Positions 1-64,000 of a stretch of DNA of 64,000 nucleotides are shown piece after piece. Source of the stretch: an uncultured Actinomycetes bacterium (GTDB lineage Bacteria > Actinomycetota > UBA4738 > HRBIN12). The stretch covers positions 640,001 to 704,000 of the forward strand of contig CAVPIB010000004.1 of NCBI GenBank assembly GCA_963704885.1, in the 5' to 3' direction. Both the position numbers and the translations under genes were made by a program. Position 1 is the first letter of the stretch. Each line of letters begins with the position of its first letter. Below the pieces are notes generated by a model, which saw only the letters and a program-made list of their open reading frames with translations, ran no database searches and was not told the origin of the DNA.

Positions 1-3000
1 AACGAGGCCGTTGCGTGGGTCGCGCATCAGCTCTCGGAGGTCATCGCGATCTACCCGATCACTCCGTCCTCGCCCATGGGTGAGCTGGCGGACGCGTGGT
101 CGGCGATCGGTCATCCGAACCTGTGGGGCGCCGTGCCGAACGTGGTCGAGATGCAGAGCGAAGGCGGCGCGGCCGGGGCGCTGCACGGTGCCATCCAGGC
201 GGGGGCGCTCGCCACCACGTTCACAGCGTCGCAGGGCCTGCTGCTAATGCTGCCCGACATGTACAAGATCGCAGGCGAGCTCACGCCGTTCGTGATGCAC
301 GTGGCAGCTCGAACCATCGCCACGCACGCGCTGTCGATCTTCGGCGATCACAGTGACGTCATGGCCGCACGGACGACCGGGTTCGCGATGCTCGCGTCAT
401 CCTCCGTGCAGGAGGCGCAGGACCTGGCGTTGGTCGCGCACGCCACGACCCTTGAGGCGCGCATCCCGTTCCTGCACTTCTTCGACGGGTTCCGGACCTC
501 GCACCAGGTCGACAAGATCGAAACGCTCAACGACGGCGACCTGCGAGCCATGGTCGACGACCGGTTGGTTCGAGCTCACAGGGCCCGGGCGCTCACTCCA
601 GACCGCCCGGTCCTTCGCGGCACGGCGCAGAACCCTGATGTCTTCTTCCAGGCGCGGGAGGCGGCCAACCCCTTCTACCTGGCCCTGCCCGACCTCGTGC
701 AGCAGACGATGGACCGGCTGGCCGAGCGGACGGGCCGGCCGTACCGGCTCTTCGACTACGTGGGGCATCCGGAGGCCGAACGCATCCTGGTGCTTATGGG
801 CTCGGCGTGCGGCGCGGCCGAGGAAGCCGTCCAGACGCTCATGGAGCGAGGGGAACGCGTCGGCCTTGTGAAGGTCAGGCTCTTCCGGCCGTTCTCAGCA
901 GAGGCGCTCGTGGCCGCCATGCCGACCACGGTTCGAGACGTGGGCGTTCTTGACCGCACCAAGGAGCCGGGGGCGCCGGGTGAACCGCTCTATCAGGACG
1001 TCGTCGTCGCCCTGGCCGAGGAGTTGAGCGAAGGACGGGCGCGGTTCGACGGTGGCATGCCACGCGTGATCGGCGGCCGCTACGGGTTGTCCTCGAAGGA
1101 GTTCACGCCGGCGATGGCGGCCGCCGTCTTCGCTGAGCTCTCCACCAGCGAGCCCAAGAACCATTTCACCGTCGGGATCGTGGACGACGTGTCGGGCACG
1201 AGCCTGCCGGTTGATGGGTCGTTCCGGACCGAGCCCGACGATGTCGTGCGCGCGGTGTTCTTCGGCTTGGGTAGCGACGGCACCGTGAGTGCCAACAAGA
1301 ACTCGATCAAGATCATCGGCGAGCACACGGACCTGCACGTGCAGGCGTACTTCGTATACGACTCTAAGAAGGCCGGGTCCGTCACCGTGTCTCACCTACG
1401 GTTCGGTCCGAGCCCGATCCGGTCCACCTACCTGATCGAGCAGGCCAGCTTCGTGGCGTGCCACGACTTCGAACGGCTGGAGCGCACGGACGTGCTCAGC
1501 GTCGCCGCGCCCGGCGCCACGTTCCTGCTCAACAGTCCGTTCGGGCCCAGCGAGGTCTGGGATCGACTGCCGGTCGAGACCCAGCAACAGATCCTGGATA
1601 AGGGGCTGCGGCTGTTCGTGGTCGACGGCTACCGAGTAGCGAAGGAGGCCGGCCTGGGGACGCGGGTCAACACCGTTCTCCAGACCTGTTTCTTCGCGCT
1701 CGCCGGCGTCCTCCCTGTGGAGGAAGCCATCTCGGCGATCAAGGACGCCATCGTCTCGAGCTACGGCAAGCGCGGCGAGTCCGTGCTGTCCAGGAACTTC
1801 GCCGCGGTGGACGGCGCGCTGGCGGCGCTCCACGAGGTCGACGTGCCCTCGGCGACGAGCGGCGAGCTCCACGTGCTTCCGCCCGTGCCAGATGAAGCTC
1901 CTGACTTCGTCCGTCGGGTGACCGCGAAGATGATCGCGGGCCAGGGAGACCTGCTGCCGGTCTCAGCGTTCCCCGTCGACGGGACATTCCCAACCGATAC
2001 CGCACGATGGGAGAAGCGGAGCATCGCCCAAGAGATCCCTATCTGGGATCCGTCCATCTGCATCGACTGCGCCAAATGCGCGCTCGTGTGCCCGCACGCC
2101 GCGATCCGCATGAAGGTCTTCGAACCGTCGGAGCTCGAGGGCGCGCCAGAGGGCTTCAAGGACAAGGAGTGGAAGTCGCGCGAACAGCCGGGGATGCGTA
2201 TGACGATCCAGGTGGCGCCCGACGACTGCACCGGCTGCGGCATCTGCGTCGACGTGTGTCCGGCGCGCAGCAAGGAGCAGGTGAAGCACAAGTCGATCGA
2301 TATGGAGCCGAAGCTCGGGCACCTGGATGATGAGCGGCGGTGGTTCGACTTCTTCCTGTCTATCCCCGACCCTGAGCGGACCGACGTGCGCGCGGACACG
2401 GTCAAGGGCTCACAACAGTTGCGGCCGCTCTTCGAGTTCTCGGGCGCCTGCTCCGGGTGCGGCGAGACGCCGTACCTGAAGGTGCTCACCCAGCTGTTCG
2501 GCGACCGGATGCTCGTGGCCAACGCCACCGGATGCTCGTCGATCTACGGTGGGAACCTTCCGACCACGCCGTGGGCGGTGGATGCCGACGGACGCGGGCC
2601 GGCCTGGTCGAACTCGCTCTTCGAAGACAACGCCGAGTTCGGGCTGGGGATGCGCCTGGCGCTCGACGCTCAGGCCGATCTAGCGCGGACCCTGCTCGAG
2701 GAGATGGAAGATCAGCTCGGCCACAACCTGGTCGTCGGCCTCCACGACGGGATCCACGCCCGCGGCGACGATCAGATAGGGCGGCAGCGCCTCCGCGTGG
2801 AGCAGTTGCGCGAACGGCTCTCGCGCCTGGAGGGAGCCGCTGCCCGCAACCTGGAGGCCGTGGCCGACGCGCTGGTGCCCAAGTCCGTGTGGATCGTGGG
2901 CGGCGACGGCTGGGCGTACGACATCGGCTTCGGCGGCCTGGACCACGTGCTCGCGATGGGTCGCGACGTGAACATCCTGGTCCTGGACACGGAGGTCTAC

Positions 3001-3574
3001 TCGAACACCGGCGGCCAGGCGTCGAAGGCCACCCCGAGGGGCGCCGTGGCCAAGTTCGCCGCGGCGGGCAAGTCCAGTGGCAAGAAGGACCTGGGCATGA
3101 TCGCCACCGCGTACGGCAACGTGTACGTGGCGCAGATCGCCATGGGCGCCGACATGCCGCAGACGGTGAAGGTCCTAGCCGAGGCCGAGGCGCACCGTGG
3201 CCCGTCGCTCGTGATCGCCTATAGCCACTGCATCGCGCACGGGATCGACATGTCGACGGCGATGAGCCACCAGAAGGAGGCTGTCGACAGCGGCTACTGG
3301 CCTCTGTACCGCTTCGACCCGCGTCATGCGCAGGCCGGAGAACACCCGTTCCACCTGGACAGCAAGGCGCCTTCGATCCCCCTGAAGACGTTCACCTCGA
3401 AGGAGGCCCGCTTCGCGATGCTCACGCGCACCGATCCCGATCGCGCGGAGCGTCTGCTCCGCCAGGCACAGGAGGACGTTCGACGCGCGTCGTCGCCTGT
3501 ACGAGCAGCTCGCGAACGTCGAGCGCCGAGCCGAGGACGCGGAGATCACCGACGACGAGGGAGGGACCCACCAG
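1..3574 (+). CDS. nifJ: Pyruvate:ferredoxin/flavodoxin oxidoreductase (single-subunit type); 5' end lies outside the window; apparent +1 frameshift near 3480
   Basis: Frame 1 from base 1 reads NEAVAWVAHQLSEVIAIYPITPSSPMGE. Contains EMQSEGGAAG, two CxxCxxCxxxCP ferredoxin motifs, FEFSGACSGCGET and the TPP motif GGDGWAYDIG. The conserved ...LYEQLA C-terminus appears in another frame after 3481. Confidence 0.95.
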
Positions 3575-4611
<1,037 letters not shown>

Positions 4612-4634
4612 CCCACGCGGTATCGTTCGCGCCC

Positions 4635-5986
4635 GTGAGCATCGAAGACACTCCGCATGCGCGTCGCGGGCGACATGCCGCGGACGATCGAAGAGCTCGA
4701 GCGACTGGTGCGGATCCCTTCGATGGGATACCCGGGCTACGACCCTGCGAACGTGCGCGCGTCGGCCGAGGCGACGCGCGAGATCCTCGTGGGCGCCGGC
4801 TTCGCCGGCGCCCACCTGCTGGAGTTGGACGGCGGCCATCCGGCCGTCTTCGGCGAGATCCCAGGACCCGAGGGCGCGCCCACGGTCCTCCTGTACGCCC
4901 ACCACGACGTGCAACCCGAGGGTCCGACCGAGCGATGGGACTCGGCGCCGTTCGAACCGGAGCTTCGCGACGGCCGCCTGTACGGGCGGGGAGCCGCGGA
5001 CGACAAGTCCGGGATCGTGATGCACGCCGCGGCCGTCCGGTCCCTTGCCGGCGACGTGCCGATCACCGTGAAGGTGCTGGTGGAGGGCGAGGAGGAGTGC
5101 TCGACCGCCCACCTCCCCGAGTTGGTCCGCGGGCACGCCGACCTGATCCGCGCGGATGTGGCGGTCATCGCGGACGCCGGCAACTACCGCACGGGCGTAC
5201 CTACGATCACGTCGAGCGTCCGCGGCGTCACCGACTGCGTGGTCTCCGTCCGCGTGCTGCACCAGGCCCAGCACAGCGGTTCGTTCGGCGGTCCGATCCC
5301 CGACGCGCTCGTCGCGCTGGCCCGCATCATCTCGCGCCTGCACGACGACGACGGGAACGTGATGATCCCCGGCTTACGTCGCTCCCCGTGGGAGGGAGCC
5401 CCTTATCCTGAAGGGGAGTTCATCGACGAGGCCGGAGCCATCGCGGGACTGCGCCTGATCGGGAGCGGGCCGATCGCGGACCGGGTCTGGACCGGGCCGG
5501 CGGTCGACGTGTTGGGCATCGACGCGCCCGCGATCCACGGTTCGTCGAACCAGATCGTTCCCATGGCTCGGGCCCGGGTGAGCCTGCGGCTGGCACCGGA
5601 AGACGATCCGGTGGCCGCCACCCGCGAGCTCGCGGACTTCCTCCGGGACTCCGCCCCGTGGGGGGTGGAGGTCGACGTCGCCCCTGGGGCGTTCGAGGCG
5701 GGGGCCGGGTACGTGGTCGACACCTCCGCTCCGGCCATGCTCGCTGCGCACCGACGCGCTGAAGGCGGCGTTCGGCCGGGAGGTCATGGAGATCGGCTCG
5801 GGGGGCTCCATCCCGCTGGTGCCGATGCTGGCCGAGACGTTCCCAGGCATCGCCGTGCTGATGTGGGGAGCCGCGGACGAACGCTCCAACACCCACTCCG
5901 TGAACGAGAGCGTCGACCTGGGCGAGGTCGAACGGATGACCGTGGCCGAGGCGCTATTCATCCAGGGTCTCGCGGACGCCTCGTAG
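4635..5986 (+). CDS. M20/M25/M40 family dipeptidase; apparent indels near 4650 and 5750
   Basis: LLYAHHDVQP, YGRGAADDKSG, VEGEEE and HSGSFGG; the C-terminal GSGGSIP...HSVNES is in ORF 5786..5986. GTG at 4635 follows a -10-like TATCGT. Confidence 0.85.
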
Positions 5987-5992
5987 GCTCCG

Positions 5993-6746
5993 ATGGCGCC
6001 GATCGACGACCTGCTGGCGCGTATGGAAGGTCTGCTCCGGCCGATGCTCGCCGCCGGCGATGAGCGTCAACACTTCCTGGCCACCTACATGCGGACCACG
6101 CTCGAGGTCAAGCACGAGATCGATCGAGGGGCCTTCGTCGACGATGAGTGGACCGAGCGCTGGGACATCGGGTTCGCTGATCTGTACCTGGACGCGCTCG
6201 ACGAATGGAACGACAAGGGCACGGCCCCCGGGCCGTGGAGCATCGCGTTCAAGGCGGCGAACGTCTCGCCGCGCGTCCCGCCGCTCCGTCACCTGTTGCT
6301 CGGCATGAACGCCCACATCAACTTCGACCTGCCCCAGGCGCTGATCCAGGTGATCACCGACCAGGAGTTCGACGACCCCGCTCTCGTGGAACGCCGAGCC
6401 AGGGACCACGAGCGGATCGATGGGATCTTGGCGAGCCGCGTAGCCGCCGAGGATCTAGAGCTGAAGAAGGTGGAGCAACCGGGAGATCGCACGGTGCTCG
6501 ACCACCTGTTGACCCCGCTCAACCGCGTCGGGGTCGAAACGATTCCTGAAAGAGGCTCGAGGGAAGGTGTGGCGGAACGCGCGGGCGCTCAGCCTCGCCC
6601 GTCGGCACAGCCTCGATGAGCTCAGCTCCCGCCTCCGTGAGTTGGAGGAGTTGTCGGCAGAGCGGGTGGCTGACCTCCGCCGCCCCGGACACGTGATCCT
6701 GCGCCTGTCGAGCCATGGGTTCGGCGTTCTTCTAGAGGACGCGTGA
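5993..6746 (+). CDS. DUF5995-like protein; frameshift near 6535
   Basis: FLATYMRTT, FADLYLDAL and HLLLGMNAHINFDLPQAL; the other frame continues KRFLKEARGKVWRNA...GFGVLLEDA* to 6746. Confidence 0.7.
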
Positions 6747-6783
6747 CCCGTCGGAGGGCATCTCCGGTGCTACGTTGGGGTGC

Positions 6784-7284
6784 ATGAGCACCGAACCCGA
6801 AGCACCGGTCGAGGTGGTCCAAGCGGTGCCGGTCGAGGCCGGCGACGAACCCAAGATCCCGCTCGGCGCCCAGGAGACCATCGCGGAGCCCGCCAAGCTC
6901 CTGCGGATCGCCAGCATGGTCCGTGAGCTGCTGGAAGAGACCCGGCACGCCCCGCTCGACGAAGAGGGTCGCAAGCGTCTGGCCGACGTCTACCAGCGGT
7001 CGGTCGAGGAGCTCGGCGGATCGATCTCCGAGGACCTCAAAGAGGAGCTGGCGACGCTGGCACCTCCCGTCGACACGGTCCCCACCGAGTCCGAGATCCG
7101 GATCGCTCAGGCGCAGCTGGTGGGATGGCTCGAGGGCCTGTTCCACGGGATCCAGGCCGCGATGTTCGCCCAGCAGGCGGCCGCTCGTGCTCAGTTCGAA
7201 GAGCTCCGGCGACGCGGCCTGCCCAGCGGCCAGCCGGTAGATGCGCCGCAGGACGGACCGCCCCGCAGCGGTCAGTACCTCTAG
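6784..7284 (+). CDS. bpa: Bacterial proteasome activator (Bpa/PafE)
   Basis: PAKLLRIASMVRELLEE and EIRIAQAQLVGWLEGLFHGIQ; C-terminal GQYL proteasome-docking motif. Confidence 0.92.
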   Translation: MSTEPEAPVEVVQAVPVEAGDEPKIPLGAQETIAEPAKLLRIASMVRELLEETRHAPLDEEGRKRLADVYQRSVEELGGSISEDLKEELATLAPPVDTVPTESEIRIAQAQLVGWLEGLFHGIQAAMFAQQAAARAQFEELRRRGLPSGQPVDAPQDGPPRSGQYL

Positions 7285-8129
7285 GGTTCAGCACCCTCCA
7301 GCGGCTCGACCCTCGTCGAGGTCCCGCCGGCGCTGGTCGCTCCGACGGCCTCTGCGCCACCCGCCAGCCGCTGCGCGATGTACACGGGGATCACCATGGT
7401 CAGCACCACGACGACGGCCACGACGTTCACCACCGGACGGTTCCGAGGCAGCCGTAGGTTGTTGAAGATGAACTTGGGGATCGTGAGCTTGCTTCCCGCC
7501 AGGAAGTTCGTGACGACGATCTCGTCGAAGGAGAGCGCGAAAGCCAACAGCGCCCCGGCGATGACGGCGTTGCGGATCGAGGGGAAGGTGACGTAGCGGA
7601 ACGTCTGCCACCCATCGGCACCCAGATCCATGGAGGCCTCCACCAGCGAGGTAGGGGTGCGCCGAAGGCGCGCCACCACGTTGTTGAACACGACCACGAC
7701 GCAGAACGTGGCGTGTCCGATGACGATGGTGAGAAAGCCGAACGGGATCCCCACGGTGTTCACCGATGAGTTCAAGGCGATCGCCGTCACGATCCCCGGC
7801 AGCGAGATCGGAAGCACCAGCAGGAACGAGACCGAGTTCCGCCCGAAGAACCGGAACCGATGGACGGCGAAAGCTGCCGCGCTCCCCAGGACGAGCGCCA
7901 TCAGGGTCACGATCGTCGCGATCTCCAGGGAGTTCGTCAGCGCCTCGCGCACGTCCGCGTTCCGCCATGCGATCCCGAACCATTTCGTCGTGTAGCTCTC
8001 GATAGGCCACGCTTGTCCGATGCTGTCGTTGAACGCGTAGATCACGACGACCCCGAGCGGGATGTACAGGAACGCCAGCGTGAACCACGTCCCGGCCTTG
8101 ATCATGATGCGCGCGAACCGGGACTCCAT
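7281..8129 (-). CDS. potC: Polyamine-type ABC transporter permease (PotC-like)
   Basis: Hydrophobic helices, EAA loop SLVEASMDLGA and FALSFDEIVVT; start at MESRFAR. Confidence 0.85.
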   Translation of the reverse strand: MESRFARIMIKAGTWFTLAFLYIPLGVVVIYAFNDSIGQAWPIESYTTKWFGIAWRNADVREALTNSLEIATIVTLMALVLGSAAAFAVHRFRFFGRNSVSFLLVLPISLPGIVTAIALNSSVNTVGIPFGFLTIVIGHATFCVVVVFNNVVARLRRTPTSLVEASMDLGADGWQTFRYVTFPSIRNAVIAGALLAFALSFDEIVVTNFLAGSKLTIPKFIFNNLRLPRNRPVVNVVAVVVVLTMVIPVYIAQRLAGGAEAVGATSAGGTSTRVEPLEGAEP

Positions 8130-9031
8130 CACAACGCCTCGAACGCCCCGGCCCGTTTCGCGAGCGCCAGGTACAGGGCCATCACGACGAGCGGCACCAT
8201 CGCGTATGCGGCCGCCAGCGGGATGTTGCCGGCCACCCCCACGTTGTCGTAGATCACGTTCCCGATGAACTGCGTGTTGCCTACGAGCTCGGGCGCGATG
8301 TAGTCGCCGAGGGTGAGCGAGAAGGCGAAGACCGAGCCCGCTACGACCCCCGGCAGGATCAGCGGGAACATCACCCTGCGGAACGTGGTCCAGCCTCGTG
8401 CGCCAAGGTCGCCGGAGGCTTCCAGGAGCGAGTCCGGGACCCGCTCGATCGCCCCGTAGATCGGGAGGAGCGTGAACGGGAGCCATAGGTAGACGAACGT
8501 GAGCCACACAGACCAATTCGACCGCCCCAGCTGGAGCGATCCGGCGCCGGTGAGTTCGACGAACCAGTTCAGGAGCCCGTTGGGCGTCAGGATGATCTTC
8601 CAGGCGAACACCCGGACCAGGTAGTTCGCCCAAAGCGGCAGGACGACCGCGATCATCAACACCCGCCGCGCTCGCGGGGTGGCCATCCGGGACGCGTAGT
8701 ACGCGAACGGGAAGGCTAGGACGATGTCGGTCAGCGTGACGGCGGCGGCGATACCGACGGTCCGCAGCGTGATCGTGCGATAGACGTCGGTCTCCCAGAG
8801 CGTCTTGAAGTTGGCGAGGGTCCAGTCGTGGACGATCTCGGATGTGAAGACATCCAGCCGCCAGAACGCCGACGCCAACAACAGAGCGAGCGACCCGAGG
8901 TAGACCACCACCATCCAGGTGAGTGGCGCCCCCAGCGAGAGACCGAGCTTGACCCCCCGATGGCGGAAGAGGTAGGCGCTGGCCCGCCGGGTCCGAGAGC
9001 CGACGGGCGGCGAAGCGATATCGGAAGCCAC
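8129..9031 (-). CDS. potB: Polyamine-type ABC transporter permease (PotB-like)
   Basis: LPLWANYLVRVFAW, SLLEASGDLGA and FSLTLGDYIAP; GTG at 9031 is preceded by a GGGAGG RBS. Confidence 0.85.
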   Translation of the reverse strand: MASDIASPPVGSRTRRASAYLFRHRGVKLGLSLGAPLTWMVVVYLGSLALLLASAFWRLDVFTSEIVHDWTLANFKTLWETDVYRTITLRTVGIAAAVTLTDIVLAFPFAYYASRMATPRARRVLMIAVVLPLWANYLVRVFAWKIILTPNGLLNWFVELTGAGSLQLGRSNWSVWLTFVYLWLPFTLLPIYGAIERVPDSLLEASGDLGARGWTTFRRVMFPLILPGVVAGSVFAFSLTLGDYIAPELVGNTQFIGNVIYDNVGVAGNIPLAAAYAMVPLVVMALYLALAKRAGAFEAL

Positions 9032-9052
9032 ACGCCTCCCGTCCTGACGAAC

Positions 9053-9083
9053 GAACGGGGGCCGCCTCCGGCGGCCCCCGTTC
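9053..9083 (-). terminator. Perfect 14-bp stem-loop between the binding-protein gene and the permease genes (mRNA stabiliser or partial terminator)
   Basis: GAACGGGGGCCGCC-TCC-GGCGGCCCCCGTTC. Confidence 0.7.
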
Positions 9084-9095
9084 ACTCAGCTGTCG

Positions 9096-10328
9096 TTACC
9101 CGCCCCGGACCTCGGTCCAGGCCTGGGTCCACTCCGAGTAGTCGATGCAGACGTCTCCCCGGTCGTCGCCGCAGGCGACCTGCGGCGTCTTCCACAGGAA
9201 CAGCGAGTCCAGGAATGACGCGTCCCCGCAGTGGGCCTGCTTGAGAGTGTCCACGGCGGCATCTGCACCCTCGCCGTAGTACTCGACCATGAGCGTGCGC
9301 AGCTCGTCGCAGGACTTCACGTTGCTTCCGGCTGCGCCGTAGTACTCCGCCACCACCGCCTGCACGTCGGGGCGCAGCGTGTAGTCCATCCACTTCAGCA
9401 TGCAGTTCGGGTGCGGCGCGTTGGCCGAGATCATCCACGTGTCGGCCCAGCCGGTCATACCCTCTACGGGTTCGACGGCGTCGACCGGCGCCTCGGGCTC
9501 CGTGTAGGTGAAGTTGACCGGCCACGCGGTGCCGGCGTTCATCGAGCCGTTCACGAACCCGTCGATCTCATCCGTGTACAACGCCCAGTAGCTGCCCACC
9601 AGCGCCGCCTGCTGCTTCAGGAGCGCCACGGCTGCGTCGAACTGCGTCTGGTCGAGCTCATACGGGTCCGTGATCCCGAGGTCCGGATCCGCCGTCATCA
9701 GGTACATAGCCGCATCAGCGATGAAGATGGGCGAGTCGTAGGCAGTGATCGAGCCCGCGTAAGGCGAATCGGCCTCGAACGTGATGTCCCAACTCGTCGG
9801 GGCTGGGCTAACCACCTCGGTGTTGTACATGAGGAAGTTGGGCCCGTACATGTATGGGGTTCCGTACACGTTGCCATCGACGACGTAGTGCGCATTGTTC
9901 GTCCCGCCATCGGGGTTCAGCGGCGCGATGACGTTGGCCATCTCCGGGAACAGCGCCGGGTCCACCGCGCCCACGTCCTGGCCCGCGATCAGCCGGTTCG
10001 AAGCGTCGCCGGACGCCGACAGGCCGTCGTACACCGATCCCTCGCCCTGACGCATCAAGGTAACCATCTCGTCTGAGCTGTCGGCGTATGTCACGTTGAC
10101 GTCGCAACCGCTTTCTTCCTCGAAGGGCGTCACCCAGTCGATGCTCTCGAAACCCTCGGTCGTGCCGTCCTCCGTGTAACCGTGCCAGGCGATGAGCTCG
10201 AGCGCCCCCTCACCCTCGCCGATCGCGTCATACGTCGTCGACGGCTCGACGGCATCGTCGCTCCCACACGCAGCCGCGACGAGCGCGAGCACCCCCGCGA
10301 CCGCCAACCACTTCAGCTTCTTCCTCAT
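9096..10328 (-). CDS. Polyamine-type ABC transporter substrate-binding lipoprotein (PotD/YdcS-like)
   Basis: Lipobox LVAAAC; [22 protein letters not shown] and [10 protein letters not shown]. Confidence 0.85.
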
Positions 10329-11447
10329 CGAGCCCCCTCCTCGTGGTCCATGGACCCCTCGAGTACGCCTCCGGCCTCGTCGACCGGTCGGTTGTTCTTC
10401 CGATCCCACACCAGACGTACGGTCTTGCCTCGCACCTGCAGCGCCTCCATCGACGACGTCGACAGATTCTGCTGCATCACCACCAGCTCGCCCCCCACGT
10501 CGAGCTTCACGATATACCGCGTTATGGCACCCAGGTATACGACCTCACGGACGTGCCCGGATGCCGAACAGTCGTTGGGTCCAACCGGCGCGTCATGCTC
10601 CCGCATGGCGATCTTCTCCGGCCGGACCGTGAACGCATGCTCGCTCCCTGAGATCTCGGCCGCGGCCGTGCCCTCCAAGACGTTGGACACGCCCACGAAA
10701 CCAGCTACGAACCCCGTCGCTGGTCGTTCGTATACCTCTGCGGGGGTGCCCACCTGTTCCACGCGGCCTCGGTTGAACACCGCCAGGCGGTCGCTCATGG
10801 TTAGCGCCTCCTCCTGGTCGTGGGTCACATAGATGAAGGTGAGCCCAACGGACTGCTGGATCTCCTTCAGCTCGATCTGCATCGCCTGGCGGAGCTTCAG
10901 GTCGAGCGCCCCCAGTGGCTCGTCCAAGAGCAACACCTTCGGGCGGTTCACCAGCGCGCGAGCGAGCGCCACCCGTTGACGCTGTCCGCCGGAGAGCTGC
11001 GCGGGTTTGCGGACTCCGAACGCGCCTAGCTGCACCATGGCAAGCGCTTCGTTCACGCGATCGACTCGCTCGTCCTTCGCGACCTTCTTCACGCGCAAGC
11101 CGTAGTCCACGTTCTCGGCGACGGTCATGTGGGGGAACAACGCGTAGTCCTGGAAGACCGTGTTGACGTTCCTCTCATACGGAGCCAGGCGGGAGACATC
11201 CTGACCGTCCAGCAGGATCCTGGCCCTCTGTAGGCACTTCGAACCCGGCGATCATGCGCAGACAGGTGGTCTTCCCGGAACCCGACGGGCCCAGCATGGA
11301 GAAGAACTCCCCTTCCAAGACGTCCAGGTCGACGCCGTCCACCGCGGCCACGTCGCCGAAACGCTTCACGACCTTCTCCAAGCGAACGGCGACACCCGCG
11401 CGCGGGGCGGACGACGTGTCGGCCGTGGTTATGGCAGGTTCGGTCAA
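10325..11447 (-). CDS. potA: Polyamine ABC transporter ATP-binding protein; frameshift near 11220
   Basis: Walker [10 protein letters not shown] in ORF 11175..11669; LSGGQRQR and [11 protein letters not shown] in ORF 10325..11140. Confidence 0.88.
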
Positions 11448-11497
11448 GCCAGATCCCCCGTTGGAAGCCCCGATGGATGGCACATCTTGAACGGGAA

Positions 11498-12505
11498 TCA
11501 CCGCGACGGCAATACGCCTTGGCTGGCGCGCAGCGCCTCGGATAGCTCGCGCGTGAGCGAGCCGGCGACCGTCGGTCCCAGGTAGATGAGCGCGGTGTAG
11601 ATCTGCACGGTCGTGGCCCCGGCCTCCAGGCACGCCAGGGCGTCGGCTCCCGACGACACGCCGCCACACGCGTTGATGGGGAGCGCTCCACCGGTGACGG
11701 CGCGCACCTCAGACACGATCGTAGGTGTCCGTTCGAAGAGCGCGCCCCCAGACAACCCCCCCTTCCTCGTCGAGAGCCGGGCGTCCTGCACGGATCGCGT
11801 GTTCGAACAGGTCAGCCCGGATGCCCCCGACTCCTGAGCCACGGCTGCCAGCGCGAGCACCACGTCGCGCTCCACCGGGGTCGAGAACGGCGGCAGCTTC
11901 ACGAAGGTGGGTTTGGGGGTCCGTCCACTGATCGCGGCTACCAGTTCGCGAAGGTGTGCCTCGTTGTCACGGTCGCGACCCCAAGACACGTTGGGACAGC
12001 TCGCGTTCAACTCGATCCCGTCTGCGTAAGGCTCCAGTTGCTCGAGCGCCTGGAGAGCATCGTCGAGCGCCTCGTCGGCTAGGCTGATGAGCCGTGGGAC
12101 GACCGCGCGCGAACGACGACGGATATTCGCGGCCGCGCGCTCGGCGCCGGGATTGGGAAGACCCATCGCATTCGACATGGATCCGCGAGATGGGTACCGT
12201 ACGATCCGGGGCTTGGGGTTGCCCCGCCGAGGCAGATAGGTGACGGTTCCCCCGACCACGTAGCCGAACCCCAAGTCTCCCAAGGCATCCAGATGCGAGC
12301 AGGTCTTGTCGAACCCCGCTGCTAGGCCTATCGGGTTGCGTAGCGGGATCCCGGCGAGGGTCGTCGCCAGACTCGGGTCGTCGGTGGCGTGCCCTATCCG
12401 CGCCCACGGCAGCGGGAGGGTTAACGCGGCACGAGCGACGCGATGGGCCGCTTCCGGCGGGAGGGCGAAGAACAGCGGGCGGCCGACGGCCGAGTACCAA
12501 CCCAT
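11498..12505 (-). CDS. pyrD: Dihydroorotate dehydrogenase (class 2-like N-terminus)
   Basis: [44 protein letters not shown] and [13 protein letters not shown]; divergent from pyrE. Confidence 0.9.
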
Positions 12506-12528
12506 CGAACACCTATGCTACCGGGCCC

Positions 12529-13047
12529 ATGTCCGATCACACGAACGTCGATCTTGCGCGGCGCTTGGTCGAGGCGTCGGAACTCCGCGGGGACTTCGTC
12601 CTTTCGAGCGGCAAGCGCTCGAGCGTCTACTTCGACAAGTTCCGATTCCTCACGCAACCCTCGCTCCTGCGCGAACTGGCGAAAGAGGTGGCGGGCCTGA
12701 TCCCGTCCGGCACGGATCACCTGGCCGCGCCCGAGGGGGCGGCGACGCTCCTGGCGGCCGCGGTGTCGCTCGAGACCGGACTCCCGATCGCCGTCGTCCG
12801 GAAAGAGGCGAAGGCATACGGCACGCTTTCTCAGATCGAAGGGGACGCGCCGCCGGGAGCGAAGGCCATCTTGATCGAAGACGTCAGCACGACCGGTCAC
12901 CAGGTCTTGCGCGCGGCCAAGGCTCTGGAGCAGGCTGGTGTCGACGTTACCCGGATCGTCTTGGCGATCGATCGCGGAGGCGCTGACCAGCTCCGCCAGG
13001 CCGGCTACGACGTGGCCGCCGTAGCGATGCTCCGTCCGATCGACTGA
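12529..13047 (+). CDS. pyrE: Orotate phosphoribosyltransferase
   Basis: GDFVLSSGKRSSVYFDK, RKEAKAYGT and the PRPP motif ILIEDVSTTG. Confidence 0.9.
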   Translation: MSDHTNVDLARRLVEASELRGDFVLSSGKRSSVYFDKFRFLTQPSLLRELAKEVAGLIPSGTDHLAAPEGAATLLAAAVSLETGLPIAVVRKEAKAYGTLSQIEGDAPPGAKAILIEDVSTTGHQVLRAAKALEQAGVDVTRIVLAIDRGGADQLRQAGYDVAAVAMLRPID

Positions 13048-13068
13048 GCACAGATCCGATATGCGCCG

Positions 13069-13788
13069 TCAGTTGCGGACGCAGCGCCAGATCTGCAGAC
13101 GCCACAGCCAGCGACTGCCGCGGCGATGGAGGTTGAGGAGCCCTTCCTTCATCATCCGAGCCACGGCGACCGACTTGCCCACGATGTCCGGAAGCGGGAA
13201 CTCGCGCTGTATCACGGACTCCATGTTGTCGCCGAAGAACCTGCGAGCAGCCTCCAGGATGGACCGCTCGTCCTGGATCGTTCCGGTGGGCAGGTAGAGA
13301 CGCCCTCCGGGTGCCAGGGTGTCGCCGATGCTCTCAAGCATCATCCGAGGGAGCTCCGCTCCGGTCGGTCCACCCGCACGGCCGTCGGGGAACCAGCCGG
13401 TCACCTGTGCGATCTCGTCGGGGATCCCCGACACGTCGCCGATCAATACGGATGCCTGGACGTCCCGAACGGGGTCCAGGAGGCTGCCCGCGCGGAACTC
13501 GACTCGATCGTCCAATCCCAGGCGTCGGGCGTTCCTGGCGGCGGCCTCGACGGCCTCCTCCGATATATCGCAGCCGATCACGCGCTTGGCGCCCAGGCGA
13601 GCGGCGACGAACGACAGGACGCCGCTGCCGCAACCCACGTCGATCACGGTGTCGTCAGGACCGATCTCAAGGGCTTCGGCGATCGTGCGACTGGTGTGGG
13701 TGGGACTGAAGACGCCGGGGTTCAGCAGGATCGTGAAAGGTCCCGTCCGACCCTTCCACTCCATCTCCGTAGCGGCGCCTTGGCTCAT
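13069..13788 (-). CDS. Class I SAM-dependent methyltransferase
   Basis: PGVFSP, VIDVGCGSGVLS and VIGCDIS. Confidence 0.8.
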   Translation of the reverse strand: MSQGAATEMEWKGRTGPFTILLNPGVFSPTHTSRTIAEALEIGPDDTVIDVGCGSGVLSFVAARLGAKRVIGCDISEEAVEAAARNARRLGLDDRVEFRAGSLLDPVRDVQASVLIGDVSGIPDEIAQVTGWFPDGRAGGPTGAELPRMMLESIGDTLAPGGRLYLPTGTIQDERSILEAARRFFGDNMESVIQREFPLPDIVGKSVAVARMMKEGLLNLHRRGSRWLWRLQIWRCVRN

Positions 13789-13801
13789 CTACCAGTGAAG
13801 A

Positions 13802-14293
13802 CTACACGTCGGGGGCTTCGAACGCCGCTTCGGCACCGGGTACGAGCGCTCCCCGGTCGACCCTGGCGGCGTCGGCCTCCAGCTTGTCGCGCAAGGTCAG
13901 CGTGTGGATCCCGCGGTGGCCATCCGGATAACCCCCGATCCGCGCTGAGGCGCGCCGCAGGAGCGTGACCGTTCCGTGAGGGTTCCCACGAAGCAGGTGC
14001 ACGTAGCCCGCCCCCATCTGCGAGAGCCCCTTGAAGAACTCGGCGTCGTGGGTGCCGCGAGCCTGCTTCCACGCCGTCTCCCACGCCTCGTGGGCCGGGA
14101 AGAACTGCCCCTCCCGGGTGAACGTGCGGCCCAGCTCATGGTTCTCATCCAAGGTCAGGTTGTCGAAATCGGGCATCTGCAGCTGGTTCTCGGCGCCCCA
14201 CGGCTGGGGGCGCCCGAGCAGATCACGTGGACGTTGCGGTTTCTGCCGCTTCTCGGTGGGGAGGCCGGTCTTGCCGTGCGCTTCCTCTGGCAT
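13802..14293 (-). CDS. DUF309 domain protein
   Basis: RPRDLLGRP, FFPAHEAWETAWK and FKGLSQMGAGYVHLLRGN. Confidence 0.75.
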   Translation of the reverse strand: MPEEAHGKTGLPTEKRQKPQRPRDLLGRPQPWGAENQLQMPDFDNLTLDENHELGRTFTREGQFFPAHEAWETAWKQARGTHDAEFFKGLSQMGAGYVHLLRGNPHGTVTLLRRASARIGGYPDGHRGIHTLTLRDKLEADAARVDRGALVPGAEAAFEAPDV

Positions 14294-14322
14294 AGGATCG
14301 ATGCTAACCCCATCCGAGCCGG

Positions 14323-14775
14323 TCACACCGGCGCGCCCGCGCTGGTCGCGATAGCGTCGAGCGCCTCCTGCAGCACCTCGTACCGGCGTTCGCCGAGCAG
14401 CCGCCGGGTGCGGGTCTCGAGCGCCTGTACGGCCTTGCGACACTCCGTGGCGGCTCGCCGGCCATGGGCGGTCAGCTTCACCACCTTCGCGCGAGCATCG
14501 TCCGGGTCGGGCGCACGGCGCACGTATCCGCGCGACTCCAGGTCGTCGACCACCAACATCATGCCCTGCTTCGACATCCGCGCCCTGTGCGCGAGCTGGG
14601 TGAGACGCGTCCCGGACCGCCGGTCCACATGGAGGAACACGGATGCGTGCCCGGGGCGGACGTCGGGATATCCACGTTCCTCGAGCGCGTGCGCGAGCTC
14701 GATCGAAAGCGCTCGATGGGACTCCAGGAGCACTCGAACCAGATCGACCTCGGACACGACGACATCGTGTCGCAT
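14323..14775 (-). CDS. MarR family transcriptional regulator
   Basis: GTRLTQLAHRARMSKQGM...LESRGYVRRAPDPDDARAKVVKLT. Confidence 0.85.
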   Translation of the reverse strand: MRHDVVVSEVDLVRVLLESHRALSIELAHALEERGYPDVRPGHASVFLHVDRRSGTRLTQLAHRARMSKQGMMLVVDDLESRGYVRRAPDPDDARAKVVKLTAHGRRAATECRKAVQALETRTRRLLGERRYEVLQEALDAIATSAGAPV

Positions 14776-14829
14776 ACGCGTCGGGTTGGTCAATGCGCCT
14801 GACCATCGCCACCGGCTAGCCTCTGGGAC

Positions 14830-15327
14830 ATGTCGATCGCGATCAGGGAGGCGAAGGCCGAGGAACATGCGCAGGCAGGGGTCGTGACGGCCGAGGCGTA
14901 TCGCGAGTTCGCGCTCGAAGGCGACCCCGACTGGCAGGAGTACCTCGTGCGCCTGGCCGACGTCGCCGACCGCGCCTCGCGGACCACGATCCTGGTGGCC
15001 GTCGAGGGCGACCGGATCCTTGGAACCGCCACGCTGGAGCTGGACGGTAGGACCGAGCCGGAGGGTGATCCGCTCGGACCCGACGAGGCACATATCCGGA
15101 TGTTGGGGGTGGTTCCCGAAGCTCGCGGACGCGGGATCGGACGCCTGATCATGGAGGCCTGCGAGGTGCGCGCAGCGGCGTCCGGACGAACCCTCATCAC
15201 CCTCAACACGACACTGCGGATGCGGAGCGCTCAGCGGATGTACGAGTCGTTGGGTTACTCCCGAGACGACGATCGTGTGTTCCCCGACGGCTTCGTGTTG
15301 CTGTCGTACTCGAAGCGACTAGTCTGA
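14830..15327 (+). CDS. GNAT family N-acetyltransferase
   Basis: IRMLGVVPEARGRGIGRL and AQRMYESLGY. Confidence 0.85.
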   Translation: MSIAIREAKAEEHAQAGVVTAEAYREFALEGDPDWQEYLVRLADVADRASRTTILVAVEGDRILGTATLELDGRTEPEGDPLGPDEAHIRMLGVVPEARGRGIGRLIMEACEVRAAASGRTLITLNTTLRMRSAQRMYESLGYSRDDDRVFPDGFVLLSYSKRLV

Positions 15328-15338
15328 TACAGACTAGA
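15318..15338. repeat. Copy 1 of the dispersed palindrome ACTAGTCTG-N3-CAGACTAGT
   Basis: ACTAGTCTGATACAGACTAGA at the convergent GNAT/ABC junction. Confidence 0.75.
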
Positions 15339-15340
15339 TG

Positions 15341-17320
15341 TCAGGCATCTCCGGCTCCGCTGGCCGTCCGGACGATCTCGCCGCTCGCCAGGATCACGCC
15401 GTCCTCGAACTCGGCCTGGATGAGTCCACCGCGGAACTGCTGCTCGTAGAGCCGCGCATAGAGCCCGCCCCGCTCCAAGAGCTCCTGGTGCGTCCCGCGC
15501 TCCGCGATACGTCCGCGGTCGAGGGCGAAGATCACGTCGGCCTTCAAGATCGTCGAGAGCCGGTGAGCGATGGCGATCGTTGTCCTGCCTTCCATCAATG
15601 GTTCGAGAGCCGACTGAACCAGCCGCTCGGACGTGGTGTCGAGCGAGGACGTGGCCTCGTCCAGGATGAGGATCCGCGGATCCTTCAGAACCACGCGCGC
15701 GATCGCCAGGCGCTGCTTCTCTCCGCCGGAGAGCTTGTAGCCCCGCTCCCCCACCACGGTGTCGTACCCGTCGGCGAGCTCGGCGATCCGGTCGTGGATG
15801 TTGGCGGCCCGGGCCGCGGCCTCCAACTCCTCCTGAGTCGCTTCGGGCTTGCCGTACAGCAGGTTCCGCCGGATGGTCGTGTGGAAGAGGTAGGTCTCCT
15901 GCGTCACGACGCCGATCAGGTCGCCGAGGGATTCGAGGGCGATCTTCCGAACGTCGATCCCGTCTATCTCGACCGCCCCCTCCTGGACGTCGTATAGGCG
16001 CGGCACCAGGTAGGTGATGGTGGTCTTGCCGGCACCGCTCGGACCCACCAGGGCCGCAAGCTGCCCGGGGAGGATCTCCAGGTCCACGCCATCGAGCGTC
16101 CAGGGTCGCGGCGCCTCTTGGTCCACATCGGTCTCGGACACGACGACGTCGGGAGGCGAGATCGGGAGCCGGTCCGGAGGCGGCGTGTCGTAGTGGAAGC
16201 GGATATCGCGGAGTCGGACGTGCCCGCGGACCTGCTCCGGGTCGACCACGACCGGGTCCGGATCGTCCTGGATGTCCTGAGGCAGATCCATGTACTCGAA
16301 GATCCGGTCGAACAACGCGAACGACGTCTGAACGTCGTTCGAGATCTGCAGCATCGATCCGATCGGGAAGAAGATCCTGGACTGGAGGGTGGTGAACGCG
16401 ACGATCGTGCCCGCGGTGATCGCCGCCGGTTCGCTCGACGTCACCCATCCCACGACGAGGTAGGTCAACGCCGGCATGATCGCGAAGAACGTCCCGACGA
16501 TCGCGAAGAAAGACTGGCCGATCATCGTCTGACGGATCGTGAACCCGGTGAGTCGCTGGTTCTCCTCACGATATCGGTCGATCTCGTGTCGCTGACGTCC
16601 GAACGACTTCGATAGCAGGATGCCACTGACGCTCAGGGTCTCCTCGGTGATCGCGGTGAGGTCGGCGAGCGTCCTCTGGGTGTTGGTCGCGACCTCACGA
16701 CGGGCGCGTCCCACCTTGACGGTGAGCCAGATGAAGATCGGCGTGATGCAGAGCGACATCACCGTGAGCGGCCACGAAAGGAGAAGCATCGCGATCAGCG
16801 TGCTCAGGATGATCACGACGTTGGCGAGGAGGGAGGCGGCCGTGCTGGTGACCACGGATTGGACCCCGCCCACATCGTTCCCCAGCCGAGACTGGATCTC
16901 ACCGGTCCGGGTCGTGGTGAAGAACCGCAGCGGCATGAACTGCAGGTGCCTGTAGAGACCGTTGCGCAGGTCCTGCATCACCTTCAAGCCGATGAGGTTC
17001 GATAGATACGTCTGGCCGACACCGATCGCGCTCGTGATCATGGGGATGGCGATCATCAACGCGACGAGCCGATACAGGACGGGAAGATCGGGATGACACG
17101 CCGTCGCGGTGCAGTTCAGGCCCGTGTCGAAGACCTGCTTTATGAGCAGCGGGTTCACGATACCCAGGGCCGAGGTCAAGACGATGGCGACCCCGACCAC
17201 GACCACCCGACGTCGGTATGGACTGAAGGTCGCCACGACGCGGCGGACCGTGGTTCGCGTGATGGGACGCTTGTCCTCGTCCGAGAGGGGAGCAGCGAAG
17301 AAACGGCCGTGGCGACCCAT
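15341..17320 (-). CDS. ABC exporter, fused permease/ATP-binding protein
   Basis: N-terminal transmembrane domain (TRTGEIQSRL), GPSGAGKTT, LSGGEKQR and LILDEATSSLD. Confidence 0.9.
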   Translation of the reverse strand: MGRHGRFFAAPLSDEDKRPITRTTVRRVVATFSPYRRRVVVVGVAIVLTSALGIVNPLLIKQVFDTGLNCTATACHPDLPVLYRLVALMIAIPMITSAIGVGQTYLSNLIGLKVMQDLRNGLYRHLQFMPLRFFTTTRTGEIQSRLGNDVGGVQSVVTSTAASLLANVVIILSTLIAMLLLSWPLTVMSLCITPIFIWLTVKVGRARREVATNTQRTLADLTAITEETLSVSGILLSKSFGRQRHEIDRYREENQRLTGFTIRQTMIGQSFFAIVGTFFAIMPALTYLVVGWVTSSEPAAITAGTIVAFTTLQSRIFFPIGSMLQISNDVQTSFALFDRIFEYMDLPQDIQDDPDPVVVDPEQVRGHVRLRDIRFHYDTPPPDRLPISPPDVVVSETDVDQEAPRPWTLDGVDLEILPGQLAALVGPSGAGKTTITYLVPRLYDVQEGAVEIDGIDVRKIALESLGDLIGVVTQETYLFHTTIRRNLLYGKPEATQEELEAAARAANIHDRIAELADGYDTVVGERGYKLSGGEKQRLAIARVVLKDPRILILDEATSSLDTTSERLVQSALEPLMEGRTTIAIAHRLSTILKADVIFALDRGRIAERGTHQELLERGGLYARLYEQQFRGGLIQAEFEDGVILASGEIVRTASGAGDA

Positions 17321-17368
17321 GAGGCAAGGATACGGGCGCCCACCGATACGACCGCGGACGGCCAGGCT

Positions 17369-18073
17369 CTAGACGACCTCCGGATGGATGGGATCTTGCA
17401 CCAGGGAGCGAGCCCGGCTCATGACCTCGTCGAGCATCGAGGGTGTGAGCTTGCCGGTGAACGTGTTCTGCTGGCTGGGGTGGAAGCAGCCGATCAGCGA
17501 GTAGGGGGCTAGGGCGGCCTCCGCCCCGTGTCCGAACCGCGGCTTGGGCTTCGCGGAGTGGCCGAGCGTGGCGAGCGCACGCAGCGCCCCGTCCCAGGCG
17601 AACGACCCGAGCGCGACGATCACTCGCAACTCCGGCAGGGCCGCGATCTCGCGTTCGAGGAACGGGAGGCACGCGTCGCGCTCCTGGGGGGTGGGCCTGT
17701 TGCCCGGCGGAGCGCAACGGTTCACCGCGCTCACATAAGCGCCGTAGAGGAGCAGGCCGTCGCCGCGCGAGACCGACGTCGGTTGGTTCGCGAAACCGCA
17801 GCGGTTGAGCGAGGCGTAGAGGAAGTCACCCGATCGATCCCCTGTGAAGATCCGTCCCGTCCGGTTGCCACCATGCGCCGCAGGCGCGAGCCCCAGGATC
17901 AGCACGCGTGCGTCCGGATCTCCGAAGCCCGGCACCGGCCGGCCCCAGTACTCCTGGTCGGCGAAGCGAGCGACCTTCTCGCGAGCCGCCTGTTCCCGCC
18001 AGGCGACCAACCGAGGACATGCCCGGCAAGCGACGACTTCGGCCTGGACGTCGGTCAACATGTCGCGCGTCAC
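17369..18073 (-). CDS. udgB: Family 5 uracil-DNA glycosylase
   Basis: CRACPRLVAWRE, GLAPAAHGGNRTGRIFTGDRSG and FHPSQQNTFTGKLT. Confidence 0.9.
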   Translation of the reverse strand: MTRDMLTDVQAEVVACRACPRLVAWREQAAREKVARFADQEYWGRPVPGFGDPDARVLILGLAPAAHGGNRTGRIFTGDRSGDFLYASLNRCGFANQPTSVSRGDGLLLYGAYVSAVNRCAPPGNRPTPQERDACLPFLEREIAALPELRVIVALGSFAWDGALRALATLGHSAKPKPRFGHGAEAALAPYSLIGCFHPSQQNTFTGKLTPSMLDEVMSRARSLVQDPIHPEVV

Positions 18074-19698
18074 CGGCGCGCGGCCGCCCAGTCGTCGAAC
18101 CCCCCGATGGAGGACGTGACCTCGCCGTCGCGCACCTCCAGGATCCGATCGGGGATCCGGTCCAGCAGGTACCGGTCGTGCGAGATCACGATCACGGTCC
18201 CGTCGAACGCCTCCAGCGTGGACTCGAGCACCTCCATGCTCTCGATGTCCAGGTGGTTCGTGGGTTCGTCCAACAGCAGACAGTTCGCCCCGCCGAGCAT
18301 GAGCAGGCATAGCTGCAGCCGCGTGCGTTCGCCGCCGGAGAGCGTCCCCACCGGCTGGCGCATCTGCTCGTAGCGGAACAGGAACCGACCGAGGAGCGAG
18401 ACCGCGTCCTCCTCATACATGGGCTTCGCGTTGCGCACGAACTGGATAGGCGTGAGGTGCGGCGGCTCGGTCTCATGGCCCTGCGCCAAGTAGCCGAACC
18501 TCACCGACGGCCCCACCCATCGCTCCCCCGTCGTGGGCTCGATCGCACCCGTCAGCACCTGGCCGAGCACGCTCTTGCCGGCGCCGTTCGCACCTATCAC
18601 GCCCACGCGCTCGCCGCGCGTGATGGTGAGATCGACGTCCAGGAGCACCGGATCGTCTCCGAATGCCACGGACACGCCGCGGAGCTCCACGATCTTCTTG
18701 CCGCCCCGCTCCGTGGCGCGCATCTCGAGCGCGATCTTCCGTCGTTCGAACACCGGGCGGTCGACCTTGTCCATGCGATCGATCTGCCGCTGCTTGTTCC
18801 GCGCCTGCTTGATGTGGCGTTCGTCCACCACGATGCTCGCCCAGAGCTTGAACCGGGCGATCGCCTCTTCCAGCCGCGCGATCTCCTTCTGCTGAGTGAC
18901 GTAGAGCTGCTGCTGACGCTGGAGCGCGATCTCCTTCGCCACCGCGAACGCGGAGTAGTTGCCGGGCCAGAGCGTGATCCTCCCGTCGTCCAGCTCGGCG
19001 ATCTGATCGACCGTGTCGTCCAACAGGTATCTGTCATGCGAGATCGACACCACCCCGCCGGGGAACCCGGCGATCAGATCCTCCAGCTGCTCGCGCCGGT
19101 CGGCGTCCAGGTGGGTTTCGGGCTCGTCCAGCAGAAGCAGATCCGGCTGCCGGATGAGGCAGGCCGCGAGCGCGACCAGCTTCCGCTGTCCACCCGAGAG
19201 CTGAGTCGTCGGCAGCGCCAGATCGTCCTCGGGTATGTCGAGCGAGAGCAAAAGGCTTCGCACCTGGCCGGCCAGGCCCGGGCCGCCGATCTCCACCCAC
19301 CGGTCCAGCAACCCTTGCTGCCGAGTGAGGACGCGCTCCATCCGCGCCAGGTCCGCGATCACGTCCGGGCGAGCCAGCTCCTGCTCTACCGCGCGCAGCT
19401 GCCCGTCCAGGTCCGCCACATCGGGGCGCGCGGCCATGACCGTCGCCTCGGCGGTCCGCTCATCGCCGTCGGGGTTCTGATCCAGGTACGCGGTCACCAG
19501 CCCACGACGCCGGACCACCTCGCCGGCCGACGGCGTCTCGAGGTCGGCCAGGATCTTGAGCATGGTCGACTTGCCGGCGCCGTTGGGACCGACGATGCCG
19601 ATCCGGGCACGCTCCGTCACCTCGAAGTCCAGACCCTTGAAGACCGTCCAAGAGCCGAAGGACTTCTCGACGCCGACCAAGGCGGCAAGCGTGGTCAC
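18070..19698 (-). CDS. ABC-F family ATP-binding protein
   Basis: Two ATPase cassettes (GPNGAGKS/LSGGQ/DEP and GANGAGKS/LSGGE/DEPTNHLD), no transmembrane domain. Confidence 0.9.
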   Translation of the reverse strand: MTTLAALVGVEKSFGSWTVFKGLDFEVTERARIGIVGPNGAGKSTMLKILADLETPSAGEVVRRRGLVTAYLDQNPDGDERTAEATVMAARPDVADLDGQLRAVEQELARPDVIADLARMERVLTRQQGLLDRWVEIGGPGLAGQVRSLLLSLDIPEDDLALPTTQLSGGQRKLVALAACLIRQPDLLLLDEPETHLDADRREQLEDLIAGFPGGVVSISHDRYLLDDTVDQIAELDDGRITLWPGNYSAFAVAKEIALQRQQQLYVTQQKEIARLEEAIARFKLWASIVVDERHIKQARNKQRQIDRMDKVDRPVFERRKIALEMRATERGGKKIVELRGVSVAFGDDPVLLDVDLTITRGERVGVIGANGAGKSVLGQVLTGAIEPTTGERWVGPSVRFGYLAQGHETEPPHLTPIQFVRNAKPMYEEDAVSLLGRFLFRYEQMRQPVGTLSGGERTRLQLCLLMLGGANCLLLDEPTNHLDIESMEVLESTLEAFDGTVIVISHDRYLLDRIPDRILEVRDGEVTSSIGGFDDWAAARR

Positions 19699-20381
19699 GG
19701 TCGGTGGGTCGCGTTCATCTCGCGAAGCGACGGTGGTGGATCCGGCGCCTCCAGCCAGCGCTCCATGTTCGCCTTCACGGCGGGCCACTCTGAGTCGAGC
19801 AGGGCGTACCACGCGGTGTCGCGGTTGCGGCCCTTGATGATCATGTGCTGGCGGAACACGCCTTCGAACGTGAAGCTCAGGCGCTCAGCCGCCGTGCGCG
19901 ACCGGGTGTTCAACGCGTCGCACTTCCACTCGACCCGGCGGTGCCCCAGCTCGTCGAATGCGGTCCGCAGCATCAGGTACACGGACTCGGTGTTAGCCCG
20001 TGTGCGTTGCGCGCGCGGCGCGAACCAGATGTTCCCCAGCTCCAGATGGCGCATGTCCGGATCGATGTTCATGAACGTCACCAGACCGACCGGATCATCG
20101 GACCGGCGATCGATCACCGTGAAGAACATCGGATCGTCCGACTCTGGCAATGGGTCGATCCACAGGCTCATCGAACCCTGGTCAGCCCACGGCCCGTACG
20201 CCATGTACGTCCACATGCGCGCGGCTTCGTCGCTTCCGTCATGGGAGGCAGCGAACAACCCCGCGGCGTGTGCGTCCGGGTCCACCGGTACGAGCGACAC
20301 GAACCTGCCTTCGATCGGTTCGCGACTCGGACGCCGCGCCGGTGTCTGCGAGACCGGGTCGCCGATCGGGAGATCGCCCAC
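19695..20381 (-). CDS. RimJ/RimL-type GNAT acetyltransferase
   Basis: WTYMAYGP, ELGNIW, RRVEWKCDALN and GRNRDTAWYALLDSEWP. Confidence 0.85.
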   Translation of the reverse strand: MGDLPIGDPVSQTPARRPSREPIEGRFVSLVPVDPDAHAAGLFAASHDGSDEAARMWTYMAYGPWADQGSMSLWIDPLPESDDPMFFTVIDRRSDDPVGLVTFMNIDPDMRHLELGNIWFAPRAQRTRANTESVYLMLRTAFDELGHRRVEWKCDALNTRSRTAAERLSFTFEGVFRQHMIIKGRNRDTAWYALLDSEWPAVKANMERWLEAPDPPPSLREMNATHRP

Positions 20382-20383
20382 GG

Positions 20384-21706
20384 CTAGGATCCGCGCGCGG
20401 CGAGCGCGGCGTCGGCCAGCACGTCGAGCGCCTCGTCCAGCTGCTGGTCGGTGATAACGAGAGGTGGCAGGTGGCGCAACACGTTGTGGTACAGGCCGCA
20501 CGAGACTGTGATCAGGCCGCGCCGTTGCGTCTCGGCCATCAGCCGGCCGACGTAGTCTCCGTCCGGCTCCTTGGTCTCCCGGTCGCTCACCATCTCCACG
20601 CCGATCATCGAACCCAGGCCGCGGATGTCGCCGATCTGCGGCACGTCGCCGGACAGCTCCTCCCAGCGCGAACGGATCGCCTTGCCTACGATCTCGGCCC
20701 GCTCGATCAACCCTTCTTCCTCGATCACATCCATGACGGCGTTCGCGGCGGCGCATGCTACGGGGTTCCCGACGTACGTGCCGCCGATCGCGGAGGGACC
20801 GGGAGCGTCCATGATCTCGGTGCGACCGACCACGGCCGAGAGCGGGTAGCCGCTGCCGAGCGCCTTCGCCAGGATCACGATGTCGGGGTCCAGGCCGAAG
20901 TGCTCGCTCGCGAGGAAACGGCCGGTCCGCCCGCACCCGGACTGGATCTCATCGGCGATCGTGAGGATGCCTTGCTCGCGGCAGAGCGCCTGCACGCCCG
21001 GCAGGAACTCGGGCGCCGGCACGATGTAGCCACCCTCCCCTTGCTCGGGCTCGAAGATCACCGCCGCGACCGAGCGAGGGTCGACGACGGTGGTGAACGC
21101 GCGCTTCAAGACGTCGAGCGCGAGCTGCCCCGATCGCTCCGGGTTCGAGCTCCGATACGGATACGAGAACGGCACGCGGTAGACCTCGGGCGCGAACGGC
21201 CCGAACCCGCGCTTGTAAGGCGTGTGCCGGCTGGTGAGTGACATGGTCAGTAGCGTCCGTCCGTGGAACGCCCCCTCGAAGCACACGACACCCGGCCGTC
21301 CTGTCGCAGCCTTGGCGAACTTGACCGCGTTCTCCACGGCCTCCGCGCCGGAGTTGAAGAGGGCCACCTTGCGGTCGCCCCCCACGGCTCGGACCAACCT
21401 CTCGGCCAGCTCCACATAGACCTCGTACGGCACCACCGAGAAGTCCGTATGCGAGAACTTGGCTGCCTGCCGCTGTACGGCCTCCACCACCTTGGGGTGC
21501 GAGTGACCTACCAGGAGACACCCCAATCCGCTCGAGAAGTCGATCATGGTGTTGCCGTCGACGTCGGTGACGGCGGCGCCGAGCCCGTGGTCGATGACCG
21601 AGTTCACGTGCAGGTCGAGCGGGTCGCACACCACTCGTTCCTTGCGAGCGATGATCTCGCGCGAGTTCGGACCCGGGAGCTCGGTCAGCATCTCGATCGT
21701 GGGCAC
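20384..21706 (-). CDS. gabT: 4-aminobutyrate aminotransferase-like class III aminotransferase
   Basis: [44 protein letters not shown] and GGTYVGNP. Confidence 0.8.
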
Positions 21707-21784
21707 ACGTCCTCCTTGCGGCCTCGGGGTGAGCGTCAGCCGGGAAGGCTATCGCGGAGGTGGGGCGAGCGGCAGCGGGTCCGG

Positions 21785-22189
21785 CTACCGAGCCCCCAGC
21801 TCGCGGAACCGGGCCGCCGCTGACACGAAGACCTCGAGCGGACCAAGGAGCTCTTCCACGGCCCAGATCAGCCCTTCGAACCCTCCCAGCTCGGGCGCCT
21901 CCTCGCGGAGTCGCCGCGCCCGCCGAAGGGATTCGTCGATCCCGCGGTCGCACGCGGCCCAATCGGGTTCGACAGCATCCGCGCACCACGCCGGCATAAG
22001 CGCTCGCGCTCTCGTCACCCCTTCTTCGAACTCAAGCAACGCGTCGGGCAGTGAGCGACCCGGCATCCGCGTGGTCGGCATGACATCCGTGAGCGCCGCC
22101 TTCGCCGGCTCGATCTGGTCCAGGACCCTGCGGAACGCCGCGAACGAGGACCCGAGCTCAGGGGGCAGCCGTCTCCGACGGAGCCTCAC
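21785..22189 (-). CDS. Hypothetical helical protein
   Basis: GTG overlaps the stop of the upstream gene (GTGA) inside the operon; plausible helical sequence. Confidence 0.55.
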   Translation of the reverse strand: MRLRRRRLPPELGSSFAAFRRVLDQIEPAKAALTDVMPTTRMPGRSLPDALLEFEEGVTRARALMPAWCADAVEPDWAACDRGIDESLRRARRLREEAPELGGFEGLIWAVEELLGPLEVFVSAAARFRELGAR

Positions 22190-22980
22190 GGTCCGAAGGC
22201 CTCCGTCCGTGCGGCGACGATCGCGGCCGGGTCGTTCGTGGCGACGGCGTCCACCCCGGACCTCATCAGGGCGACGGCATCGGCAGGATCGTCGGTCAGC
22301 CATGTGCCTAGTCGCATCCCTTCCCCGTGTACGCGATCAGCCAAGGAGGATCCAGCGGCGAGCACCCCTCCAGCGAAAGGCAGGACCCAGGCGTGACCCT
22401 GATCCCGAGCGAACCCGAACGCGGCGAGCGGGTCGACGTCCTCTGTCGTGAGCAACCCTGTCGGAACGTCCGGCGCCAGCGCGAGCGCCCGCGCGATCGA
22501 GGAAGGGTTGAAGCTCGAGATCAAGACCGTGCCCACGAACGCCACCTCGTCCAGGGCGCGGAGCGTCGCCTCAACGGCGAGCTCGTTCTCGCCGTCGAAG
22601 TCAGGCTCGCCGGGGATGTTCTTGATCTCCACGTCCACGGCGGCCCGGCCGGACAGGCACGCGAGCGCATCCTCTAGCGTGGGCACCTCGACGAGCGCGC
22701 CGTCGGCCGTGCGGATCCTAAGCGCCTTCAGCTCGTCCAGGCGGAGATCGCGCACCAGGCCGTGTCCGCCGGTGGTTCGCGAAACATCCGGATCGTGCAT
22801 AACCACGGCGACGTCGTCGGCGGTCATCCGCACGTCGAACTCCACGACGTCTGACCCCACGGCCACCGCCGCGTCGAAAGCAGCGAGGGTGTTCTCGGCC
22901 TCCATGGCAGAGAACCCACGGTGCGCCACGACCAGCCTGTCGGCCTCTTGACTGAATCTTCGTTCAGACACTAGGCTCAC
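22186..22980 (-). CDS. Glycerophosphodiester phosphodiesterase
   Basis: VVAHRG, ENTLAAF, VEFDV, VMHD and DVEIK. Confidence 0.88.
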   Translation of the reverse strand: MSLVSERRFSQEADRLVVAHRGFSAMEAENTLAAFDAAVAVGSDVVEFDVRMTADDVAVVMHDPDVSRTTGGHGLVRDLRLDELKALRIRTADGALVEVPTLEDALACLSGRAAVDVEIKNIPGEPDFDGENELAVEATLRALDEVAFVGTVLISSFNPSSIARALALAPDVPTGLLTTEDVDPLAAFGFARDQGHAWVLPFAGGVLAAGSSLADRVHGEGMRLGTWLTDDPADAVALMRSGVDAVATNDPAAIVAARTEAFGP

Positions 22981-23003
22981 CCTACTCCCTGCCCTGCAGG
23001 CTC

Positions 23004-23321
23004 ATGGTCGAACCCACACGCATGATGATTGAACGGCGATTCAGGCACGACCCCGCCCATACGGTGTGGGTCGATCGGGCGCGCTGTATCGGCGAAGACC
23101 CGGAGCTCTTCTTCCCTATGGGCGCACCCTCGCTCGTACAGTCGCAGACCGGGCGCGCCAAGGCGGTCTGCCGAGGATGCCCGGTCCAGCCCGACTGCCT
23201 GGAGTGGTCGCTCGTGACGGCCCAGGACGCCGGCGTGTGGGGCGGCCTGGACGAGGACGAGCGGCGCGAGATCCGCCGCGAGCGGCGGCGAGCATCCACC
23301 CTCCAGGTCGTGCTTCGCTAG
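23004..23321 (+). CDS. WhiB family Fe-S transcription regulator (WhiB1/WblE-like)
   Basis: C...DPELFFP...AKAVCRGCPVQPDCLEW...GVWGG followed by a basic tail. Confidence 0.9.
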   Translation: MVEPTRMMIERRFRHDPAHTVWVDRARCIGEDPELFFPMGAPSLVQSQTGRAKAVCRGCPVQPDCLEWSLVTAQDAGVWGGLDEDERREIRRERRRASTLQVVLR

Positions 23322-23454
23322 CACGATTCAACCTGGGTCGACGCGATCCACCAGCGGTGTGATGATGACGCAGCTCTAGGTCCATCGGCCCTCCGACCTC
23401 CCCGGCCGGCGGGACATTCGTCGGCGGCTCCGCCGCCGGAGAGGGAGGGGTCAC

Positions 23455-25098
23455 GTGAGACGCGCTTCGATCATGTTCGCAACCATGTGCTTGCTCGCAT
23501 CACTGGTCGCCTCGACGGCAGAGGGCACAGCCCGGCAGCGTCCGGTACGAACGGCAGCGAAGGGCAACAGCCATATCCGCCGCTCGATAGACGGGATCGC
23601 GTCCGCGACTCGCCGACCGACGTCCAACTTCGTGGCGTCGTCGATCGACTGCACAGCCACCACCGCTCCGGGAGCGACCAATACGCAGCTCGACTGCGAC
23701 TCCGAGCTCCCGAACAACGAGCCGGACATCGTGGTCGACCCCGAGGATCCGCTCCACATGATCGCCAGCTCCAACGACTACGACCAGTGCTGCGACGCCT
23801 TCTACACCACGTTCGACGGTGGACAGACCTGGACGGTGGGCGACATGTCGAACGAGGGAATCAAGCGCACCGGCAGCGACCCCGTCACGGTGATCGATCC
23901 CAAGAGCGGGAACGCGATCCATTCCTCGCTGAACTACCGGTTCACGCCCGGCGGTGAGTCGACCGACGGCGACCTGGTGGTCTCGATCTCCACCGACGGC
24001 GGCATCACGTGGGGGAAGCCGGTCGTGGTGTCGGACGGCGAGGGCGCCGACAGCGCTCCGCTGCAGATCTTCAACGACAAGGAATGGATGGTCACGGACA
24101 CGGATCCCGGCTCGCCCTTCTACGGCCGCACGTACCTGACGTGGAGCCGGTTCGTGGCCCGCCACGGCCACTACAAGAAGTCGCCCATCTGGGAGTCACA
24201 CAGCGACGACGGCGGGTTGACCTGGAGCCCCGAGCAGGAGATCTCGGGCAGCGCGGCGTTCTGCACCTTCCAAACCGCAGGCGCCGCCGGCAAGTGCGAC
24301 GAGAACCAGTTCTCAGTCCCGGTCACGGCTCCGAACGGGACCGTCTACGTGGCTTTCGAGAACGGCCAGAACTCATCGGCGTGGGAGTACGGCCGCGAGT
24401 GGGAGAGCAGCTACCTGGTGGTCCGCTCGACGGACGGCGGCGTCACGTGGAGCCCGCCCGTGAACGCCGTAGACCTTGAGGACGGCAAGCACGACCTGCC
24501 CCAGTCCGTGTTCGGGCGCCAGACGCTGAACGGGTACCAGCTGCGTGTGAACTCGGCGGGCAACATCGTGGTGGGAGGTAACGGGACCCTTTACATCGTG
24601 TTCGCGGATAACCGCGCCGGCACGCACGACGTGCCGGATCCGATCACCGACATGAACATCTACCTGGTGATGTCGACGGACGGCGGGGTCACTTGGAGCG
24701 CTCCCACCGCTGTGGACGCCGGTCCGAGCGACCAGTGGTTCCCATGGGCCGACATCAACCCGGTAACGGGGCAGCTCGGCGTCATCTACAACACCCGCGA
24801 TGCCGCGAACCCCGATCTGTACAACGCGGGGTACGCCGTAGGCACGCCGGGATCGTTCACTCGCTCGATCGTGAGCGCGAATCCATCGGACCCCACGAAC
24901 TCGCTCTTCTTCCAGACGAACGCACCGGGCTGCAAGAAGTGCGCATCGTTCAACGGCGACTACCTTGGACTCGACTTCGGGTCTGACGGCCGGGCCAACC
25001 TGGTTTGGACCGACATGAGCGTGCTGACGGACACGTTCGGCGGGGACCCACTGCCGCATCCACGAACCCTGCAGTTCATCTTCTTCGCACGCGTCTGA
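23455..25098 (+). CDS. Secreted BNR/Asp-box repeat (sialidase-fold) protein
   Basis: Signal peptide; five Asp boxes (TFDGGQTW, STDGGITW, SDDGGLTW, STDGGVTW twice); C-terminal GDY motif. Confidence 0.8.
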   Translation: MRRASIMFATMCLLASLVASTAEGTARQRPVRTAAKGNSHIRRSIDGIASATRRPTSNFVASSIDCTATTAPGATNTQLDCDSELPNNEPDIVVDPEDPLHMIASSNDYDQCCDAFYTTFDGGQTWTVGDMSNEGIKRTGSDPVTVIDPKSGNAIHSSLNYRFTPGGESTDGDLVVSISTDGGITWGKPVVVSDGEGADSAPLQIFNDKEWMVTDTDPGSPFYGRTYLTWSRFVARHGHYKKSPIWESHSDDGGLTWSPEQEISGSAAFCTFQTAGAAGKCDENQFSVPVTAPNGTVYVAFENGQNSSAWEYGREWESSYLVVRSTDGGVTWSPPVNAVDLEDGKHDLPQSVFGRQTLNGYQLRVNSAGNIVVGGNGTLYIVFADNRAGTHDVPDPITDMNIYLVMSTDGGVTWSAPTAVDAGPSDQWFPWADINPVTGQLGVIYNTRDAANPDLYNAGYAVGTPGSFTRSIVSANPSDPTNSLFFQTNAPGCKKCASFNGDYLGLDFGSDGRANLVWTDMSVLTDTFGGDPLPHPRTLQFIFFARV

Positions 25099-25114
25099 TC
25101 GGGCGAACGGTTGA

Positions 25115-25142
25115 GGGTCTCCCGGCGATAGCCGGGAGACCC
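25115..25142. terminator. 12-bp perfect hairpin between convergent genes (probable bidirectional terminator)
   Basis: GGGTCTCCCGGC-GATA-GCCGGGAGACCC. Confidence 0.7.
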
Positions 25143-25148
25143 GGGCGC

Positions 25149-25799
25149 TCAGACCAGGCTCGAGGGACAGAGGTCGCTGACCGGGCACTCCTCGCACCTC
25201 GGCTTGCGCGCGACGCAGATAGACCGACCGTGGTCGATCAAGGCGTACGTGAAGTCGAACCACCGCTTCCGCGGGATCGACCGCATGAGGTCCCGCTCGA
25301 TCTTGTCGGGATCCTTCTCGGTGCTGAACCCCAGGCGTTCCGCGAGACGTCGCACGTGGGTATCGACGGCGATCCCCTCCACGACGCCGTAGGAGTTGCC
25401 GAGCACGATGTTCGCCGTCTTCCGCGCCACTCCGGGCAACGTGATCAGGTCCTCCATGGTGTCGGGGACCTTGCCGCCGTGGACCTCCACGATGCGTGAG
25501 CACGCTCCCCGGATCGACTTCGTCTTCTGGTTGAAGAACCCGGTCGACTTGATATCGGCGGCCAGCTCCGAATCCGGGACCTTCAGGTAGTCCTTCGCGG
25601 AGCGGTACTTCTTGAAGAGATCCTTCGTGACCATGTTGACGCGTTCGTCCGTGCACTGCGCGGACAGGATGGTCGCCACCAGGCACTCGAGCGGGTTGGA
25701 GAAGTTGAGCGCCACATGGGCGTCCGGGTACGCCTTCGAGAGGCGCTTCACGATCTCGGGAGCGCGATCCTGGATAGGGGAATCACGGGTTAGCGCCAT
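25149..25799 (-). CDS. nth: Endonuclease III
   Basis: ILSAQCTDERVN, HhH motif LPGVARKTAN, AVDTHV and the Fe-S motif CVARKPRCEECPVSDLCPS. Confidence 0.95.
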   Translation of the reverse strand: MALTRDSPIQDRAPEIVKRLSKAYPDAHVALNFSNPLECLVATILSAQCTDERVNMVTKDLFKKYRSAKDYLKVPDSELAADIKSTGFFNQKTKSIRGACSRIVEVHGGKVPDTMEDLITLPGVARKTANIVLGNSYGVVEGIAVDTHVRRLAERLGFSTEKDPDKIERDLMRSIPRKRWFDFTYALIDHGRSICVARKPRCEECPVSDLCPSSLV

Positions 25800-26521
25800 C
25801 AGCTCATCAGTTCGAGCGAGAAGGCGTCGCCGCTCGCGTGGTCCGCCCAGCTGCCGCCTTCCCAGATGTGCACCCCGGAACGGCCGGCCACGGACCATGA
25901 ATGGCCGTCGCCGACCATCGCCGTCTCCTCATCGATCGCCACCAGTCGCCCACCCTCGGGAACGGCCTCGGTCATGAATGCCCTGGCCCCTGGGATCCAG
26001 GTATCTATCATGTCCCAGTGCGGACCGAACAACGTCCGCGGGACGAAGCCCAACCCTGGCTTGAACACCTGTTCCAGATCGTCGGCGTCGGAGTCGAACG
26101 TCAGCTCGGTCAAGCACGCGACCCCCGCGCTGCAACCTGCGTAGGCCAGACCCCGACCCAGACGATCCAGCATGACTCGGCAGAACGCGGAGTCCCGAAG
26201 CGTTTCGGCCAGGTACCAGGGGTTCCCCCCGGAGAAGAAGACGACGGACGCCGAGGATAGGTCGTCGACGTACTCAGGGCGCTCGGCATCCTCACGGGTC
26301 CGGATGGGTAGCACCCGAGCAACGATCCCTGAACGTCCGTAGTGCTGGAGGCCCTTGTTCGCCCAGCCTTCGAAGACCTCGTCACCCTCGCGCGCAGACG
26401 CGGTGGGTACGATCAACACCGACCCGTCGCCGTCCGAGTGCTCGAGCAGCCAACCGTCGACGTCGTCGTGCCAAGACTCGAACTCGCCCGACCCCATGAG
26501 CGCGAACGCACCTTCGCTCAT
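25799..26521 (-). CDS. Peptidase S51 (peptidase E/cyanophycinase-like) protein
   Basis: VPTAS, FFSGGNP, catalytic GCSAG, PHWD and AIDEETA. Confidence 0.75.
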   Translation of the reverse strand: MSEGAFALMGSGEFESWHDDVDGWLLEHSDGDGSVLIVPTASAREGDEVFEGWANKGLQHYGRSGIVARVLPIRTREDAERPEYVDDLSSASVVFFSGGNPWYLAETLRDSAFCRVMLDRLGRGLAYAGCSAGVACLTELTFDSDADDLEQVFKPGLGFVPRTLFGPHWDMIDTWIPGARAFMTEAVPEGGRLVAIDEETAMVGDGHSWSVAGRSGVHIWEGGSWADHASGDAFSLELMS

Positions 26522-27702
26522 ACCCCGGCCTCGGCGATCGCTTTCGCGAAGCCCGGGATCGCTCGCTCCACCATGTCATCGTTCGCAGTAAGCGAGATCC
26601 GGAAGTACCCGGGCATCTCGAACATCGCACCGGGAAGCACATACACGTCGTGACCGACGAGGATCTTGCAGAACGCCTCGTCATCTTCCAAGGGTGAGCG
26701 GACCAAAACGTAGAAGGTCCCCTCAGGCTCGATCGCGTCGTACCCCTGTTCGCGAAGAGCACCGACGAGGCGGTCGCGCCGTCGCTGAAGCGTGTCGACG
26801 TTGACCGACAGCTTCTCGAGCTCTGGGATGGCGTGCTGCAGAGGCGCCACCGGGAAGGCCCACCCGAACATGATCTGCCCTACGAGCAGAGGGACGCGGA
26901 TCTCGTCGGTCTCGGGCATGTCCGGTGGCGTCGCGATGTAGCCGAGACGAGACCCGGGTGAGAGCAACGTCTTCGCGTACGTGTAGATGAGGAACGAGTG
27001 AGGGTAGTGCGCGACGGGCGTGGGGAAGACCCTCCCGTCGAACACCACTCGGTTGTATGCCTCGTCCGAGAGCAGGAAGATCCGTCTGCCGTTTCGCTCG
27101 GATGCCTCCTCGAGAAGCCGCGCGAGGTCGTCCAGGAGCTGAGGCGGGTAGATCCGGCCCGACGGGTTGTTGGGCGAGTTCACGATGATCGCCCTCGTGC
27201 GCGGCGTGATGGCGGCCGCGATAGCGTCCAGATCCAGGTCGAACGTGGTCCGGTCCGCATAGACACGCACAGGTGTCGCGAGTGATCCGACGATGAGGGC
27301 CTCGTAGAAGAACCACGGCGGTGACACGAAGATCACTTCGTCACCTGGGTCCACCAGCAACCGCAGCACGATGGCGAGGCCGGAGAAGTTCCCGTTCGTC
27401 ATGTGGATGTCGTCGTCGCGGAACGCGAGTCCGAACCGATGGCGGAGCCCGGCCCCGATCGCCGCCGTCGCCGACGGGAGGTCCATGGTGTATGCGTAGT
27501 GATCCTTGCCCGTCGGTTCCGTCCCGCCCCGCAGAGCCTCAACGTAGCCGGGCACAGGTAGATCCTGCGGATTGCCGAACATGAAGTCACACGACTCTGG
27601 CCGGCGCAGGGCTTCCCATAACTCGTCGGCCGTTCCGAACTCGGCGAACCTCCCGAGCCCGTTGATGATCGCTTGCATCTGTTCGGACACCGAGCCGTCC
27701 AT
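26518..27702 (-). CDS. Class I/II PLP aminotransferase
   Basis: FGNP, NSPNNPSG, SDEAYN and TYAKTLLSPGSRLGY. Confidence 0.88.
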   Translation of the reverse strand: MDGSVSEQMQAIINGLGRFAEFGTADELWEALRRPESCDFMFGNPQDLPVPGYVEALRGGTEPTGKDHYAYTMDLPSATAAIGAGLRHRFGLAFRDDDIHMTNGNFSGLAIVLRLLVDPGDEVIFVSPPWFFYEALIVGSLATPVRVYADRTTFDLDLDAIAAAITPRTRAIIVNSPNNPSGRIYPPQLLDDLARLLEEASERNGRRIFLLSDEAYNRVVFDGRVFPTPVAHYPHSFLIYTYAKTLLSPGSRLGYIATPPDMPETDEIRVPLLVGQIMFGWAFPVAPLQHAIPELEKLSVNVDTLQRRRDRLVGALREQGYDAIEPEGTFYVLVRSPLEDDEAFCKILVGHDVYVLPGAMFEMPGYFRISLTANDDMVERAIPGFAKAIAEAGV

Positions 27703-28418
27703 CACGCCTCCTTCACCGCGCCTAGGCGGAACCATTCGGCCTTCATGGCACGGCGGAAGATATCCTGGCCGAACGCCTGAACCATCCCTCCGACCTGGCT
27801 GTCATGAGCCTCGATCGCCTGCAACTTCAACTCCAGGAGATCCGGCGGAAGCGGGAAGTCGATCGAGAGCTCCTCTCGCGGCGTCACGGGCGGAGTGCCG
27901 GGACGGAACACGTCGAACCGGTTGTAGATCGGCACGAACTCGTCCGCCCACTCCTGCGTGTTGGTCGCGTAGTGCACCCGCGAGCCGGACCTACCGACCT
28001 CCGCATGCGCTCGGGTCGCCCAATCGCTCACGGACATGTGCGCAACATGCCCGGTCATGCCATCGGGTCCGAACGTGAGCACGGTGTCGGGCTGCACGTC
28101 GGCCATGATGTCCCGGACCCTCTCGTATCCAGTCTCTGGAAGAGCGACGTCCATGTCGATGTCCGGCAGATCCAACCAGTGGTGCTCGGTCACGCCCAGG
28201 ATCTCGAAGCAGCGCATCAGCTCGGCCTCTCGGACCTGGCCCATCGTGGCCGCGGGCCATCGCTCCTCGTCCATGGAGCCGCCCTCGCCACGCGTGGCGG
28301 TCACGCAGACCACGCGCCGACCGTCACGTACGGCCTGCGCCATCAGTCCTGCGGTGAGGTATGTCTCATCGTCGGGGTGGGCCCATATCCCCAGGATCGT
28401 TCCAAGCCCGTCCATCAC
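27702..28418 (-). CDS. PIG-L family deacetylase (MshB/Mca-like)
   Basis: WAHPDDE, TATRGEGG, TFGPDGMTGHVAH and AHDSQ. Confidence 0.85.
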   Translation of the reverse strand: MMDGLGTILGIWAHPDDETYLTAGLMAQAVRDGRRVVCVTATRGEGGSMDEERWPAATMGQVREAELMRCFEILGVTEHHWLDLPDIDMDVALPETGYERVRDIMADVQPDTVLTFGPDGMTGHVAHMSVSDWATRAHAEVGRSGSRVHYATNTQEWADEFVPIYNRFDVFRPGTPPVTPREELSIDFPLPPDLLELKLQAIEAHDSQVGGMVQAFGQDIFRRAMKAEWFRLGAVKEA

Positions 28419-28462
28419 ATCGCCCTCCGCTTTTTCGTCAGGGCATGGTAGCGGGGCTTCGA

Positions 28463-28717
28463 TCAGCTCGTTGGGGAGTCGTGCTCTCGGATCATGAGCT
28501 GGATCCGGACCAACAGGTCAGGCGGCACGACGTCGCCGCCGCACTTCGCGCCGATCAGCTCCTTCAGGTGGCGCTGGAAGTCCGCGTGCTGCATGCACGG
28601 TGAACAATCGTCCAGGTGTCGCTGCAGGAGCGATCCCAGGTCCGACGCCAGCTCGCCGTCCAGGAATCGCTCGATCTCCAGAAGCGTTTCCCGACAGCCA
28701 TAGCTTCCCTCACCCAT
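28463..28717 (-). CDS. rsrA: Zinc-binding anti-sigma factor (RsrA/RshA-like)
   Basis: C...FLDGEL...HLDDCSPC (ZAS HxxxCxxC motif), directly downstream of the ECF sigma gene. Confidence 0.85.
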
Positions 28718-29306
28718 CGACAAATCCCCGTTCTTTCGCCGTGTCCCACAACGCCTTCTCCAGGGCTTTCCTTCCCCGGTGCAGACGCGACATGACCGTG
28801 CCGATCGGCGTCTGCATGATGTCGGCGATCTCCTTGTAGCTGAACCCCTCCACGTCGGCCAGCAGAACAGGCAGCCGGAAGTTCTCGGGTAGCGACTCCA
28901 ACGCACCCTTCACAGCCTCATCAGGTATCCGATCGAGAACCTCCGTTTCGGCCGAGTCCTCCACGCTGCGCGCGCCTATCTTGTCGAACAGGTACCACTC
29001 GTCGAGGTCGTCGGGGCCCTCCGCGATCTGGGGCTGACGCTGCTTCTTCCTGTAGGTGTTGATGAAGCTGTTCGTGAGGATCCGGTAGAGCCACGCCTTC
29101 AGGTTGGTGCCCTCCTTGAAGCCCGCGAAGCCCCGGAAGGCGCGCAGATAGGTGTCTTGCACCAGATCCTCCGCGTCGGCCGGGTTACGGGTCATCCGAA
29201 GGGCCGCCCCATACAGGCCGGACATGAGAGGCATCACGTCCCGCTCGAATCGCTCTCGCAGCGCGGCGACGTCCGTTGGCGTCGCGGTCTCTCCCGCTAT
29301 CGACAT
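28710..29306 (-). CDS. sigH: ECF sigma factor, SigR/SigH-like
   Basis: [31 protein letters not shown] and [27 protein letters not shown]. Confidence 0.88.
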
Positions 29307-29390
29307 GAGAACGCAGTATCCCCTATGACCAGGGCCGATGACCCTCCGGGCCTTCCGTGAAGCTGTCACAACTCGAGGGAGGGTGGGAAG

Positions 29391-31403
29391 ATGGCTCGAA
29401 TGCCCGACAGCAACGGACGCGGATCGCGCAACCGCTGGACCCCCGACTCGGGCGGTTCCGGAGGCTCCGGCACGCCCAGGCCTCGATTCAGCCCTTGGCT
29501 CGCCGTCCCTCTCCTTCTGCTCGGGATGCTGCTCTTCAGCAGCTACCTCAACAACGCGGGCACCCGCCAGATCGACCTCTCCACGTTCCTCGCCTACGCG
29601 GAGCAGGGGCAGATCGTCGGCACGGTGGAGATCTCGTCATCCAGCGTCTCCGGCGAGTTCAAGCAAGACGGCGAGACCACCAAGTTCAGCGCCACGCTGC
29701 CGCCCGGGTACGACACGTCCACGCTCACCACCCAGCTGGATGAGCTCAAAGTCGATTACAAAGGCGTGCAGCCGAGCGTGTTCACGTCGCTCATCCTCAA
29801 CATCCTGCCCTTCGCGCTGGTGATGGTGCTCATCTACTACTTCGTGTTCCGCAAGATGGGAGGGGGGGCGGGTTCCGCGCTCAACCTCGGCCGCAACAAG
29901 GTGAAGATCTACGACCGCAAGGAGATGAAGACCAGCTTCAACGACGTCGCGGGCGTGGACGAGGCCAAGGAGGAGCTCGGCGAGATCGTCGACTTCCTGA
30001 AGAACCCCAAGAAGTACCAGCGACTGGGCGGGCGCATCCCGAAGGGTGTGCTGCTGCTCGGGCCTCCCGGGTGCGGCAAGACCCTGCTCGCCCGCGCCGT
30101 CGCCGGTGAGGCCAACGTGCCGTTCTTCTTCATGTCGGGCTCGGAGTTCGTGGAGATGTTCGTGGGCCTCGGGGCCGCGCGCATGCGTGACCTGTTCCAG
30201 CAGGCTAAGGAGAAGGCGCCGGCGCTGATCTTCCTGGACGAGATCGACACCATCGGCAAGGGACGGGGCGGGGCGATGGGCGCCGGTTTCGGCGGACACG
30301 ACGAACGCGAGCAGACGCTCAACCAGCTGTTGGTGGAGATGGACGGATTCGACTCGTCGAAGGGCGTGATCATCATGGCCGCCACCAACCGTCCCGACGT
30401 GCTGGACCCGGCGCTGATCCGTCCCGGCCGCTTCGACCGCCAGGTCGTAGTGGACCGCCCCGACCTGCGGGGCCGTGAGGAGATCCTGCGGGTGCACGCG
30501 CGCGGCGTGGCTCTGGACCCCGACGTCGATCTGCACACGATCGCCTCCCGCACGCCAGGCTTCACGGGCGCCGACCTGGAGAACGTTGTGAACGAGGCCG
30601 CGCTCCTGGCCGCGCGTCGCGAGAAGAACTCGGTCACGAAAGAGGAGCTGGAAGAGGCGATCGACCGCGCCAGCATGGGACTGGAGCGCCGGTCACGCGT
30701 GATGAGCGAGAAGGAGAGGATCCGCGTGGCCAGCCACGAGATGGGTCACGCGCTCGTCGCCCACTTCAGCGAGAACCTGGACCCCGTCCACCGCGTGACG
30801 ATCATCCCCCGCGGGACGGCCGCACTCGGCCTGACCATGGTGCGACCGCTCGAGGATCGTTACCTCGCCACCGAGCCCGAGCTGAACGAGATGCTTGCGT
30901 TCGCCATGGGTGGGCGCGTGGCAGAGGAGCTCTGCTTCGAGGAGATCTCGACCGGCGCGCAGAACGACCTGGAGCGCGCGACGCAGGTGGCGCGCGCCAT
31001 GGTCACGGAGTACGGCATGAGCGAGAAGGTCGGCCCGCTCTCGCTCGGCCACGAGGACGCCAACTCCATATTCAGCGCGCCCAAGATCTCCGGGCAGACC
31101 GCCGAGGCGATCGACCAGGAGGTCAACAGGCTCCTCACCGAGGCGCACGATCGGGCCGAGAGGATCCTGCTGGAGCACCGGCAGCTGCTCGACGACCTGG
31201 CGGCCTTGCTGCTCGTAACCGAGTCGATGGATGGAGCCGACCTGGAGGCTTACGCCACGGGAACCAAGCCCATCCCTGATCCCGCCACGGCACAGCCGAA
31301 CGGCAGGAAGACGGTCCGACCCACCCCCGAACCTCAAGAGGCGGCATCCTCCGGGGTTTCACCCGCGGGACCACCTGCGCCGCCGATGCCCGCCTTAGAC
31401 TAG
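29391..31403 (+). CDS. ftsH: ATP-dependent zinc metalloprotease FtsH
   Basis: Two transmembrane segments, [30 protein letters not shown] and [10 protein letters not shown]. Confidence 0.96.
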
Positions 31404-31419
31404 TCCAGCACAGACTAGT
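31399..31419. repeat. Copy 2 of the dispersed palindrome
   Basis: ACTAGTCCAGCACAGACTAGT spanning the ftsH and glycosyltransferase stop codons. Confidence 0.7.
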
Positions 31420-32359
31420 CTCCGCGAGGACGAGGCTCATCGGGCGGCTCGCCTGACACCGTGAGGTCGTAGCGGTCGCGCCAGCGGTCCAGGAATCTGT
31501 AGAAGTTCCGTTTGGACCACTTGGCTCGCTCTTCGGGCGGCGTCTGGAACCACATCCGATGCTCGTGCCGCTCAACCGGCACGGGAACGACCAATGCGCG
31601 CAAGCCCTGATCCTTGATGCGGAACGAGTATTCGATGTCCGCCGTGCGGTACCAGCGGAACTTCTCGTCGAACATCCCGGCGGTCGTGAGGATCTCTCGT
31701 CGGAACGCCATGAGGTATCCCTCGACCGCGTCGCACTCCGGCCCCTCGGTCGTATCGAACTCGCGGAGGTCGGGCGACACGATCCCGAACGGCCCGCACA
31801 CCCCAACCGTCGGGTCTTCGAGCGCGGCCTCCAGCGGACCCAAGACGTCACCCGTTGCTTCGACGGATCCGTCCATGGCAAGCACGACGCGACCCCGCGA
31901 CCGTTTCAGTCCGGCGTTTCGGGCGGCGGCCCACCCCGTTCCCTCCTCGAGAGATACGACCTCGACCTCGTCGCCGAACACCGACGGGACCAGGCCCGTG
32001 ACGTCGGCCACCACGTATTGCACCCGACGCGCGCCCGCGTTGGATCGGAACGATGAGATGGCCCGGACGACGTCCTCGGGCCAGCCCTCGACGACCCAAT
32101 GGATCGAGACGTCGGCCGTCGCGGGTTGGTCCAGGACGGACCCGACATCGGTCGCCCGCAGGCGAGCCGGGCCTTCGCCCGCCGTCGATCCGGCGGCGAG
32201 GAGCGGTTCGAGGCGCCACCCGTCGGGTTCGTCGACCACGGTCCAACCAGCTGCGACGATCCGGTCCCTGAGTTCGTCTGCCCCCGCGAAGTCCTTCGCG
32301 GCGCGCCGTTCGGCGCGTTCGTCGGCCAGATCTCGAACGTCTCGTGGCGCCTCACCCAT
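31415..32359 (-). CDS. GT2-like glycosyltransferase with an N-terminal CysRS C-terminal-like helical domain
   Basis: N-terminus ERAERRAAKDFAGADELRDRIVAAGWTVVD; then GWAAARNAGL, FDEKFRWY and DIEYSFR. Confidence 0.75.
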   Translation of the reverse strand: MGEAPRDVRDLADERAERRAAKDFAGADELRDRIVAAGWTVVDEPDGWRLEPLLAAGSTAGEGPARLRATDVGSVLDQPATADVSIHWVVEGWPEDVVRAISSFRSNAGARRVQYVVADVTGLVPSVFGDEVEVVSLEEGTGWAAARNAGLKRSRGRVVLAMDGSVEATGDVLGPLEAALEDPTVGVCGPFGIVSPDLREFDTTEGPECDAVEGYLMAFRREILTTAGMFDEKFRWYRTADIEYSFRIKDQGLRALVVPVPVERHEHRMWFQTPPEERAKWSKRNFYRFLDRWRDRYDLTVSGEPPDEPRPRGD

Positions 32360-32392
32360 GGGACAGCGCCTCCGGGATGGGTCGGCTAAGCG

Positions 32393-32818
32393 TCAGGCCG
32401 TCGCGGCCTTGGTGGCCGAGCGCAGACGACCCGCCATCTGCTGCAGGGTCTTGAGAGCGATCGAGGGATGCTCCTGCATGAGCCCGCGGAACACCCACTC
32501 GGTCAACCCGAGCATCTGTACATCGGTCGTGGCGGTGACGGTCGCCGTGCGAGGCCCGCCGTCCAGCAGGGCGATCTCGCCGAAGAACTCGCCGGGGCCT
32601 AGTGTCGCCTTCTTCTTGCCGCCGATCGTGACGTCGGCGGTCCCCTCCACCAGGATGAACAGACCGATGCCCGGCTCGCCCTCGCGGGCGATAACGGTTC
32701 CGGCCTTGTGAGGTATGTCGCGCACCACTCGGGCCACGGTCTGAAGGTCCCGCTGCGAACAGTCCGCGAACAGTGGCACCTTGGCCAGGCGGCTCACGTT
32801 GGCTTTCGTCGTCCCCAC
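32393..32818 (-). CDS. Stand-alone cyclic nucleotide-binding domain protein
   Basis: VPLFA, REGEPG and FFGEIALLDGGPRTATV. Confidence 0.88.
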   Translation of the reverse strand: MGTTKANVSRLAKVPLFADCSQRDLQTVARVVRDIPHKAGTVIAREGEPGIGLFILVEGTADVTIGGKKKATLGPGEFFGEIALLDGGPRTATVTATTDVQMLGLTEWVFRGLMQEHPSIALKTLQQMAGRLRSATKAATA

Positions 32819-32879
32819 GGCCCTCTCCCCTCACCAGCGGTGCAACGTATCCGCGAATCCTACCCCGGACGCCCGGTCC

Positions 32880-34221
32880 TCAGTCCACCCGCCAGAGCGC
32901 CCAGTAGGTCGCCGGGTCGAACGCGATCCCGTCGGTTACGGCGGCGGCCTCGATCGCGGTCTTGAATCCGTCCGTGCGCGCGACACCCAGCCAATGAGCC
33001 TGAACGTAGTCGTGCAGGACCTCCACGAACCTGTCGACCCCGAAGAGACCGGCCAGGTTGGCCAGCAGACAGCCGCCGCCGCTGTAGATCGTGAAGTACT
33101 CCCCCAGATGTGTGGCCCAATAGGCCATGTCGTTCGTCAGGCGGGCGCCGGCCGAGGGCCAATCGAATCCGGAGCACTGCTTCCACGCGCTGAACGGCAG
33201 GTACTGCGCCCAGGTGGCGAAGGACTCGTCCAGCCAAGGCTCGGCGAACTGATCATCTCCGACTATCCCGTAGAAGTACTGGTGAGCCAGTTCATGGCTG
33301 ATCGTGTATCGGTCGCGGTTGGTGAAGATGATCGTGGGGTACTCCATGCCGCCGAACGTCCTGAAGTCCGCGAGGACCACGTCCATGTCCGGGTACGGGA
33401 AGGTCCCGAACGCCTCCGAGTACTTGTCCATGGATCGCACCGCGACGGTGAGCGCCGCCCGGGCCCGCCGCACGCTCATATCGCGTGGCAGGTACGAGAC
33501 CACGACACGGGTCCCGCCGGACCTGCCCTTGACGGACGCGAGGCGCCCTGCGGCCCACTCGAAGTCGCGGACGTCGTTCGCCACGTAGGTAGTGATCCGG
33601 CGCCTGCCCTGGGTTCGTGATCCGACTCGCCGAGCCCGACGTGGGCGTACTGAGGCCGGCGGGGACGTTCAACGTGACCCGGTAGTCCCCGACCACCGAA
33701 TAGAAGCTCTCGCCGATGTCCACGAACGGATCCAGGTGCCAGCCGAGGTCGTCGTGGACGGCGAGCGTCGGGAGCGCGGTACCGGCCAACGCCAGACCGC
33801 CGTGGTACCCGAAGCGGTCGTTCTTGGCGGGTAGGTGGATGGCCACGCGCATGGCGATGGTCGCGCGTTCTCCCGGCGCCAGCGGCACGTCGAGCTCCAC
33901 CGGGAACGCCGTGCACTTGCGTGAGAGCTTGCCCGCCGTGCCTCCTGTCACGTCGATGACGACGATCGCCTGCGCGCCGCAGCCCTTCACGCCGTTGGAC
34001 CAAAGGCGGAGCCAGATGGTGGAGAGCGGGTCGGCATCCAGGTTGGTGAACGAGACGCGTGACGTGCCGCGCCAGTCGTGACCCAGCGCGCCGCCACGCA
34101 GCGCCACCACGTACGAGGGCTCCCCAGGGTTGCGGATCACGGTGTCTGCCTGAGCGGGCGCGACCGGCGCCAGCTGAAGCAACACGAGGGTGAGCGGAAT
34201 GAAGCGCCTGAGGAACCTCAT
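32880..34221 (-). CDS. Secreted M1-family zinc metallopeptidase; frameshift near 33600
   Basis: Signal peptide in ORF 33292..34233; GGMEYP, HELAHQYF and WLDESFA in ORF 32880..33584. Confidence 0.8.
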
Positions 34222-34580
34222 CGTCGTGCCCACTTATCGCGCGTGATCGCGTAAACGACGGCCTGGAAGCTCACGCCGTTGTCCCACACCTCGGCCTCGT
34301 GGTCGAAGCTCATGCCCAGCCGGCGCATCACCGCCAGGCTGCGCACGTTCGGTCGATCCGCGATGGAGATGACCCGCGGCGCACCGAGGGTGTCGAACGC
34401 GTGGTCCAGCCACGCGGTGGCCGCCTCGGTCGCATACCCGTTCCCCCAGTGATCGTAGGCGAGGCGCCACCCCACCTCGAGCTCGTCGGGGTAACCCTCC
34501 TGGTGATGAAGGCCGCACATGCCGAGGAACTCGCCGTCCTCCCGGCGTTCGACGGCCAGCAGCCCGATGCCCATCGGTCC
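34218..34580 (-). pseudogene. C-terminal part of a RimJ/RimL-type GNAT (N-terminus missing)
   Basis: GIGLLAVERREDGEFLGMCGL, EVGWRL, WGNGYATEAA and NVRSLAVMRRLGM; no upstream N-terminal half. Confidence 0.65.
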
Positions 34581-35371
34581 TGGTGAGCACTGCTGCGCCC
34601 ACGGAGCGACGTGTGTGGGCCCGAGAGCGATCCTCCGCCCGAGCCAAGGGGCCGACCGTCCGAGCCGGACGGGCGCAGCGCGAGGGCGCCACCGACGATG
34701 GCGACCGTCAGACCGAGCCCCACGCCCATCGCTCCGACCCTGCGCCGACGCGCACGACGGTCACGAAGTCGCGCAGCGTCGCCCAGGTCGAAACCCGCAG
34801 GTCAGAGGCAAGTCGAGACCTGCGAGTCGCTCGAGCACGTGCTTGACGTGCATCCGTCGGTGTCTCCGTTCCGGAGGCTGGCAGGGCGACGCGTTCGCGT
34901 GCCGCGAGGACGCGAACGGTGGCCGGGCCGATTCCTCATCGCCATCGCCTCGTCGTGCGATCGGCATGTCGACGTAGCTCCGATCACGACCAGGCGTGCA
35001 CGTTCGGAGGCGGCCAGCGCGCCGAGCGCGCGCACCACGACATCGCGCGCCTCCACAGCCTCGAGATCGCGCGGGACTCCGAACTTGAGACGGCGTGGCG
35101 AAGCGCGACGGCGGCCCGTCGTCGGCGATTCCGGAAGGACGCTCATGCGCTCCGGACGAGATAGGCCGAGGGGTCGTCAGGATCGCCGTGCCGGTCCCAC
35201 TGCTCCAAGTCCCGCAGGCACCGTGCTAGCGCGATGTCCTCCGCCTCGTGGCGATCACGGGTGATCACGCCAGAGCGCTGAGGACAGCCGGTCGCGCTCT
35301 TCGGCGAACAGCCTGACGGACGTCGCCGACCCGAAGGCATCCTCGATCGCCGGCGACGACGAAGTATCCAT
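34580..35371 (-). pseudogene. Degenerate ECF sigma factor plus a fragment of a downstream membrane-anchored (anti-sigma-like) gene
   Basis: Pieces across frames: RLSSALW/VITRDRHEAEDIA, WDR...DDPSAYL, AVEARDVVVRALGAL and PATVRVLA; then a transmembrane-like GVGLGLTVAIVGGALAL. Many indels. Confidence 0.55.
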
Positions 35372-35540
35372 TGGTGACACGGACACCAAAGGACTCGATC
35401 ATGTTGACGCGGGCTCGCATCGTCTGCGAGCCGCGCCAGCTCCGCGAATAGCCGGGCGCGGCGCGCTCGCCCAGCGTCTTCTTGCTCGAAGCTGTCGAAC
35501 CGGCCTACCGTCGTCGCGGCACGCGTAGATCCGGGAACGG

Positions 35541-35566
35541 GAAAGGGTGCCGGCCTCCCGACACCT
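35541..35566 (-). terminator. Probable terminator downstream of the tRNA
   Basis: Minus strand GGTGTCGG-GAGG-CCGGCACC followed by CTTT. Confidence 0.5.
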
Positions 35567-35585
35567 CTGACCTGCGCTTTCTTCG

Positions 35586-35659
35586 TCGCGGGGACAGGAT
35601 TTGAACCTGTGACCTCTGGGTTATGAGCCCAGCGAGCTACCGGACTGCTCCACCCCGCA
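35586..35659 (-). tRNA. Initiator tRNA-fMet (CAT); CCA not encoded
   Basis: TGCGGGGTGGAGCAGTCCGGTAGCTCGCTGGGCTCATAACCCAGAGGTCACAGGTTCAAATCCTGTCCCCGCGA; GGG/CCC anticodon stem and non-Watson-Crick 1:72 pair. Confidence 0.95.
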
Positions 35660-35664
35660 CGAAG

Positions 35665-35694
35665 ATGCTAGCCGAGGGCTCGACATCTCGACAA
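35665..35694 (-). promoter_or_regulatory. Sigma70-type promoter for the tRNA
   Basis: TTGTCG-N18-TAGCAT, ending 5 nt before the tRNA 5' end. Confidence 0.6.
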
Positions 35695-35763
35695 GCACGG
35701 CGGGGGGTAGGGCGACTGAACTCCGTCTGTTCGGCCGGGAACGATCCGCATGTCCAGGCGCGG

Positions 35764-36369
35764 CTAGGCCCGCCTCCGCCATAGGGGCCGCTTACCCCGG
35801 TTCACGTCGGTGATGAACTCGTCGATGCCGGCGAGCTTCCCCAAGATGCGGTCGATGCGGCCGTTAGGCTCCGGATCCGGGTCGACCGGGAGATCGAGGC
35901 GCGCCGCCGCCGAACCGTCGGCCGAATCCGCCAGGGCCGCCAGACGGACGGCTCCCTGCAGGTCCGTCGATCCCTGCTTCAGGCGTGCGAGGTCCTCGAG
36001 CGACGCGACCCGCGTCGCCACACCGTGGCTGAGGGTCACTTCGGTGGCGTTCGCGTCGAGCGCGGCGAACTCCGCGGCGTTCTCGAGGCAACCTAGATGC
36101 CCGAACGGCGTGTTGAACACTGCTCTGTGCTCGTCCCCACCGGTTGCGTCGCCGAGCTGGGCCCCCAGCTGCTGCAGCGCGAGCGACACGCGCGCCAGGT
36201 TCTGCTCGTCGTCGGGGACGCAGATGTCGACGTCGTCGGTATCCAGCGGCGCACCATGGATCGCGGCCGCCAACTCGCCGACCAGCACGTATCGAACACC
36301 GTGCGACCGCAAGCCGGCAAGGATCCGCAGCGCATCGACAGCCTCAGGCATGCTTCCCACCTCCCCCAC
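35764..36369 (-). CDS. Nucleotidyltransferase-fold hypothetical protein
   Basis: GVRYVLVGELAAAIHG..LDTDDVDI and RVASLEDLARLK resemble small Pol-beta-superfamily NTases. Confidence 0.6.
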   Translation of the reverse strand: MGEVGSMPEAVDALRILAGLRSHGVRYVLVGELAAAIHGAPLDTDDVDICVPDDEQNLARVSLALQQLGAQLGDATGGDEHRAVFNTPFGHLGCLENAAEFAALDANATEVTLSHGVATRVASLEDLARLKQGSTDLQGAVRLAALADSADGSAAARLDLPVDPDPEPNGRIDRILGKLAGIDEFITDVNRGKRPLWRRRA

Positions 36370-36426
36370 ACCATCATCGGCGCGGGGCTATCCACACCTT
36401 GAAGGGCAACCAGAGGGTCGCTGGCG

Positions 36427-37302
36427 CTACGAGGGGGCTGCGGGCGTCGTGGACACGGCTTCCCGGAACGCCGAGAGACGAGCCTCGATCGCCGGATCGT
36501 CGGCGAGCCTGCCGAGATGCCCCTCTCTTCCGCGGATCACCAGGAAGACCTCCTTCCAGAACTTCGCCCTGGGGGCCCCCACCGCAGCCCCCGTTCCCAT
36601 CTGGAAGGCCCACCGCATCAGGGCGTCCACTTCGTCCCTCGTCACGACATCGACATGGACCCCTCGTCTGGTCAAGAACGCGAGAGAGTCCTCGTGATGG
36701 TCGACCACGTCTCCGATCGAAGCCCCGGGGAACACCTGGAGAAGTTCCCCCTCCCATAGCCGCGGTCCACGGCTCGACGTGGCCGTACAGGCCATGCCAT
36801 GACGATCCGCGACCAGCGACGTCAACTCCACGTCAGGAGCGCCTTCCTTCCTCTGGCGCCGTGCCGTCATGACCTGCGCCACGACGCTATCGCGCACGCG
36901 CAGGAGCACGATCTCGATCGTGCCGTTCGGACAGCGACGAGCCCTGATCGCTCCGAATCCTGCGGCGATGAGCCCGTCGACGCACTCCACCAACACGGTG
37001 GGAACCTCGCCCTCGAGGGGCTCGCCAGGCCGGGGGCCGGAGACGAGTTCTCGACGTAGGCAACGCCTCAACCCTGCCAAGCGAACGATGAACAGAAACA
37101 CTTCGAAGAGCCAGATCCCTCCCACGAGGACAGGGATCGCCCGCCAGCCCTCCAACCAGCCAGCGGGTAGGGCCACGATCACGAGGACGACCAAGAACGC
37201 ACCCCGGGCTCCGGTTCGCTTCAGGACCTCCCTCCTCGGGAGCCGACGAGAGAAGGACACCCACTGGTAGCCGAGCAGCCCGATGCATGCGCCTAAGATC
37301 AC
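36427..37302 (-). CDS. Hypothetical membrane protein (start uncertain)
   Basis: About three hydrophobic N-terminal segments followed by a soluble domain, in the 3' half of ORF 36427..37995. Confidence 0.5.
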   Translation of the reverse strand: MILGACIGLLGYQWVSFSRRLPRREVLKRTGARGAFLVVLVIVALPAGWLEGWRAIPVLVGGIWLFEVFLFIVRLAGLRRCLRRELVSGPRPGEPLEGEVPTVLVECVDGLIAAGFGAIRARRCPNGTIEIVLLRVRDSVVAQVMTARRQRKEGAPDVELTSLVADRHGMACTATSSRGPRLWEGELLQVFPGASIGDVVDHHEDSLAFLTRRGVHVDVVTRDEVDALMRWAFQMGTGAAVGAPRAKFWKEVFLVIRGREGHLGRLADDPAIEARLSAFREAVSTTPAAPS

Positions 37303-37416
37303 GGCGAGGTCAGTGCGGATGCGACACCTCCAGGGACATCTCCACCGAACGAATCGACCGAACGAGCAGGTCGCTTGAGACGCGCACGCCCCGCCGGTGC
37401 TGGGTAGCATCGCCCC

Positions 37417-38973
37417 ATGGCACGAACCGTTTCCTCCATCGTCGGAGATGCGTCGACCGGCACCTCGCCCGGGGGACGGCTCACCGTCGCGAACCCAGCC
37501 GACCTGTCGGAGACCTTTACCGAAGCACTCCTGGGCGATGCCGGCACGTTCGTCGACGCTTGTCGAACGGCGCGGGCCGCGCAGCCGGGCTGGGCGGCGG
37601 TCCCCGCCCCCGTCCGTGGACGCGTCATCCAGCAACTCGGACGCCTGGTGGAGGAGAACGAAGAGGCGCTCTCCCAACTGATCACCCGCGAGATCGGCAA
37701 GCCGATCAAGGAGTCGCGCGGCGAGGTGCAGGAGGTCATCGACACCTGCAACTTCTTCCTGGGTGAGGGACGCCGGCTCTACGGGCAAACGGTGCCTTCG
37801 GAGATGCCCGATAAGCAGCTCTTCACGTTCCGCATGCCGGTCGGCGTGGCCGCGATCATCACGGCGGGGAACTTCCCGGTCGCGGTCCCCTCTTGGTACC
37901 TGGTCCCGGCTCTCCTGTGCGGCAACGCCGTGGTCTGGAAGCCCGCCGAGTACACACCGGCCATCGCTGAGGCGTTCGCGCAGCTGATCCTTCACGCCGG
38001 GCTCCCCGAGGACGCCTTCAGCATGGTGCTCACCGACGGGACCCAGACGTTCGCCGGTCTGGAGCGTGCGCTGGACGACGGCCTCGTGGACAAGGTCGGA
38101 TTCACCGGCTCAACCGATGTGGGCCGGCGGATCGGCGAGCTCTGCGGACGTCACCTCCAATCGCCGTGCCTCGAGCTGGGCGGCAAGAACCCGCTCGTGG
38201 TCATGCCCGACGCTGACCTCGACCTGGCCGTGGAGGGCGCGCTGTTCAGCGGGTTCGGGACGGCGGGCCAGCGTTGCACCTCGCTCGGCATAGCGATCGT
38301 TCACGCCGACGTCCACGACGACTTCATGGCGCGGTTCGACAAGGCGGCAGGCGAGGCGGCGATCGGCGACCCGACGCAGGACGTGCTCTACGGACCCATG
38401 ATCAGCCAGCGGTTCTGCGACCGGTTCCTCGGATGGCTCGATCTGATCCAGCCGCACCACCGCGTCAGCGGCTCCACAGGCATCGGGCGCATCACGGCCG
38501 CCAACCCGCGCGAGGGGTTCGTGGGCGACCCCGACATGGGCATCTACTGCCACCCGACGATCGTGGATGGAGTGCGCGCCGAGGACGCGCTGTACTCGAC
38601 CGAGACGTTCGGCCCTATCGTGGCGGTCGCCTCGTTCGACACGTTCGATCAGGCGATGGATCTGGCGAACGGCCACGGGTACGGGCTGTCGTCGTCGATC
38701 TACACGCGCGATCCGCTGAGCGCGTTCCGGTTCCGCGAGCGCATCTCGGCCGGGATGGTGAGCGTTAACAACTCCACGTCGGGCGCCGAGGCGCACCTGC
38801 CCTTCGGCGGCAACGGACGGAGCGGGAACGGCAGCCGTCAGTCCGGCATCTGGGTCCTGGATCAGTTCACCCGCTGGCAGGCCATGAACTGGGACTACTC
38901 GGGACACCTGCAGAAGGCGCAGATGGACGTGGCCGACCTCGAAGCCGACCTGAGCTTCCGCCTAGAAGGCTGA
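37417..38973 (+). CDS. Aldehyde dehydrogenase family protein
   Basis: AGNFP, WKP, FTGSTDVG, LELGGKNP, AGQRCTS, ETFGP and PFGG. Confidence 0.92.
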   Translation: MARTVSSIVGDASTGTSPGGRLTVANPADLSETFTEALLGDAGTFVDACRTARAAQPGWAAVPAPVRGRVIQQLGRLVEENEEALSQLITREIGKPIKESRGEVQEVIDTCNFFLGEGRRLYGQTVPSEMPDKQLFTFRMPVGVAAIITAGNFPVAVPSWYLVPALLCGNAVVWKPAEYTPAIAEAFAQLILHAGLPEDAFSMVLTDGTQTFAGLERALDDGLVDKVGFTGSTDVGRRIGELCGRHLQSPCLELGGKNPLVVMPDADLDLAVEGALFSGFGTAGQRCTSLGIAIVHADVHDDFMARFDKAAGEAAIGDPTQDVLYGPMISQRFCDRFLGWLDLIQPHHRVSGSTGIGRITAANPREGFVGDPDMGIYCHPTIVDGVRAEDALYSTETFGPIVAVASFDTFDQAMDLANGHGYGLSSSIYTRDPLSAFRFRERISAGMVSVNNSTSGAEAHLPFGGNGRSGNGSRQSGIWVLDQFTRWQAMNWDYSGHLQKAQMDVADLEADLSFRLEG

Positions 38974-38982
38974 GGTCCGCCC

Positions 38983-41826
38983 CTACGGGGAGGGGCTCGC
39001 CGACGGGCTCACCGAGGCGCCGCCGGTCTGCTGCACCAGCAGCTCGTTCGCCTGCTCCACCAGGGTCTGCGCCGCCTGCAGCTCCCGCTGATAGGTGGCC
39101 AGGTCCCCGGCACGCAGGGCCACGTCGGCGGCAAGGAAGTGCTCGACCGCCTGATCGAGCAGGTCCGCAACCTGTTCATCGATCGTTCCGATTGGCGGCG
39201 GTTCCTCTCCGCCTCCCGTGCTGGGCTGCTGACCGGTGGTGGACGCGAGGAGCGCCTCGGACAGGGTGATGCCGACCCCGACCGTGTCCCCGTTCACCAC
39301 GATGATCCGCTTCAGCTCGGGGATCGAGCTCTCCTGGTTCGAACGGACGTAGACCGGTTGCACGTAGAGCAGCGAATCGTTGATCGGGATCACCAGGAAG
39401 TCGCCGAAGACGATCCTCGACCCCACCTGACCCAGCAACGTGCGGAACGTCGAGAAGGTGGGGTCCTGGTTGATCTGCGCGAACACCTGGGTGGGACCGT
39501 CCACGTTGCGTCCCGCCGGGAACGTATACGCCACCATGTCTCCGTAGGAGCCCGGATCGGAGCTGACCGCCAACCACGACACCAGGTTCTGACGCTCGGC
39601 CGGCGTGAACGGGAGGATCAGCATGAATCGCTCGTCGGTCTCCTCCGGCAATCGCATCAGCGAGTAGTAGGGGCGGAGCGGACCCGACGAAGCCGAGTCG
39701 CCGCTCGCCGAGGGTTGGTTGGCCGAGATGGTGGGGTCGATCGGGATCTGCCAGACGTCCTGCTTCTGGAAGAAGACCGTCGTATCCGTGACGTGATACG
39801 TGGCGAACTGCGTCGCCTGCACCTGGAACAGACCCTCCGGATAACGGAAGTGCGCCACCAGGTCGGCGGGTGCCTCCGACAGAGGCGTGAACAGATCCGG
39901 GAACGCCGCCGCCCACGCCTGTACGATCGGGTCGTCCTCGTCGACGATGTAGTACTTCATGGTTCCGTCGTACGCGTCGACCGTCACCTTCACGGAGTTG
40001 GTCATGTAGTTGGCGCCGCCCTGAATGGCGCCGTCCGTCGCCGTGCCGAGGTCGATCTCCTGCGAGTACGGGTATTCGACGCTGGTCGTGTACGCATCCC
40101 AGATCCACGTCAGGCGTCCATCCACCACCGCGAAGTACGGATCCTCGTCGAGGGTCAGGAACGGCGCCGGCTTCGGTACACGCTCTTCGAGGGATCGGTT
40201 GATCATGATCCGGCTGTCGGGCTTGATGAGGCCCGAGATCAGCAGGTTCACGTCCTTGAAGCGCCAGGCGAACAGCGCCCGCTGCAACATGTTGCCCACC
40301 GGGATCCCGCCCGTGCCGTCATATGAGTATCCGGATGGGGCGCCCTCGTAGTCCAACTCCTGCGCACCGGTATTCGTCATCACGAACGGGACATCCGCTA
40401 CCTCGCCGAAATAGATCCGGGGTTCGTCGACCTGCGGAACGCCCACCGGAGGGATGTCGCTCAGCGAAAGGACAGGGGCACCCTCGCTCGTGGCCGTGTT
40501 CACCTGCGCCGCGACGGCTCCGTACCCGTGGGTATACACGAGATGTTGGTTCTGCCATGAGCGGCCGGATGCGGAGATGCCGTTCTGGCTGATCTCGCGA
40601 CCCGACACCATGAGGACTCGTGGCGCACCGGAGAGCGGATAACGATCCACGTCCACGTCGTGGAACTCGTAGTACTGGCGGATGCGTTGCAGCGACTGGA
40701 AGTTCTCGCCCAGCACGGTAGGACGCCACAGCCGGATGTTCGATACGGTGACCTGGTTCTCTTCGAGTGCGTCTGCCGAGACGTTCAGGTCGGCCGGACG
40801 CTCCGAGACCGCGATCGCATCCAACCCGAACGCCCGACGGGTCGCCTCGATGTTGTAGGCGATGTAGGGCGCTTCGCGCTGCTGCTCCTGCGGCTCCACC
40901 CTGAACTTCTGCACGAAAGCCGGGTACGCCGTGCCCAAGAGCACCGACACCAACGCCAAGAGCCCGACGGCGATCACCGGCAGGCTCCAAAGCCGGACGC
41001 GGATGTTCACCACGAACAGCACCGCACAGATCACCGCCACGATCGCCAGGAAGTTGAGCGCCGGTAGCTGCGCATGGACGTCGGTGTAGGACGCTCCCTC
41101 GACCACCCCGCGCGGCGAGGTCAACAGATCGAACCGGCCCAAGTAGTAGCCCCAGGCCTTGGCGACCATGATCAGGCCAAGGAGCACCGAAAGGTGCGCC
41201 CGGACGGGGGGCGTCACCTTATCGGCGAACGCCGGCGCCTGCGGCTGGATGCCGCCCCAGAGGAAGTGAGCGATCCCCACGATCACCGTCACGCCCACGA
41301 GAGAGGAGAAAAGCCACCCCTGCACGAAGCGCAGCCACGGGAGAGAGAACACGTAGAAGGCGGGGTCGCGACCGAACAGGGGCTCCGGCGATCCGAACGA
41401 CAACCCGGACCCGTTGCGCCACAGCAGGAACGTCCGCCACTGTTGAGCTACGCCGATCCCCACGAGCAGCGCCAGCGCGGCGGCTCCGAGTGGGATCATC
41501 CACCCCAGGTGAGGCTCGATGTTCTGCCTCACCCGTTCCACCATCTCCTGCTCGGGGGTAAGGATCCGGGTCGTCGGGGTGGTCCGGCGAACGATCAGCA
41601 TGTTCGCGTAGAGCAGACCGAAGAACAGCAACCCGAAGACCAGCCCCAGCAGCACCTTGGTCCGCAGCACTGTCCAGAAGACGCTCTGGAGGTCGACCTC
41701 GCGGAACCAGAGCAGGTCGACGTAGAACCCCGACATCACCGTGAAGATGATGAACAGGAGGATGAAGATGCCGATCGCGACGATCGGCCACCGGCGCGTA
41801 CCCGCCGGGATGGTCCTTCGCATCAT
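38983..41826 (-). CDS. UPF0182 family membrane protein
   Basis: YVDLLWF, FYVFSLP, GASYTDVHAQLP, DVDRY, HLVYTHGYG, HFRYPE and LLYVQPVY. Confidence 0.92.
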   Translation of the reverse strand: MMRRTIPAGTRRWPIVAIGIFILLFIIFTVMSGFYVDLLWFREVDLQSVFWTVLRTKVLLGLVFGLLFFGLLYANMLIVRRTTPTTRILTPEQEMVERVRQNIEPHLGWMIPLGAAALALLVGIGVAQQWRTFLLWRNGSGLSFGSPEPLFGRDPAFYVFSLPWLRFVQGWLFSSLVGVTVIVGIAHFLWGGIQPQAPAFADKVTPPVRAHLSVLLGLIMVAKAWGYYLGRFDLLTSPRGVVEGASYTDVHAQLPALNFLAIVAVICAVLFVVNIRVRLWSLPVIAVGLLALVSVLLGTAYPAFVQKFRVEPQEQQREAPYIAYNIEATRRAFGLDAIAVSERPADLNVSADALEENQVTVSNIRLWRPTVLGENFQSLQRIRQYYEFHDVDVDRYPLSGAPRVLMVSGREISQNGISASGRSWQNQHLVYTHGYGAVAAQVNTATSEGAPVLSLSDIPPVGVPQVDEPRIYFGEVADVPFVMTNTGAQELDYEGAPSGYSYDGTGGIPVGNMLQRALFAWRFKDVNLLISGLIKPDSRIMINRSLEERVPKPAPFLTLDEDPYFAVVDGRLTWIWDAYTTSVEYPYSQEIDLGTATDGAIQGGANYMTNSVKVTVDAYDGTMKYYIVDEDDPIVQAWAAAFPDLFTPLSEAPADLVAHFRYPEGLFQVQATQFATYHVTDTTVFFQKQDVWQIPIDPTISANQPSASGDSASSGPLRPYYSLMRLPEETDERFMLILPFTPAERQNLVSWLAVSSDPGSYGDMVAYTFPAGRNVDGPTQVFAQINQDPTFSTFRTLLGQVGSRIVFGDFLVIPINDSLLYVQPVYVRSNQESSIPELKRIIVVNGDTVGVGITLSEALLASTTGQQPSTGGGEEPPPIGTIDEQVADLLDQAVEHFLAADVALRAGDLATYQRELQAAQTLVEQANELLVQQTGGASVSPSASPSP

Positions 41827-41887
41827 ATGAACGCAGCCTAACGCATGCCGCCAGATACCACCCTTCGAGGCGTCCTCGGGCGGCGCC

Positions 41888-42868
41888 TCAGGTCTGGAGC
41901 GCGTCGAGCGCGTCCTGGAGTTTGGCCACCGAGATGAGCTGCATGTCGCCGGTGTCCACTCCCGCAACCTCCACCATGTTGTCGGCCGGCACCAAGAAGA
42001 TCTGGGCGCCGGCGCGCTCGGCGCCTTCGACCTTGTCGAGGATCCCGCCGATCGGCCCGACGCGACCGCGTGTGTCGATCGTCCCCGTGCCGGCGACCGT
42101 CCGGCCGGCCGTCAGATCGCCGGGCGTGAGCAGGTCATACAGCCCGAGCGCCCACATCAGCCCCGCCGACGGGCCCCCGACATCGCCGCTCGAGATGTCC
42201 ACGTCGAACGGGAACTGGTCGATCAGGTTCACACCCACGAGCGGGCGTTCGCTCCCTGCGCACCTGGCTCGCGTAACGGTGACCGCGTGCGTCTCGCCGC
42301 CCGCGGCCACCTCGAACGTGATGGGTTCGTGTAGGGGAGTGTCATCGAGCGCCTCGGCCGCGTCGTCTTGGGAGTGGATCGCCTCGCCGTCGATCTGGCT
42401 GACCACGTCGCCAGCGAAGAGCTCCCCCTCGGCCGGGCAACCCGGGAACACGAACTCGATCAAGGCGCCGTCCCCGTGCTCCTCGGGGTAGTCCGCCAGC
42501 CGTCTGAGGACCACCGACGTGGCATCGATCTTGCTCTGATCCATCTGCGAGAGCGCCCGCTCGACCTCCTGTTCCGCGGTCTCTCCGGGCGGATACAGCA
42601 CCTCGCGGGACACCACGGCCTGGTGCGGATCGAGCCAGGCCACCAGAGCGCCGATCGCGCTCACCTCGTGGAAGCTGACCGTGGTCATGATCAGCTTCCC
42701 CTCCGAAGGGAACTCCTGATGACCGCTCACGTGGATCAGCGGCTGGACGTCGCGGGCGGGACCCGGTCCGAGCGCGTAGTACGGCAAGCGCACCCACCCC
42801 AGGAGGAAGGCCAGGCCGAGCGCGAGGACCACCCCGAACCCGGTGAGGAGACGTCGGAACCGTGCCAT
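41888..42868 (-). CDS. PDZ domain / Lon-like S16 protease (YlbL family)
   Basis: LPYY..GPG, GGPSAGLMWAL, AGTGTI and GPIGGILDK. Confidence 0.88.
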   Translation of the reverse strand: MARFRRLLTGFGVVLALGLAFLLGWVRLPYYALGPGPARDVQPLIHVSGHQEFPSEGKLIMTTVSFHEVSAIGALVAWLDPHQAVVSREVLYPPGETAEQEVERALSQMDQSKIDATSVVLRRLADYPEEHGDGALIEFVFPGCPAEGELFAGDVVSQIDGEAIHSQDDAAEALDDTPLHEPITFEVAAGGETHAVTVTRARCAGSERPLVGVNLIDQFPFDVDISSGDVGGPSAGLMWALGLYDLLTPGDLTAGRTVAGTGTIDTRGRVGPIGGILDKVEGAERAGAQIFLVPADNMVEVAGVDTGDMQLISVAKLQDALDALQT

Positions 42869-42941
42869 GGCAGCCGGGCCATCGTACGGGAGCCGGGATG
42901 AACGGCCGGGACGATGGGAGTACGCTCGCCCGGACGACCTC

Positions 42942-43256
42942 ATGGCCTATGTGATCGTGTTCGCCGCCGCGCTGGTTACGGGCGCCCTCGTGTTCTGGCT
43001 GACGCTCCGCGCCGGCCGGGTCAACGTCGCCGACGGCGGAGATGGGTTCCTTCCCGAGGCCTTGACCGGCCCCGCGGGTTCGCCTGGATCGGGGGCATAC
43101 GTGCCGCTCAGCGCGGACCGGCGATCTTGGCAGACGCGGACCGTCGGCGTATTGGGGCTGCTGATCGCGATCACCGTCGCGACAGCGCTCCTGGCGTTCA
43201 CGCTCTACCAGGCGGGTTCGGCTGTCGCGCACATGCTCAACGACTTCGCGTCGTAG
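42942..43256 (+). CDS. Small hypothetical membrane protein
   Basis: Two hydrophobic segments; fills the gap between the PDZ gene and mreB. Confidence 0.55.
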   Translation: MAYVIVFAAALVTGALVFWLTLRAGRVNVADGGDGFLPEALTGPAGSPGSGAYVPLSADRRSWQTRTVGVLGLLIAITVATALLAFTLYQAGSAVAHMLNDFAS

Positions 43257-43294
43257 TCAGCGGGAGGCAGGATCCGTCGCGGCGCTGGAGGAAG

Positions 43295-44314
43295 TCATAG
43301 GTTCACCTTCCGTCGCACGAGCTGGAAGGAGGTCTGGTAATCGGCCAGGTGCTCCAGCATCCTCCCCGCCCCGACCACCACGGTCTCGAGCGGACGCTCG
43401 GTGGCGTGGACGGCCACCTCGCACTCCTGCGCTAGCAGCATGTCGAGGCCTCGGAGCATGCTCCCGCCGCCCGTCAGGAACAACCCTGTCTCCAAGATGT
43501 CGTGCGTGAGCTCCGGTGGCGCCTCGGCCAGACATAGACGCGCCGTATCCACGATGCCTCGGACGGTGCCGGACATGGCCTGGCGCACCTCGTCCTCGGT
43601 CACCGTGACCTCGACCGTGTTGCCGCTGGCGAGCTCCCGGCCGATCATCACCGCCGCCTTGCCGGTCGAGCTGGGGTACGCCGAACCGATGGCGATCTTG
43701 ATCTCCTCGGCCGCCTTCTCACCGATCGCCACGCCATAGCGTTGGCGGATGTGCTCCTGGATCGCTACGTCCAGGTCGAACCCTCCGAGCTGGACCGAGC
43801 GGCCGCTCACCACACCACCCATCGAGACGACCGCCATCTCGGAGCGCCCGCCGCCAACGTCTACGATCAGGTTGCCGATCGGTTCGTGGACGGGAAGGCC
43901 GGCGCCGATCGCGGCAGCCAACGGTTCTTCCACGAGCGTCACGTTGCGTCCGCCACCCGCGAACTTGATCGCCTCCTCGATCGCGCGCTTCTCCACCTCC
44001 GAGGCCACGGACGGAACCGCGACCAGAACGCGGGGCTTCGGGAAGCGCGATGCCACCGAGCGCTTGACCACGACCTCCAACATCCGCTGCGTGATGTCGA
44101 ACTCGGTCATGACGCCTGTCCGCAGCGGCCGCACCGCCACCACGCTGCCAGAGTCACCGCCGATCAGGTGCCAGACCTCGTCACCCATGGCCAGGACCTC
44201 ACCGCTGCCGCCGTGCACCGCTACGACGGTCGGCTGGTCGAACACCACACCATCACCCTGTCGGTAGACGAGCGTATTGGCCGTCCCCAGGTCGATCGCT
44301 AGGTCTCTGCCCAT
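43295..44314 (-). CDS. mreB: MreB/Mbl family actin homolog (orphan, divergent)
   Basis: AIDLGTANTLVY, EEPLAAAIGAGLP, VDVGGG, AEEIKIAIGSA and LTGGG. Confidence 0.88.
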   Translation of the reverse strand: MGRDLAIDLGTANTLVYRQGDGVVFDQPTVVAVHGGSGEVLAMGDEVWHLIGGDSGSVVAVRPLRTGVMTEFDITQRMLEVVVKRSVASRFPKPRVLVAVPSVASEVEKRAIEEAIKFAGGGRNVTLVEEPLAAAIGAGLPVHEPIGNLIVDVGGGRSEMAVVSMGGVVSGRSVQLGGFDLDVAIQEHIRQRYGVAIGEKAAEEIKIAIGSAYPSSTGKAAVMIGRELASGNTVEVTVTEDEVRQAMSGTVRGIVDTARLCLAEAPPELTHDILETGLFLTGGGSMLRGLDMLLAQECEVAVHATERPLETVVVGAGRMLEHLADYQTSFQLVRRKVNL

Positions 44315-44739
44315 CAGCTGCCCATGACCCAGTGCGCCTCACCCGTGGCGAGCTCTTCCTTCTTCCAGATGGGGACGTCTTCCTTCAGACGTTCGATGGC
44401 GTGGCGGCAAGCCTCGAACGCGTCGGCGCGATGTGGGGCCGAGCAGGCGATGACCACGCTCGCCTCGCCTACCTCGAGGTCCCCGGTGCGATGGAGGATG
44501 GCCACCTTCTTCACGGGCCACTTCTCGGCCAACTCAGCGGCCAGCTCCTGCAGGCGCTTGATGGCCAGCTCTTCCCACGCTTCATACCGCAGGCCGGTGA
44601 CGTCCCCAGCGTCGGAGTGGTCTCGAACCGTGCCCACGAACACGCAGGTTCCTCCCGCCCCTGGATCGCCGACCGCGGCCAGCGCCTCATCCACGGAGAG
44701 CGGATCAGCGGTGACGCGGATGAGTGAAGGGTCAGACAC
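44314..44739 (-). CDS. moaE: Molybdopterin synthase catalytic subunit
   Basis: FVGTVRD, LRYEAW, HRTGDLEVGEASV, HRADAF and VPIWKKE. Confidence 0.92.
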   Translation of the reverse strand: MSDPSLIRVTADPLSVDEALAAVGDPGAGGTCVFVGTVRDHSDAGDVTGLRYEAWEELAIKRLQELAAELAEKWPVKKVAILHRTGDLEVGEASVVIACSAPHRADAFEACRHAIERLKEDVPIWKKEELATGEAHWVMGS

Positions 44740-44779
44740 GCAGGTCATCCTATCGAGGGGCCGGTCGTACGATTGGTGC

Positions 44780-45955
44780 ATGGACTTCCCGTTCGGTGGC
44801 GATCCCGAGGCCTTCGCAGACGCGCCGCTCTTCCGCGAGCTGCAGCGCGTCATGGCGTCGTCATCGGGGCCTGTGAACTGGGAGCTTGCGCGCCAGATCG
44901 GGATCGCGAGCGCGCAGGAGGGCCGCGAGGACCCCGTACCGACGGAGGCCGACCGCACCACGTTCCAAGAGGCAGTCCGCGTGGCCGAGCTCCACGTCGG
45001 CCGGTTCACGGGCCTCGATGCACCGACCGACGTCGCCGAGGTCCGGCCCGTCCGCCGCGCCGAGTGGGTGAACGCGAACACCGAGAGCCTGAAGTCCCTG
45101 CTGGACCCGGCGGCACAGAAGATCGCGGCCGCCATGGGCGAGGCCTCGCGCGAGGCGATGGGCTCCGCCCAGCTCCCGCCCGAGATGCAGGGAATGAGCG
45201 GCATGTTCGAGCAGCTGTCTCCGCTGTTGTTGGGTGCGCAGGTCGGAACCGTGCTCGGGTTCCTGGGTCAGCATGTGCTGGGGCAGTACGACATCGCGGT
45301 CCCGCGATCCGGGCCGGGCACGTTGCTCTTCGTGGTGCCCAACATCGCGCAGTTCGAGAAGGACTGGTCGCTAGACGCCACCGATTTCCGGACGTACGTG
45401 GCGATCCACGAGGTCACGCATCGGTTCGAGTTCGCGCGCACTTGGGCGCGCGAACGTTTCAACCAAGTGCTGGCGGACTTCCTATCGACACTGAAGATCG
45501 ACGCGAGCGCCATGCAGGAGCGGTTGGCCTCGCTCGACGGCGCCGACCCCGAGGCCTTGCGCGGCGTCATGGAGTCCGACGAGGGACTCTTCGGCACCGT
45601 GCTCGACGACGAGCAGCGGATCAAGCTCGGCCGGATCCAGTCGTTCATGGCGGCGGCCGAGGGCTACGGCGACCATGTGATGCACGCCCTGGGACGCGAG
45701 CTACTCCCCTCCTACGTGCGGATCGACGAGGCTATGCGCCGCTACCGCGAGGGTGAGGCGGGCGATCCGGTGTTCGAGCGACTGCTGGGCATCGAGATGA
45801 AGCGCGAGCAGTACGAGCAGGGCCGGGCGTTCTGCGACACCGTGGTCGAACAGACCGACGAGGCCACACTCACGCTGATGTGGGACTCGGCCGAGGCCAT
45901 GCCGTCGCTCCCGGAGATCGAAGAGCCGCGGCTGTGGCTCGCCCGCACCGCCTGA
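44780..45955 (+). CDS. Zinc-dependent metalloprotease (DUF2342 family)
   Basis: GPVNWELAR, VLGQYD, PNI, HEVTH, EGYGDHVM and LPEIEEPRLWL. Confidence 0.85.
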   Translation: MDFPFGGDPEAFADAPLFRELQRVMASSSGPVNWELARQIGIASAQEGREDPVPTEADRTTFQEAVRVAELHVGRFTGLDAPTDVAEVRPVRRAEWVNANTESLKSLLDPAAQKIAAAMGEASREAMGSAQLPPEMQGMSGMFEQLSPLLLGAQVGTVLGFLGQHVLGQYDIAVPRSGPGTLLFVVPNIAQFEKDWSLDATDFRTYVAIHEVTHRFEFARTWARERFNQVLADFLSTLKIDASAMQERLASLDGADPEALRGVMESDEGLFGTVLDDEQRIKLGRIQSFMAAAEGYGDHVMHALGRELLPSYVRIDEAMRRYREGEAGDPVFERLLGIEMKREQYEQGRAFCDTVVEQTDEATLTLMWDSAEAMPSLPEIEEPRLWLARTA

Positions 45956-46019
45956 GCCGCCCGGGCTCGCCAGGAGGCGCGCGAGCCGGCCCCGCCGGGT
46001 CGGTTATCCTTTGCGCCCG

Positions 46020-46802
46020 ATGAGCAGCGTGGGGGAACTGGTCGCCGCCGCCGTGGTGGACAAGCGCGTCTGGGACGCCTACGGCAACCGATCGAACGAC
46101 GGCGTCTACCTGGTCGGCCGGCCGGGGCCCGCGTTCCCCTTCGTGGTCTTCAGGGCGTGGAAGGTACCGACCGGCTACGTGAACGAGGAGTTCCGCCTGA
46201 TCGGACCCTCGGGGCGCACGATCTACCGGTGGGGTCCCGAGGCGCGGCGCATGGTCGGCTCCATGGATCTGACGACCGAGCTGGACACCGTCTCGGATGC
46301 CGTGTTCGACGAGACTGGGACGTTCGTGGCGTCGTTCATCCTGAACGGCGAGATCGTGGGCGAGATCGACATCCCCGTGTTCGTACAGGTCGCACCGATC
46401 AAGCTCTCGAAAGAGACCGAGGACGGGCTGAAGAAGTCCGACATCATCTGGGTCGGGACTCAGGGCCCGAGCGGTCGCCGTGAGACCGCGCCCGCTTGGT
46501 TCGCGTACAAGGAAGGCAAGATCTACGTGCTATCGCAGAAGGAATCGGGAGCCCAGGAGCAGACCATCCCCGGCGTCCCCGATGCGCACCAGCTGATCGT
46601 TGTGACCCGACGGAAGGGCCGCGACACGTCGCTCGAGGAGTTCTACGCCGCGCAGCGCCCGCTCGAGGGTCCCGAATGGGAAGCGGCCGCGCAACTGCTG
46701 GTCGACAAGCGCAAGAGCCGCGTTGGGCCGCCCGCCGATTCGGTGAACCGCTGGCGCGGCACCTGCCACATCGTCGAGCTCACACCCGACGTCCCGGCCT
46801 AG
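46020..46802 (+). CDS. Hypothetical two-domain protein
   Basis: Clean ORF with a -10-like TATCCT upstream; beta-rich N-terminal half; C-terminal half (IWV...PAWFAYKEGKIYV) resembles split-barrel flavin-binding folds. Confidence 0.6.
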   Translation: MSSVGELVAAAVVDKRVWDAYGNRSNDGVYLVGRPGPAFPFVVFRAWKVPTGYVNEEFRLIGPSGRTIYRWGPEARRMVGSMDLTTELDTVSDAVFDETGTFVASFILNGEIVGEIDIPVFVQVAPIKLSKETEDGLKKSDIIWVGTQGPSGRRETAPAWFAYKEGKIYVLSQKESGAQEQTIPGVPDAHQLIVVTRRKGRDTSLEEFYAAQRPLEGPEWEAAAQLLVDKRKSRVGPPADSVNRWRGTCHIVELTPDVPA

Positions 46803-46805
46803 CGT

Positions 46806-47825
46806 CTACCGGTTGACGGGCCGGCCGACCGCCGCCGCGACCGCTTCCAGCTGGCGTCCCAGCAGAACCATCTCGTCGGGCGTTAGCGCCTGGGGTCCGT
46901 CGCAGAGCGCGACCTCGGGATCCGGATGCACGTCGATCATCACGGCGTCCGCACCCGCGGCGACCGCGGCGAGCGCCATGGGCGTCACGAGGTTCCGCTT
47001 TCCGACCGCGTGCGAGGGATCGACGATCACCGGCAGGTGTGTCTCGGATTGTGCGACTGCCATGCCGGCCAGGTCTAGGGTATTGCGCGTCGAGGGCTCG
47101 AACGTCCGGATGCCACGTTCGCACAGGATGATCTCGGAGTTCCCGCGCTGCGCGATGTACTCGGCCGCCTGAAGCCACTCCTCGATGGTCATGGCAAGGC
47201 CGCGTTTCAGCATCACAGGCTTGTTGGTCTGACCGACCTCCTTCAGCAACTCGAAGTTCTGAGCATTTCGCGTGCCGACCCGGATGCAGTCGGCGACCTC
47301 GGCCACGTGCTGCACCTGCGATACGTCCACGACCTCAACGATGATCGGCAGCCCGGTGTCGCGACGGCATTCGCCGAGGATCTCAAGGCCCCGCTCCCCA
47401 AGCCCCTGGAACGAGTACGGCGAGGTGCGTGGCTTGTAGATGTCGCCGCGCAGGATCGTGGCGCCCGCATCCTTGGCCGCCCTGGTCGCCGCGAACGCCT
47501 GCTCCTCGGATTCCACCGCGCACGGGCCGGCGATGATCGTGAACGAGTCGCGCCCGACCGGCGTGGTCCCGACCTTCACGGTCGTGGTCTCGGGGTGAAG
47601 GTCGCGCGCGACCATCTTGTAGGACTTGCCGACCTGGATCACGTGGTCCACGCCGGGCATCTGCTTGAAGGGGATGGTCTGGAACCGGCCGGTGTCGCCC
47701 ACCAGGCCGATGATCGTGTGCACGCTCCCGCGCGAGACGAACGCCTCGCCCCCGTTCGCGCGCACCCTCTCGGCGACGGCCTCGATGTCCGCCTCCGTCG
47801 CGTCCTGCCTCATCACGACGACCAT
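46806..47825 (-). CDS. aroF: Type I-beta DAHP synthase with an N-terminal ferredoxin-like regulatory domain
   Basis: IAGPCAVES, KPRTSPYSFQGLG, LKRG, LCERGIRTFE, DPSHA and ALCDGPQAL; GGAGG RBS before the ATG at 47825. Confidence 0.93.
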   Translation of the reverse strand: MVVVMRQDATEADIEAVAERVRANGGEAFVSRGSVHTIIGLVGDTGRFQTIPFKQMPGVDHVIQVGKSYKMVARDLHPETTTVKVGTTPVGRDSFTIIAGPCAVESEEQAFAATRAAKDAGATILRGDIYKPRTSPYSFQGLGERGLEILGECRRDTGLPIIVEVVDVSQVQHVAEVADCIRVGTRNAQNFELLKEVGQTNKPVMLKRGLAMTIEEWLQAAEYIAQRGNSEIILCERGIRTFEPSTRNTLDLAGMAVAQSETHLPVIVDPSHAVGKRNLVTPMALAAVAAGADAVMIDVHPDPEVALCDGPQALTPDEMVLLGRQLEAVAAAVGRPVNR

Positions 47826-47862
47826 CTGTTCCTCCGTTCCCCGGTCCACGGGCCGCCCGGGG

Positions 47863-47891
47863 ATGAAGAAACCCCGGGTCCGGCCCGGGGT
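47863..47891 (-). terminator. Attenuator terminator hairpin upstream of aroF
   Basis: Minus strand ACCCCGGG-CCGGA-CCCGGGGT followed by TTCTTCAT. Confidence 0.8.
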
Positions 47892-47918
47892 CGCTGTCGG
47901 TTGTGTCTCGGCAGGCGA

Positions 47919-47972
47919 CTACGCCGGGCCAGGCCCGAAGTGGGTAAACCAGCCATAGACGTAGTCACGCAT
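47919..47972 (-). CDS. Aromatic-rich leader peptide MRDYVYGWFTHFGPGPA (aroF attenuator)
   Basis: 17 codons with Y, Y, W, F, F clustered; lies between a promoter-like sequence and the terminator. Confidence 0.8.
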   Translation of the reverse strand: MRDYVYGWFTHFGPGPA

Positions 47973-47982
47973 GTCGGCCGCC

Positions 47983-48012
47983 ATGGTGTCAGACCCGCCC
48001 CGACCGTGGCAA
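47983..48012 (-). promoter_or_regulatory. Putative promoter of the leader-aroF transcript
   Basis: TTGCCA-N18-CACCAT with a TGn extension. Confidence 0.5.
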
Positions 48013-48072
48013 GCGGCAGCCCCCTTCGGGCCAGACGTCCTATGCGGGGGCCGCTCGGCGTAGGATGCGCAC

Positions 48073-48696
48073 ATGCTTACCGTCCTCGACCACCCGCTTG
48101 CCGCCGATCTCCTGACCAGGCTCCGCGACAAGCGGACCGGCCCGGCCGAGTTCCGTTCGCTCACGCGACGACTCGGCGCCGTACTGGTCGTGGAGGCCAC
48201 ACGCCAGATCCCGACCGTCCCTTCAGAGGTCCAGACACCGCTCGAGCCATTCACGGGGTCGATGCTCGGCGTCGACCTGGTCGCCATCCCCGTCCTGCGC
48301 GCCGGTCTGGGACTGCTCGACGCGGTAACCGACCTGTACCCGGACACGGTGGTCGGCTACCTGGGCATGGAGCGAGACGAGGAAACACACGAGCCACGTG
48401 ACTACTACGCGAAGCTGCCCTCCATGCAGGGGCGCCACGCGCTGCTCCTCGACCCCATGCTCGCGACCGGAGGCTCAGGCTCGGCGGCCTGCGAGTTCGT
48501 GAAGAAGGCCTCGCCGCGCAACATCACGTTCGTGTGCGTGGTGGCCGCGCCGGAGGGCATCAAACGCATGGAGGCCGATCACCCCGACGTGCCGATCGTG
48601 GCAGGCGCCCTGGACCGCCAGCTGAACGAGAACGCCTACATCCTTCCCGGCCTGGGGGATTTCGGAGATCGTCTGTACGGGACCGAGCCTCACTAG
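48073..48696 (+). CDS. upp: Uracil phosphoribosyltransferase
   Basis: PVLRAGLG, RDEET, DPMLATGGS and YILPGLGDFGDRLYGT. Confidence 0.96.
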   Translation: MLTVLDHPLAADLLTRLRDKRTGPAEFRSLTRRLGAVLVVEATRQIPTVPSEVQTPLEPFTGSMLGVDLVAIPVLRAGLGLLDAVTDLYPDTVVGYLGMERDEETHEPRDYYAKLPSMQGRHALLLDPMLATGGSGSAACEFVKKASPRNITFVCVVAAPEGIKRMEADHPDVPIVAGALDRQLNENAYILPGLGDFGDRLYGTEPH

Positions 48697-48712
48697 TCTG
48701 GCTCAGACTAGT
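48692..48712. repeat. Copy 3 of the dispersed palindrome (perfect)
   Basis: ACTAGTCTGGCTCAGACTAGT at the convergent upp/permease junction. Confidence 0.75.
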
Positions 48713-48728
48713 AGCGAACTGCTCCGAT

Positions 48729-49703
48729 TCAGCTCCCGCCGCCGCCTTCGTAAGCGCGTCCAGCGGCAGCCGGAGGCCGCACCTTCCCTACGAACCCCGC
48801 GATCGCCACGATCGTGACCACGTACGGGATCATGCGGATGAACTGCGGCGGAAGCAGGTTGAGCCCCGGAGCGTCGTTCAGACGCAGCGGGATGGCCTGG
48901 GCGAACCCGAACAGCCACGCGAAGAACATCAGCCGGACGGGGTTCCAGTTGGACAGGATCAGGGCGGCGAGCGAGATGAAGCCCAAGCCGAGCGTCTGCC
49001 CTTCGCGCCAGTTGCCGATCACCTCTGAGGCCAGGAACGCTCCGGACATGCCGGCGAAAGCTCCAGACAGCAATACGCCCTGGTAGCGGTACGCGGGGAC
49101 GCGGACGCCCAGCGAGCGCGTCGCCTCGGGGTTCTCGCCGCAGGATCGCAGACGCAACCCCCAGCGCATCCGGTAGAGCGAGTACGACACAGGTATCACC
49201 ATCAGGGCGGCGAAGATCACCATGGGAGATAAGCCGGAGAACGCACGCCCCAGCCCCGAGGGAAGGGATGAGAGCAATGGGATGTCCATCGTGGCGAGGT
49301 GCGGACCGCCGGGGTCGGATTGCGTCGCCTGACCGTTGAAGAACGCCTGAGACAGGAACCGCGCCAACCCGATGGCCACCAGGTTGATGACGACACCGGA
49401 CACGATGTGATCCACCCTGAATGAGATGGTCGCAACGGCATGGATGCCTGCGAAGAGCAACCCGCAGACCGCCCCGGCCAGCAGGCCAAGTATCGGCCCC
49501 CACGGCTGGCCTAGTTCGAGCGTGTCGGTGAAGAACCGCGCGCCCCAGGCGCCCGTGACGGTGCCGATGATCATCAGCCCCTCCAGGCCGATGTTCACGA
49601 TCCCGGAACGCTCGCTGTACAGGCCGCCCAGGCCGGTCAGGTAGATGATCGTGAAGTAGGTGAAAGAGATCTGCATCGCCACGGCGATATCGGTGAACGG
49701 CAT
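48729..49703 (-). CDS. Nucleoside-type ABC transporter permease
   Basis: SERSGIVNIGLEG, GLRLRSCGENP, GFISLAA and MIPYVVT. Confidence 0.88.
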   Translation of the reverse strand: MPFTDIAVAMQISFTYFTIIYLTGLGGLYSERSGIVNIGLEGLMIIGTVTGAWGARFFTDTLELGQPWGPILGLLAGAVCGLLFAGIHAVATISFRVDHIVSGVVINLVAIGLARFLSQAFFNGQATQSDPGGPHLATMDIPLLSSLPSGLGRAFSGLSPMVIFAALMVIPVSYSLYRMRWGLRLRSCGENPEATRSLGVRVPAYRYQGVLLSGAFAGMSGAFLASEVIGNWREGQTLGLGFISLAALILSNWNPVRLMFFAWLFGFAQAIPLRLNDAPGLNLLPPQFIRMIPYVVTIVAIAGFVGKVRPPAAAGRAYEGGGGS

Positions 49704-49704
49704 G

Positions 49705-50904
49705 TCAGCGATCCTCCTTAGGCATGCCCTCGATATCCGCTTCTGCGGCCGAGTCCTCGAGTTCGCCCAGAGCTCCGGCCCGCTGGAGCTGCCGCGCGGC
49801 CAGCCGGCGTTTGGCGATCTGGTAGGTGATCACGACGGACAGGATCAAGATCCCCTGCAGGATGATCACGAACTCGCGCGGCACCTCGGTCTCGATCTGC
49901 AGGGTCACCTCGCCTCTCGCCAAGATCCCCCACAAGATCGCGGCGAAGATGATGCCGATAGCGTTGTTCTGGCCCAAGAACGCGACCGCGATCCCCGTGA
50001 AGCCGAGTTGAGCGACGTAGTTCTGGCCCAGGTAGCCGGAGACGGCCAGGATCTGCTGCATCCCGACCAACCCGGCGAGCGCTCCCGAGATGAGGAACAG
50101 GCGTAGCTGGGTCGAGCCGACCGAGATCCCGCCCGCGCGGGCCGAACCTTGGGACGAGCCCACGGCGCGCGCCGCATATCCCAACCGCGTCCGACGGATG
50201 AGGAACCAGATCACGATCGCCACTGCCACGGCCAGGATGAACAGCCAGGACAGATGTGCGCCCGGCCGGACCCCGAGGACACTGCCCATGTCTCCGACCA
50301 GAGCTGACCTCGGGAACTGGTCGGTACGTAGGTCCACGTTCTGCCCGGCGGGAGCGTTCGAGAACTTGAGCGGGAAGTTGATGGCCCACGCGAGGAAGCT
50401 GATGGCGATCCCGTTCATCATGATGGTCGTGACTACCTCGTGGGCGCCGGTCTTCACCTTGAGGACGCCCGGGACGGCGGCCCAGATCATGCCGCCGAGC
50501 ATGGCCGTGATCAGGATCACGACCAGGTGCACCGGGCCCGGAAGGAAGTCGAAGGTCAGCGCCGCCCATGCGGCGGCGACCATGGCCACCAGGTATTGAC
50601 CCTCCACGCCGATGTTGAACATGCCCCCCTTGAAGCAGATCGCCACGGCCAGCGCCGAGAAGATCAAAGGGGTGGCGATGGCCAGCACATAGCCGAACCC
50701 GTTGACGCTGCCGAGCGACGCGCGGAAGATCGCTTGGTAGACGACGGCGGGGCTTTCCCCATACCCGATGATCAGGATCGAGCCCAGAAGCAGGGCTATC
50801 GCCAAGGACACCACGAGCGCCAGGAGCTGTCCTCCGAGCCGTTCGAGCCACTCCGTGCGTACCCGGGGGAGCGCGATCGGCTCAGCGGTGCCGCTCATGG
50901 CCAT
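49705..50904 (-). CDS. Nucleoside-type ABC transporter permease
   Basis: FNIGVEGQ, HEVVTTIMMN and GFTGIAVAFLG. Confidence 0.88.
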   Translation of the reverse strand: MAMSGTAEPIALPRVRTEWLERLGGQLLALVVSLAIALLLGSILIIGYGESPAVVYQAIFRASLGSVNGFGYVLAIATPLIFSALAVAICFKGGMFNIGVEGQYLVAMVAAAWAALTFDFLPGPVHLVVILITAMLGGMIWAAVPGVLKVKTGAHEVVTTIMMNGIAISFLAWAINFPLKFSNAPAGQNVDLRTDQFPRSALVGDMGSVLGVRPGAHLSWLFILAVAVAIVIWFLIRRTRLGYAARAVGSSQGSARAGGISVGSTQLRLFLISGALAGLVGMQQILAVSGYLGQNYVAQLGFTGIAVAFLGQNNAIGIIFAAILWGILARGEVTLQIETEVPREFVIILQGILILSVVITYQIAKRRLAARQLQRAGALGELEDSAAEADIEGMPKEDR

Positions 50905-52440
50905 CAGCCCGCTACCTCCTGCGTGGCGCCGCCGAGCATGCCCACCCCGACATCCTCCGGCGCCGCATCCGGCGCGTACTCGCCGGTGATCCTGCCTTCG
51001 TAGAGCGTCACGATCCGATCCGACAGCGCGTAGATCTCATCGAGCTCCGCCGAGATCAGGAGGACGGCACGCCCGGCGGCCTTCTGATCCAAGATCTGCT
51101 TCCAGACGAACTCGATCGCGCCCACGTCGAGCCCGCGCGTCGGCTGCGCGGCGATGAGCAACTTCGGATCCGTTTCCAGCTCCCGAGCCAGGATCAGCTT
51201 CTGTTGGTTGCCGCCGGATAGCGTTGAGGCCGCTACGTCGATGCTGCGAGTGCGAACGTCGAAGAGCTTCACGATCCGCGCCGCCAGCTCCTTGATCCTC
51301 TTGATGAAGAGGATGCCGAGGCGGCTCGAGAACTCGGCGTCGTCATGGCGACCTAGAACCGCGTTCTCCCACAGGGTCATGTCGAGCACCAAGCCCTGCT
51401 CCTGTCGGTCCTCCGGGATGTAGGCGACGCCGGCGTTGCGGATGTCTTCCACGTTACGCCCGGTGATCTCGTTGCCCTCCAGCCAAACGTGACCGCCCGC
51501 CGCGGGACGCAGGCCGATCAGCGCCTCGGCCAACTCAAGCTGGCCGTTGCCCTGCACGCCGGCCACGCCCAAGATCTCGCCGGCGTGAACCTCGAGCGAT
51601 AGCCCGTTCAGCTTGCCGGGAGCCTCCAGCCCTTCCACAACGAAGGATGGGGTCGCCACGCTCGACATTCGGCTTCTCCAGCCGGAACAGCACCGGGCGT
51701 CCGACCATCATCTCGGCGAGCTTCGCCTTGGACGCCTCCGCTGGGGTGGTCTCACCCACGACCGCGCCGCGTCGCAGCACCGTGATCCGGTCGGCTATCT
51801 CGAGCACCTCGTCCAGCTTGTGAGAGATGAAGACGATCGACTTCCCCGCCCCACGCAGCTCCCGGAGGTTCTGGAAGAGCTCCTTCGCCTCGCCGGGAGT
51901 GAGCACCGCGGTTGGCTCGTCCAGGATCAAGATCTCCACGCCGCGATAGAGCGCCTTCAATATCTCGACGCGCTGCTCCTCCCCAACCGACAACTCCTCG
52001 ATGACGGCGTCGGGACGCACCTGGAACCCGTAGGAGTCCGCGAGCTCCTGCACCCTCTTCTGCGCCTGCGCCAGATCGAGGATGGCTCCGCCCTCATCGC
52101 CGAGGATGATGTTCTCCGTGACGGTGAAGGGGTCCACCAGCACGAAGTGCTGGTGGACCATGCCGATCCCAAGAGCGATCGCGTCGCGAGGCGACGCGAT
52201 CTTCACCTCCTTTCCGCGCACGATCATGCGGCCCGCCTCGGCCGGATACATCCCGTAGAGCACACGCATGAGCGTGGACTTTCCCGCACCGTTCTCTCCG
52301 ATGAGAGCGTGGACCTCGGCCGGGCGAAGCTCCAGGGAGACGTCATCGTTCGCCAGCACACCGGGGAAACGCTTGGTGATGTGCTCGAGGACGACGAGGG
52401 GCGGGGCGCTCGCGCGCCCCGCCCCTTCACCGATCGTCAT
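50904..52440 (-). CDS. Nucleoside-type ABC transporter ATP-binding protein (two cassettes); frameshift near 51645
   Basis: GENGAGKST, MVHQHF and DEPTAVLTP in ORF 51535..52440; IPEDR, LSGGNQQK and QPTRGLD in ORF 50904..51668. Confidence 0.88.
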
Positions 52441-52461
52441 GTCGGTCAGATCCCGTTCCGG

Positions 52462-53565
52462 CTATGCGCCTTCGGGGGTCTCGGGAACGACGATCGTGCC
52501 GTCGATGATCTGCTGCTTGTAGTCGTCGAGCTGCGCGACGATGTCGGCGCTCAGCTCGGCGGTGTTCGACTGCGAGTAGTCGAGGCCGTCCTCGGCCATA
52601 CCGAAGACCACGCCGCCGGCCGTGAAGCTGCCGTCGCCCACCTGCTGGATCGCGGTGTACGTAGCCGTGTCAACACGCTTCAGCATGGATGTGAGGATCA
52701 ACGGCTGCTGCTCGGGGCTCGCCGTCAGGTACTGGTCGGAGTCGACCCCGATCGCCAGCTTCCCGGCCTCGACGGAGGCGTTGAACAGCCCGGCTCCCGA
52801 CGCGCCAGAGGCGTGGTAGATGATCTCCGCCCCATCGTCGTACATCTTGGTGGACAGGGCCTGGCCCTTGACCGGGTCGTTGAACGCGCCCACGTCGTCA
52901 CCGATGTACTCGACCAACACGGTGATATCCGGGTTGACCGCCTGCGCACCCGCGACGTATCCCGCCTCGAACTTCTGGATCAGCGGGCCCGTCTGGCCAC
53001 CCAGGAACCCGATCGTGTCGCACTCGCACTTGAGCGCGGCGGCGGCCCCAACCAGGAACGACCCCTCCTGCTCCTTGAACGCGAAGTCGGCCACGTTCGT
53101 CAGGTCGTCGTTGTCCAGACCGCAGATCGTTCCGCAGGTCGCGTACCCGTCCACGATCATGAAGCTCTGGTCCGCGTAGTCCGGTGAGATCGTGTTGATG
53201 TCCGGCGAGAACGCGAATCCAACACCGATCACCAGGTCGTAGCCGGCATCGGCGAGCGCCACCACGTTCTGGGTGCGGTCCGAGCCGGTCGCGTTGGCCT
53301 CGTTCGTGTTGACGTTCTCCTCACACACCAGGCCGTCGGCGATCGCCTTCTGGACCCCTGCGTCGGCCGCGTCGTTGAACGACTTGTCGCCCAGACCACC
53401 GACGTCGAACGCGACACCTACCTTGATATCGGCGTTGCACTCGACGGCGCCGCCGCCGGTGTCGCTGCCGCCGTCGGCCGGCTCCTCGTCGCTGCCGCCA
53501 CAAGCCGCCGCCACGAGGCCCAACAGGACCAGTGGTACGGCGAACCGCATGAAACGTTTCCGCAT
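52462..53565 (-). CDS. BMP family nucleoside-binding lipoprotein
   Basis: Lipobox VAAAC; GGLGDKSFN, GVGFAF, IGVDSDQ and TSMLKRVD. Confidence 0.9.
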   Translation of the reverse strand: MRKRFMRFAVPLVLLGLVAAACGGSDEEPADGGSDTGGGAVECNADIKVGVAFDVGGLGDKSFNDAADAGVQKAIADGLVCEENVNTNEANATGSDRTQNVVALADAGYDLVIGVGFAFSPDINTISPDYADQSFMIVDGYATCGTICGLDNDDLTNVADFAFKEQEGSFLVGAAAALKCECDTIGFLGGQTGPLIQKFEAGYVAGAQAVNPDITVLVEYIGDDVGAFNDPVKGQALSTKMYDDGAEIIYHASGASGAGLFNASVEAGKLAIGVDSDQYLTASPEQQPLILTSMLKRVDTATYTAIQQVGDGSFTAGGVVFGMAEDGLDYSQSNTAELSADIVAQLDDYKQQIIDGTIVVPETPEGA

Positions 53566-53696
53566 CGATTCCCCCTCCCTAACACACTTGCACGCCGGGA
53601 CCGCGAGGTCTCCGGACGCATCGGATTGTGCGTTCGGCCACGCGAACCGTCAAACGCGCTTCCCGTGGGAGACTACGCAGTCGGAGGGGTAGGGGG

Positions 53697-54119
53697 ATGG
53701 ATGAGCATGTCGCTTTGATCCGTGAGCTGCGAGAACGCCTCCAGGGGAACGAGTTCTATCGGTGGGCGGGGATCGAGCTGACCGATGCCGCCCCCGGGCG
53801 GGCCGAGATCTCGTTCGAAGCCGGTCCGCAGCATGTGAACCTTCAGGGACTGGTCCACGGCGGGATCCTCGCCACGCTTGCCGACACGGCGATGGGCCTG
53901 GCGGTGCGCACCCAGCTGGAGCCGGGTCGTCGCCATGTGACCGTGAACCTGGCGGTCGAGTTCCTGGCGGTGGGCCGCGCCGGCCGGATCGTGGCTCGAG
54001 GCAGAACCGTCAAGATCGGCCGGCAGCTGGGGTTCGCCGAAGCCGAGGTGGTGGATGCGACCGAGCGGTTACTGGCGAGAGCGCGCTCCACGCTCTCGGT
54101 GACGTCGGAGAAGGATTAG
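53697..54119 (+). CDS. PaaI family thioesterase
   Basis: HVNLQGLVHGGILATLADTAMG. Confidence 0.85.
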   Translation: MDEHVALIRELRERLQGNEFYRWAGIELTDAAPGRAEISFEAGPQHVNLQGLVHGGILATLADTAMGLAVRTQLEPGRRHVTVNLAVEFLAVGRAGRIVARGRTVKIGRQLGFAEAEVVDATERLLARARSTLSVTSEKD

Positions 54120-54499
54120 TACTCCACGTCCATGGCGGCCATAGCCGTCGGTAGGAGCGAGAGCACGCCCTGCAACCCCAGGAGCATGCCCATGTTTCCC
54201 GCGACCTTGATCTTGCCGGTCATGAACGCCGTCACGGGCGAGAGCTCGCCCTTGGCGAGCGCGACCGCCGTGTCGTAGCTCTGGGTGATGGTGGCGTCGG
54301 GACTCTCGGTGTCACCCACGCCCATGTCGATGGTGTCGTCGGCTATGCGGATCCAGTAATGGGTATCGCCATCGGCGCCGCCGATGACCTGCTGGATCGC
54401 CGCGGTCCTTCCGGCGGCGGCCTCCTTGAACGCATCGTCGGCGTTCAACGCGGTCTTCAGCATGTCGGCCCATTCCTGCGACAGGAACTTCACGGTCAC
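54116..54499 (-). CDS. SCP2 sterol-binding domain protein
   Basis: FLSQEW, PDATIT and GELSPVTAFMTGKIKVAG. Confidence 0.82.
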   Translation of the reverse strand: MTVKFLSQEWADMLKTALNADDAFKEAAAGRTAAIQQVIGGADGDTHYWIRIADDTIDMGVGDTESPDATITQSYDTAVALAKGELSPVTAFMTGKIKVAGNMGMLLGLQGVLSLLPTAMAAMDVEY

Positions 54500-54503
54500 G
54501 GCG

Positions 54504-55211
54504 CTACTCCTTAGAGATCGGGTTCGGGTGGCCGGGAGTATAGAGGGGTGCGTGGAGATGGTCGGCGTAGAGCCCCGGCTCGGTCAGATGCGAGTCGTCG
54601 GCCAAGAACCAAACGTGGCGCTCGTCGCCCATCACGCGGATCGTGTTGATGCTGGCGTTGGGCGGCAGGAAGAACATGTCCTGTTCTCGCATCCCCATCA
54701 GCATCCCGACGTACGCGTTGATGACGCCGCCGTGACACACGATCCAGACGTCGCCCTCCTGGTTGGCGGTGAGCGTTGCTTCGACCGCTCCGATAACACG
54801 GGACCGGAACGCGTCCAGAGCCTCGCCGCCGGGGGCGAGGAAGAAGATGGGGTCCTGTAGCAGGACCCGCGAGGGCACCTCCGGATGCTCGTGGAGCAGC
54901 TCCTCGAACTCCTTGAACTCCCACCCTCCGCCGTACCACTCGGCCAGGTCGTCCACGACCGTGGCGGCAACGCCGGTCGTCTCCTCGAACGGAGCGATCG
55001 TCTGACGGGCCCGCCGCAGCGGTGAGACGTAGATGGCCGCAGGACGCTGCATCTTGAGCAGCCTGTTCGAAAGGACCTGCGCCTGCTCGAGCCCGGTCTT
55101 ATCGAGCGGTGGGTCGGCGACGCGTCCGCGCGTGGTCTCCGCTTCCTCGCCCGAGCGGCGCGAGGCGCGGCCGTGGCGGATCAGGTACAGGCGGCGGCCC
55201 TCGTCGGTCAT
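54504..55211 (-). CDS. Histidine phosphatase family protein
   Basis: LIRHG, SPLRRARQT, VCHGGVIN and NASI. Confidence 0.88.
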   Translation of the reverse strand: MTDEGRRLYLIRHGRASRRSGEEAETTRGRVADPPLDKTGLEQAQVLSNRLLKMQRPAAIYVSPLRRARQTIAPFEETTGVAATVVDDLAEWYGGGWEFKEFEELLHEHPEVPSRVLLQDPIFFLAPGGEALDAFRSRVIGAVEATLTANQEGDVWIVCHGGVINAYVGMLMGMREQDMFFLPPNASINTIRVMGDERHVWFLADDSHLTEPGLYADHLHAPLYTPGHPNPISKE

Positions 55212-55570
55212 CCGTGGTCCTTCTCGGCGCGGCGGGCTCGCCAGTCGCCCGCGTAGCGTTCGATGTCCTCGCGGAGCCAGATCCGGCCGGAGGCGAGGGA
55301 TGTGAGCGGCTCGGGGAACTGCCCTCGGTCAAGGTAGGTCACGACGCGGCGCTTGTCCCAACCCATGATCTCGGCCGCCTCGGCCACGCCGACGATCTGA
55401 GGCACCACGTCGATCGTCAGTGATACGTCGTAACCCGTCGTCTTGCGGAGCTCCAGCAGACACCGCTCACGCGTGGTCCCCGTCACCTCGATGAACGCCG
55501 GCGCGTCCAGGATGTGGGCATACCAACGTCCTCCGGTCTCCCACATGCGAACCCGGATGTCGTCTGCCAT
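55208..55570 (-). CDS. Small protein with a HicB-like N-terminus and an AlpA-like HTH
   Basis: WYAHILDAP..EVTGTTRE, then IVGVAEAAEIMG...GQFPEP..LASGRIW..EDIE. Confidence 0.6.
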   Translation of the reverse strand: MADDIRVRMWETGGRWYAHILDAPAFIEVTGTTRERCLLELRKTTGYDVSLTIDVVPQIVGVAEAAEIMGWDKRRVVTYLDRGQFPEPLTSLASGRIWLREDIERYAGDWRARRAEKDHG

Positions 55571-55619
55571 CGCAGTCGGATGATAGCCGGGGTGTATGAC
55601 ACCGTCGCCAGCTGGGGAT

Positions 55620-55910
55620 TCACATCCCCGGTGGGGGTGGGCGATATCGGCCGAGACGTCTTAGCTCACTCCGCCAGCACTCCGTGTGCCAGTGACGCCG
55701 GGACTCCAGGTCGCCCTCCGGCACCACGACCAGGTGCCAGATCCCTTGGCGGACTACGTGGTCGCAGCCTGGGCACCGGTACTCCTTCTGACCTCCGACG
55801 TGGCGGACATCGAAGCCGGGGACCTGGGCCCAGAGCGGCGCGTCGGCGCGGGCGGGCGGCGCCTCGGGCGCCTGGAAGAACTCGGGATTCCTTCGGTTCT
55901 TGCGCGGCAT
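55620..55910 (-). CDS. Conserved actinobacterial small Cys/His (zinc-finger-like) protein
   Basis: MPRKNRR, KEYRCPGCDH and RRHWHTECW. Confidence 0.75.
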   Translation of the reverse strand: MPRKNRRNPEFFQAPEAPPARADAPLWAQVPGFDVRHVGGQKEYRCPGCDHVVRQGIWHLVVVPEGDLESRRHWHTECWRSELRRLGRYRPPPPGM

Positions 55911-56590
55911 CAGCCGCGCTCCTTGATGAAGGGGGCCACGTGGACGGCCAGAGCGACACCCACCTCGCGAGTATCGCGTTTCACACCGCGCACGTTGAAC
56001 GAATGATCCCCGCCCTCGATCGTCACCAAGGTGGCGCGATCGCCGAGCTTCCCGATCACTCCTGCGAGCAGTTCAGGCGCCGCGAACGGATCGCGCGTTC
56101 CCTCCAGGAACAGCATCGGGACCTCGATCCCGTACAGATGCTCGTCGCGGATAGCCTCGGGCTTGCCGGGCGGGTGAAGCGGGTATCCCAGGAAGACGAG
56201 ACCGGCGGCCGGCATCCCCTCGGCCACGGCCATCGAGGCCATGCGACCGCCGAAGGACTTGCCCGACGCCCAGATGGCCTCACCCGCCGACCCGCGGCGC
56301 GAGGCTTCCGCCGACGCCGCGCGCCAGGTGGCGATCGCGGCCGGCGCTCGATCCGGCGATCGTCGACCAGCCTCCATGTACGGGAAGTTGAATCGCAGCG
56401 TGGCGACGCCCTCGTCGTTCATCGCGCGGGTGAAACCAACGAGGAACGGGTGATCCATGCCGGAACCCGCGCCGTGGGCGACGACGATCGTCACCGTCGC
56501 CCCAACGGGTCGCGCGTAGACACCGGAAACGGATGAGGGTCCGCCCTCGATCGTCAGCCGTTCCTCGGATGCGCTCACGCGTGCCATCAT
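55910..56590 (-). CDS. Alpha/beta hydrolase
   Basis: AHGAGSGMDHPFL, RFNFPY, GKSFGGRMAS, GYPLHPPGKP, GTRDPF and GDHSF. Confidence 0.85.
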   Translation of the reverse strand: MMARVSASEERLTIEGGPSSVSGVYARPVGATVTIVVAHGAGSGMDHPFLVGFTRAMNDEGVATLRFNFPYMEAGRRSPDRAPAAIATWRAASAEASRRGSAGEAIWASGKSFGGRMASMAVAEGMPAAGLVFLGYPLHPPGKPEAIRDEHLYGIEVPMLFLEGTRDPFAAPELLAGVIGKLGDRATLVTIEGGDHSFNVRGVKRDTREVGVALAVHVAPFIKERG

Positions 56591-56596
56591 GCCAGG

Positions 56597-57328
56597 GTGA
56601 CCGGCTCCTTCTATCTGGGTACGTCGGGGTTCTCCTACGACGAGTGGAAGCACGGCGTCTTCTACCCGGAGGGCCTCAAGAACCGCGAGATGCTCTCTTA
56701 CTACTCGTCGCAACTGTCGTCGGTCGAGATCAACTACACGTTCCGCCGGTTCCCCACTGAGAAGTCGCTGACCGCGTGGCGCGAGCAAGCGCAGCCGGGG
56801 TTCGTCTTCACGCTGAAGGCGAACCAGCGCATCACGCACTTCAAGCGGCTCGAGGACACCGACGACGACGTGCGCGCCTTCCTGGAGATCGCCAAGGCCC
56901 TCGGCGACCGGCTGGGCTGCGTGTTCTTCCAATGCCCGCCGTCGCTGCAGTACCGGCGCGAGCTGATCGAGGCGTTCGTGGGCTACCTGCCGCCGCCCGG
57001 TCCGGGGGTCCCCCGGTTCGCGATGGAGTTCCGTCATCCTTCGTGGACCGAGGCGCGGGAGTTGCTTCTGTCGCAGGGCGTCGCATGGTGCGTCGCCGAG
57101 ACCGACGAAAAGGATCCCGGCCCCGACGACCTGTCATGGGAGCCGGCGGGCTACCTCCGGCTCCGCAAGACGGAGTACTCCGACAACGAGCTGAGGGCGT
57201 GGGCCGACCGGATCGCCCCGGCGCTGGCGGCTGGAAGCGATGTCTTCTGCTACTTCAAGCATGAAGACGAGGGCGCCAGCCCGAAGATGGCAAGACGGCT
57301 GCTCAACGCCCTCGACGGAGCGCGATAG
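56597..57328 (+). CDS. DUF72 family protein
   Basis: GTSGFSY, VEINYTF, ITH, FQCPP, EFRHPSW and YLRLR. Confidence 0.88.
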   Translation: MTGSFYLGTSGFSYDEWKHGVFYPEGLKNREMLSYYSSQLSSVEINYTFRRFPTEKSLTAWREQAQPGFVFTLKANQRITHFKRLEDTDDDVRAFLEIAKALGDRLGCVFFQCPPSLQYRRELIEAFVGYLPPPGPGVPRFAMEFRHPSWTEARELLLSQGVAWCVAETDEKDPGPDDLSWEPAGYLRLRKTEYSDNELRAWADRIAPALAAGSDVFCYFKHEDEGASPKMARRLLNALDGAR

Positions 57329-57425
57329 GCGAGTCTCTCTCACAGATCTTGCACACCGCATGAACTCGAGACATGGCGACCATCGTCGTGCGGGACGGCG
57401 TCAAGGGCCGGACCTACCGTGGTCG

Positions 57426-58304
57426 TCATGCCTCATCACTTCCGTTGTCGTTCGCACGGCAGCGGCGGATGGTGATGTCGCCGAAGGAAGTCCGGGCGCG
57501 CACGTCGACCGCCTCCTCGTCCGGGGTAGGACGGTCGGAGGCCTGCAGGTCGTTCTGAACGTTGCCGAACCGCGTGTTGAGGTCCAGCCAAGCCGCCACG
57601 CCGTCGCGGACCCCGACGTCGATCTTGCCGTTCGCGCTTTCGGCGAGGACGGCACCACGTTCGACCTCGCCCAGGCGCAGGTCGCCGTTGGCGGTCTTCA
57701 CGCTAGCCGCGGCCCGCGCCCGGTCGATCGTGATCCTGCCGTTGGCCGCCTTCACACGCACGTCGCCCGTGACCTCACCGATCCACGTGTCGCCGTTGGA
57801 GTTCTTGACCACCGCCGTCCCGTCGATACTTCCGATCCCCACGGCTCCTGTGCCCGTCGAAACCTCGACATCACCGACGGCTCGTCCCACCGTGATGTCA
57901 CCTGCACCGGCTTTGAGCTCGAGCGGGCCCGCTTGGTCCAGGTGGATGTCGCCGACCCCGGTCTTGAAGCGGCATCCGCCGATGCGACCGGTGCTGCGCA
58001 ATGCGGCAACCCCCACCTCACCGCTCACCTGTGATCCCGCCGGAAGCTCGATGTGGACGTCGATCGACTCCCCGTTCGCGCGGAAGGACCAGTGCCGCCA
58101 ACCCTTCGGCCCCTGGACCAGCAACCTGCCGCTCGCATACTCGACACGGGTCTGCTCGGCGGCGGTCACGTCGGACCGCTTGGCCGGGTCACTCGGGCGA
58201 ACATCGACGACGGTGTCGGTGCGGTCGCTCGCCACGACCTGGATGTCACCCACGCCAACCTCCAGGGTGACGGAGATCGGTTCGGACGTATCGAAGGTAG
58301 GCAT
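57426..58304 (-). CDS. DUF4097 beta-strand repeat protein
   Basis: MPTFDTSEPISV start; repeated KT.xGDI units; AAWLDL.T; RARTSFGDITIRR; AGGAGG RBS. Confidence 0.8.
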   Translation of the reverse strand: MPTFDTSEPISVTLEVGVGDIQVVASDRTDTVVDVRPSDPAKRSDVTAAEQTRVEYASGRLLVQGPKGWRHWSFRANGESIDVHIELPAGSQVSGEVGVAALRSTGRIGGCRFKTGVGDIHLDQAGPLELKAGAGDITVGRAVGDVEVSTGTGAVGIGSIDGTAVVKNSNGDTWIGEVTGDVRVKAANGRITIDRARAAASVKTANGDLRLGEVERGAVLAESANGKIDVGVRDGVAAWLDLNTRFGNVQNDLQASDRPTPDEEAVDVRARTSFGDITIRRCRANDNGSDEA

Positions 58305-58320
58305 CGAACGTTCCTCCTGA

Positions 58321-58863
58321 CTAGCGGGCCCAGCCCGAGTACCGCTGAGCGCCCTTCGGCGCGCGTCTTTCGGCCCGATGGGCCGCATCGGTTCGTTGAA
58401 GCCCGGCGGTTGCAGCTCGCACGAGCCAGGCGTTGACCGACAGCCCGTCGCTGACGGCCGCATGCTCGATCCGGGCCTTCAGGTGATCGGGCATACGGAG
58501 GTTGATCCGGGACATCGTGCCCTCGTCGCCCCCGGTCGGATCGGGGCCAACACCCGCGGCCGGCCACCGACCCGACGCAATCTCGTCGCTTTCGAGCGAC
58601 TCCTCCACGGAGGCATCTCCCGGGGGTAGCGTCACCACGAACTCAGGGTCACGCCCGCGCAGTCGTAGCTCGACCGACCCCGGGGCGAGCTCGGTGGTGA
58701 TCTCCTCAGTCGCCGCCGACAGGGCGTCTTGCAACGCCAGCCGGATCGCCGCGTCCAGAGGCGCGACGAGACGCTCGGCCAGCGCACGAGCCTCATCACC
58801 CCCCGCCCCGGCCGCGACCCCCAGTTGGCTATGGATGCTCTTCACGTACGGTCCCAGTTCCAT
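58321..58863 (-). CDS. Actinobacterial RHH DNA-binding protein (often annotated HicB-like antitoxin)
   Basis: AIRLALQDALSAA, PGSVELRLRGRDPEFVV and RINLRMPDHLKARIEHAA..GLSVNAWLVR. Confidence 0.75.
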   Translation of the reverse strand: MELGPYVKSIHSQLGVAAGAGGDEARALAERLVAPLDAAIRLALQDALSAATEEITTELAPGSVELRLRGRDPEFVVTLPPGDASVEESLESDEIASGRWPAAGVGPDPTGGDEGTMSRINLRMPDHLKARIEHAAVSDGLSVNAWLVRAATAGLQRTDAAHRAERRAPKGAQRYSGWAR

Positions 58864-58869
58864 GGCGCA

Positions 58870-58926
58870 ATGATGGCACTGCCAGGTGCCATCGTCAACC
58901 ATGTTTGGCATCATAGTGGTGCCATC
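58870..58926 (-). promoter_or_regulatory. Leaderless promoter with operator-like palindromes
   Basis: TTGACG-N17-CATCAT-N6-ATG; GATGGCAC-N6-GTGCCATC at 58872-58893 and TGGCAT-N7-GTGCCA at 58906-58924. Confidence 0.65.
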
Positions 58927-58995
58927 GCCCCCTTGGAGTAGACCGAGCCTCGCGACTGGATGCCAGACCTGCTACCGGGACGTGAACCAGGGTGG

Positions 58996-59540
58996 TCAGT
59001 GCGGAACGAAGTCGGCACCTGCGTCCAGGTATATCGGGGCGCGGCGTGCCTGCACCGCCTGCTCGAACGCGTACCCGAACCGGAGCAGCTTCGGTTCCTG
59101 CCAGGCACGAGCGAGGAACGAGATGCCGATCGGCAGCTTGCCTATGAACACCGCTGGCACGGTCAGGTGTGGATAGCCCGCTGCGTTCGAGGGCCCGGCG
59201 GCACCGTTGCCCACGTACGGGATCTCCGTCGATCAGGTCGATCGGCCACGCGCGGACGAACGTCGGGGCCACGATCACATCGAGCCGGTGCCGACGCATC
59301 ACGTCGGCGAAGTCCGCTCGCGCCACGCGCTGCGACCGGCGGAGCGCTCGCAGGTACTCGGGGTTCGGGAGCGGGGCGGAATCGACCGAGCCCTCGAGGA
59401 GGGCCTGGTTGTGCCACTGGAGTTCCTTGTCATGGTTCGCCTCGTTGAACGCGACGACGTCGGCAAGCGTGCGGATCTCGGTGTTCGAGAGCGCTCACGG
59501 GTAGCGATCGACGCCTTGTTCGAACTCGGAGAACATCACC
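58996..59540 (-). pseudogene. C-terminal fragment of an amidase-signature enzyme
   Basis: IRTLADVVAFN, HRLDVIVAPT, AGYPHLTVP, LPIGISF and EPKLLRFGYAFEQ, with internal frameshift/stop; N-terminal catalytic part absent. Confidence 0.7.
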
Positions 59541-59544
59541 GACA

Positions 59545-59850
59545 GGTGGTCGCCCGTCGCGTGGCGTCGACATCGAGTGGATCGACGACCAGGACGTAGC
59601 CAGGGGTCCTACACTGGAGCATCCCGTCGCCGAGGGCCTTCCGGAGGTTCGAGACGTAGGTCTGGAGGGTGTTTCGGGTGTTGCCGGACGGCTCGTCGCC
59701 CCAGATCGACTCGATCAGGGTGTCCGCCGGAACAACCTCGTTCGCGCGAACCAAGAGGTTGGCGAGGACGGCGCGTTGTTTGGGCCCGCCAAGTGGCACC
59801 GGGCCCTCCCCCGCGTCCACCTCCAACGGGCCGAGCACACGGAACTGCAC
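59545..59850 (-). pseudogene. N-terminal fragment of an AfsR/SARP-family regulator
   Basis: VQFRVLGPLEV, LGGPKQRAVLA, LQTYVSNLRKAL, PGYVL and DVDA, then abrupt loss of similarity. Confidence 0.75.
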
Positions 59851-59974
59851 CCGGCGACCGTACCGAGGGCTTCCTTCGTGGCGCAAGGCCTACATATTGG
59901 GGCCGGCTGCGCAAGATCCACGCAAGGGTTGACCGAGGCTTAGCCAGGGACTGAGGAGCAGGCCCGGTTCCCTC

Positions 59975-62470
59975 CTATTCCAGCAGCGAGCGCACCGCTG
60001 AATGGATGCCCTCCACTCGCTCGGGATCGACGACCTTGCTGCCGACGGCATCCCTCACATAGAAGGAGTCGACGACCCGGTTCGTGTAAGTCGCGACCTT
60101 CGCCAGGTGTACGTCGAGCTCCAGCTCGCTCAGCGTGCGCGTGATGTCGTAGAGCAGCCCTATACGGTCGGACGCGCCGATCTCGATCACGGTGAAGAAG
60201 TCCGACGCTTCGTTGTCGACCTTGACCGTCACCGGCGTCCTCCTGGGAACCGGATAGTGACGGCGCTTCTCGTCCATGCTGTGCTCGAGCGAGACCCGTC
60301 CTTCGATCGCTTTGCGCAAGAGGCTACGGAACTCGCGCCAGCGCTCCTCCCCCACCTCGGGCTCGAACGCCCCGGCGACCTCGAACACGTCTGCCGCCAC
60401 GCCGTCTTCGGTCGTGAACACCTGAGCGGTGAGGATCGATAGGCCCGCGAGCGAAAGAGCTCCAGCTATCCACGAGAGCAGGCCCGGGCGGTCGGCCGCG
60501 ACCACGAGCAGCTCGTACGCGCCGGCGCGCGAACCGGCACCGGCGGAAGTGCGGACGTCTTGGCGTCCTATGTCGGGAGCGACGGTGGCGAAGTGCCTCG
60601 CGATCTGCGATGGCGGGAGCGAGAGGAAGTAGCTGCGTGGCATCCGCAGGATGAACCGTTCGACCTCGGACGGCTGCTCGTCCGCGAGGAGATCACGGAC
60701 GCGGCCGATCGAATCGGTCAGGCGCTCGGCGACCTCAACACCCATCTCCCCGCTTTCGAAGACTCTTTGCATCTTGGCCACCAGCTCGCGGATCAGGGTC
60801 TGCCTCCACGAGGTCCACGCAGCAGGGCCGGTGGCGCGCGCATCGGCCTTCGCGAGGAGATAGAGCGCTGCGAGGCGTTCAGGGGTAGCGATCTGCGCCG
60901 CGACGTCCAGTATCAGATCGTCGTCCGTCAGGTCCCGGCGGGTGGCGGTGTCGGGTAGGAGGAGGTGGGCGCCAACCATGAAGTGCGCGAGCTCGATCGT
61001 AGCGGGGGGCAATCGCATCCTGTCCAGGATGGTGGCGGCGACCCTGTCACCTATCGCGAGGTGACCGCCCTGGCCGATCTTGCCGATGTCGTGCAGCATC
61101 GCACCCAGAAGCGCGCCGTCGCGTTCGTGGATCTCCGAGGCCGCGGCCACCTCCATGGGGTCCGACGCATCGGGAACCGAGAGTGAGAGTGCCATGCGGC
61201 CGAGCGCGCGCGACAGGTGCACGTCGACCGTGTAGCGGTGGTAGGGATCTCGTTGTGGCCGGCAGCGGACGTCCGCCCACTCTGGTATCAAAGGGATCAG
61301 CAGATCCAGATGATCGAGCAGTTCAAGGCCGGCCTCAGCACGGGTTCCCGCACGGATGATCTGAAGGAAGGCATCTCGAACCTCGTCGGTCCACTCGCCC
61401 ATCGCTTCGCCCGGTGCGGCCTCCTCGATAGCATCGATCTCGCCGGCCGTGAGGGCACGATCGGCTCCCGCGGCATCGGCGACCAGTCGGAGCGCGTCGC
61501 CCAGGGTGTGCACGAACAGTATCGGCGCGTCCTGCGGCGCGCGACCTCGCGCGATCACATCGCCCGAGAGAGCATCCACCGCGCGAGCGTGCTCGAACAC
61601 CGCTCGCATCAGACCGTCGACGGCGATCAGCCGCGGTTCGTCTTGGAACCCCATGGCCCGGGCGACCGCGGGTTGCTGCTCAAGGAGCAGCCGGTCGACA
61701 CCCTTACCCGCCTCCAGGTGAAGCGCGCTCCTCACCCGGGTCAGGAACTCCTCGGCGCCGTCCAACTGCTCTCGCTCGGCGGGACGGAGGAGCCCGCCCG
61801 CCTCCAATGAGTGGCCTCTGGCCGCCTCCAACCAGCCGAACGCATGGATGTCACGCAGCCCTCCGCCGCCTTCCTTCAGGTCGGGCTCCAACAGGTACGT
61901 TGCGGAGCCGTACCGCTCCCGACGATCGCGAGCCGCATCCGCGAGCCGGTCCGCGAACGCGTCGGGATCAGCGCGGAGCGGATCTGCAACCGCGCCGCGT
62001 GCGGTGGACAGCAACTCTTCGTCCCCTGCCAGCAGGCGTGCGTCGAGGACGGAGGTTGCTGCGTCCAGTCGTTCAGCTGCTAGTTGTGCGGTCTCTTGCG
62101 GCGTACGAACCGCGTGACCGACGGTGAAGCCGGCATCCCAGAGGGGATAGAACAGGCGCTCCGCGAGAGCGCTCACCGCGTCCGCATCCGCGGCGTCGTG
62201 AAGCACCAGCAAGTCGATGTCCGAGTGCGGGCAGAGGGCGCCGCGGCCGTAGCCGCCCAGCGCGACCAAGGCCAGCCGCGGCGCCCGGGCGTCGGCAGGC
62301 CGGGCGGCCTCGAACAGCTCGATGAGCGCGGCGTCGACCAGCTCGGCGCGCCGCCGGGCCGACCAGAGCCCGTGATGACCAGGCGAGTACGCGCGTTCGA
62401 GCGCGAACAGCTCGTCCTTCAGTCGCGCGATGGGCGCCGGAGCGGCGGTGGTGCCGCTGCCCGCGTTCAC
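59975..62470 (-). CDS. glnD: PII nucleotidyltransferase GlnD
   Basis: ALGGYGR, SDIDLL, PDLKEGGGGLRD, HRYTVDVH, LHDIGK and two ACT domains (DRPGLL, DRIGLL). Confidence 0.92.
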   Translation of the reverse strand: MNAGSGTTAAPAPIARLKDELFALERAYSPGHHGLWSARRRAELVDAALIELFEAARPADARAPRLALVALGGYGRGALCPHSDIDLLVLHDAADADAVSALAERLFYPLWDAGFTVGHAVRTPQETAQLAAERLDAATSVLDARLLAGDEELLSTARGAVADPLRADPDAFADRLADAARDRRERYGSATYLLEPDLKEGGGGLRDIHAFGWLEAARGHSLEAGGLLRPAEREQLDGAEEFLTRVRSALHLEAGKGVDRLLLEQQPAVARAMGFQDEPRLIAVDGLMRAVFEHARAVDALSGDVIARGRAPQDAPILFVHTLGDALRLVADAAGADRALTAGEIDAIEEAAPGEAMGEWTDEVRDAFLQIIRAGTRAEAGLELLDHLDLLIPLIPEWADVRCRPQRDPYHRYTVDVHLSRALGRMALSLSVPDASDPMEVAAASEIHERDGALLGAMLHDIGKIGQGGHLAIGDRVAATILDRMRLPPATIELAHFMVGAHLLLPDTATRRDLTDDDLILDVAAQIATPERLAALYLLAKADARATGPAAWTSWRQTLIRELVAKMQRVFESGEMGVEVAERLTDSIGRVRDLLADEQPSEVERFILRMPRSYFLSLPPSQIARHFATVAPDIGRQDVRTSAGAGSRAGAYELLVVAADRPGLLSWIAGALSLAGLSILTAQVFTTEDGVAADVFEVAGAFEPEVGEERWREFRSLLRKAIEGRVSLEHSMDEKRRHYPVPRRTPVTVKVDNEASDFFTVIEIGASDRIGLLYDITRTLSELELDVHLAKVATYTNRVVDSFYVRDAVGSKVVDPERVEGIHSAVRSLLE

Positions 62471-62471
62471 G

Positions 62472-63779
<1,308 letters not shown>

Positions 63780-63783
<4 letters not shown>

Positions 63784-64000
63784 TCTCCCGAAGCGCGTTT
63801 GCGAGCCACCGGCTTCTTGGCGGCGGCCTTCTTCGCGGAAGACTTCTTCGCGGCCGGCTCCTCGGGCTTCTTCTTCGCGGCGGCCACGCTCGCCTTCAGC
63901 GCCTCCATCAGGTCGACGACCTTCGCGGTGGGCTCGGCCTCGACGATCTCGATCTCCTCGCCGGCGATCTTCGCCTCGACGATCCGCAGCAGCGCCTCCC
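63780..64000 (-). CDS. ku: Ku (NHEJ) protein, C-terminal part; truncated by the window edge
   Basis: REALLRIVEAKIAGEEI...KVVDLMEALKASV followed by a Lys/Ala-rich tail; the stop overlaps the GNAT start. Confidence 0.85.

Follow-up and report, generated by a model that had tools for sequence, protein, structure and literature searches.

Three copies of a 21-bp palindrome stand in the window (the whole stretch of DNA analysed here, 64,000 nucleotides), each at a junction where two genes converge. What is such a sequence for, and which protein might recognise it? The copies and their neighbours, the latter identified by Pfam, are as follows.

15318..15338, no strand assigned: palindrome copy 1, ACTAGTCTGATACAGACTAGA, flanked by the GNAT and ABC-transporter genes
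14830..15327, + strand: GNAT acetyltransferase gene, its TGA stop within copy 1
15341..17320, - strand: ABC transporter gene (membrane and ATPase), ending 2 nt past copy 1
31399..31419, no strand assigned: copy 2, ACTAGTCCAGCACAGACTAGT, both TAGs of which are stop codons (ftsH and the GT2 gene)
29391..31403, + strand: ftsH, ending with the first TAG of copy 2 as its stop
31415..32359, - strand: family-2 glycosyltransferase (GT2) gene, with the second TAG of copy 2 for its stop
48692..48712, no strand assigned: copy 3, ACTAGTCTGGCTCAGACTAGT, its first TAG being the upp stop codon
48073..48696, + strand: upp (uracil phosphoribosyltransferase), whose stop is the first TAG of copy 3
48729..49703, - strand: branched-chain amino-acid permease gene, ending 16 nt past copy 3

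An earlier note on this DNA had described these copies, and they were found where it placed them, with 1, 2 and 0 mismatches (copies 1, 2 and 3) to ACTAGTCTG-N3-CAGACTAGT. Such matches exceed the shuffle frequency: 100 dinucleotide-preserving shuffles of the window gave a mean of 0.01 matches, and none contained three. Its impression that ACTAGT is confined to the copies was also correct, all 5 occurrences in the window falling inside them, and Pfam confirmed the convergent pairs GNAT/ABC transporter, FtsH/GT2 and Upp/branched-chain permease. Two details need amendment. The note had held that neither CTAG of copy 1 is a stop codon; the copy nevertheless includes a stop, the GNAT TGA inside TCTGA (15325-15327), and the ABC gene stop (15341-15343) is 2 nt outside it. 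The "broken inner pairing" of copy 2 (CTAGTCCA) turned out to be a normal half-site variant, common in relatives. At copy 3, the permease stop (48729-48731) lies 16 nt from the motif.

Sites were called genome-wide at no more than 2 mismatches across the 14 fixed core positions. In the genome under study, that of an uncultured actinobacterium (G000; 3.0 Mb, 97% complete), this gave 63 unique sites with the consensus A-CTAGTC-Y-R-N3-Y-R-GACTAG-T, in agreement with the suspected dispersal over the whole genome. Half-sites seldom stand by themselves in G000: over the whole genome, ACTAGTCTG occurs 23 times and CAGACTAGT 27 times. A gene 3' end lies within 25 nt of 49 of the 63 sites, compared with 2.6% of positions drawn at random from the genome and 9.7% of those drawn from intergenic DNA, and 22 sites have a 3' end on both sides (versus 0.5%). 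By class, 33 sites are convergent, 23 tandem, 6 intragenic and 1 divergent. The enrichment at convergent junctions expected from the window is thus strong, at 33 of 63 sites and 33 of the 372 called junctions, whereas the single divergent site contrasts with about 20% of random intergenic positions; outside the padR locus described below, promoters are not the place of these sites. The TAG of the motif itself serves as the stop codon in 38 of the 71 adjacent 3' ends.

The placement is kept in relatives. Among exact sites, the orthologous G000 junction also carries a site in at least 12 of 18 cases for G012, at least 15 of 19 for G007 and at least 6 of 14 for G017. The spacer varies while the junction keeps its site, which argues for selection. 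For copy 1, the orthologous junction of G012 also has a site (L047). Of 11 genus-g1/g6 genomes examined, G000 among them, 8 carry one at the ftsH stop and 2 more have decayed versions, and the ftsH-side half-site reads TAGTCC in all 8 genomes that keep it. At upp, an exact site is found at the stop or 7-9 nt after it in four genomes (G000, G003, G006 and G007), a degenerate one in G001, G004, G011 and G017, and neither a site nor a visible replacement in G005, G008 and G012. Conservation at the 3' ends of both genes, which the note had proposed as a check, is therefore borne out.

The sites are also spread more evenly than chance would have it. All the spacing tests rely on crude, GC3-based gene calls. 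With a mean of about one site per 40 kb, G000 has few close pairs: 2 gaps are below 10 kb versus 10-11 expected (P<=0.0002), and the coefficient of variation (CV) of the gaps is 0.70 versus 0.92-0.96. Gaps below 15 kb number 0 versus 4.9 expected in G012 (P=0.003) and 0 versus 3.2 in G007 (P=0.02), most sites of these two genomes being orthologous to G000 sites, and 0 versus 3.5 in G017, G174 and G125 pooled (P=0.01). Altogether, sites less than about 10-16 kb apart are markedly underrepresented. Density on the two large contigs is 0-4 sites per 100 kb, and 1-4 except in the last bin of each contig. GC skew puts the origin near C1:160-190 kb and the terminus near C4:240 kb, and both regions hold 2-4 sites per 100 kb, the same as elsewhere. 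The even spacing lends some support to a possible chromosome-organisation role, as raised in the earlier note; the note's analogy with matS, parS, Noc and SlmA sites is not supported as a regional distribution, the sites being neither confined to nor excluded from ori or ter.

A candidate binder, which goes beyond the earlier note, comes from a gene outside the window with the motif in its own promoter region.

G000:C1:491267-491815, outside the window: PadR-family gene with a 182-aa product (Pfam PF03551)

The product has a PadR winged-helix domain (PF03551, 1.5e-20, residues 10-84) and matches NCBIfam PadR-type models weakly, under their cut-offs; the gene sits just upstream of a conserved HAD-IB phosphatase gene. 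Two motif copies lie 17-62 nt upstream of padR in G000. The motif was found upstream of the padR orthologue at 28 of 28 loci having upstream DNA (27 at no more than 2 mismatches, 1 at 3), at 24-123 nt counted from the start of the tblastn match, and in many orthologues its last TAG starts a TAGAGT, TAGACT or TAGTGT hexamer. Across 201 genomes of the order, which are related and hence not independent, 43 have both the orthologue and the motif (at least 3 motifs per genome), 141 neither, 12 the orthologue only and 5 the motif only. In one motif-only genome (G073) a contig end truncates padR, and the remaining four are without the HAD gene as well, although 39 of 41 relatives have it. For G047 and G199, the missing gene may be due to an assembly gap. 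Since the motif both precedes the orthologues and co-occurs with them, the palindrome is most likely the operator of this PadR repressor. Its presence in the promoter region of the candidate binder implies that the motif would also act as an ordinary operator, and the 12 of 55 orthologue-bearing genomes with fewer than 3 sites suggest that the dispersed sites are dispensable for the basic role of the protein.

The nearest solved structure to the PadR protein is 8JXK (E=1.7e-11, 47.6 bits, residues 6-142), which is Mycobacterium tuberculosis NapM (10.1101/2024.11.29.625984). We give an even chance to a reading, drawn from sequence comparison, in which the palindrome is the operator of a homodimeric NapM-type PadR protein and its dispersed copies are nucleoid-associated docking points. 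At padR, one or two motif copies overlap a -10-like hexamer, and the protein probably represses its own gene. The same site occurs in tens of extra copies in this genus and several related genera; these would serve as fixed docking points, keeping the protein bound to the chromosome in a domain-anchoring or bridging mode, as reported for NapM, rather than operators of the neighbouring genes. The position at 3' ends may follow from exclusion out of promoters and most reading frames, and in a compact genome the site would tend to slide up to the stop codon, since a CTAG end can itself supply a TAG stop, whichever strand the gene is on. A more specific version, in which a NapM-like PadR at some 50-60 convergent junctions divides the chromosome into domains by bridging or blocking, is possible but doubtful; if it holds, the sites would be bacterial equivalents of insulator-type boundaries and would offer a tangible way into the workings of NapM-type "nucleoid-associated" PadR proteins. 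The tight link to stop codons (38 of 71) could instead reflect a function connected with how transcription or translation ends.

Several other explanations bear on the same observations. A hairpin at mRNA 3' ends, working as a REP-like terminator or stabiliser, would suit a palindrome in this position, and predicted RNA hairpins are at -10 to -21 kcal/mol. However, the folds of copies 1 and 3 (-10 to -14 kcal/mol) are within the shuffle range (z -1.1 to -1.8), 4 of the 9 pairs in the motif stems are G-C, and no U-tract or T-run was found at the junctions in a scan of 15000-34000 (copies 1 and 2), and no Rfam family for the motif. At the variable Y/R pair, 41 of 63 sites are complementary versus 37.8 expected (P=0.23), and flank pairs are complementary at chance level only (all P>0.18). 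In G024 the Y/R pair varies independently and the palindrome often reaches a single central base (hand count of the site list); the same motif also stands in padR promoter regions. What is conserved is the sequence, not the pairing. This absence of covariation upholds the earlier preference for a DNA site bound by a dimeric protein over an RNA hairpin, and leaves the RNA element a very slim chance. A rival in which an IS or MITE inserts at the CTAG of converging stop codons, with the sites as footprints or preferred targets, has an almost negligible one: when the 200-nt flanks of all 63 sites were compared with one another by BLAST, no shared element sequence was found, except between the two overlapping padR sites and between one pair of paralogues, orthologous junctions in different genera keep their sites, and the N3 spacer is variable. 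Blocking of polymerase deserves more room. A PadR dimer on the site might act as a bidirectional roadblock or insulator that halts read-through between convergent or tandem genes, which would fit the symmetry of the site, its position directly after stop codons, its preference for convergent junctions and the lack, in a scan of 15000-34000, of an intrinsic-terminator-like hairpin with a T-run at the window junctions. Yet the terminator or roadblock idea, also aired in the earlier note, fits the geometry poorly. In E. coli roadblock work, a polymerase held up by a DNA-bound protein comes to rest more than 10 nt short of it, and here a stop codon is inside the site or within about 15 nt in most cases, so that housekeeping genes such as ftsH would be left with mRNAs lacking a stop codon. 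Moreover, 128 of the 136 convergent junctions with a gap below 15 nt have neither a site nor room for a hairpin, junctions that lost the site show no replacement, and an insulator at each junction does not predict the lack of close pairs. We consider this explanation unlikely.

Classical or antisense regulation, also assigned a low probability and rather unlikely in our view, would have the sites overlap promoters and control downstream genes (tandem) or antisense RNAs (convergent), perhaps with envelope-lipid synthesis as the core. The inward-facing TAGTCT, found in 73% of half-sites, resembles a -10 hexamer, and some tandem sites are 0-135 nt upstream of genes, including ilvC (35 nt), a DUF179 gene (39 nt), a USP gene (41 nt) and two CDP-alcohol phosphatidyltransferase genes. 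The HAD-IB phosphatase shares an operon with the regulator, and, according to passages of PMC13340245, loss of NapM de-represses inositol and polar-lipid genes. Against this, divergent regions are nearly empty of sites, and the genes flanking the sites are diverse, unrelated housekeeping genes, which leaves no regulon logic. The outward hexamer TAG-N-N-T has its final T in only 16 of 126 half-sites, and orthologous sites do not keep the -10-like T, as the ftsH-side TAGTCC illustrates. Finally, a different protein might bind all sites and regulate the padR-HAD operon as well, PadR being merely one target. The case for PadR consists of co-occurrence and promoter position, and any other gene that shares this phyletic pattern would match just as well. 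PadR proteins as a family, though, are dimeric winged-helix DNA binders and commonly repress themselves; the motif stays with padR in G017 when the upstream neighbour changes, there in the divergent promoter region adjoining padR (L095); and G021 and G013, which lack padR, also lack the motif upstream of the HAD gene. We regard another binder as very unlikely and the PadR protein as the better candidate.

Like the sites of SlmA (SBS), Noc (NBS), MatP (matS) and ParB (parS), this family comprises tens of copies of a specific palindrome, bound in those systems by a dimeric protein with a chromosome-wide rather than gene-specific job; in SlmA, too, a transcription-factor fold (TetR) has been taken up for this kind of task. 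The sites of those systems, however, keep to certain parts of the chromosome or are absent from them, and we know of no gene-junction placement for any of them. Macrodomain sites of this type were rejected for our family, whose density in ori and ter is that of the rest of the chromosome and whose protein family differs. Enterobacterial REP/BIME elements are likewise short multi-copy palindromes, found at the 3' ends of genes and where genes converge. What REPs conserve is structure, and they come in clusters and are associated with RAYT transposases; in the present family the copies are single, their positions are conserved across genera, variable and flanking positions have no excess complementarity, and the RAYT/Y1 transposase domain (PF01797) had no match in G000, while 6 of 14 control genomes matched, and REP/BIME was rejected too. 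An intrinsic terminator was likewise rejected, no G+C-rich stem followed by a T-run being present at the junctions of copies 1 and 2 in the scan of 15000-34000. Characterised PadR regulators act through one operator or a handful, located at promoters, such as ATGT-N8-ACAT in Bacillus subtilis. The inverted repeat at the regulator's own promoter resembles these, where a winged-helix dimer binds and autoregulates, but more than 95% of the present sites are away from padR and almost none are in divergent promoter regions.

The closest known case is NapM/Rv0047c. Of the 634 ChIP peaks of Rv0047c, with the palindrome ccGATatATCgg, 461 fall outside promoter windows, and effects on expression are few, just 7 peaks being "in and expressed" (PMC4301838 Suppl. 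file 5); in passages of PMC13340245 NapM is reported as a homodimer that bridges DNA in vitro. Our protein is likewise of the PadR family, with 182 aa and a two-domain layout, and its presumed sites are many AT-rich palindromes in a GC-rich genome, mostly non-promoter (of 63, 1 divergent and 2 at the padR promoter). It was rejected as an orthologue of mycobacterial NapM, given the 47.6 bits, an identity of about 33% (estimated from the printed alignment), the HAD-IB gene as neighbour and the description of NapM as exclusive to Mycobacterium (10.1101/2024.11.29.625984). The motifs differ, a 12-bp GATATATC core for NapM versus the 19-21-bp CTAGTCYR-N3-YRGACTAG here, and 169 of the 222 strongest NapM peaks (76%) are intragenic (PMC4301838 Suppl. 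file 3) versus 6 of our 63 sites, most of which are on gene 3' junctions, fewer and evenly spaced. By this analogy, the comparison points to a chromosome-wide role similar to that discussed for mycobacterial NapM.

The palindrome is present in the window at 15318, 31399 and 48692 (copies 1 to 3), with 1, 2 and 0 mismatches, respectively, to ACTAGTCTG-N3-CAGACTAGT. No further match at up to 3 mismatches was found elsewhere in the window, and dinucleotide-preserving shuffles of the window (n = 100) contained 0.01 matches on average. All five occurrences of ACTAGT in the window fall within the three copies, as the earlier note had judged by eye, and the neighboring genes that it named (GNAT/ABC transporter, FtsH/GT2, and Upp/branched-chain permease) were confirmed, with all three pairs convergent. 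Its account of the stop codons at copy 1, where neither CTAG was read as one, had to be corrected: this copy does hold a stop codon, namely the TGA within TCTGA, with which the GNAT gene ends. The sole Rfam match in the window is a tRNA gene at 35586-35659 on the minus strand.

The whole-genome scan proposed in the earlier note was carried out on the source assembly (G000; 3.015 Mb, 67% G+C, 20 contigs), in which the window spans C4:640001-704000, and yielded 70 matches to the 21-mer at up to 4 mismatches. Because identical or near-identical site flanks occur on several small contigs (C2/C3/C4:985912, C9/C11, and C12/C13/C1:25867; contamination figure 4.5%), the assembly holds redundant pieces, and site repeats on redundant small contigs were dropped prior to counting. 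With up to 2 mismatches allowed in 14 fixed core positions, 63 unique sites were obtained, with the consensus A-CTAGTC-Y-G-(A/t)-N-(T/a)-C-R-GACTAG-T. Lone half-sites are scarce in the whole genome (ACTAGTCTG 23, CAGACTAGT 27), and the half-sites CTAGTCCA and CTAGTCTA are also in use among relatives. As for general composition, the 3.0 Mb contain only 145 TTAA and 256 AATT tetramers versus 2153 CTAG, and 790 of the 2352 called genes (34%) end in TAG, a high share for a genome of 67% G+C. In about 10% of convergent pairs, the two genes share 4 nt or more (10th-percentile gap, -4); a shared CTAG would produce a 4-nt overlap and may lie behind these cases.

The placement of the sites was assessed with our own crude GC3-based gene calls, covering ~80% of the genome. 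A gene 3' end lies within 25 nt of 49 of the 63 sites, versus 2.6% of random genome and 9.7% of random intergenic positions, and gene 3' ends flank 22 sites on both sides (0.5% at random). The siting at convergent junctions noticed in the window extends to the genome, with 33 of the 63 sites between convergent genes; the others are tandem (23), divergent (1, where the share among random intergenic positions predicts ~11) or within called genes (6). Among 71 adjacent 3' ends, the stop codon is the motif's own TAG in 38 and the TGA of TCTGA in 5. The median gap between convergent genes in this genome is 38 nt. Truly intragenic sites number four, and translation runs through them in the sole open frame, CTA GTC TGN NNC AGA CTA.

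Intragenic sites in G000, translated L-V-C/W-x-x-L
C2:32194 (= C3:19104 = C4:985913), intragenic site
C1:206628, intragenic site
C1:544541, intragenic site
C1:585696, intragenic site

The site at C4:985913 has a counterpart in the relative G012 (locus L045). Genes found beside sites include ftsH, upp, groEL, der, parB/ddl, glnA, gcvT, asd, uppS, a kasA-like gene, nuoD, lepB, greA, a P450 gene and transporter genes, with no functional relation among them. The idea that sites follow highly expressed genes was rejected because no difference was seen between 72 adjacent and 2280 other genes in GC3 (p = 0.07) or effective number of codons (p = 0.33), both of which are weak proxies.

The palindrome is very probably a double-stranded DNA site for a dimeric protein. 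The earlier note had preferred such a site to an RNA hairpin, and the 63 sites bear this out, as what is conserved in them is sequence and not structure: position pairs outside the core are complementary at chance level (all P > 0.18), and the single variable stem pair is complementary in 41 of the 63 sites versus 37.8 expected (P = 0.23). The hairpins predicted for copies 1 and 3 (-10 to -14 kcal/mol) do not outdo those of shuffled sequences, which also opposes a terminator, and copy 2 folds better than shuffles only because of its flanks. An intrinsic terminator was rejected at the copy 1 and 2 junctions, where a stem plus T-run is absent (15000-34000 scanned). Also discarded were a known RNA family (no Rfam match to the palindrome in the window search) and a REP element (no Y1_Tnp/RAYT transposase found in the G000 genome). 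The earlier note had named an IS or MITE footprint as one outcome that would overturn its reading; the 63 sites have no flanking sequence in common within 200 nt, apart from two overlapping sites at the PadR-family gene padR and one paralogous gene pair, so a mobile-element scar is out.

We compared the exact sites of three relatives with the orthologous G000 junctions under a strict 150-nt criterion. The G000 junction also carries a site in at least 12 of 18 cases for G012, at least 15 of 19 for G007 and at least 6 of 14 for G017, which belongs to a different genus; the proteins flanking conserved sites share 42-96% identity, and their N3 spacers are not the same. Conservation at the ftsH and upp 3' ends, which the earlier note had suggested checking, was found at both. 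At the ftsH stop, the hexamers are exact in G000, G001, G002, G008 and G012; the site has 1 mismatch in G006, G011 and G017, is half-decayed in G007 and degenerate in G004, and was not found in 20 other genomes examined. The upp site is exact in G000, G003, G006 and G007, where it lies on the stop codon or 7-9 nt past it, degenerate in G001, G004, G011 and G017, and absent in G005, G008, G012 and all more distant genomes examined. This pattern of keeping and loss at ftsH, upp and other junctions indicates that the sites are under selection yet individually dispensable. To judge from the sequences, exact overlap of site and stop codon is not required. Replacement by a terminator was considered and rejected, as nothing takes the site's place at upp junctions that lack it. 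The site downstream of upp in G011 (L104; the G001 locus is L103) reads CGAGTCCGTGACGGACTCG, with CTAG changed to CGAG symmetrically in both halves and the palindrome still perfect; where padR has a second operator, this in some cases has CTGG...CCAG, likewise symmetric (L019).

The sites are also evenly spaced. On the large contigs of G000, 55 gaps average 38 kb with a coefficient of variation of 0.70, whereas three null models, with positions drawn uniformly or at random from gene 3' ends or from convergent junctions, give 0.92-0.96 (P = 0.003-0.014), and only 2 gaps are below 10 kb where 10-11 are expected (P ≤ 0.0002). Gaps below 15 kb are missing from G012 (4.9 expected, P = 0.003), from G007 (3.2 expected, P = 0.02), and from G017, G174 and G125 pooled (3.5 expected, P = 0.01). 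To judge by GC skew, ori is close to C1:160-190 kb, with parB at 191 kb, and ter is close to C4:240 kb. Site density on C1 and C4 is 1-4 per 100 kb, with zero only in the last bin of each, and 2-4 per 100 kb in the ori and ter regions. The analogy to matS, parS, Noc or SlmA sites drawn in the earlier note thus does not hold for distribution, and the uniform density through ori and ter rules out a macrodomain-type arrangement. The smallest site-to-site distance is 16.3-17.1 kb in four relatives; those in the window are 16.1 and 17.3 kb.

Closest site pairs in four relatives
G012 C2:592847-609934, closest site pair
G007 C2:627286-643908, closest site pair
G017 C5:268087-284846, closest site pair
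G174 C7:47569-63874, closest site pair

Of these pairs, that in G012 is orthologous to window copies 1 and 2. Orthology of the other pairs or a minimum domain size may underlie this common smallest spacing of ~16-17 kb.

The binder of the palindrome is probably the PadR homologue encoded by padR, outside the window.

Features of the padR locus in G000
C1:491205 and 491230, tandem motif copies upstream of padR, between a terminator-like hairpin and padR
C1:491267-491815, padR, PadR-family gene, 182 aa
C1:491863-492708, HAD-IB phosphatase gene, in the padR operon

Scanning GTDB species genomes gave 29 padR orthologue loci with 56-85% identity, every one in a MAG of uncultured Actinomycetes/Actinomycetota. 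The motif lies 24-123 nt upstream of the match start in all 28 loci with upstream DNA (up to 2 mismatches in 27, 3 in one); none was found upstream of two non-orthologous matches from the same scan. In G017 it occupies a divergent promoter region beside padR, with a different upstream neighbor (L095). The HAD-IB phosphatase gene (TIGR01490) follows padR in 29 of 29 loci, and no motif was found upstream of this gene in the padR-less G021 and G013. The last TAG of the upstream motif starts a -10-like hexamer (TAGAGT/TAGACT/TAGTGT) in many loci, and we infer that the PadR protein would repress its own operon via sites overlapping the -10. A pseudogene reading of the G018 orthologue was rejected: the TAG that might seem internal is where a 176-aa protein naturally ends. 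The consulted portions of the literature on PadR proteins with palindromes, convergent genes or the 8-mers CTAGTCTG/CAGACTAG hold nothing on this motif. A site immediately precedes each of two CDP-alcohol phosphatidyltransferase genes, one after greA (G000:C1:443358) and one after der (G000:C4:267441), and these sites are kept in G017 and in G012/G007. Together with the HAD-IB gene in the operon, they hint at a small but genuine regulon for the synthesis of phospholipids.

Across 201 genomes of the order, we tabulated the loose pattern CTAGTC-N7-GACTAG against the padR orthologue (E ≤ 1e-35). The orthologue occurs with at least 3 sites in 43 genomes and with 0-2 sites in 12; at least 3 sites occur without a detected orthologue in 5, and neither is found in 141. 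The reversed-pattern control gave 0-5 matches per genome. Among the motif-only exceptions, padR is cut off by a contig end in G073, and the HAD gene is also missing in G027, G033, G047 and G199 (81-93% complete). Since the HAD gene is otherwise near-universal (39 of 41 relatives, missing only in G027 and G033), the padR-HAD locus is probably unassembled in these four. In the whole GTDB class (294 genomes, one order), the pattern occurs in 98 genomes and, by our own count, at least 3 times in 71. No formal cross-genome test is given because related genomes are non-independent. The counts include genomes flagged unpublished (G008, G029, G037, G102, G154, G183, G206), and no claim is made on these alone.

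By analogy with NapM (Rv0047c), a mycobacterial PadR-family protein, we favor a docking or anchoring role for the dispersed sites. Their position would result from exclusion from promoters and from reading frames, and, with a median convergent gap of 38 nt, deletion pressure would push each site to a stop codon until the motif's TAG is the stop. A roadblock or terminator acting at the junctions, as the earlier note had entertained, ranks lower. Work on E. coli roadblocks implies that, with the site geometry seen here, mRNAs cut short by a stable block would lack their stop codon, which lies inside or beside the site; moreover, 128 of the 136 tightest convergent junctions have no site, and lost sites have no substitute. 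A promoter or antisense role also ranks below docking or anchoring because orthologous sites do not conserve the -10-like T and only 16 of 126 half-sites have a final T in the outward TAG-N-N-T hexamer.

PadR proteins are usually viewed as local repressors. NapM is a puzzling exception, with hundreds of sites and a disputed status as a nucleoid protein. The present system offers a cleaner natural case: one long, easily recognized palindrome in a few dozen copies, almost all at junctions and not at promoters, conserved across genera, evenly spaced and tied to the gene's presence. Whether PadR/NapM-like proteins organize DNA or regulate genes is directly testable in this lineage. The case also shows how, in a compact genome, one binding site can come to include the stop codons of both neighboring genes. 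This is relevant to annotation, since palindromes of this kind are readily misread as terminators, REPs or MITE scars.

The best PDB match to the padR protein is 8JXK (E = 1.7e-11; both proteins 182 aa), with an identity, estimated from the alignment, of ~33% over residues 6-142. 8JXK is M. tuberculosis NapM (10.1101/2024.11.29.625984). NapM is described as a homodimer of the PadR family that reportedly bridges DNA in vitro; when it is lost, ino1 and inositol-phosphate metabolism are de-repressed and PIM lipids change, and its nucleoid-associated status is doubted by the authors (PMC13340245). Rv0047c has 634 ChIP peaks, all with the palindrome ccGATatATCgg (E = 5.7e-269); 461 lie outside promoter windows, only 7 are classed as 'in and expressed', and the 222 strongest include 169 intragenic peaks (Minch et al. 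2015, PMC4301838). These data therefore provide a precedent for a PadR-type protein with many AT-rich palindromic, mostly non-regulating sites. Compared with NapM, the present system has another motif, fewer sites, junction placement and even spacing. The possible phospholipid-synthesis regulon here recalls the link of NapM to inositol and PIM lipids.
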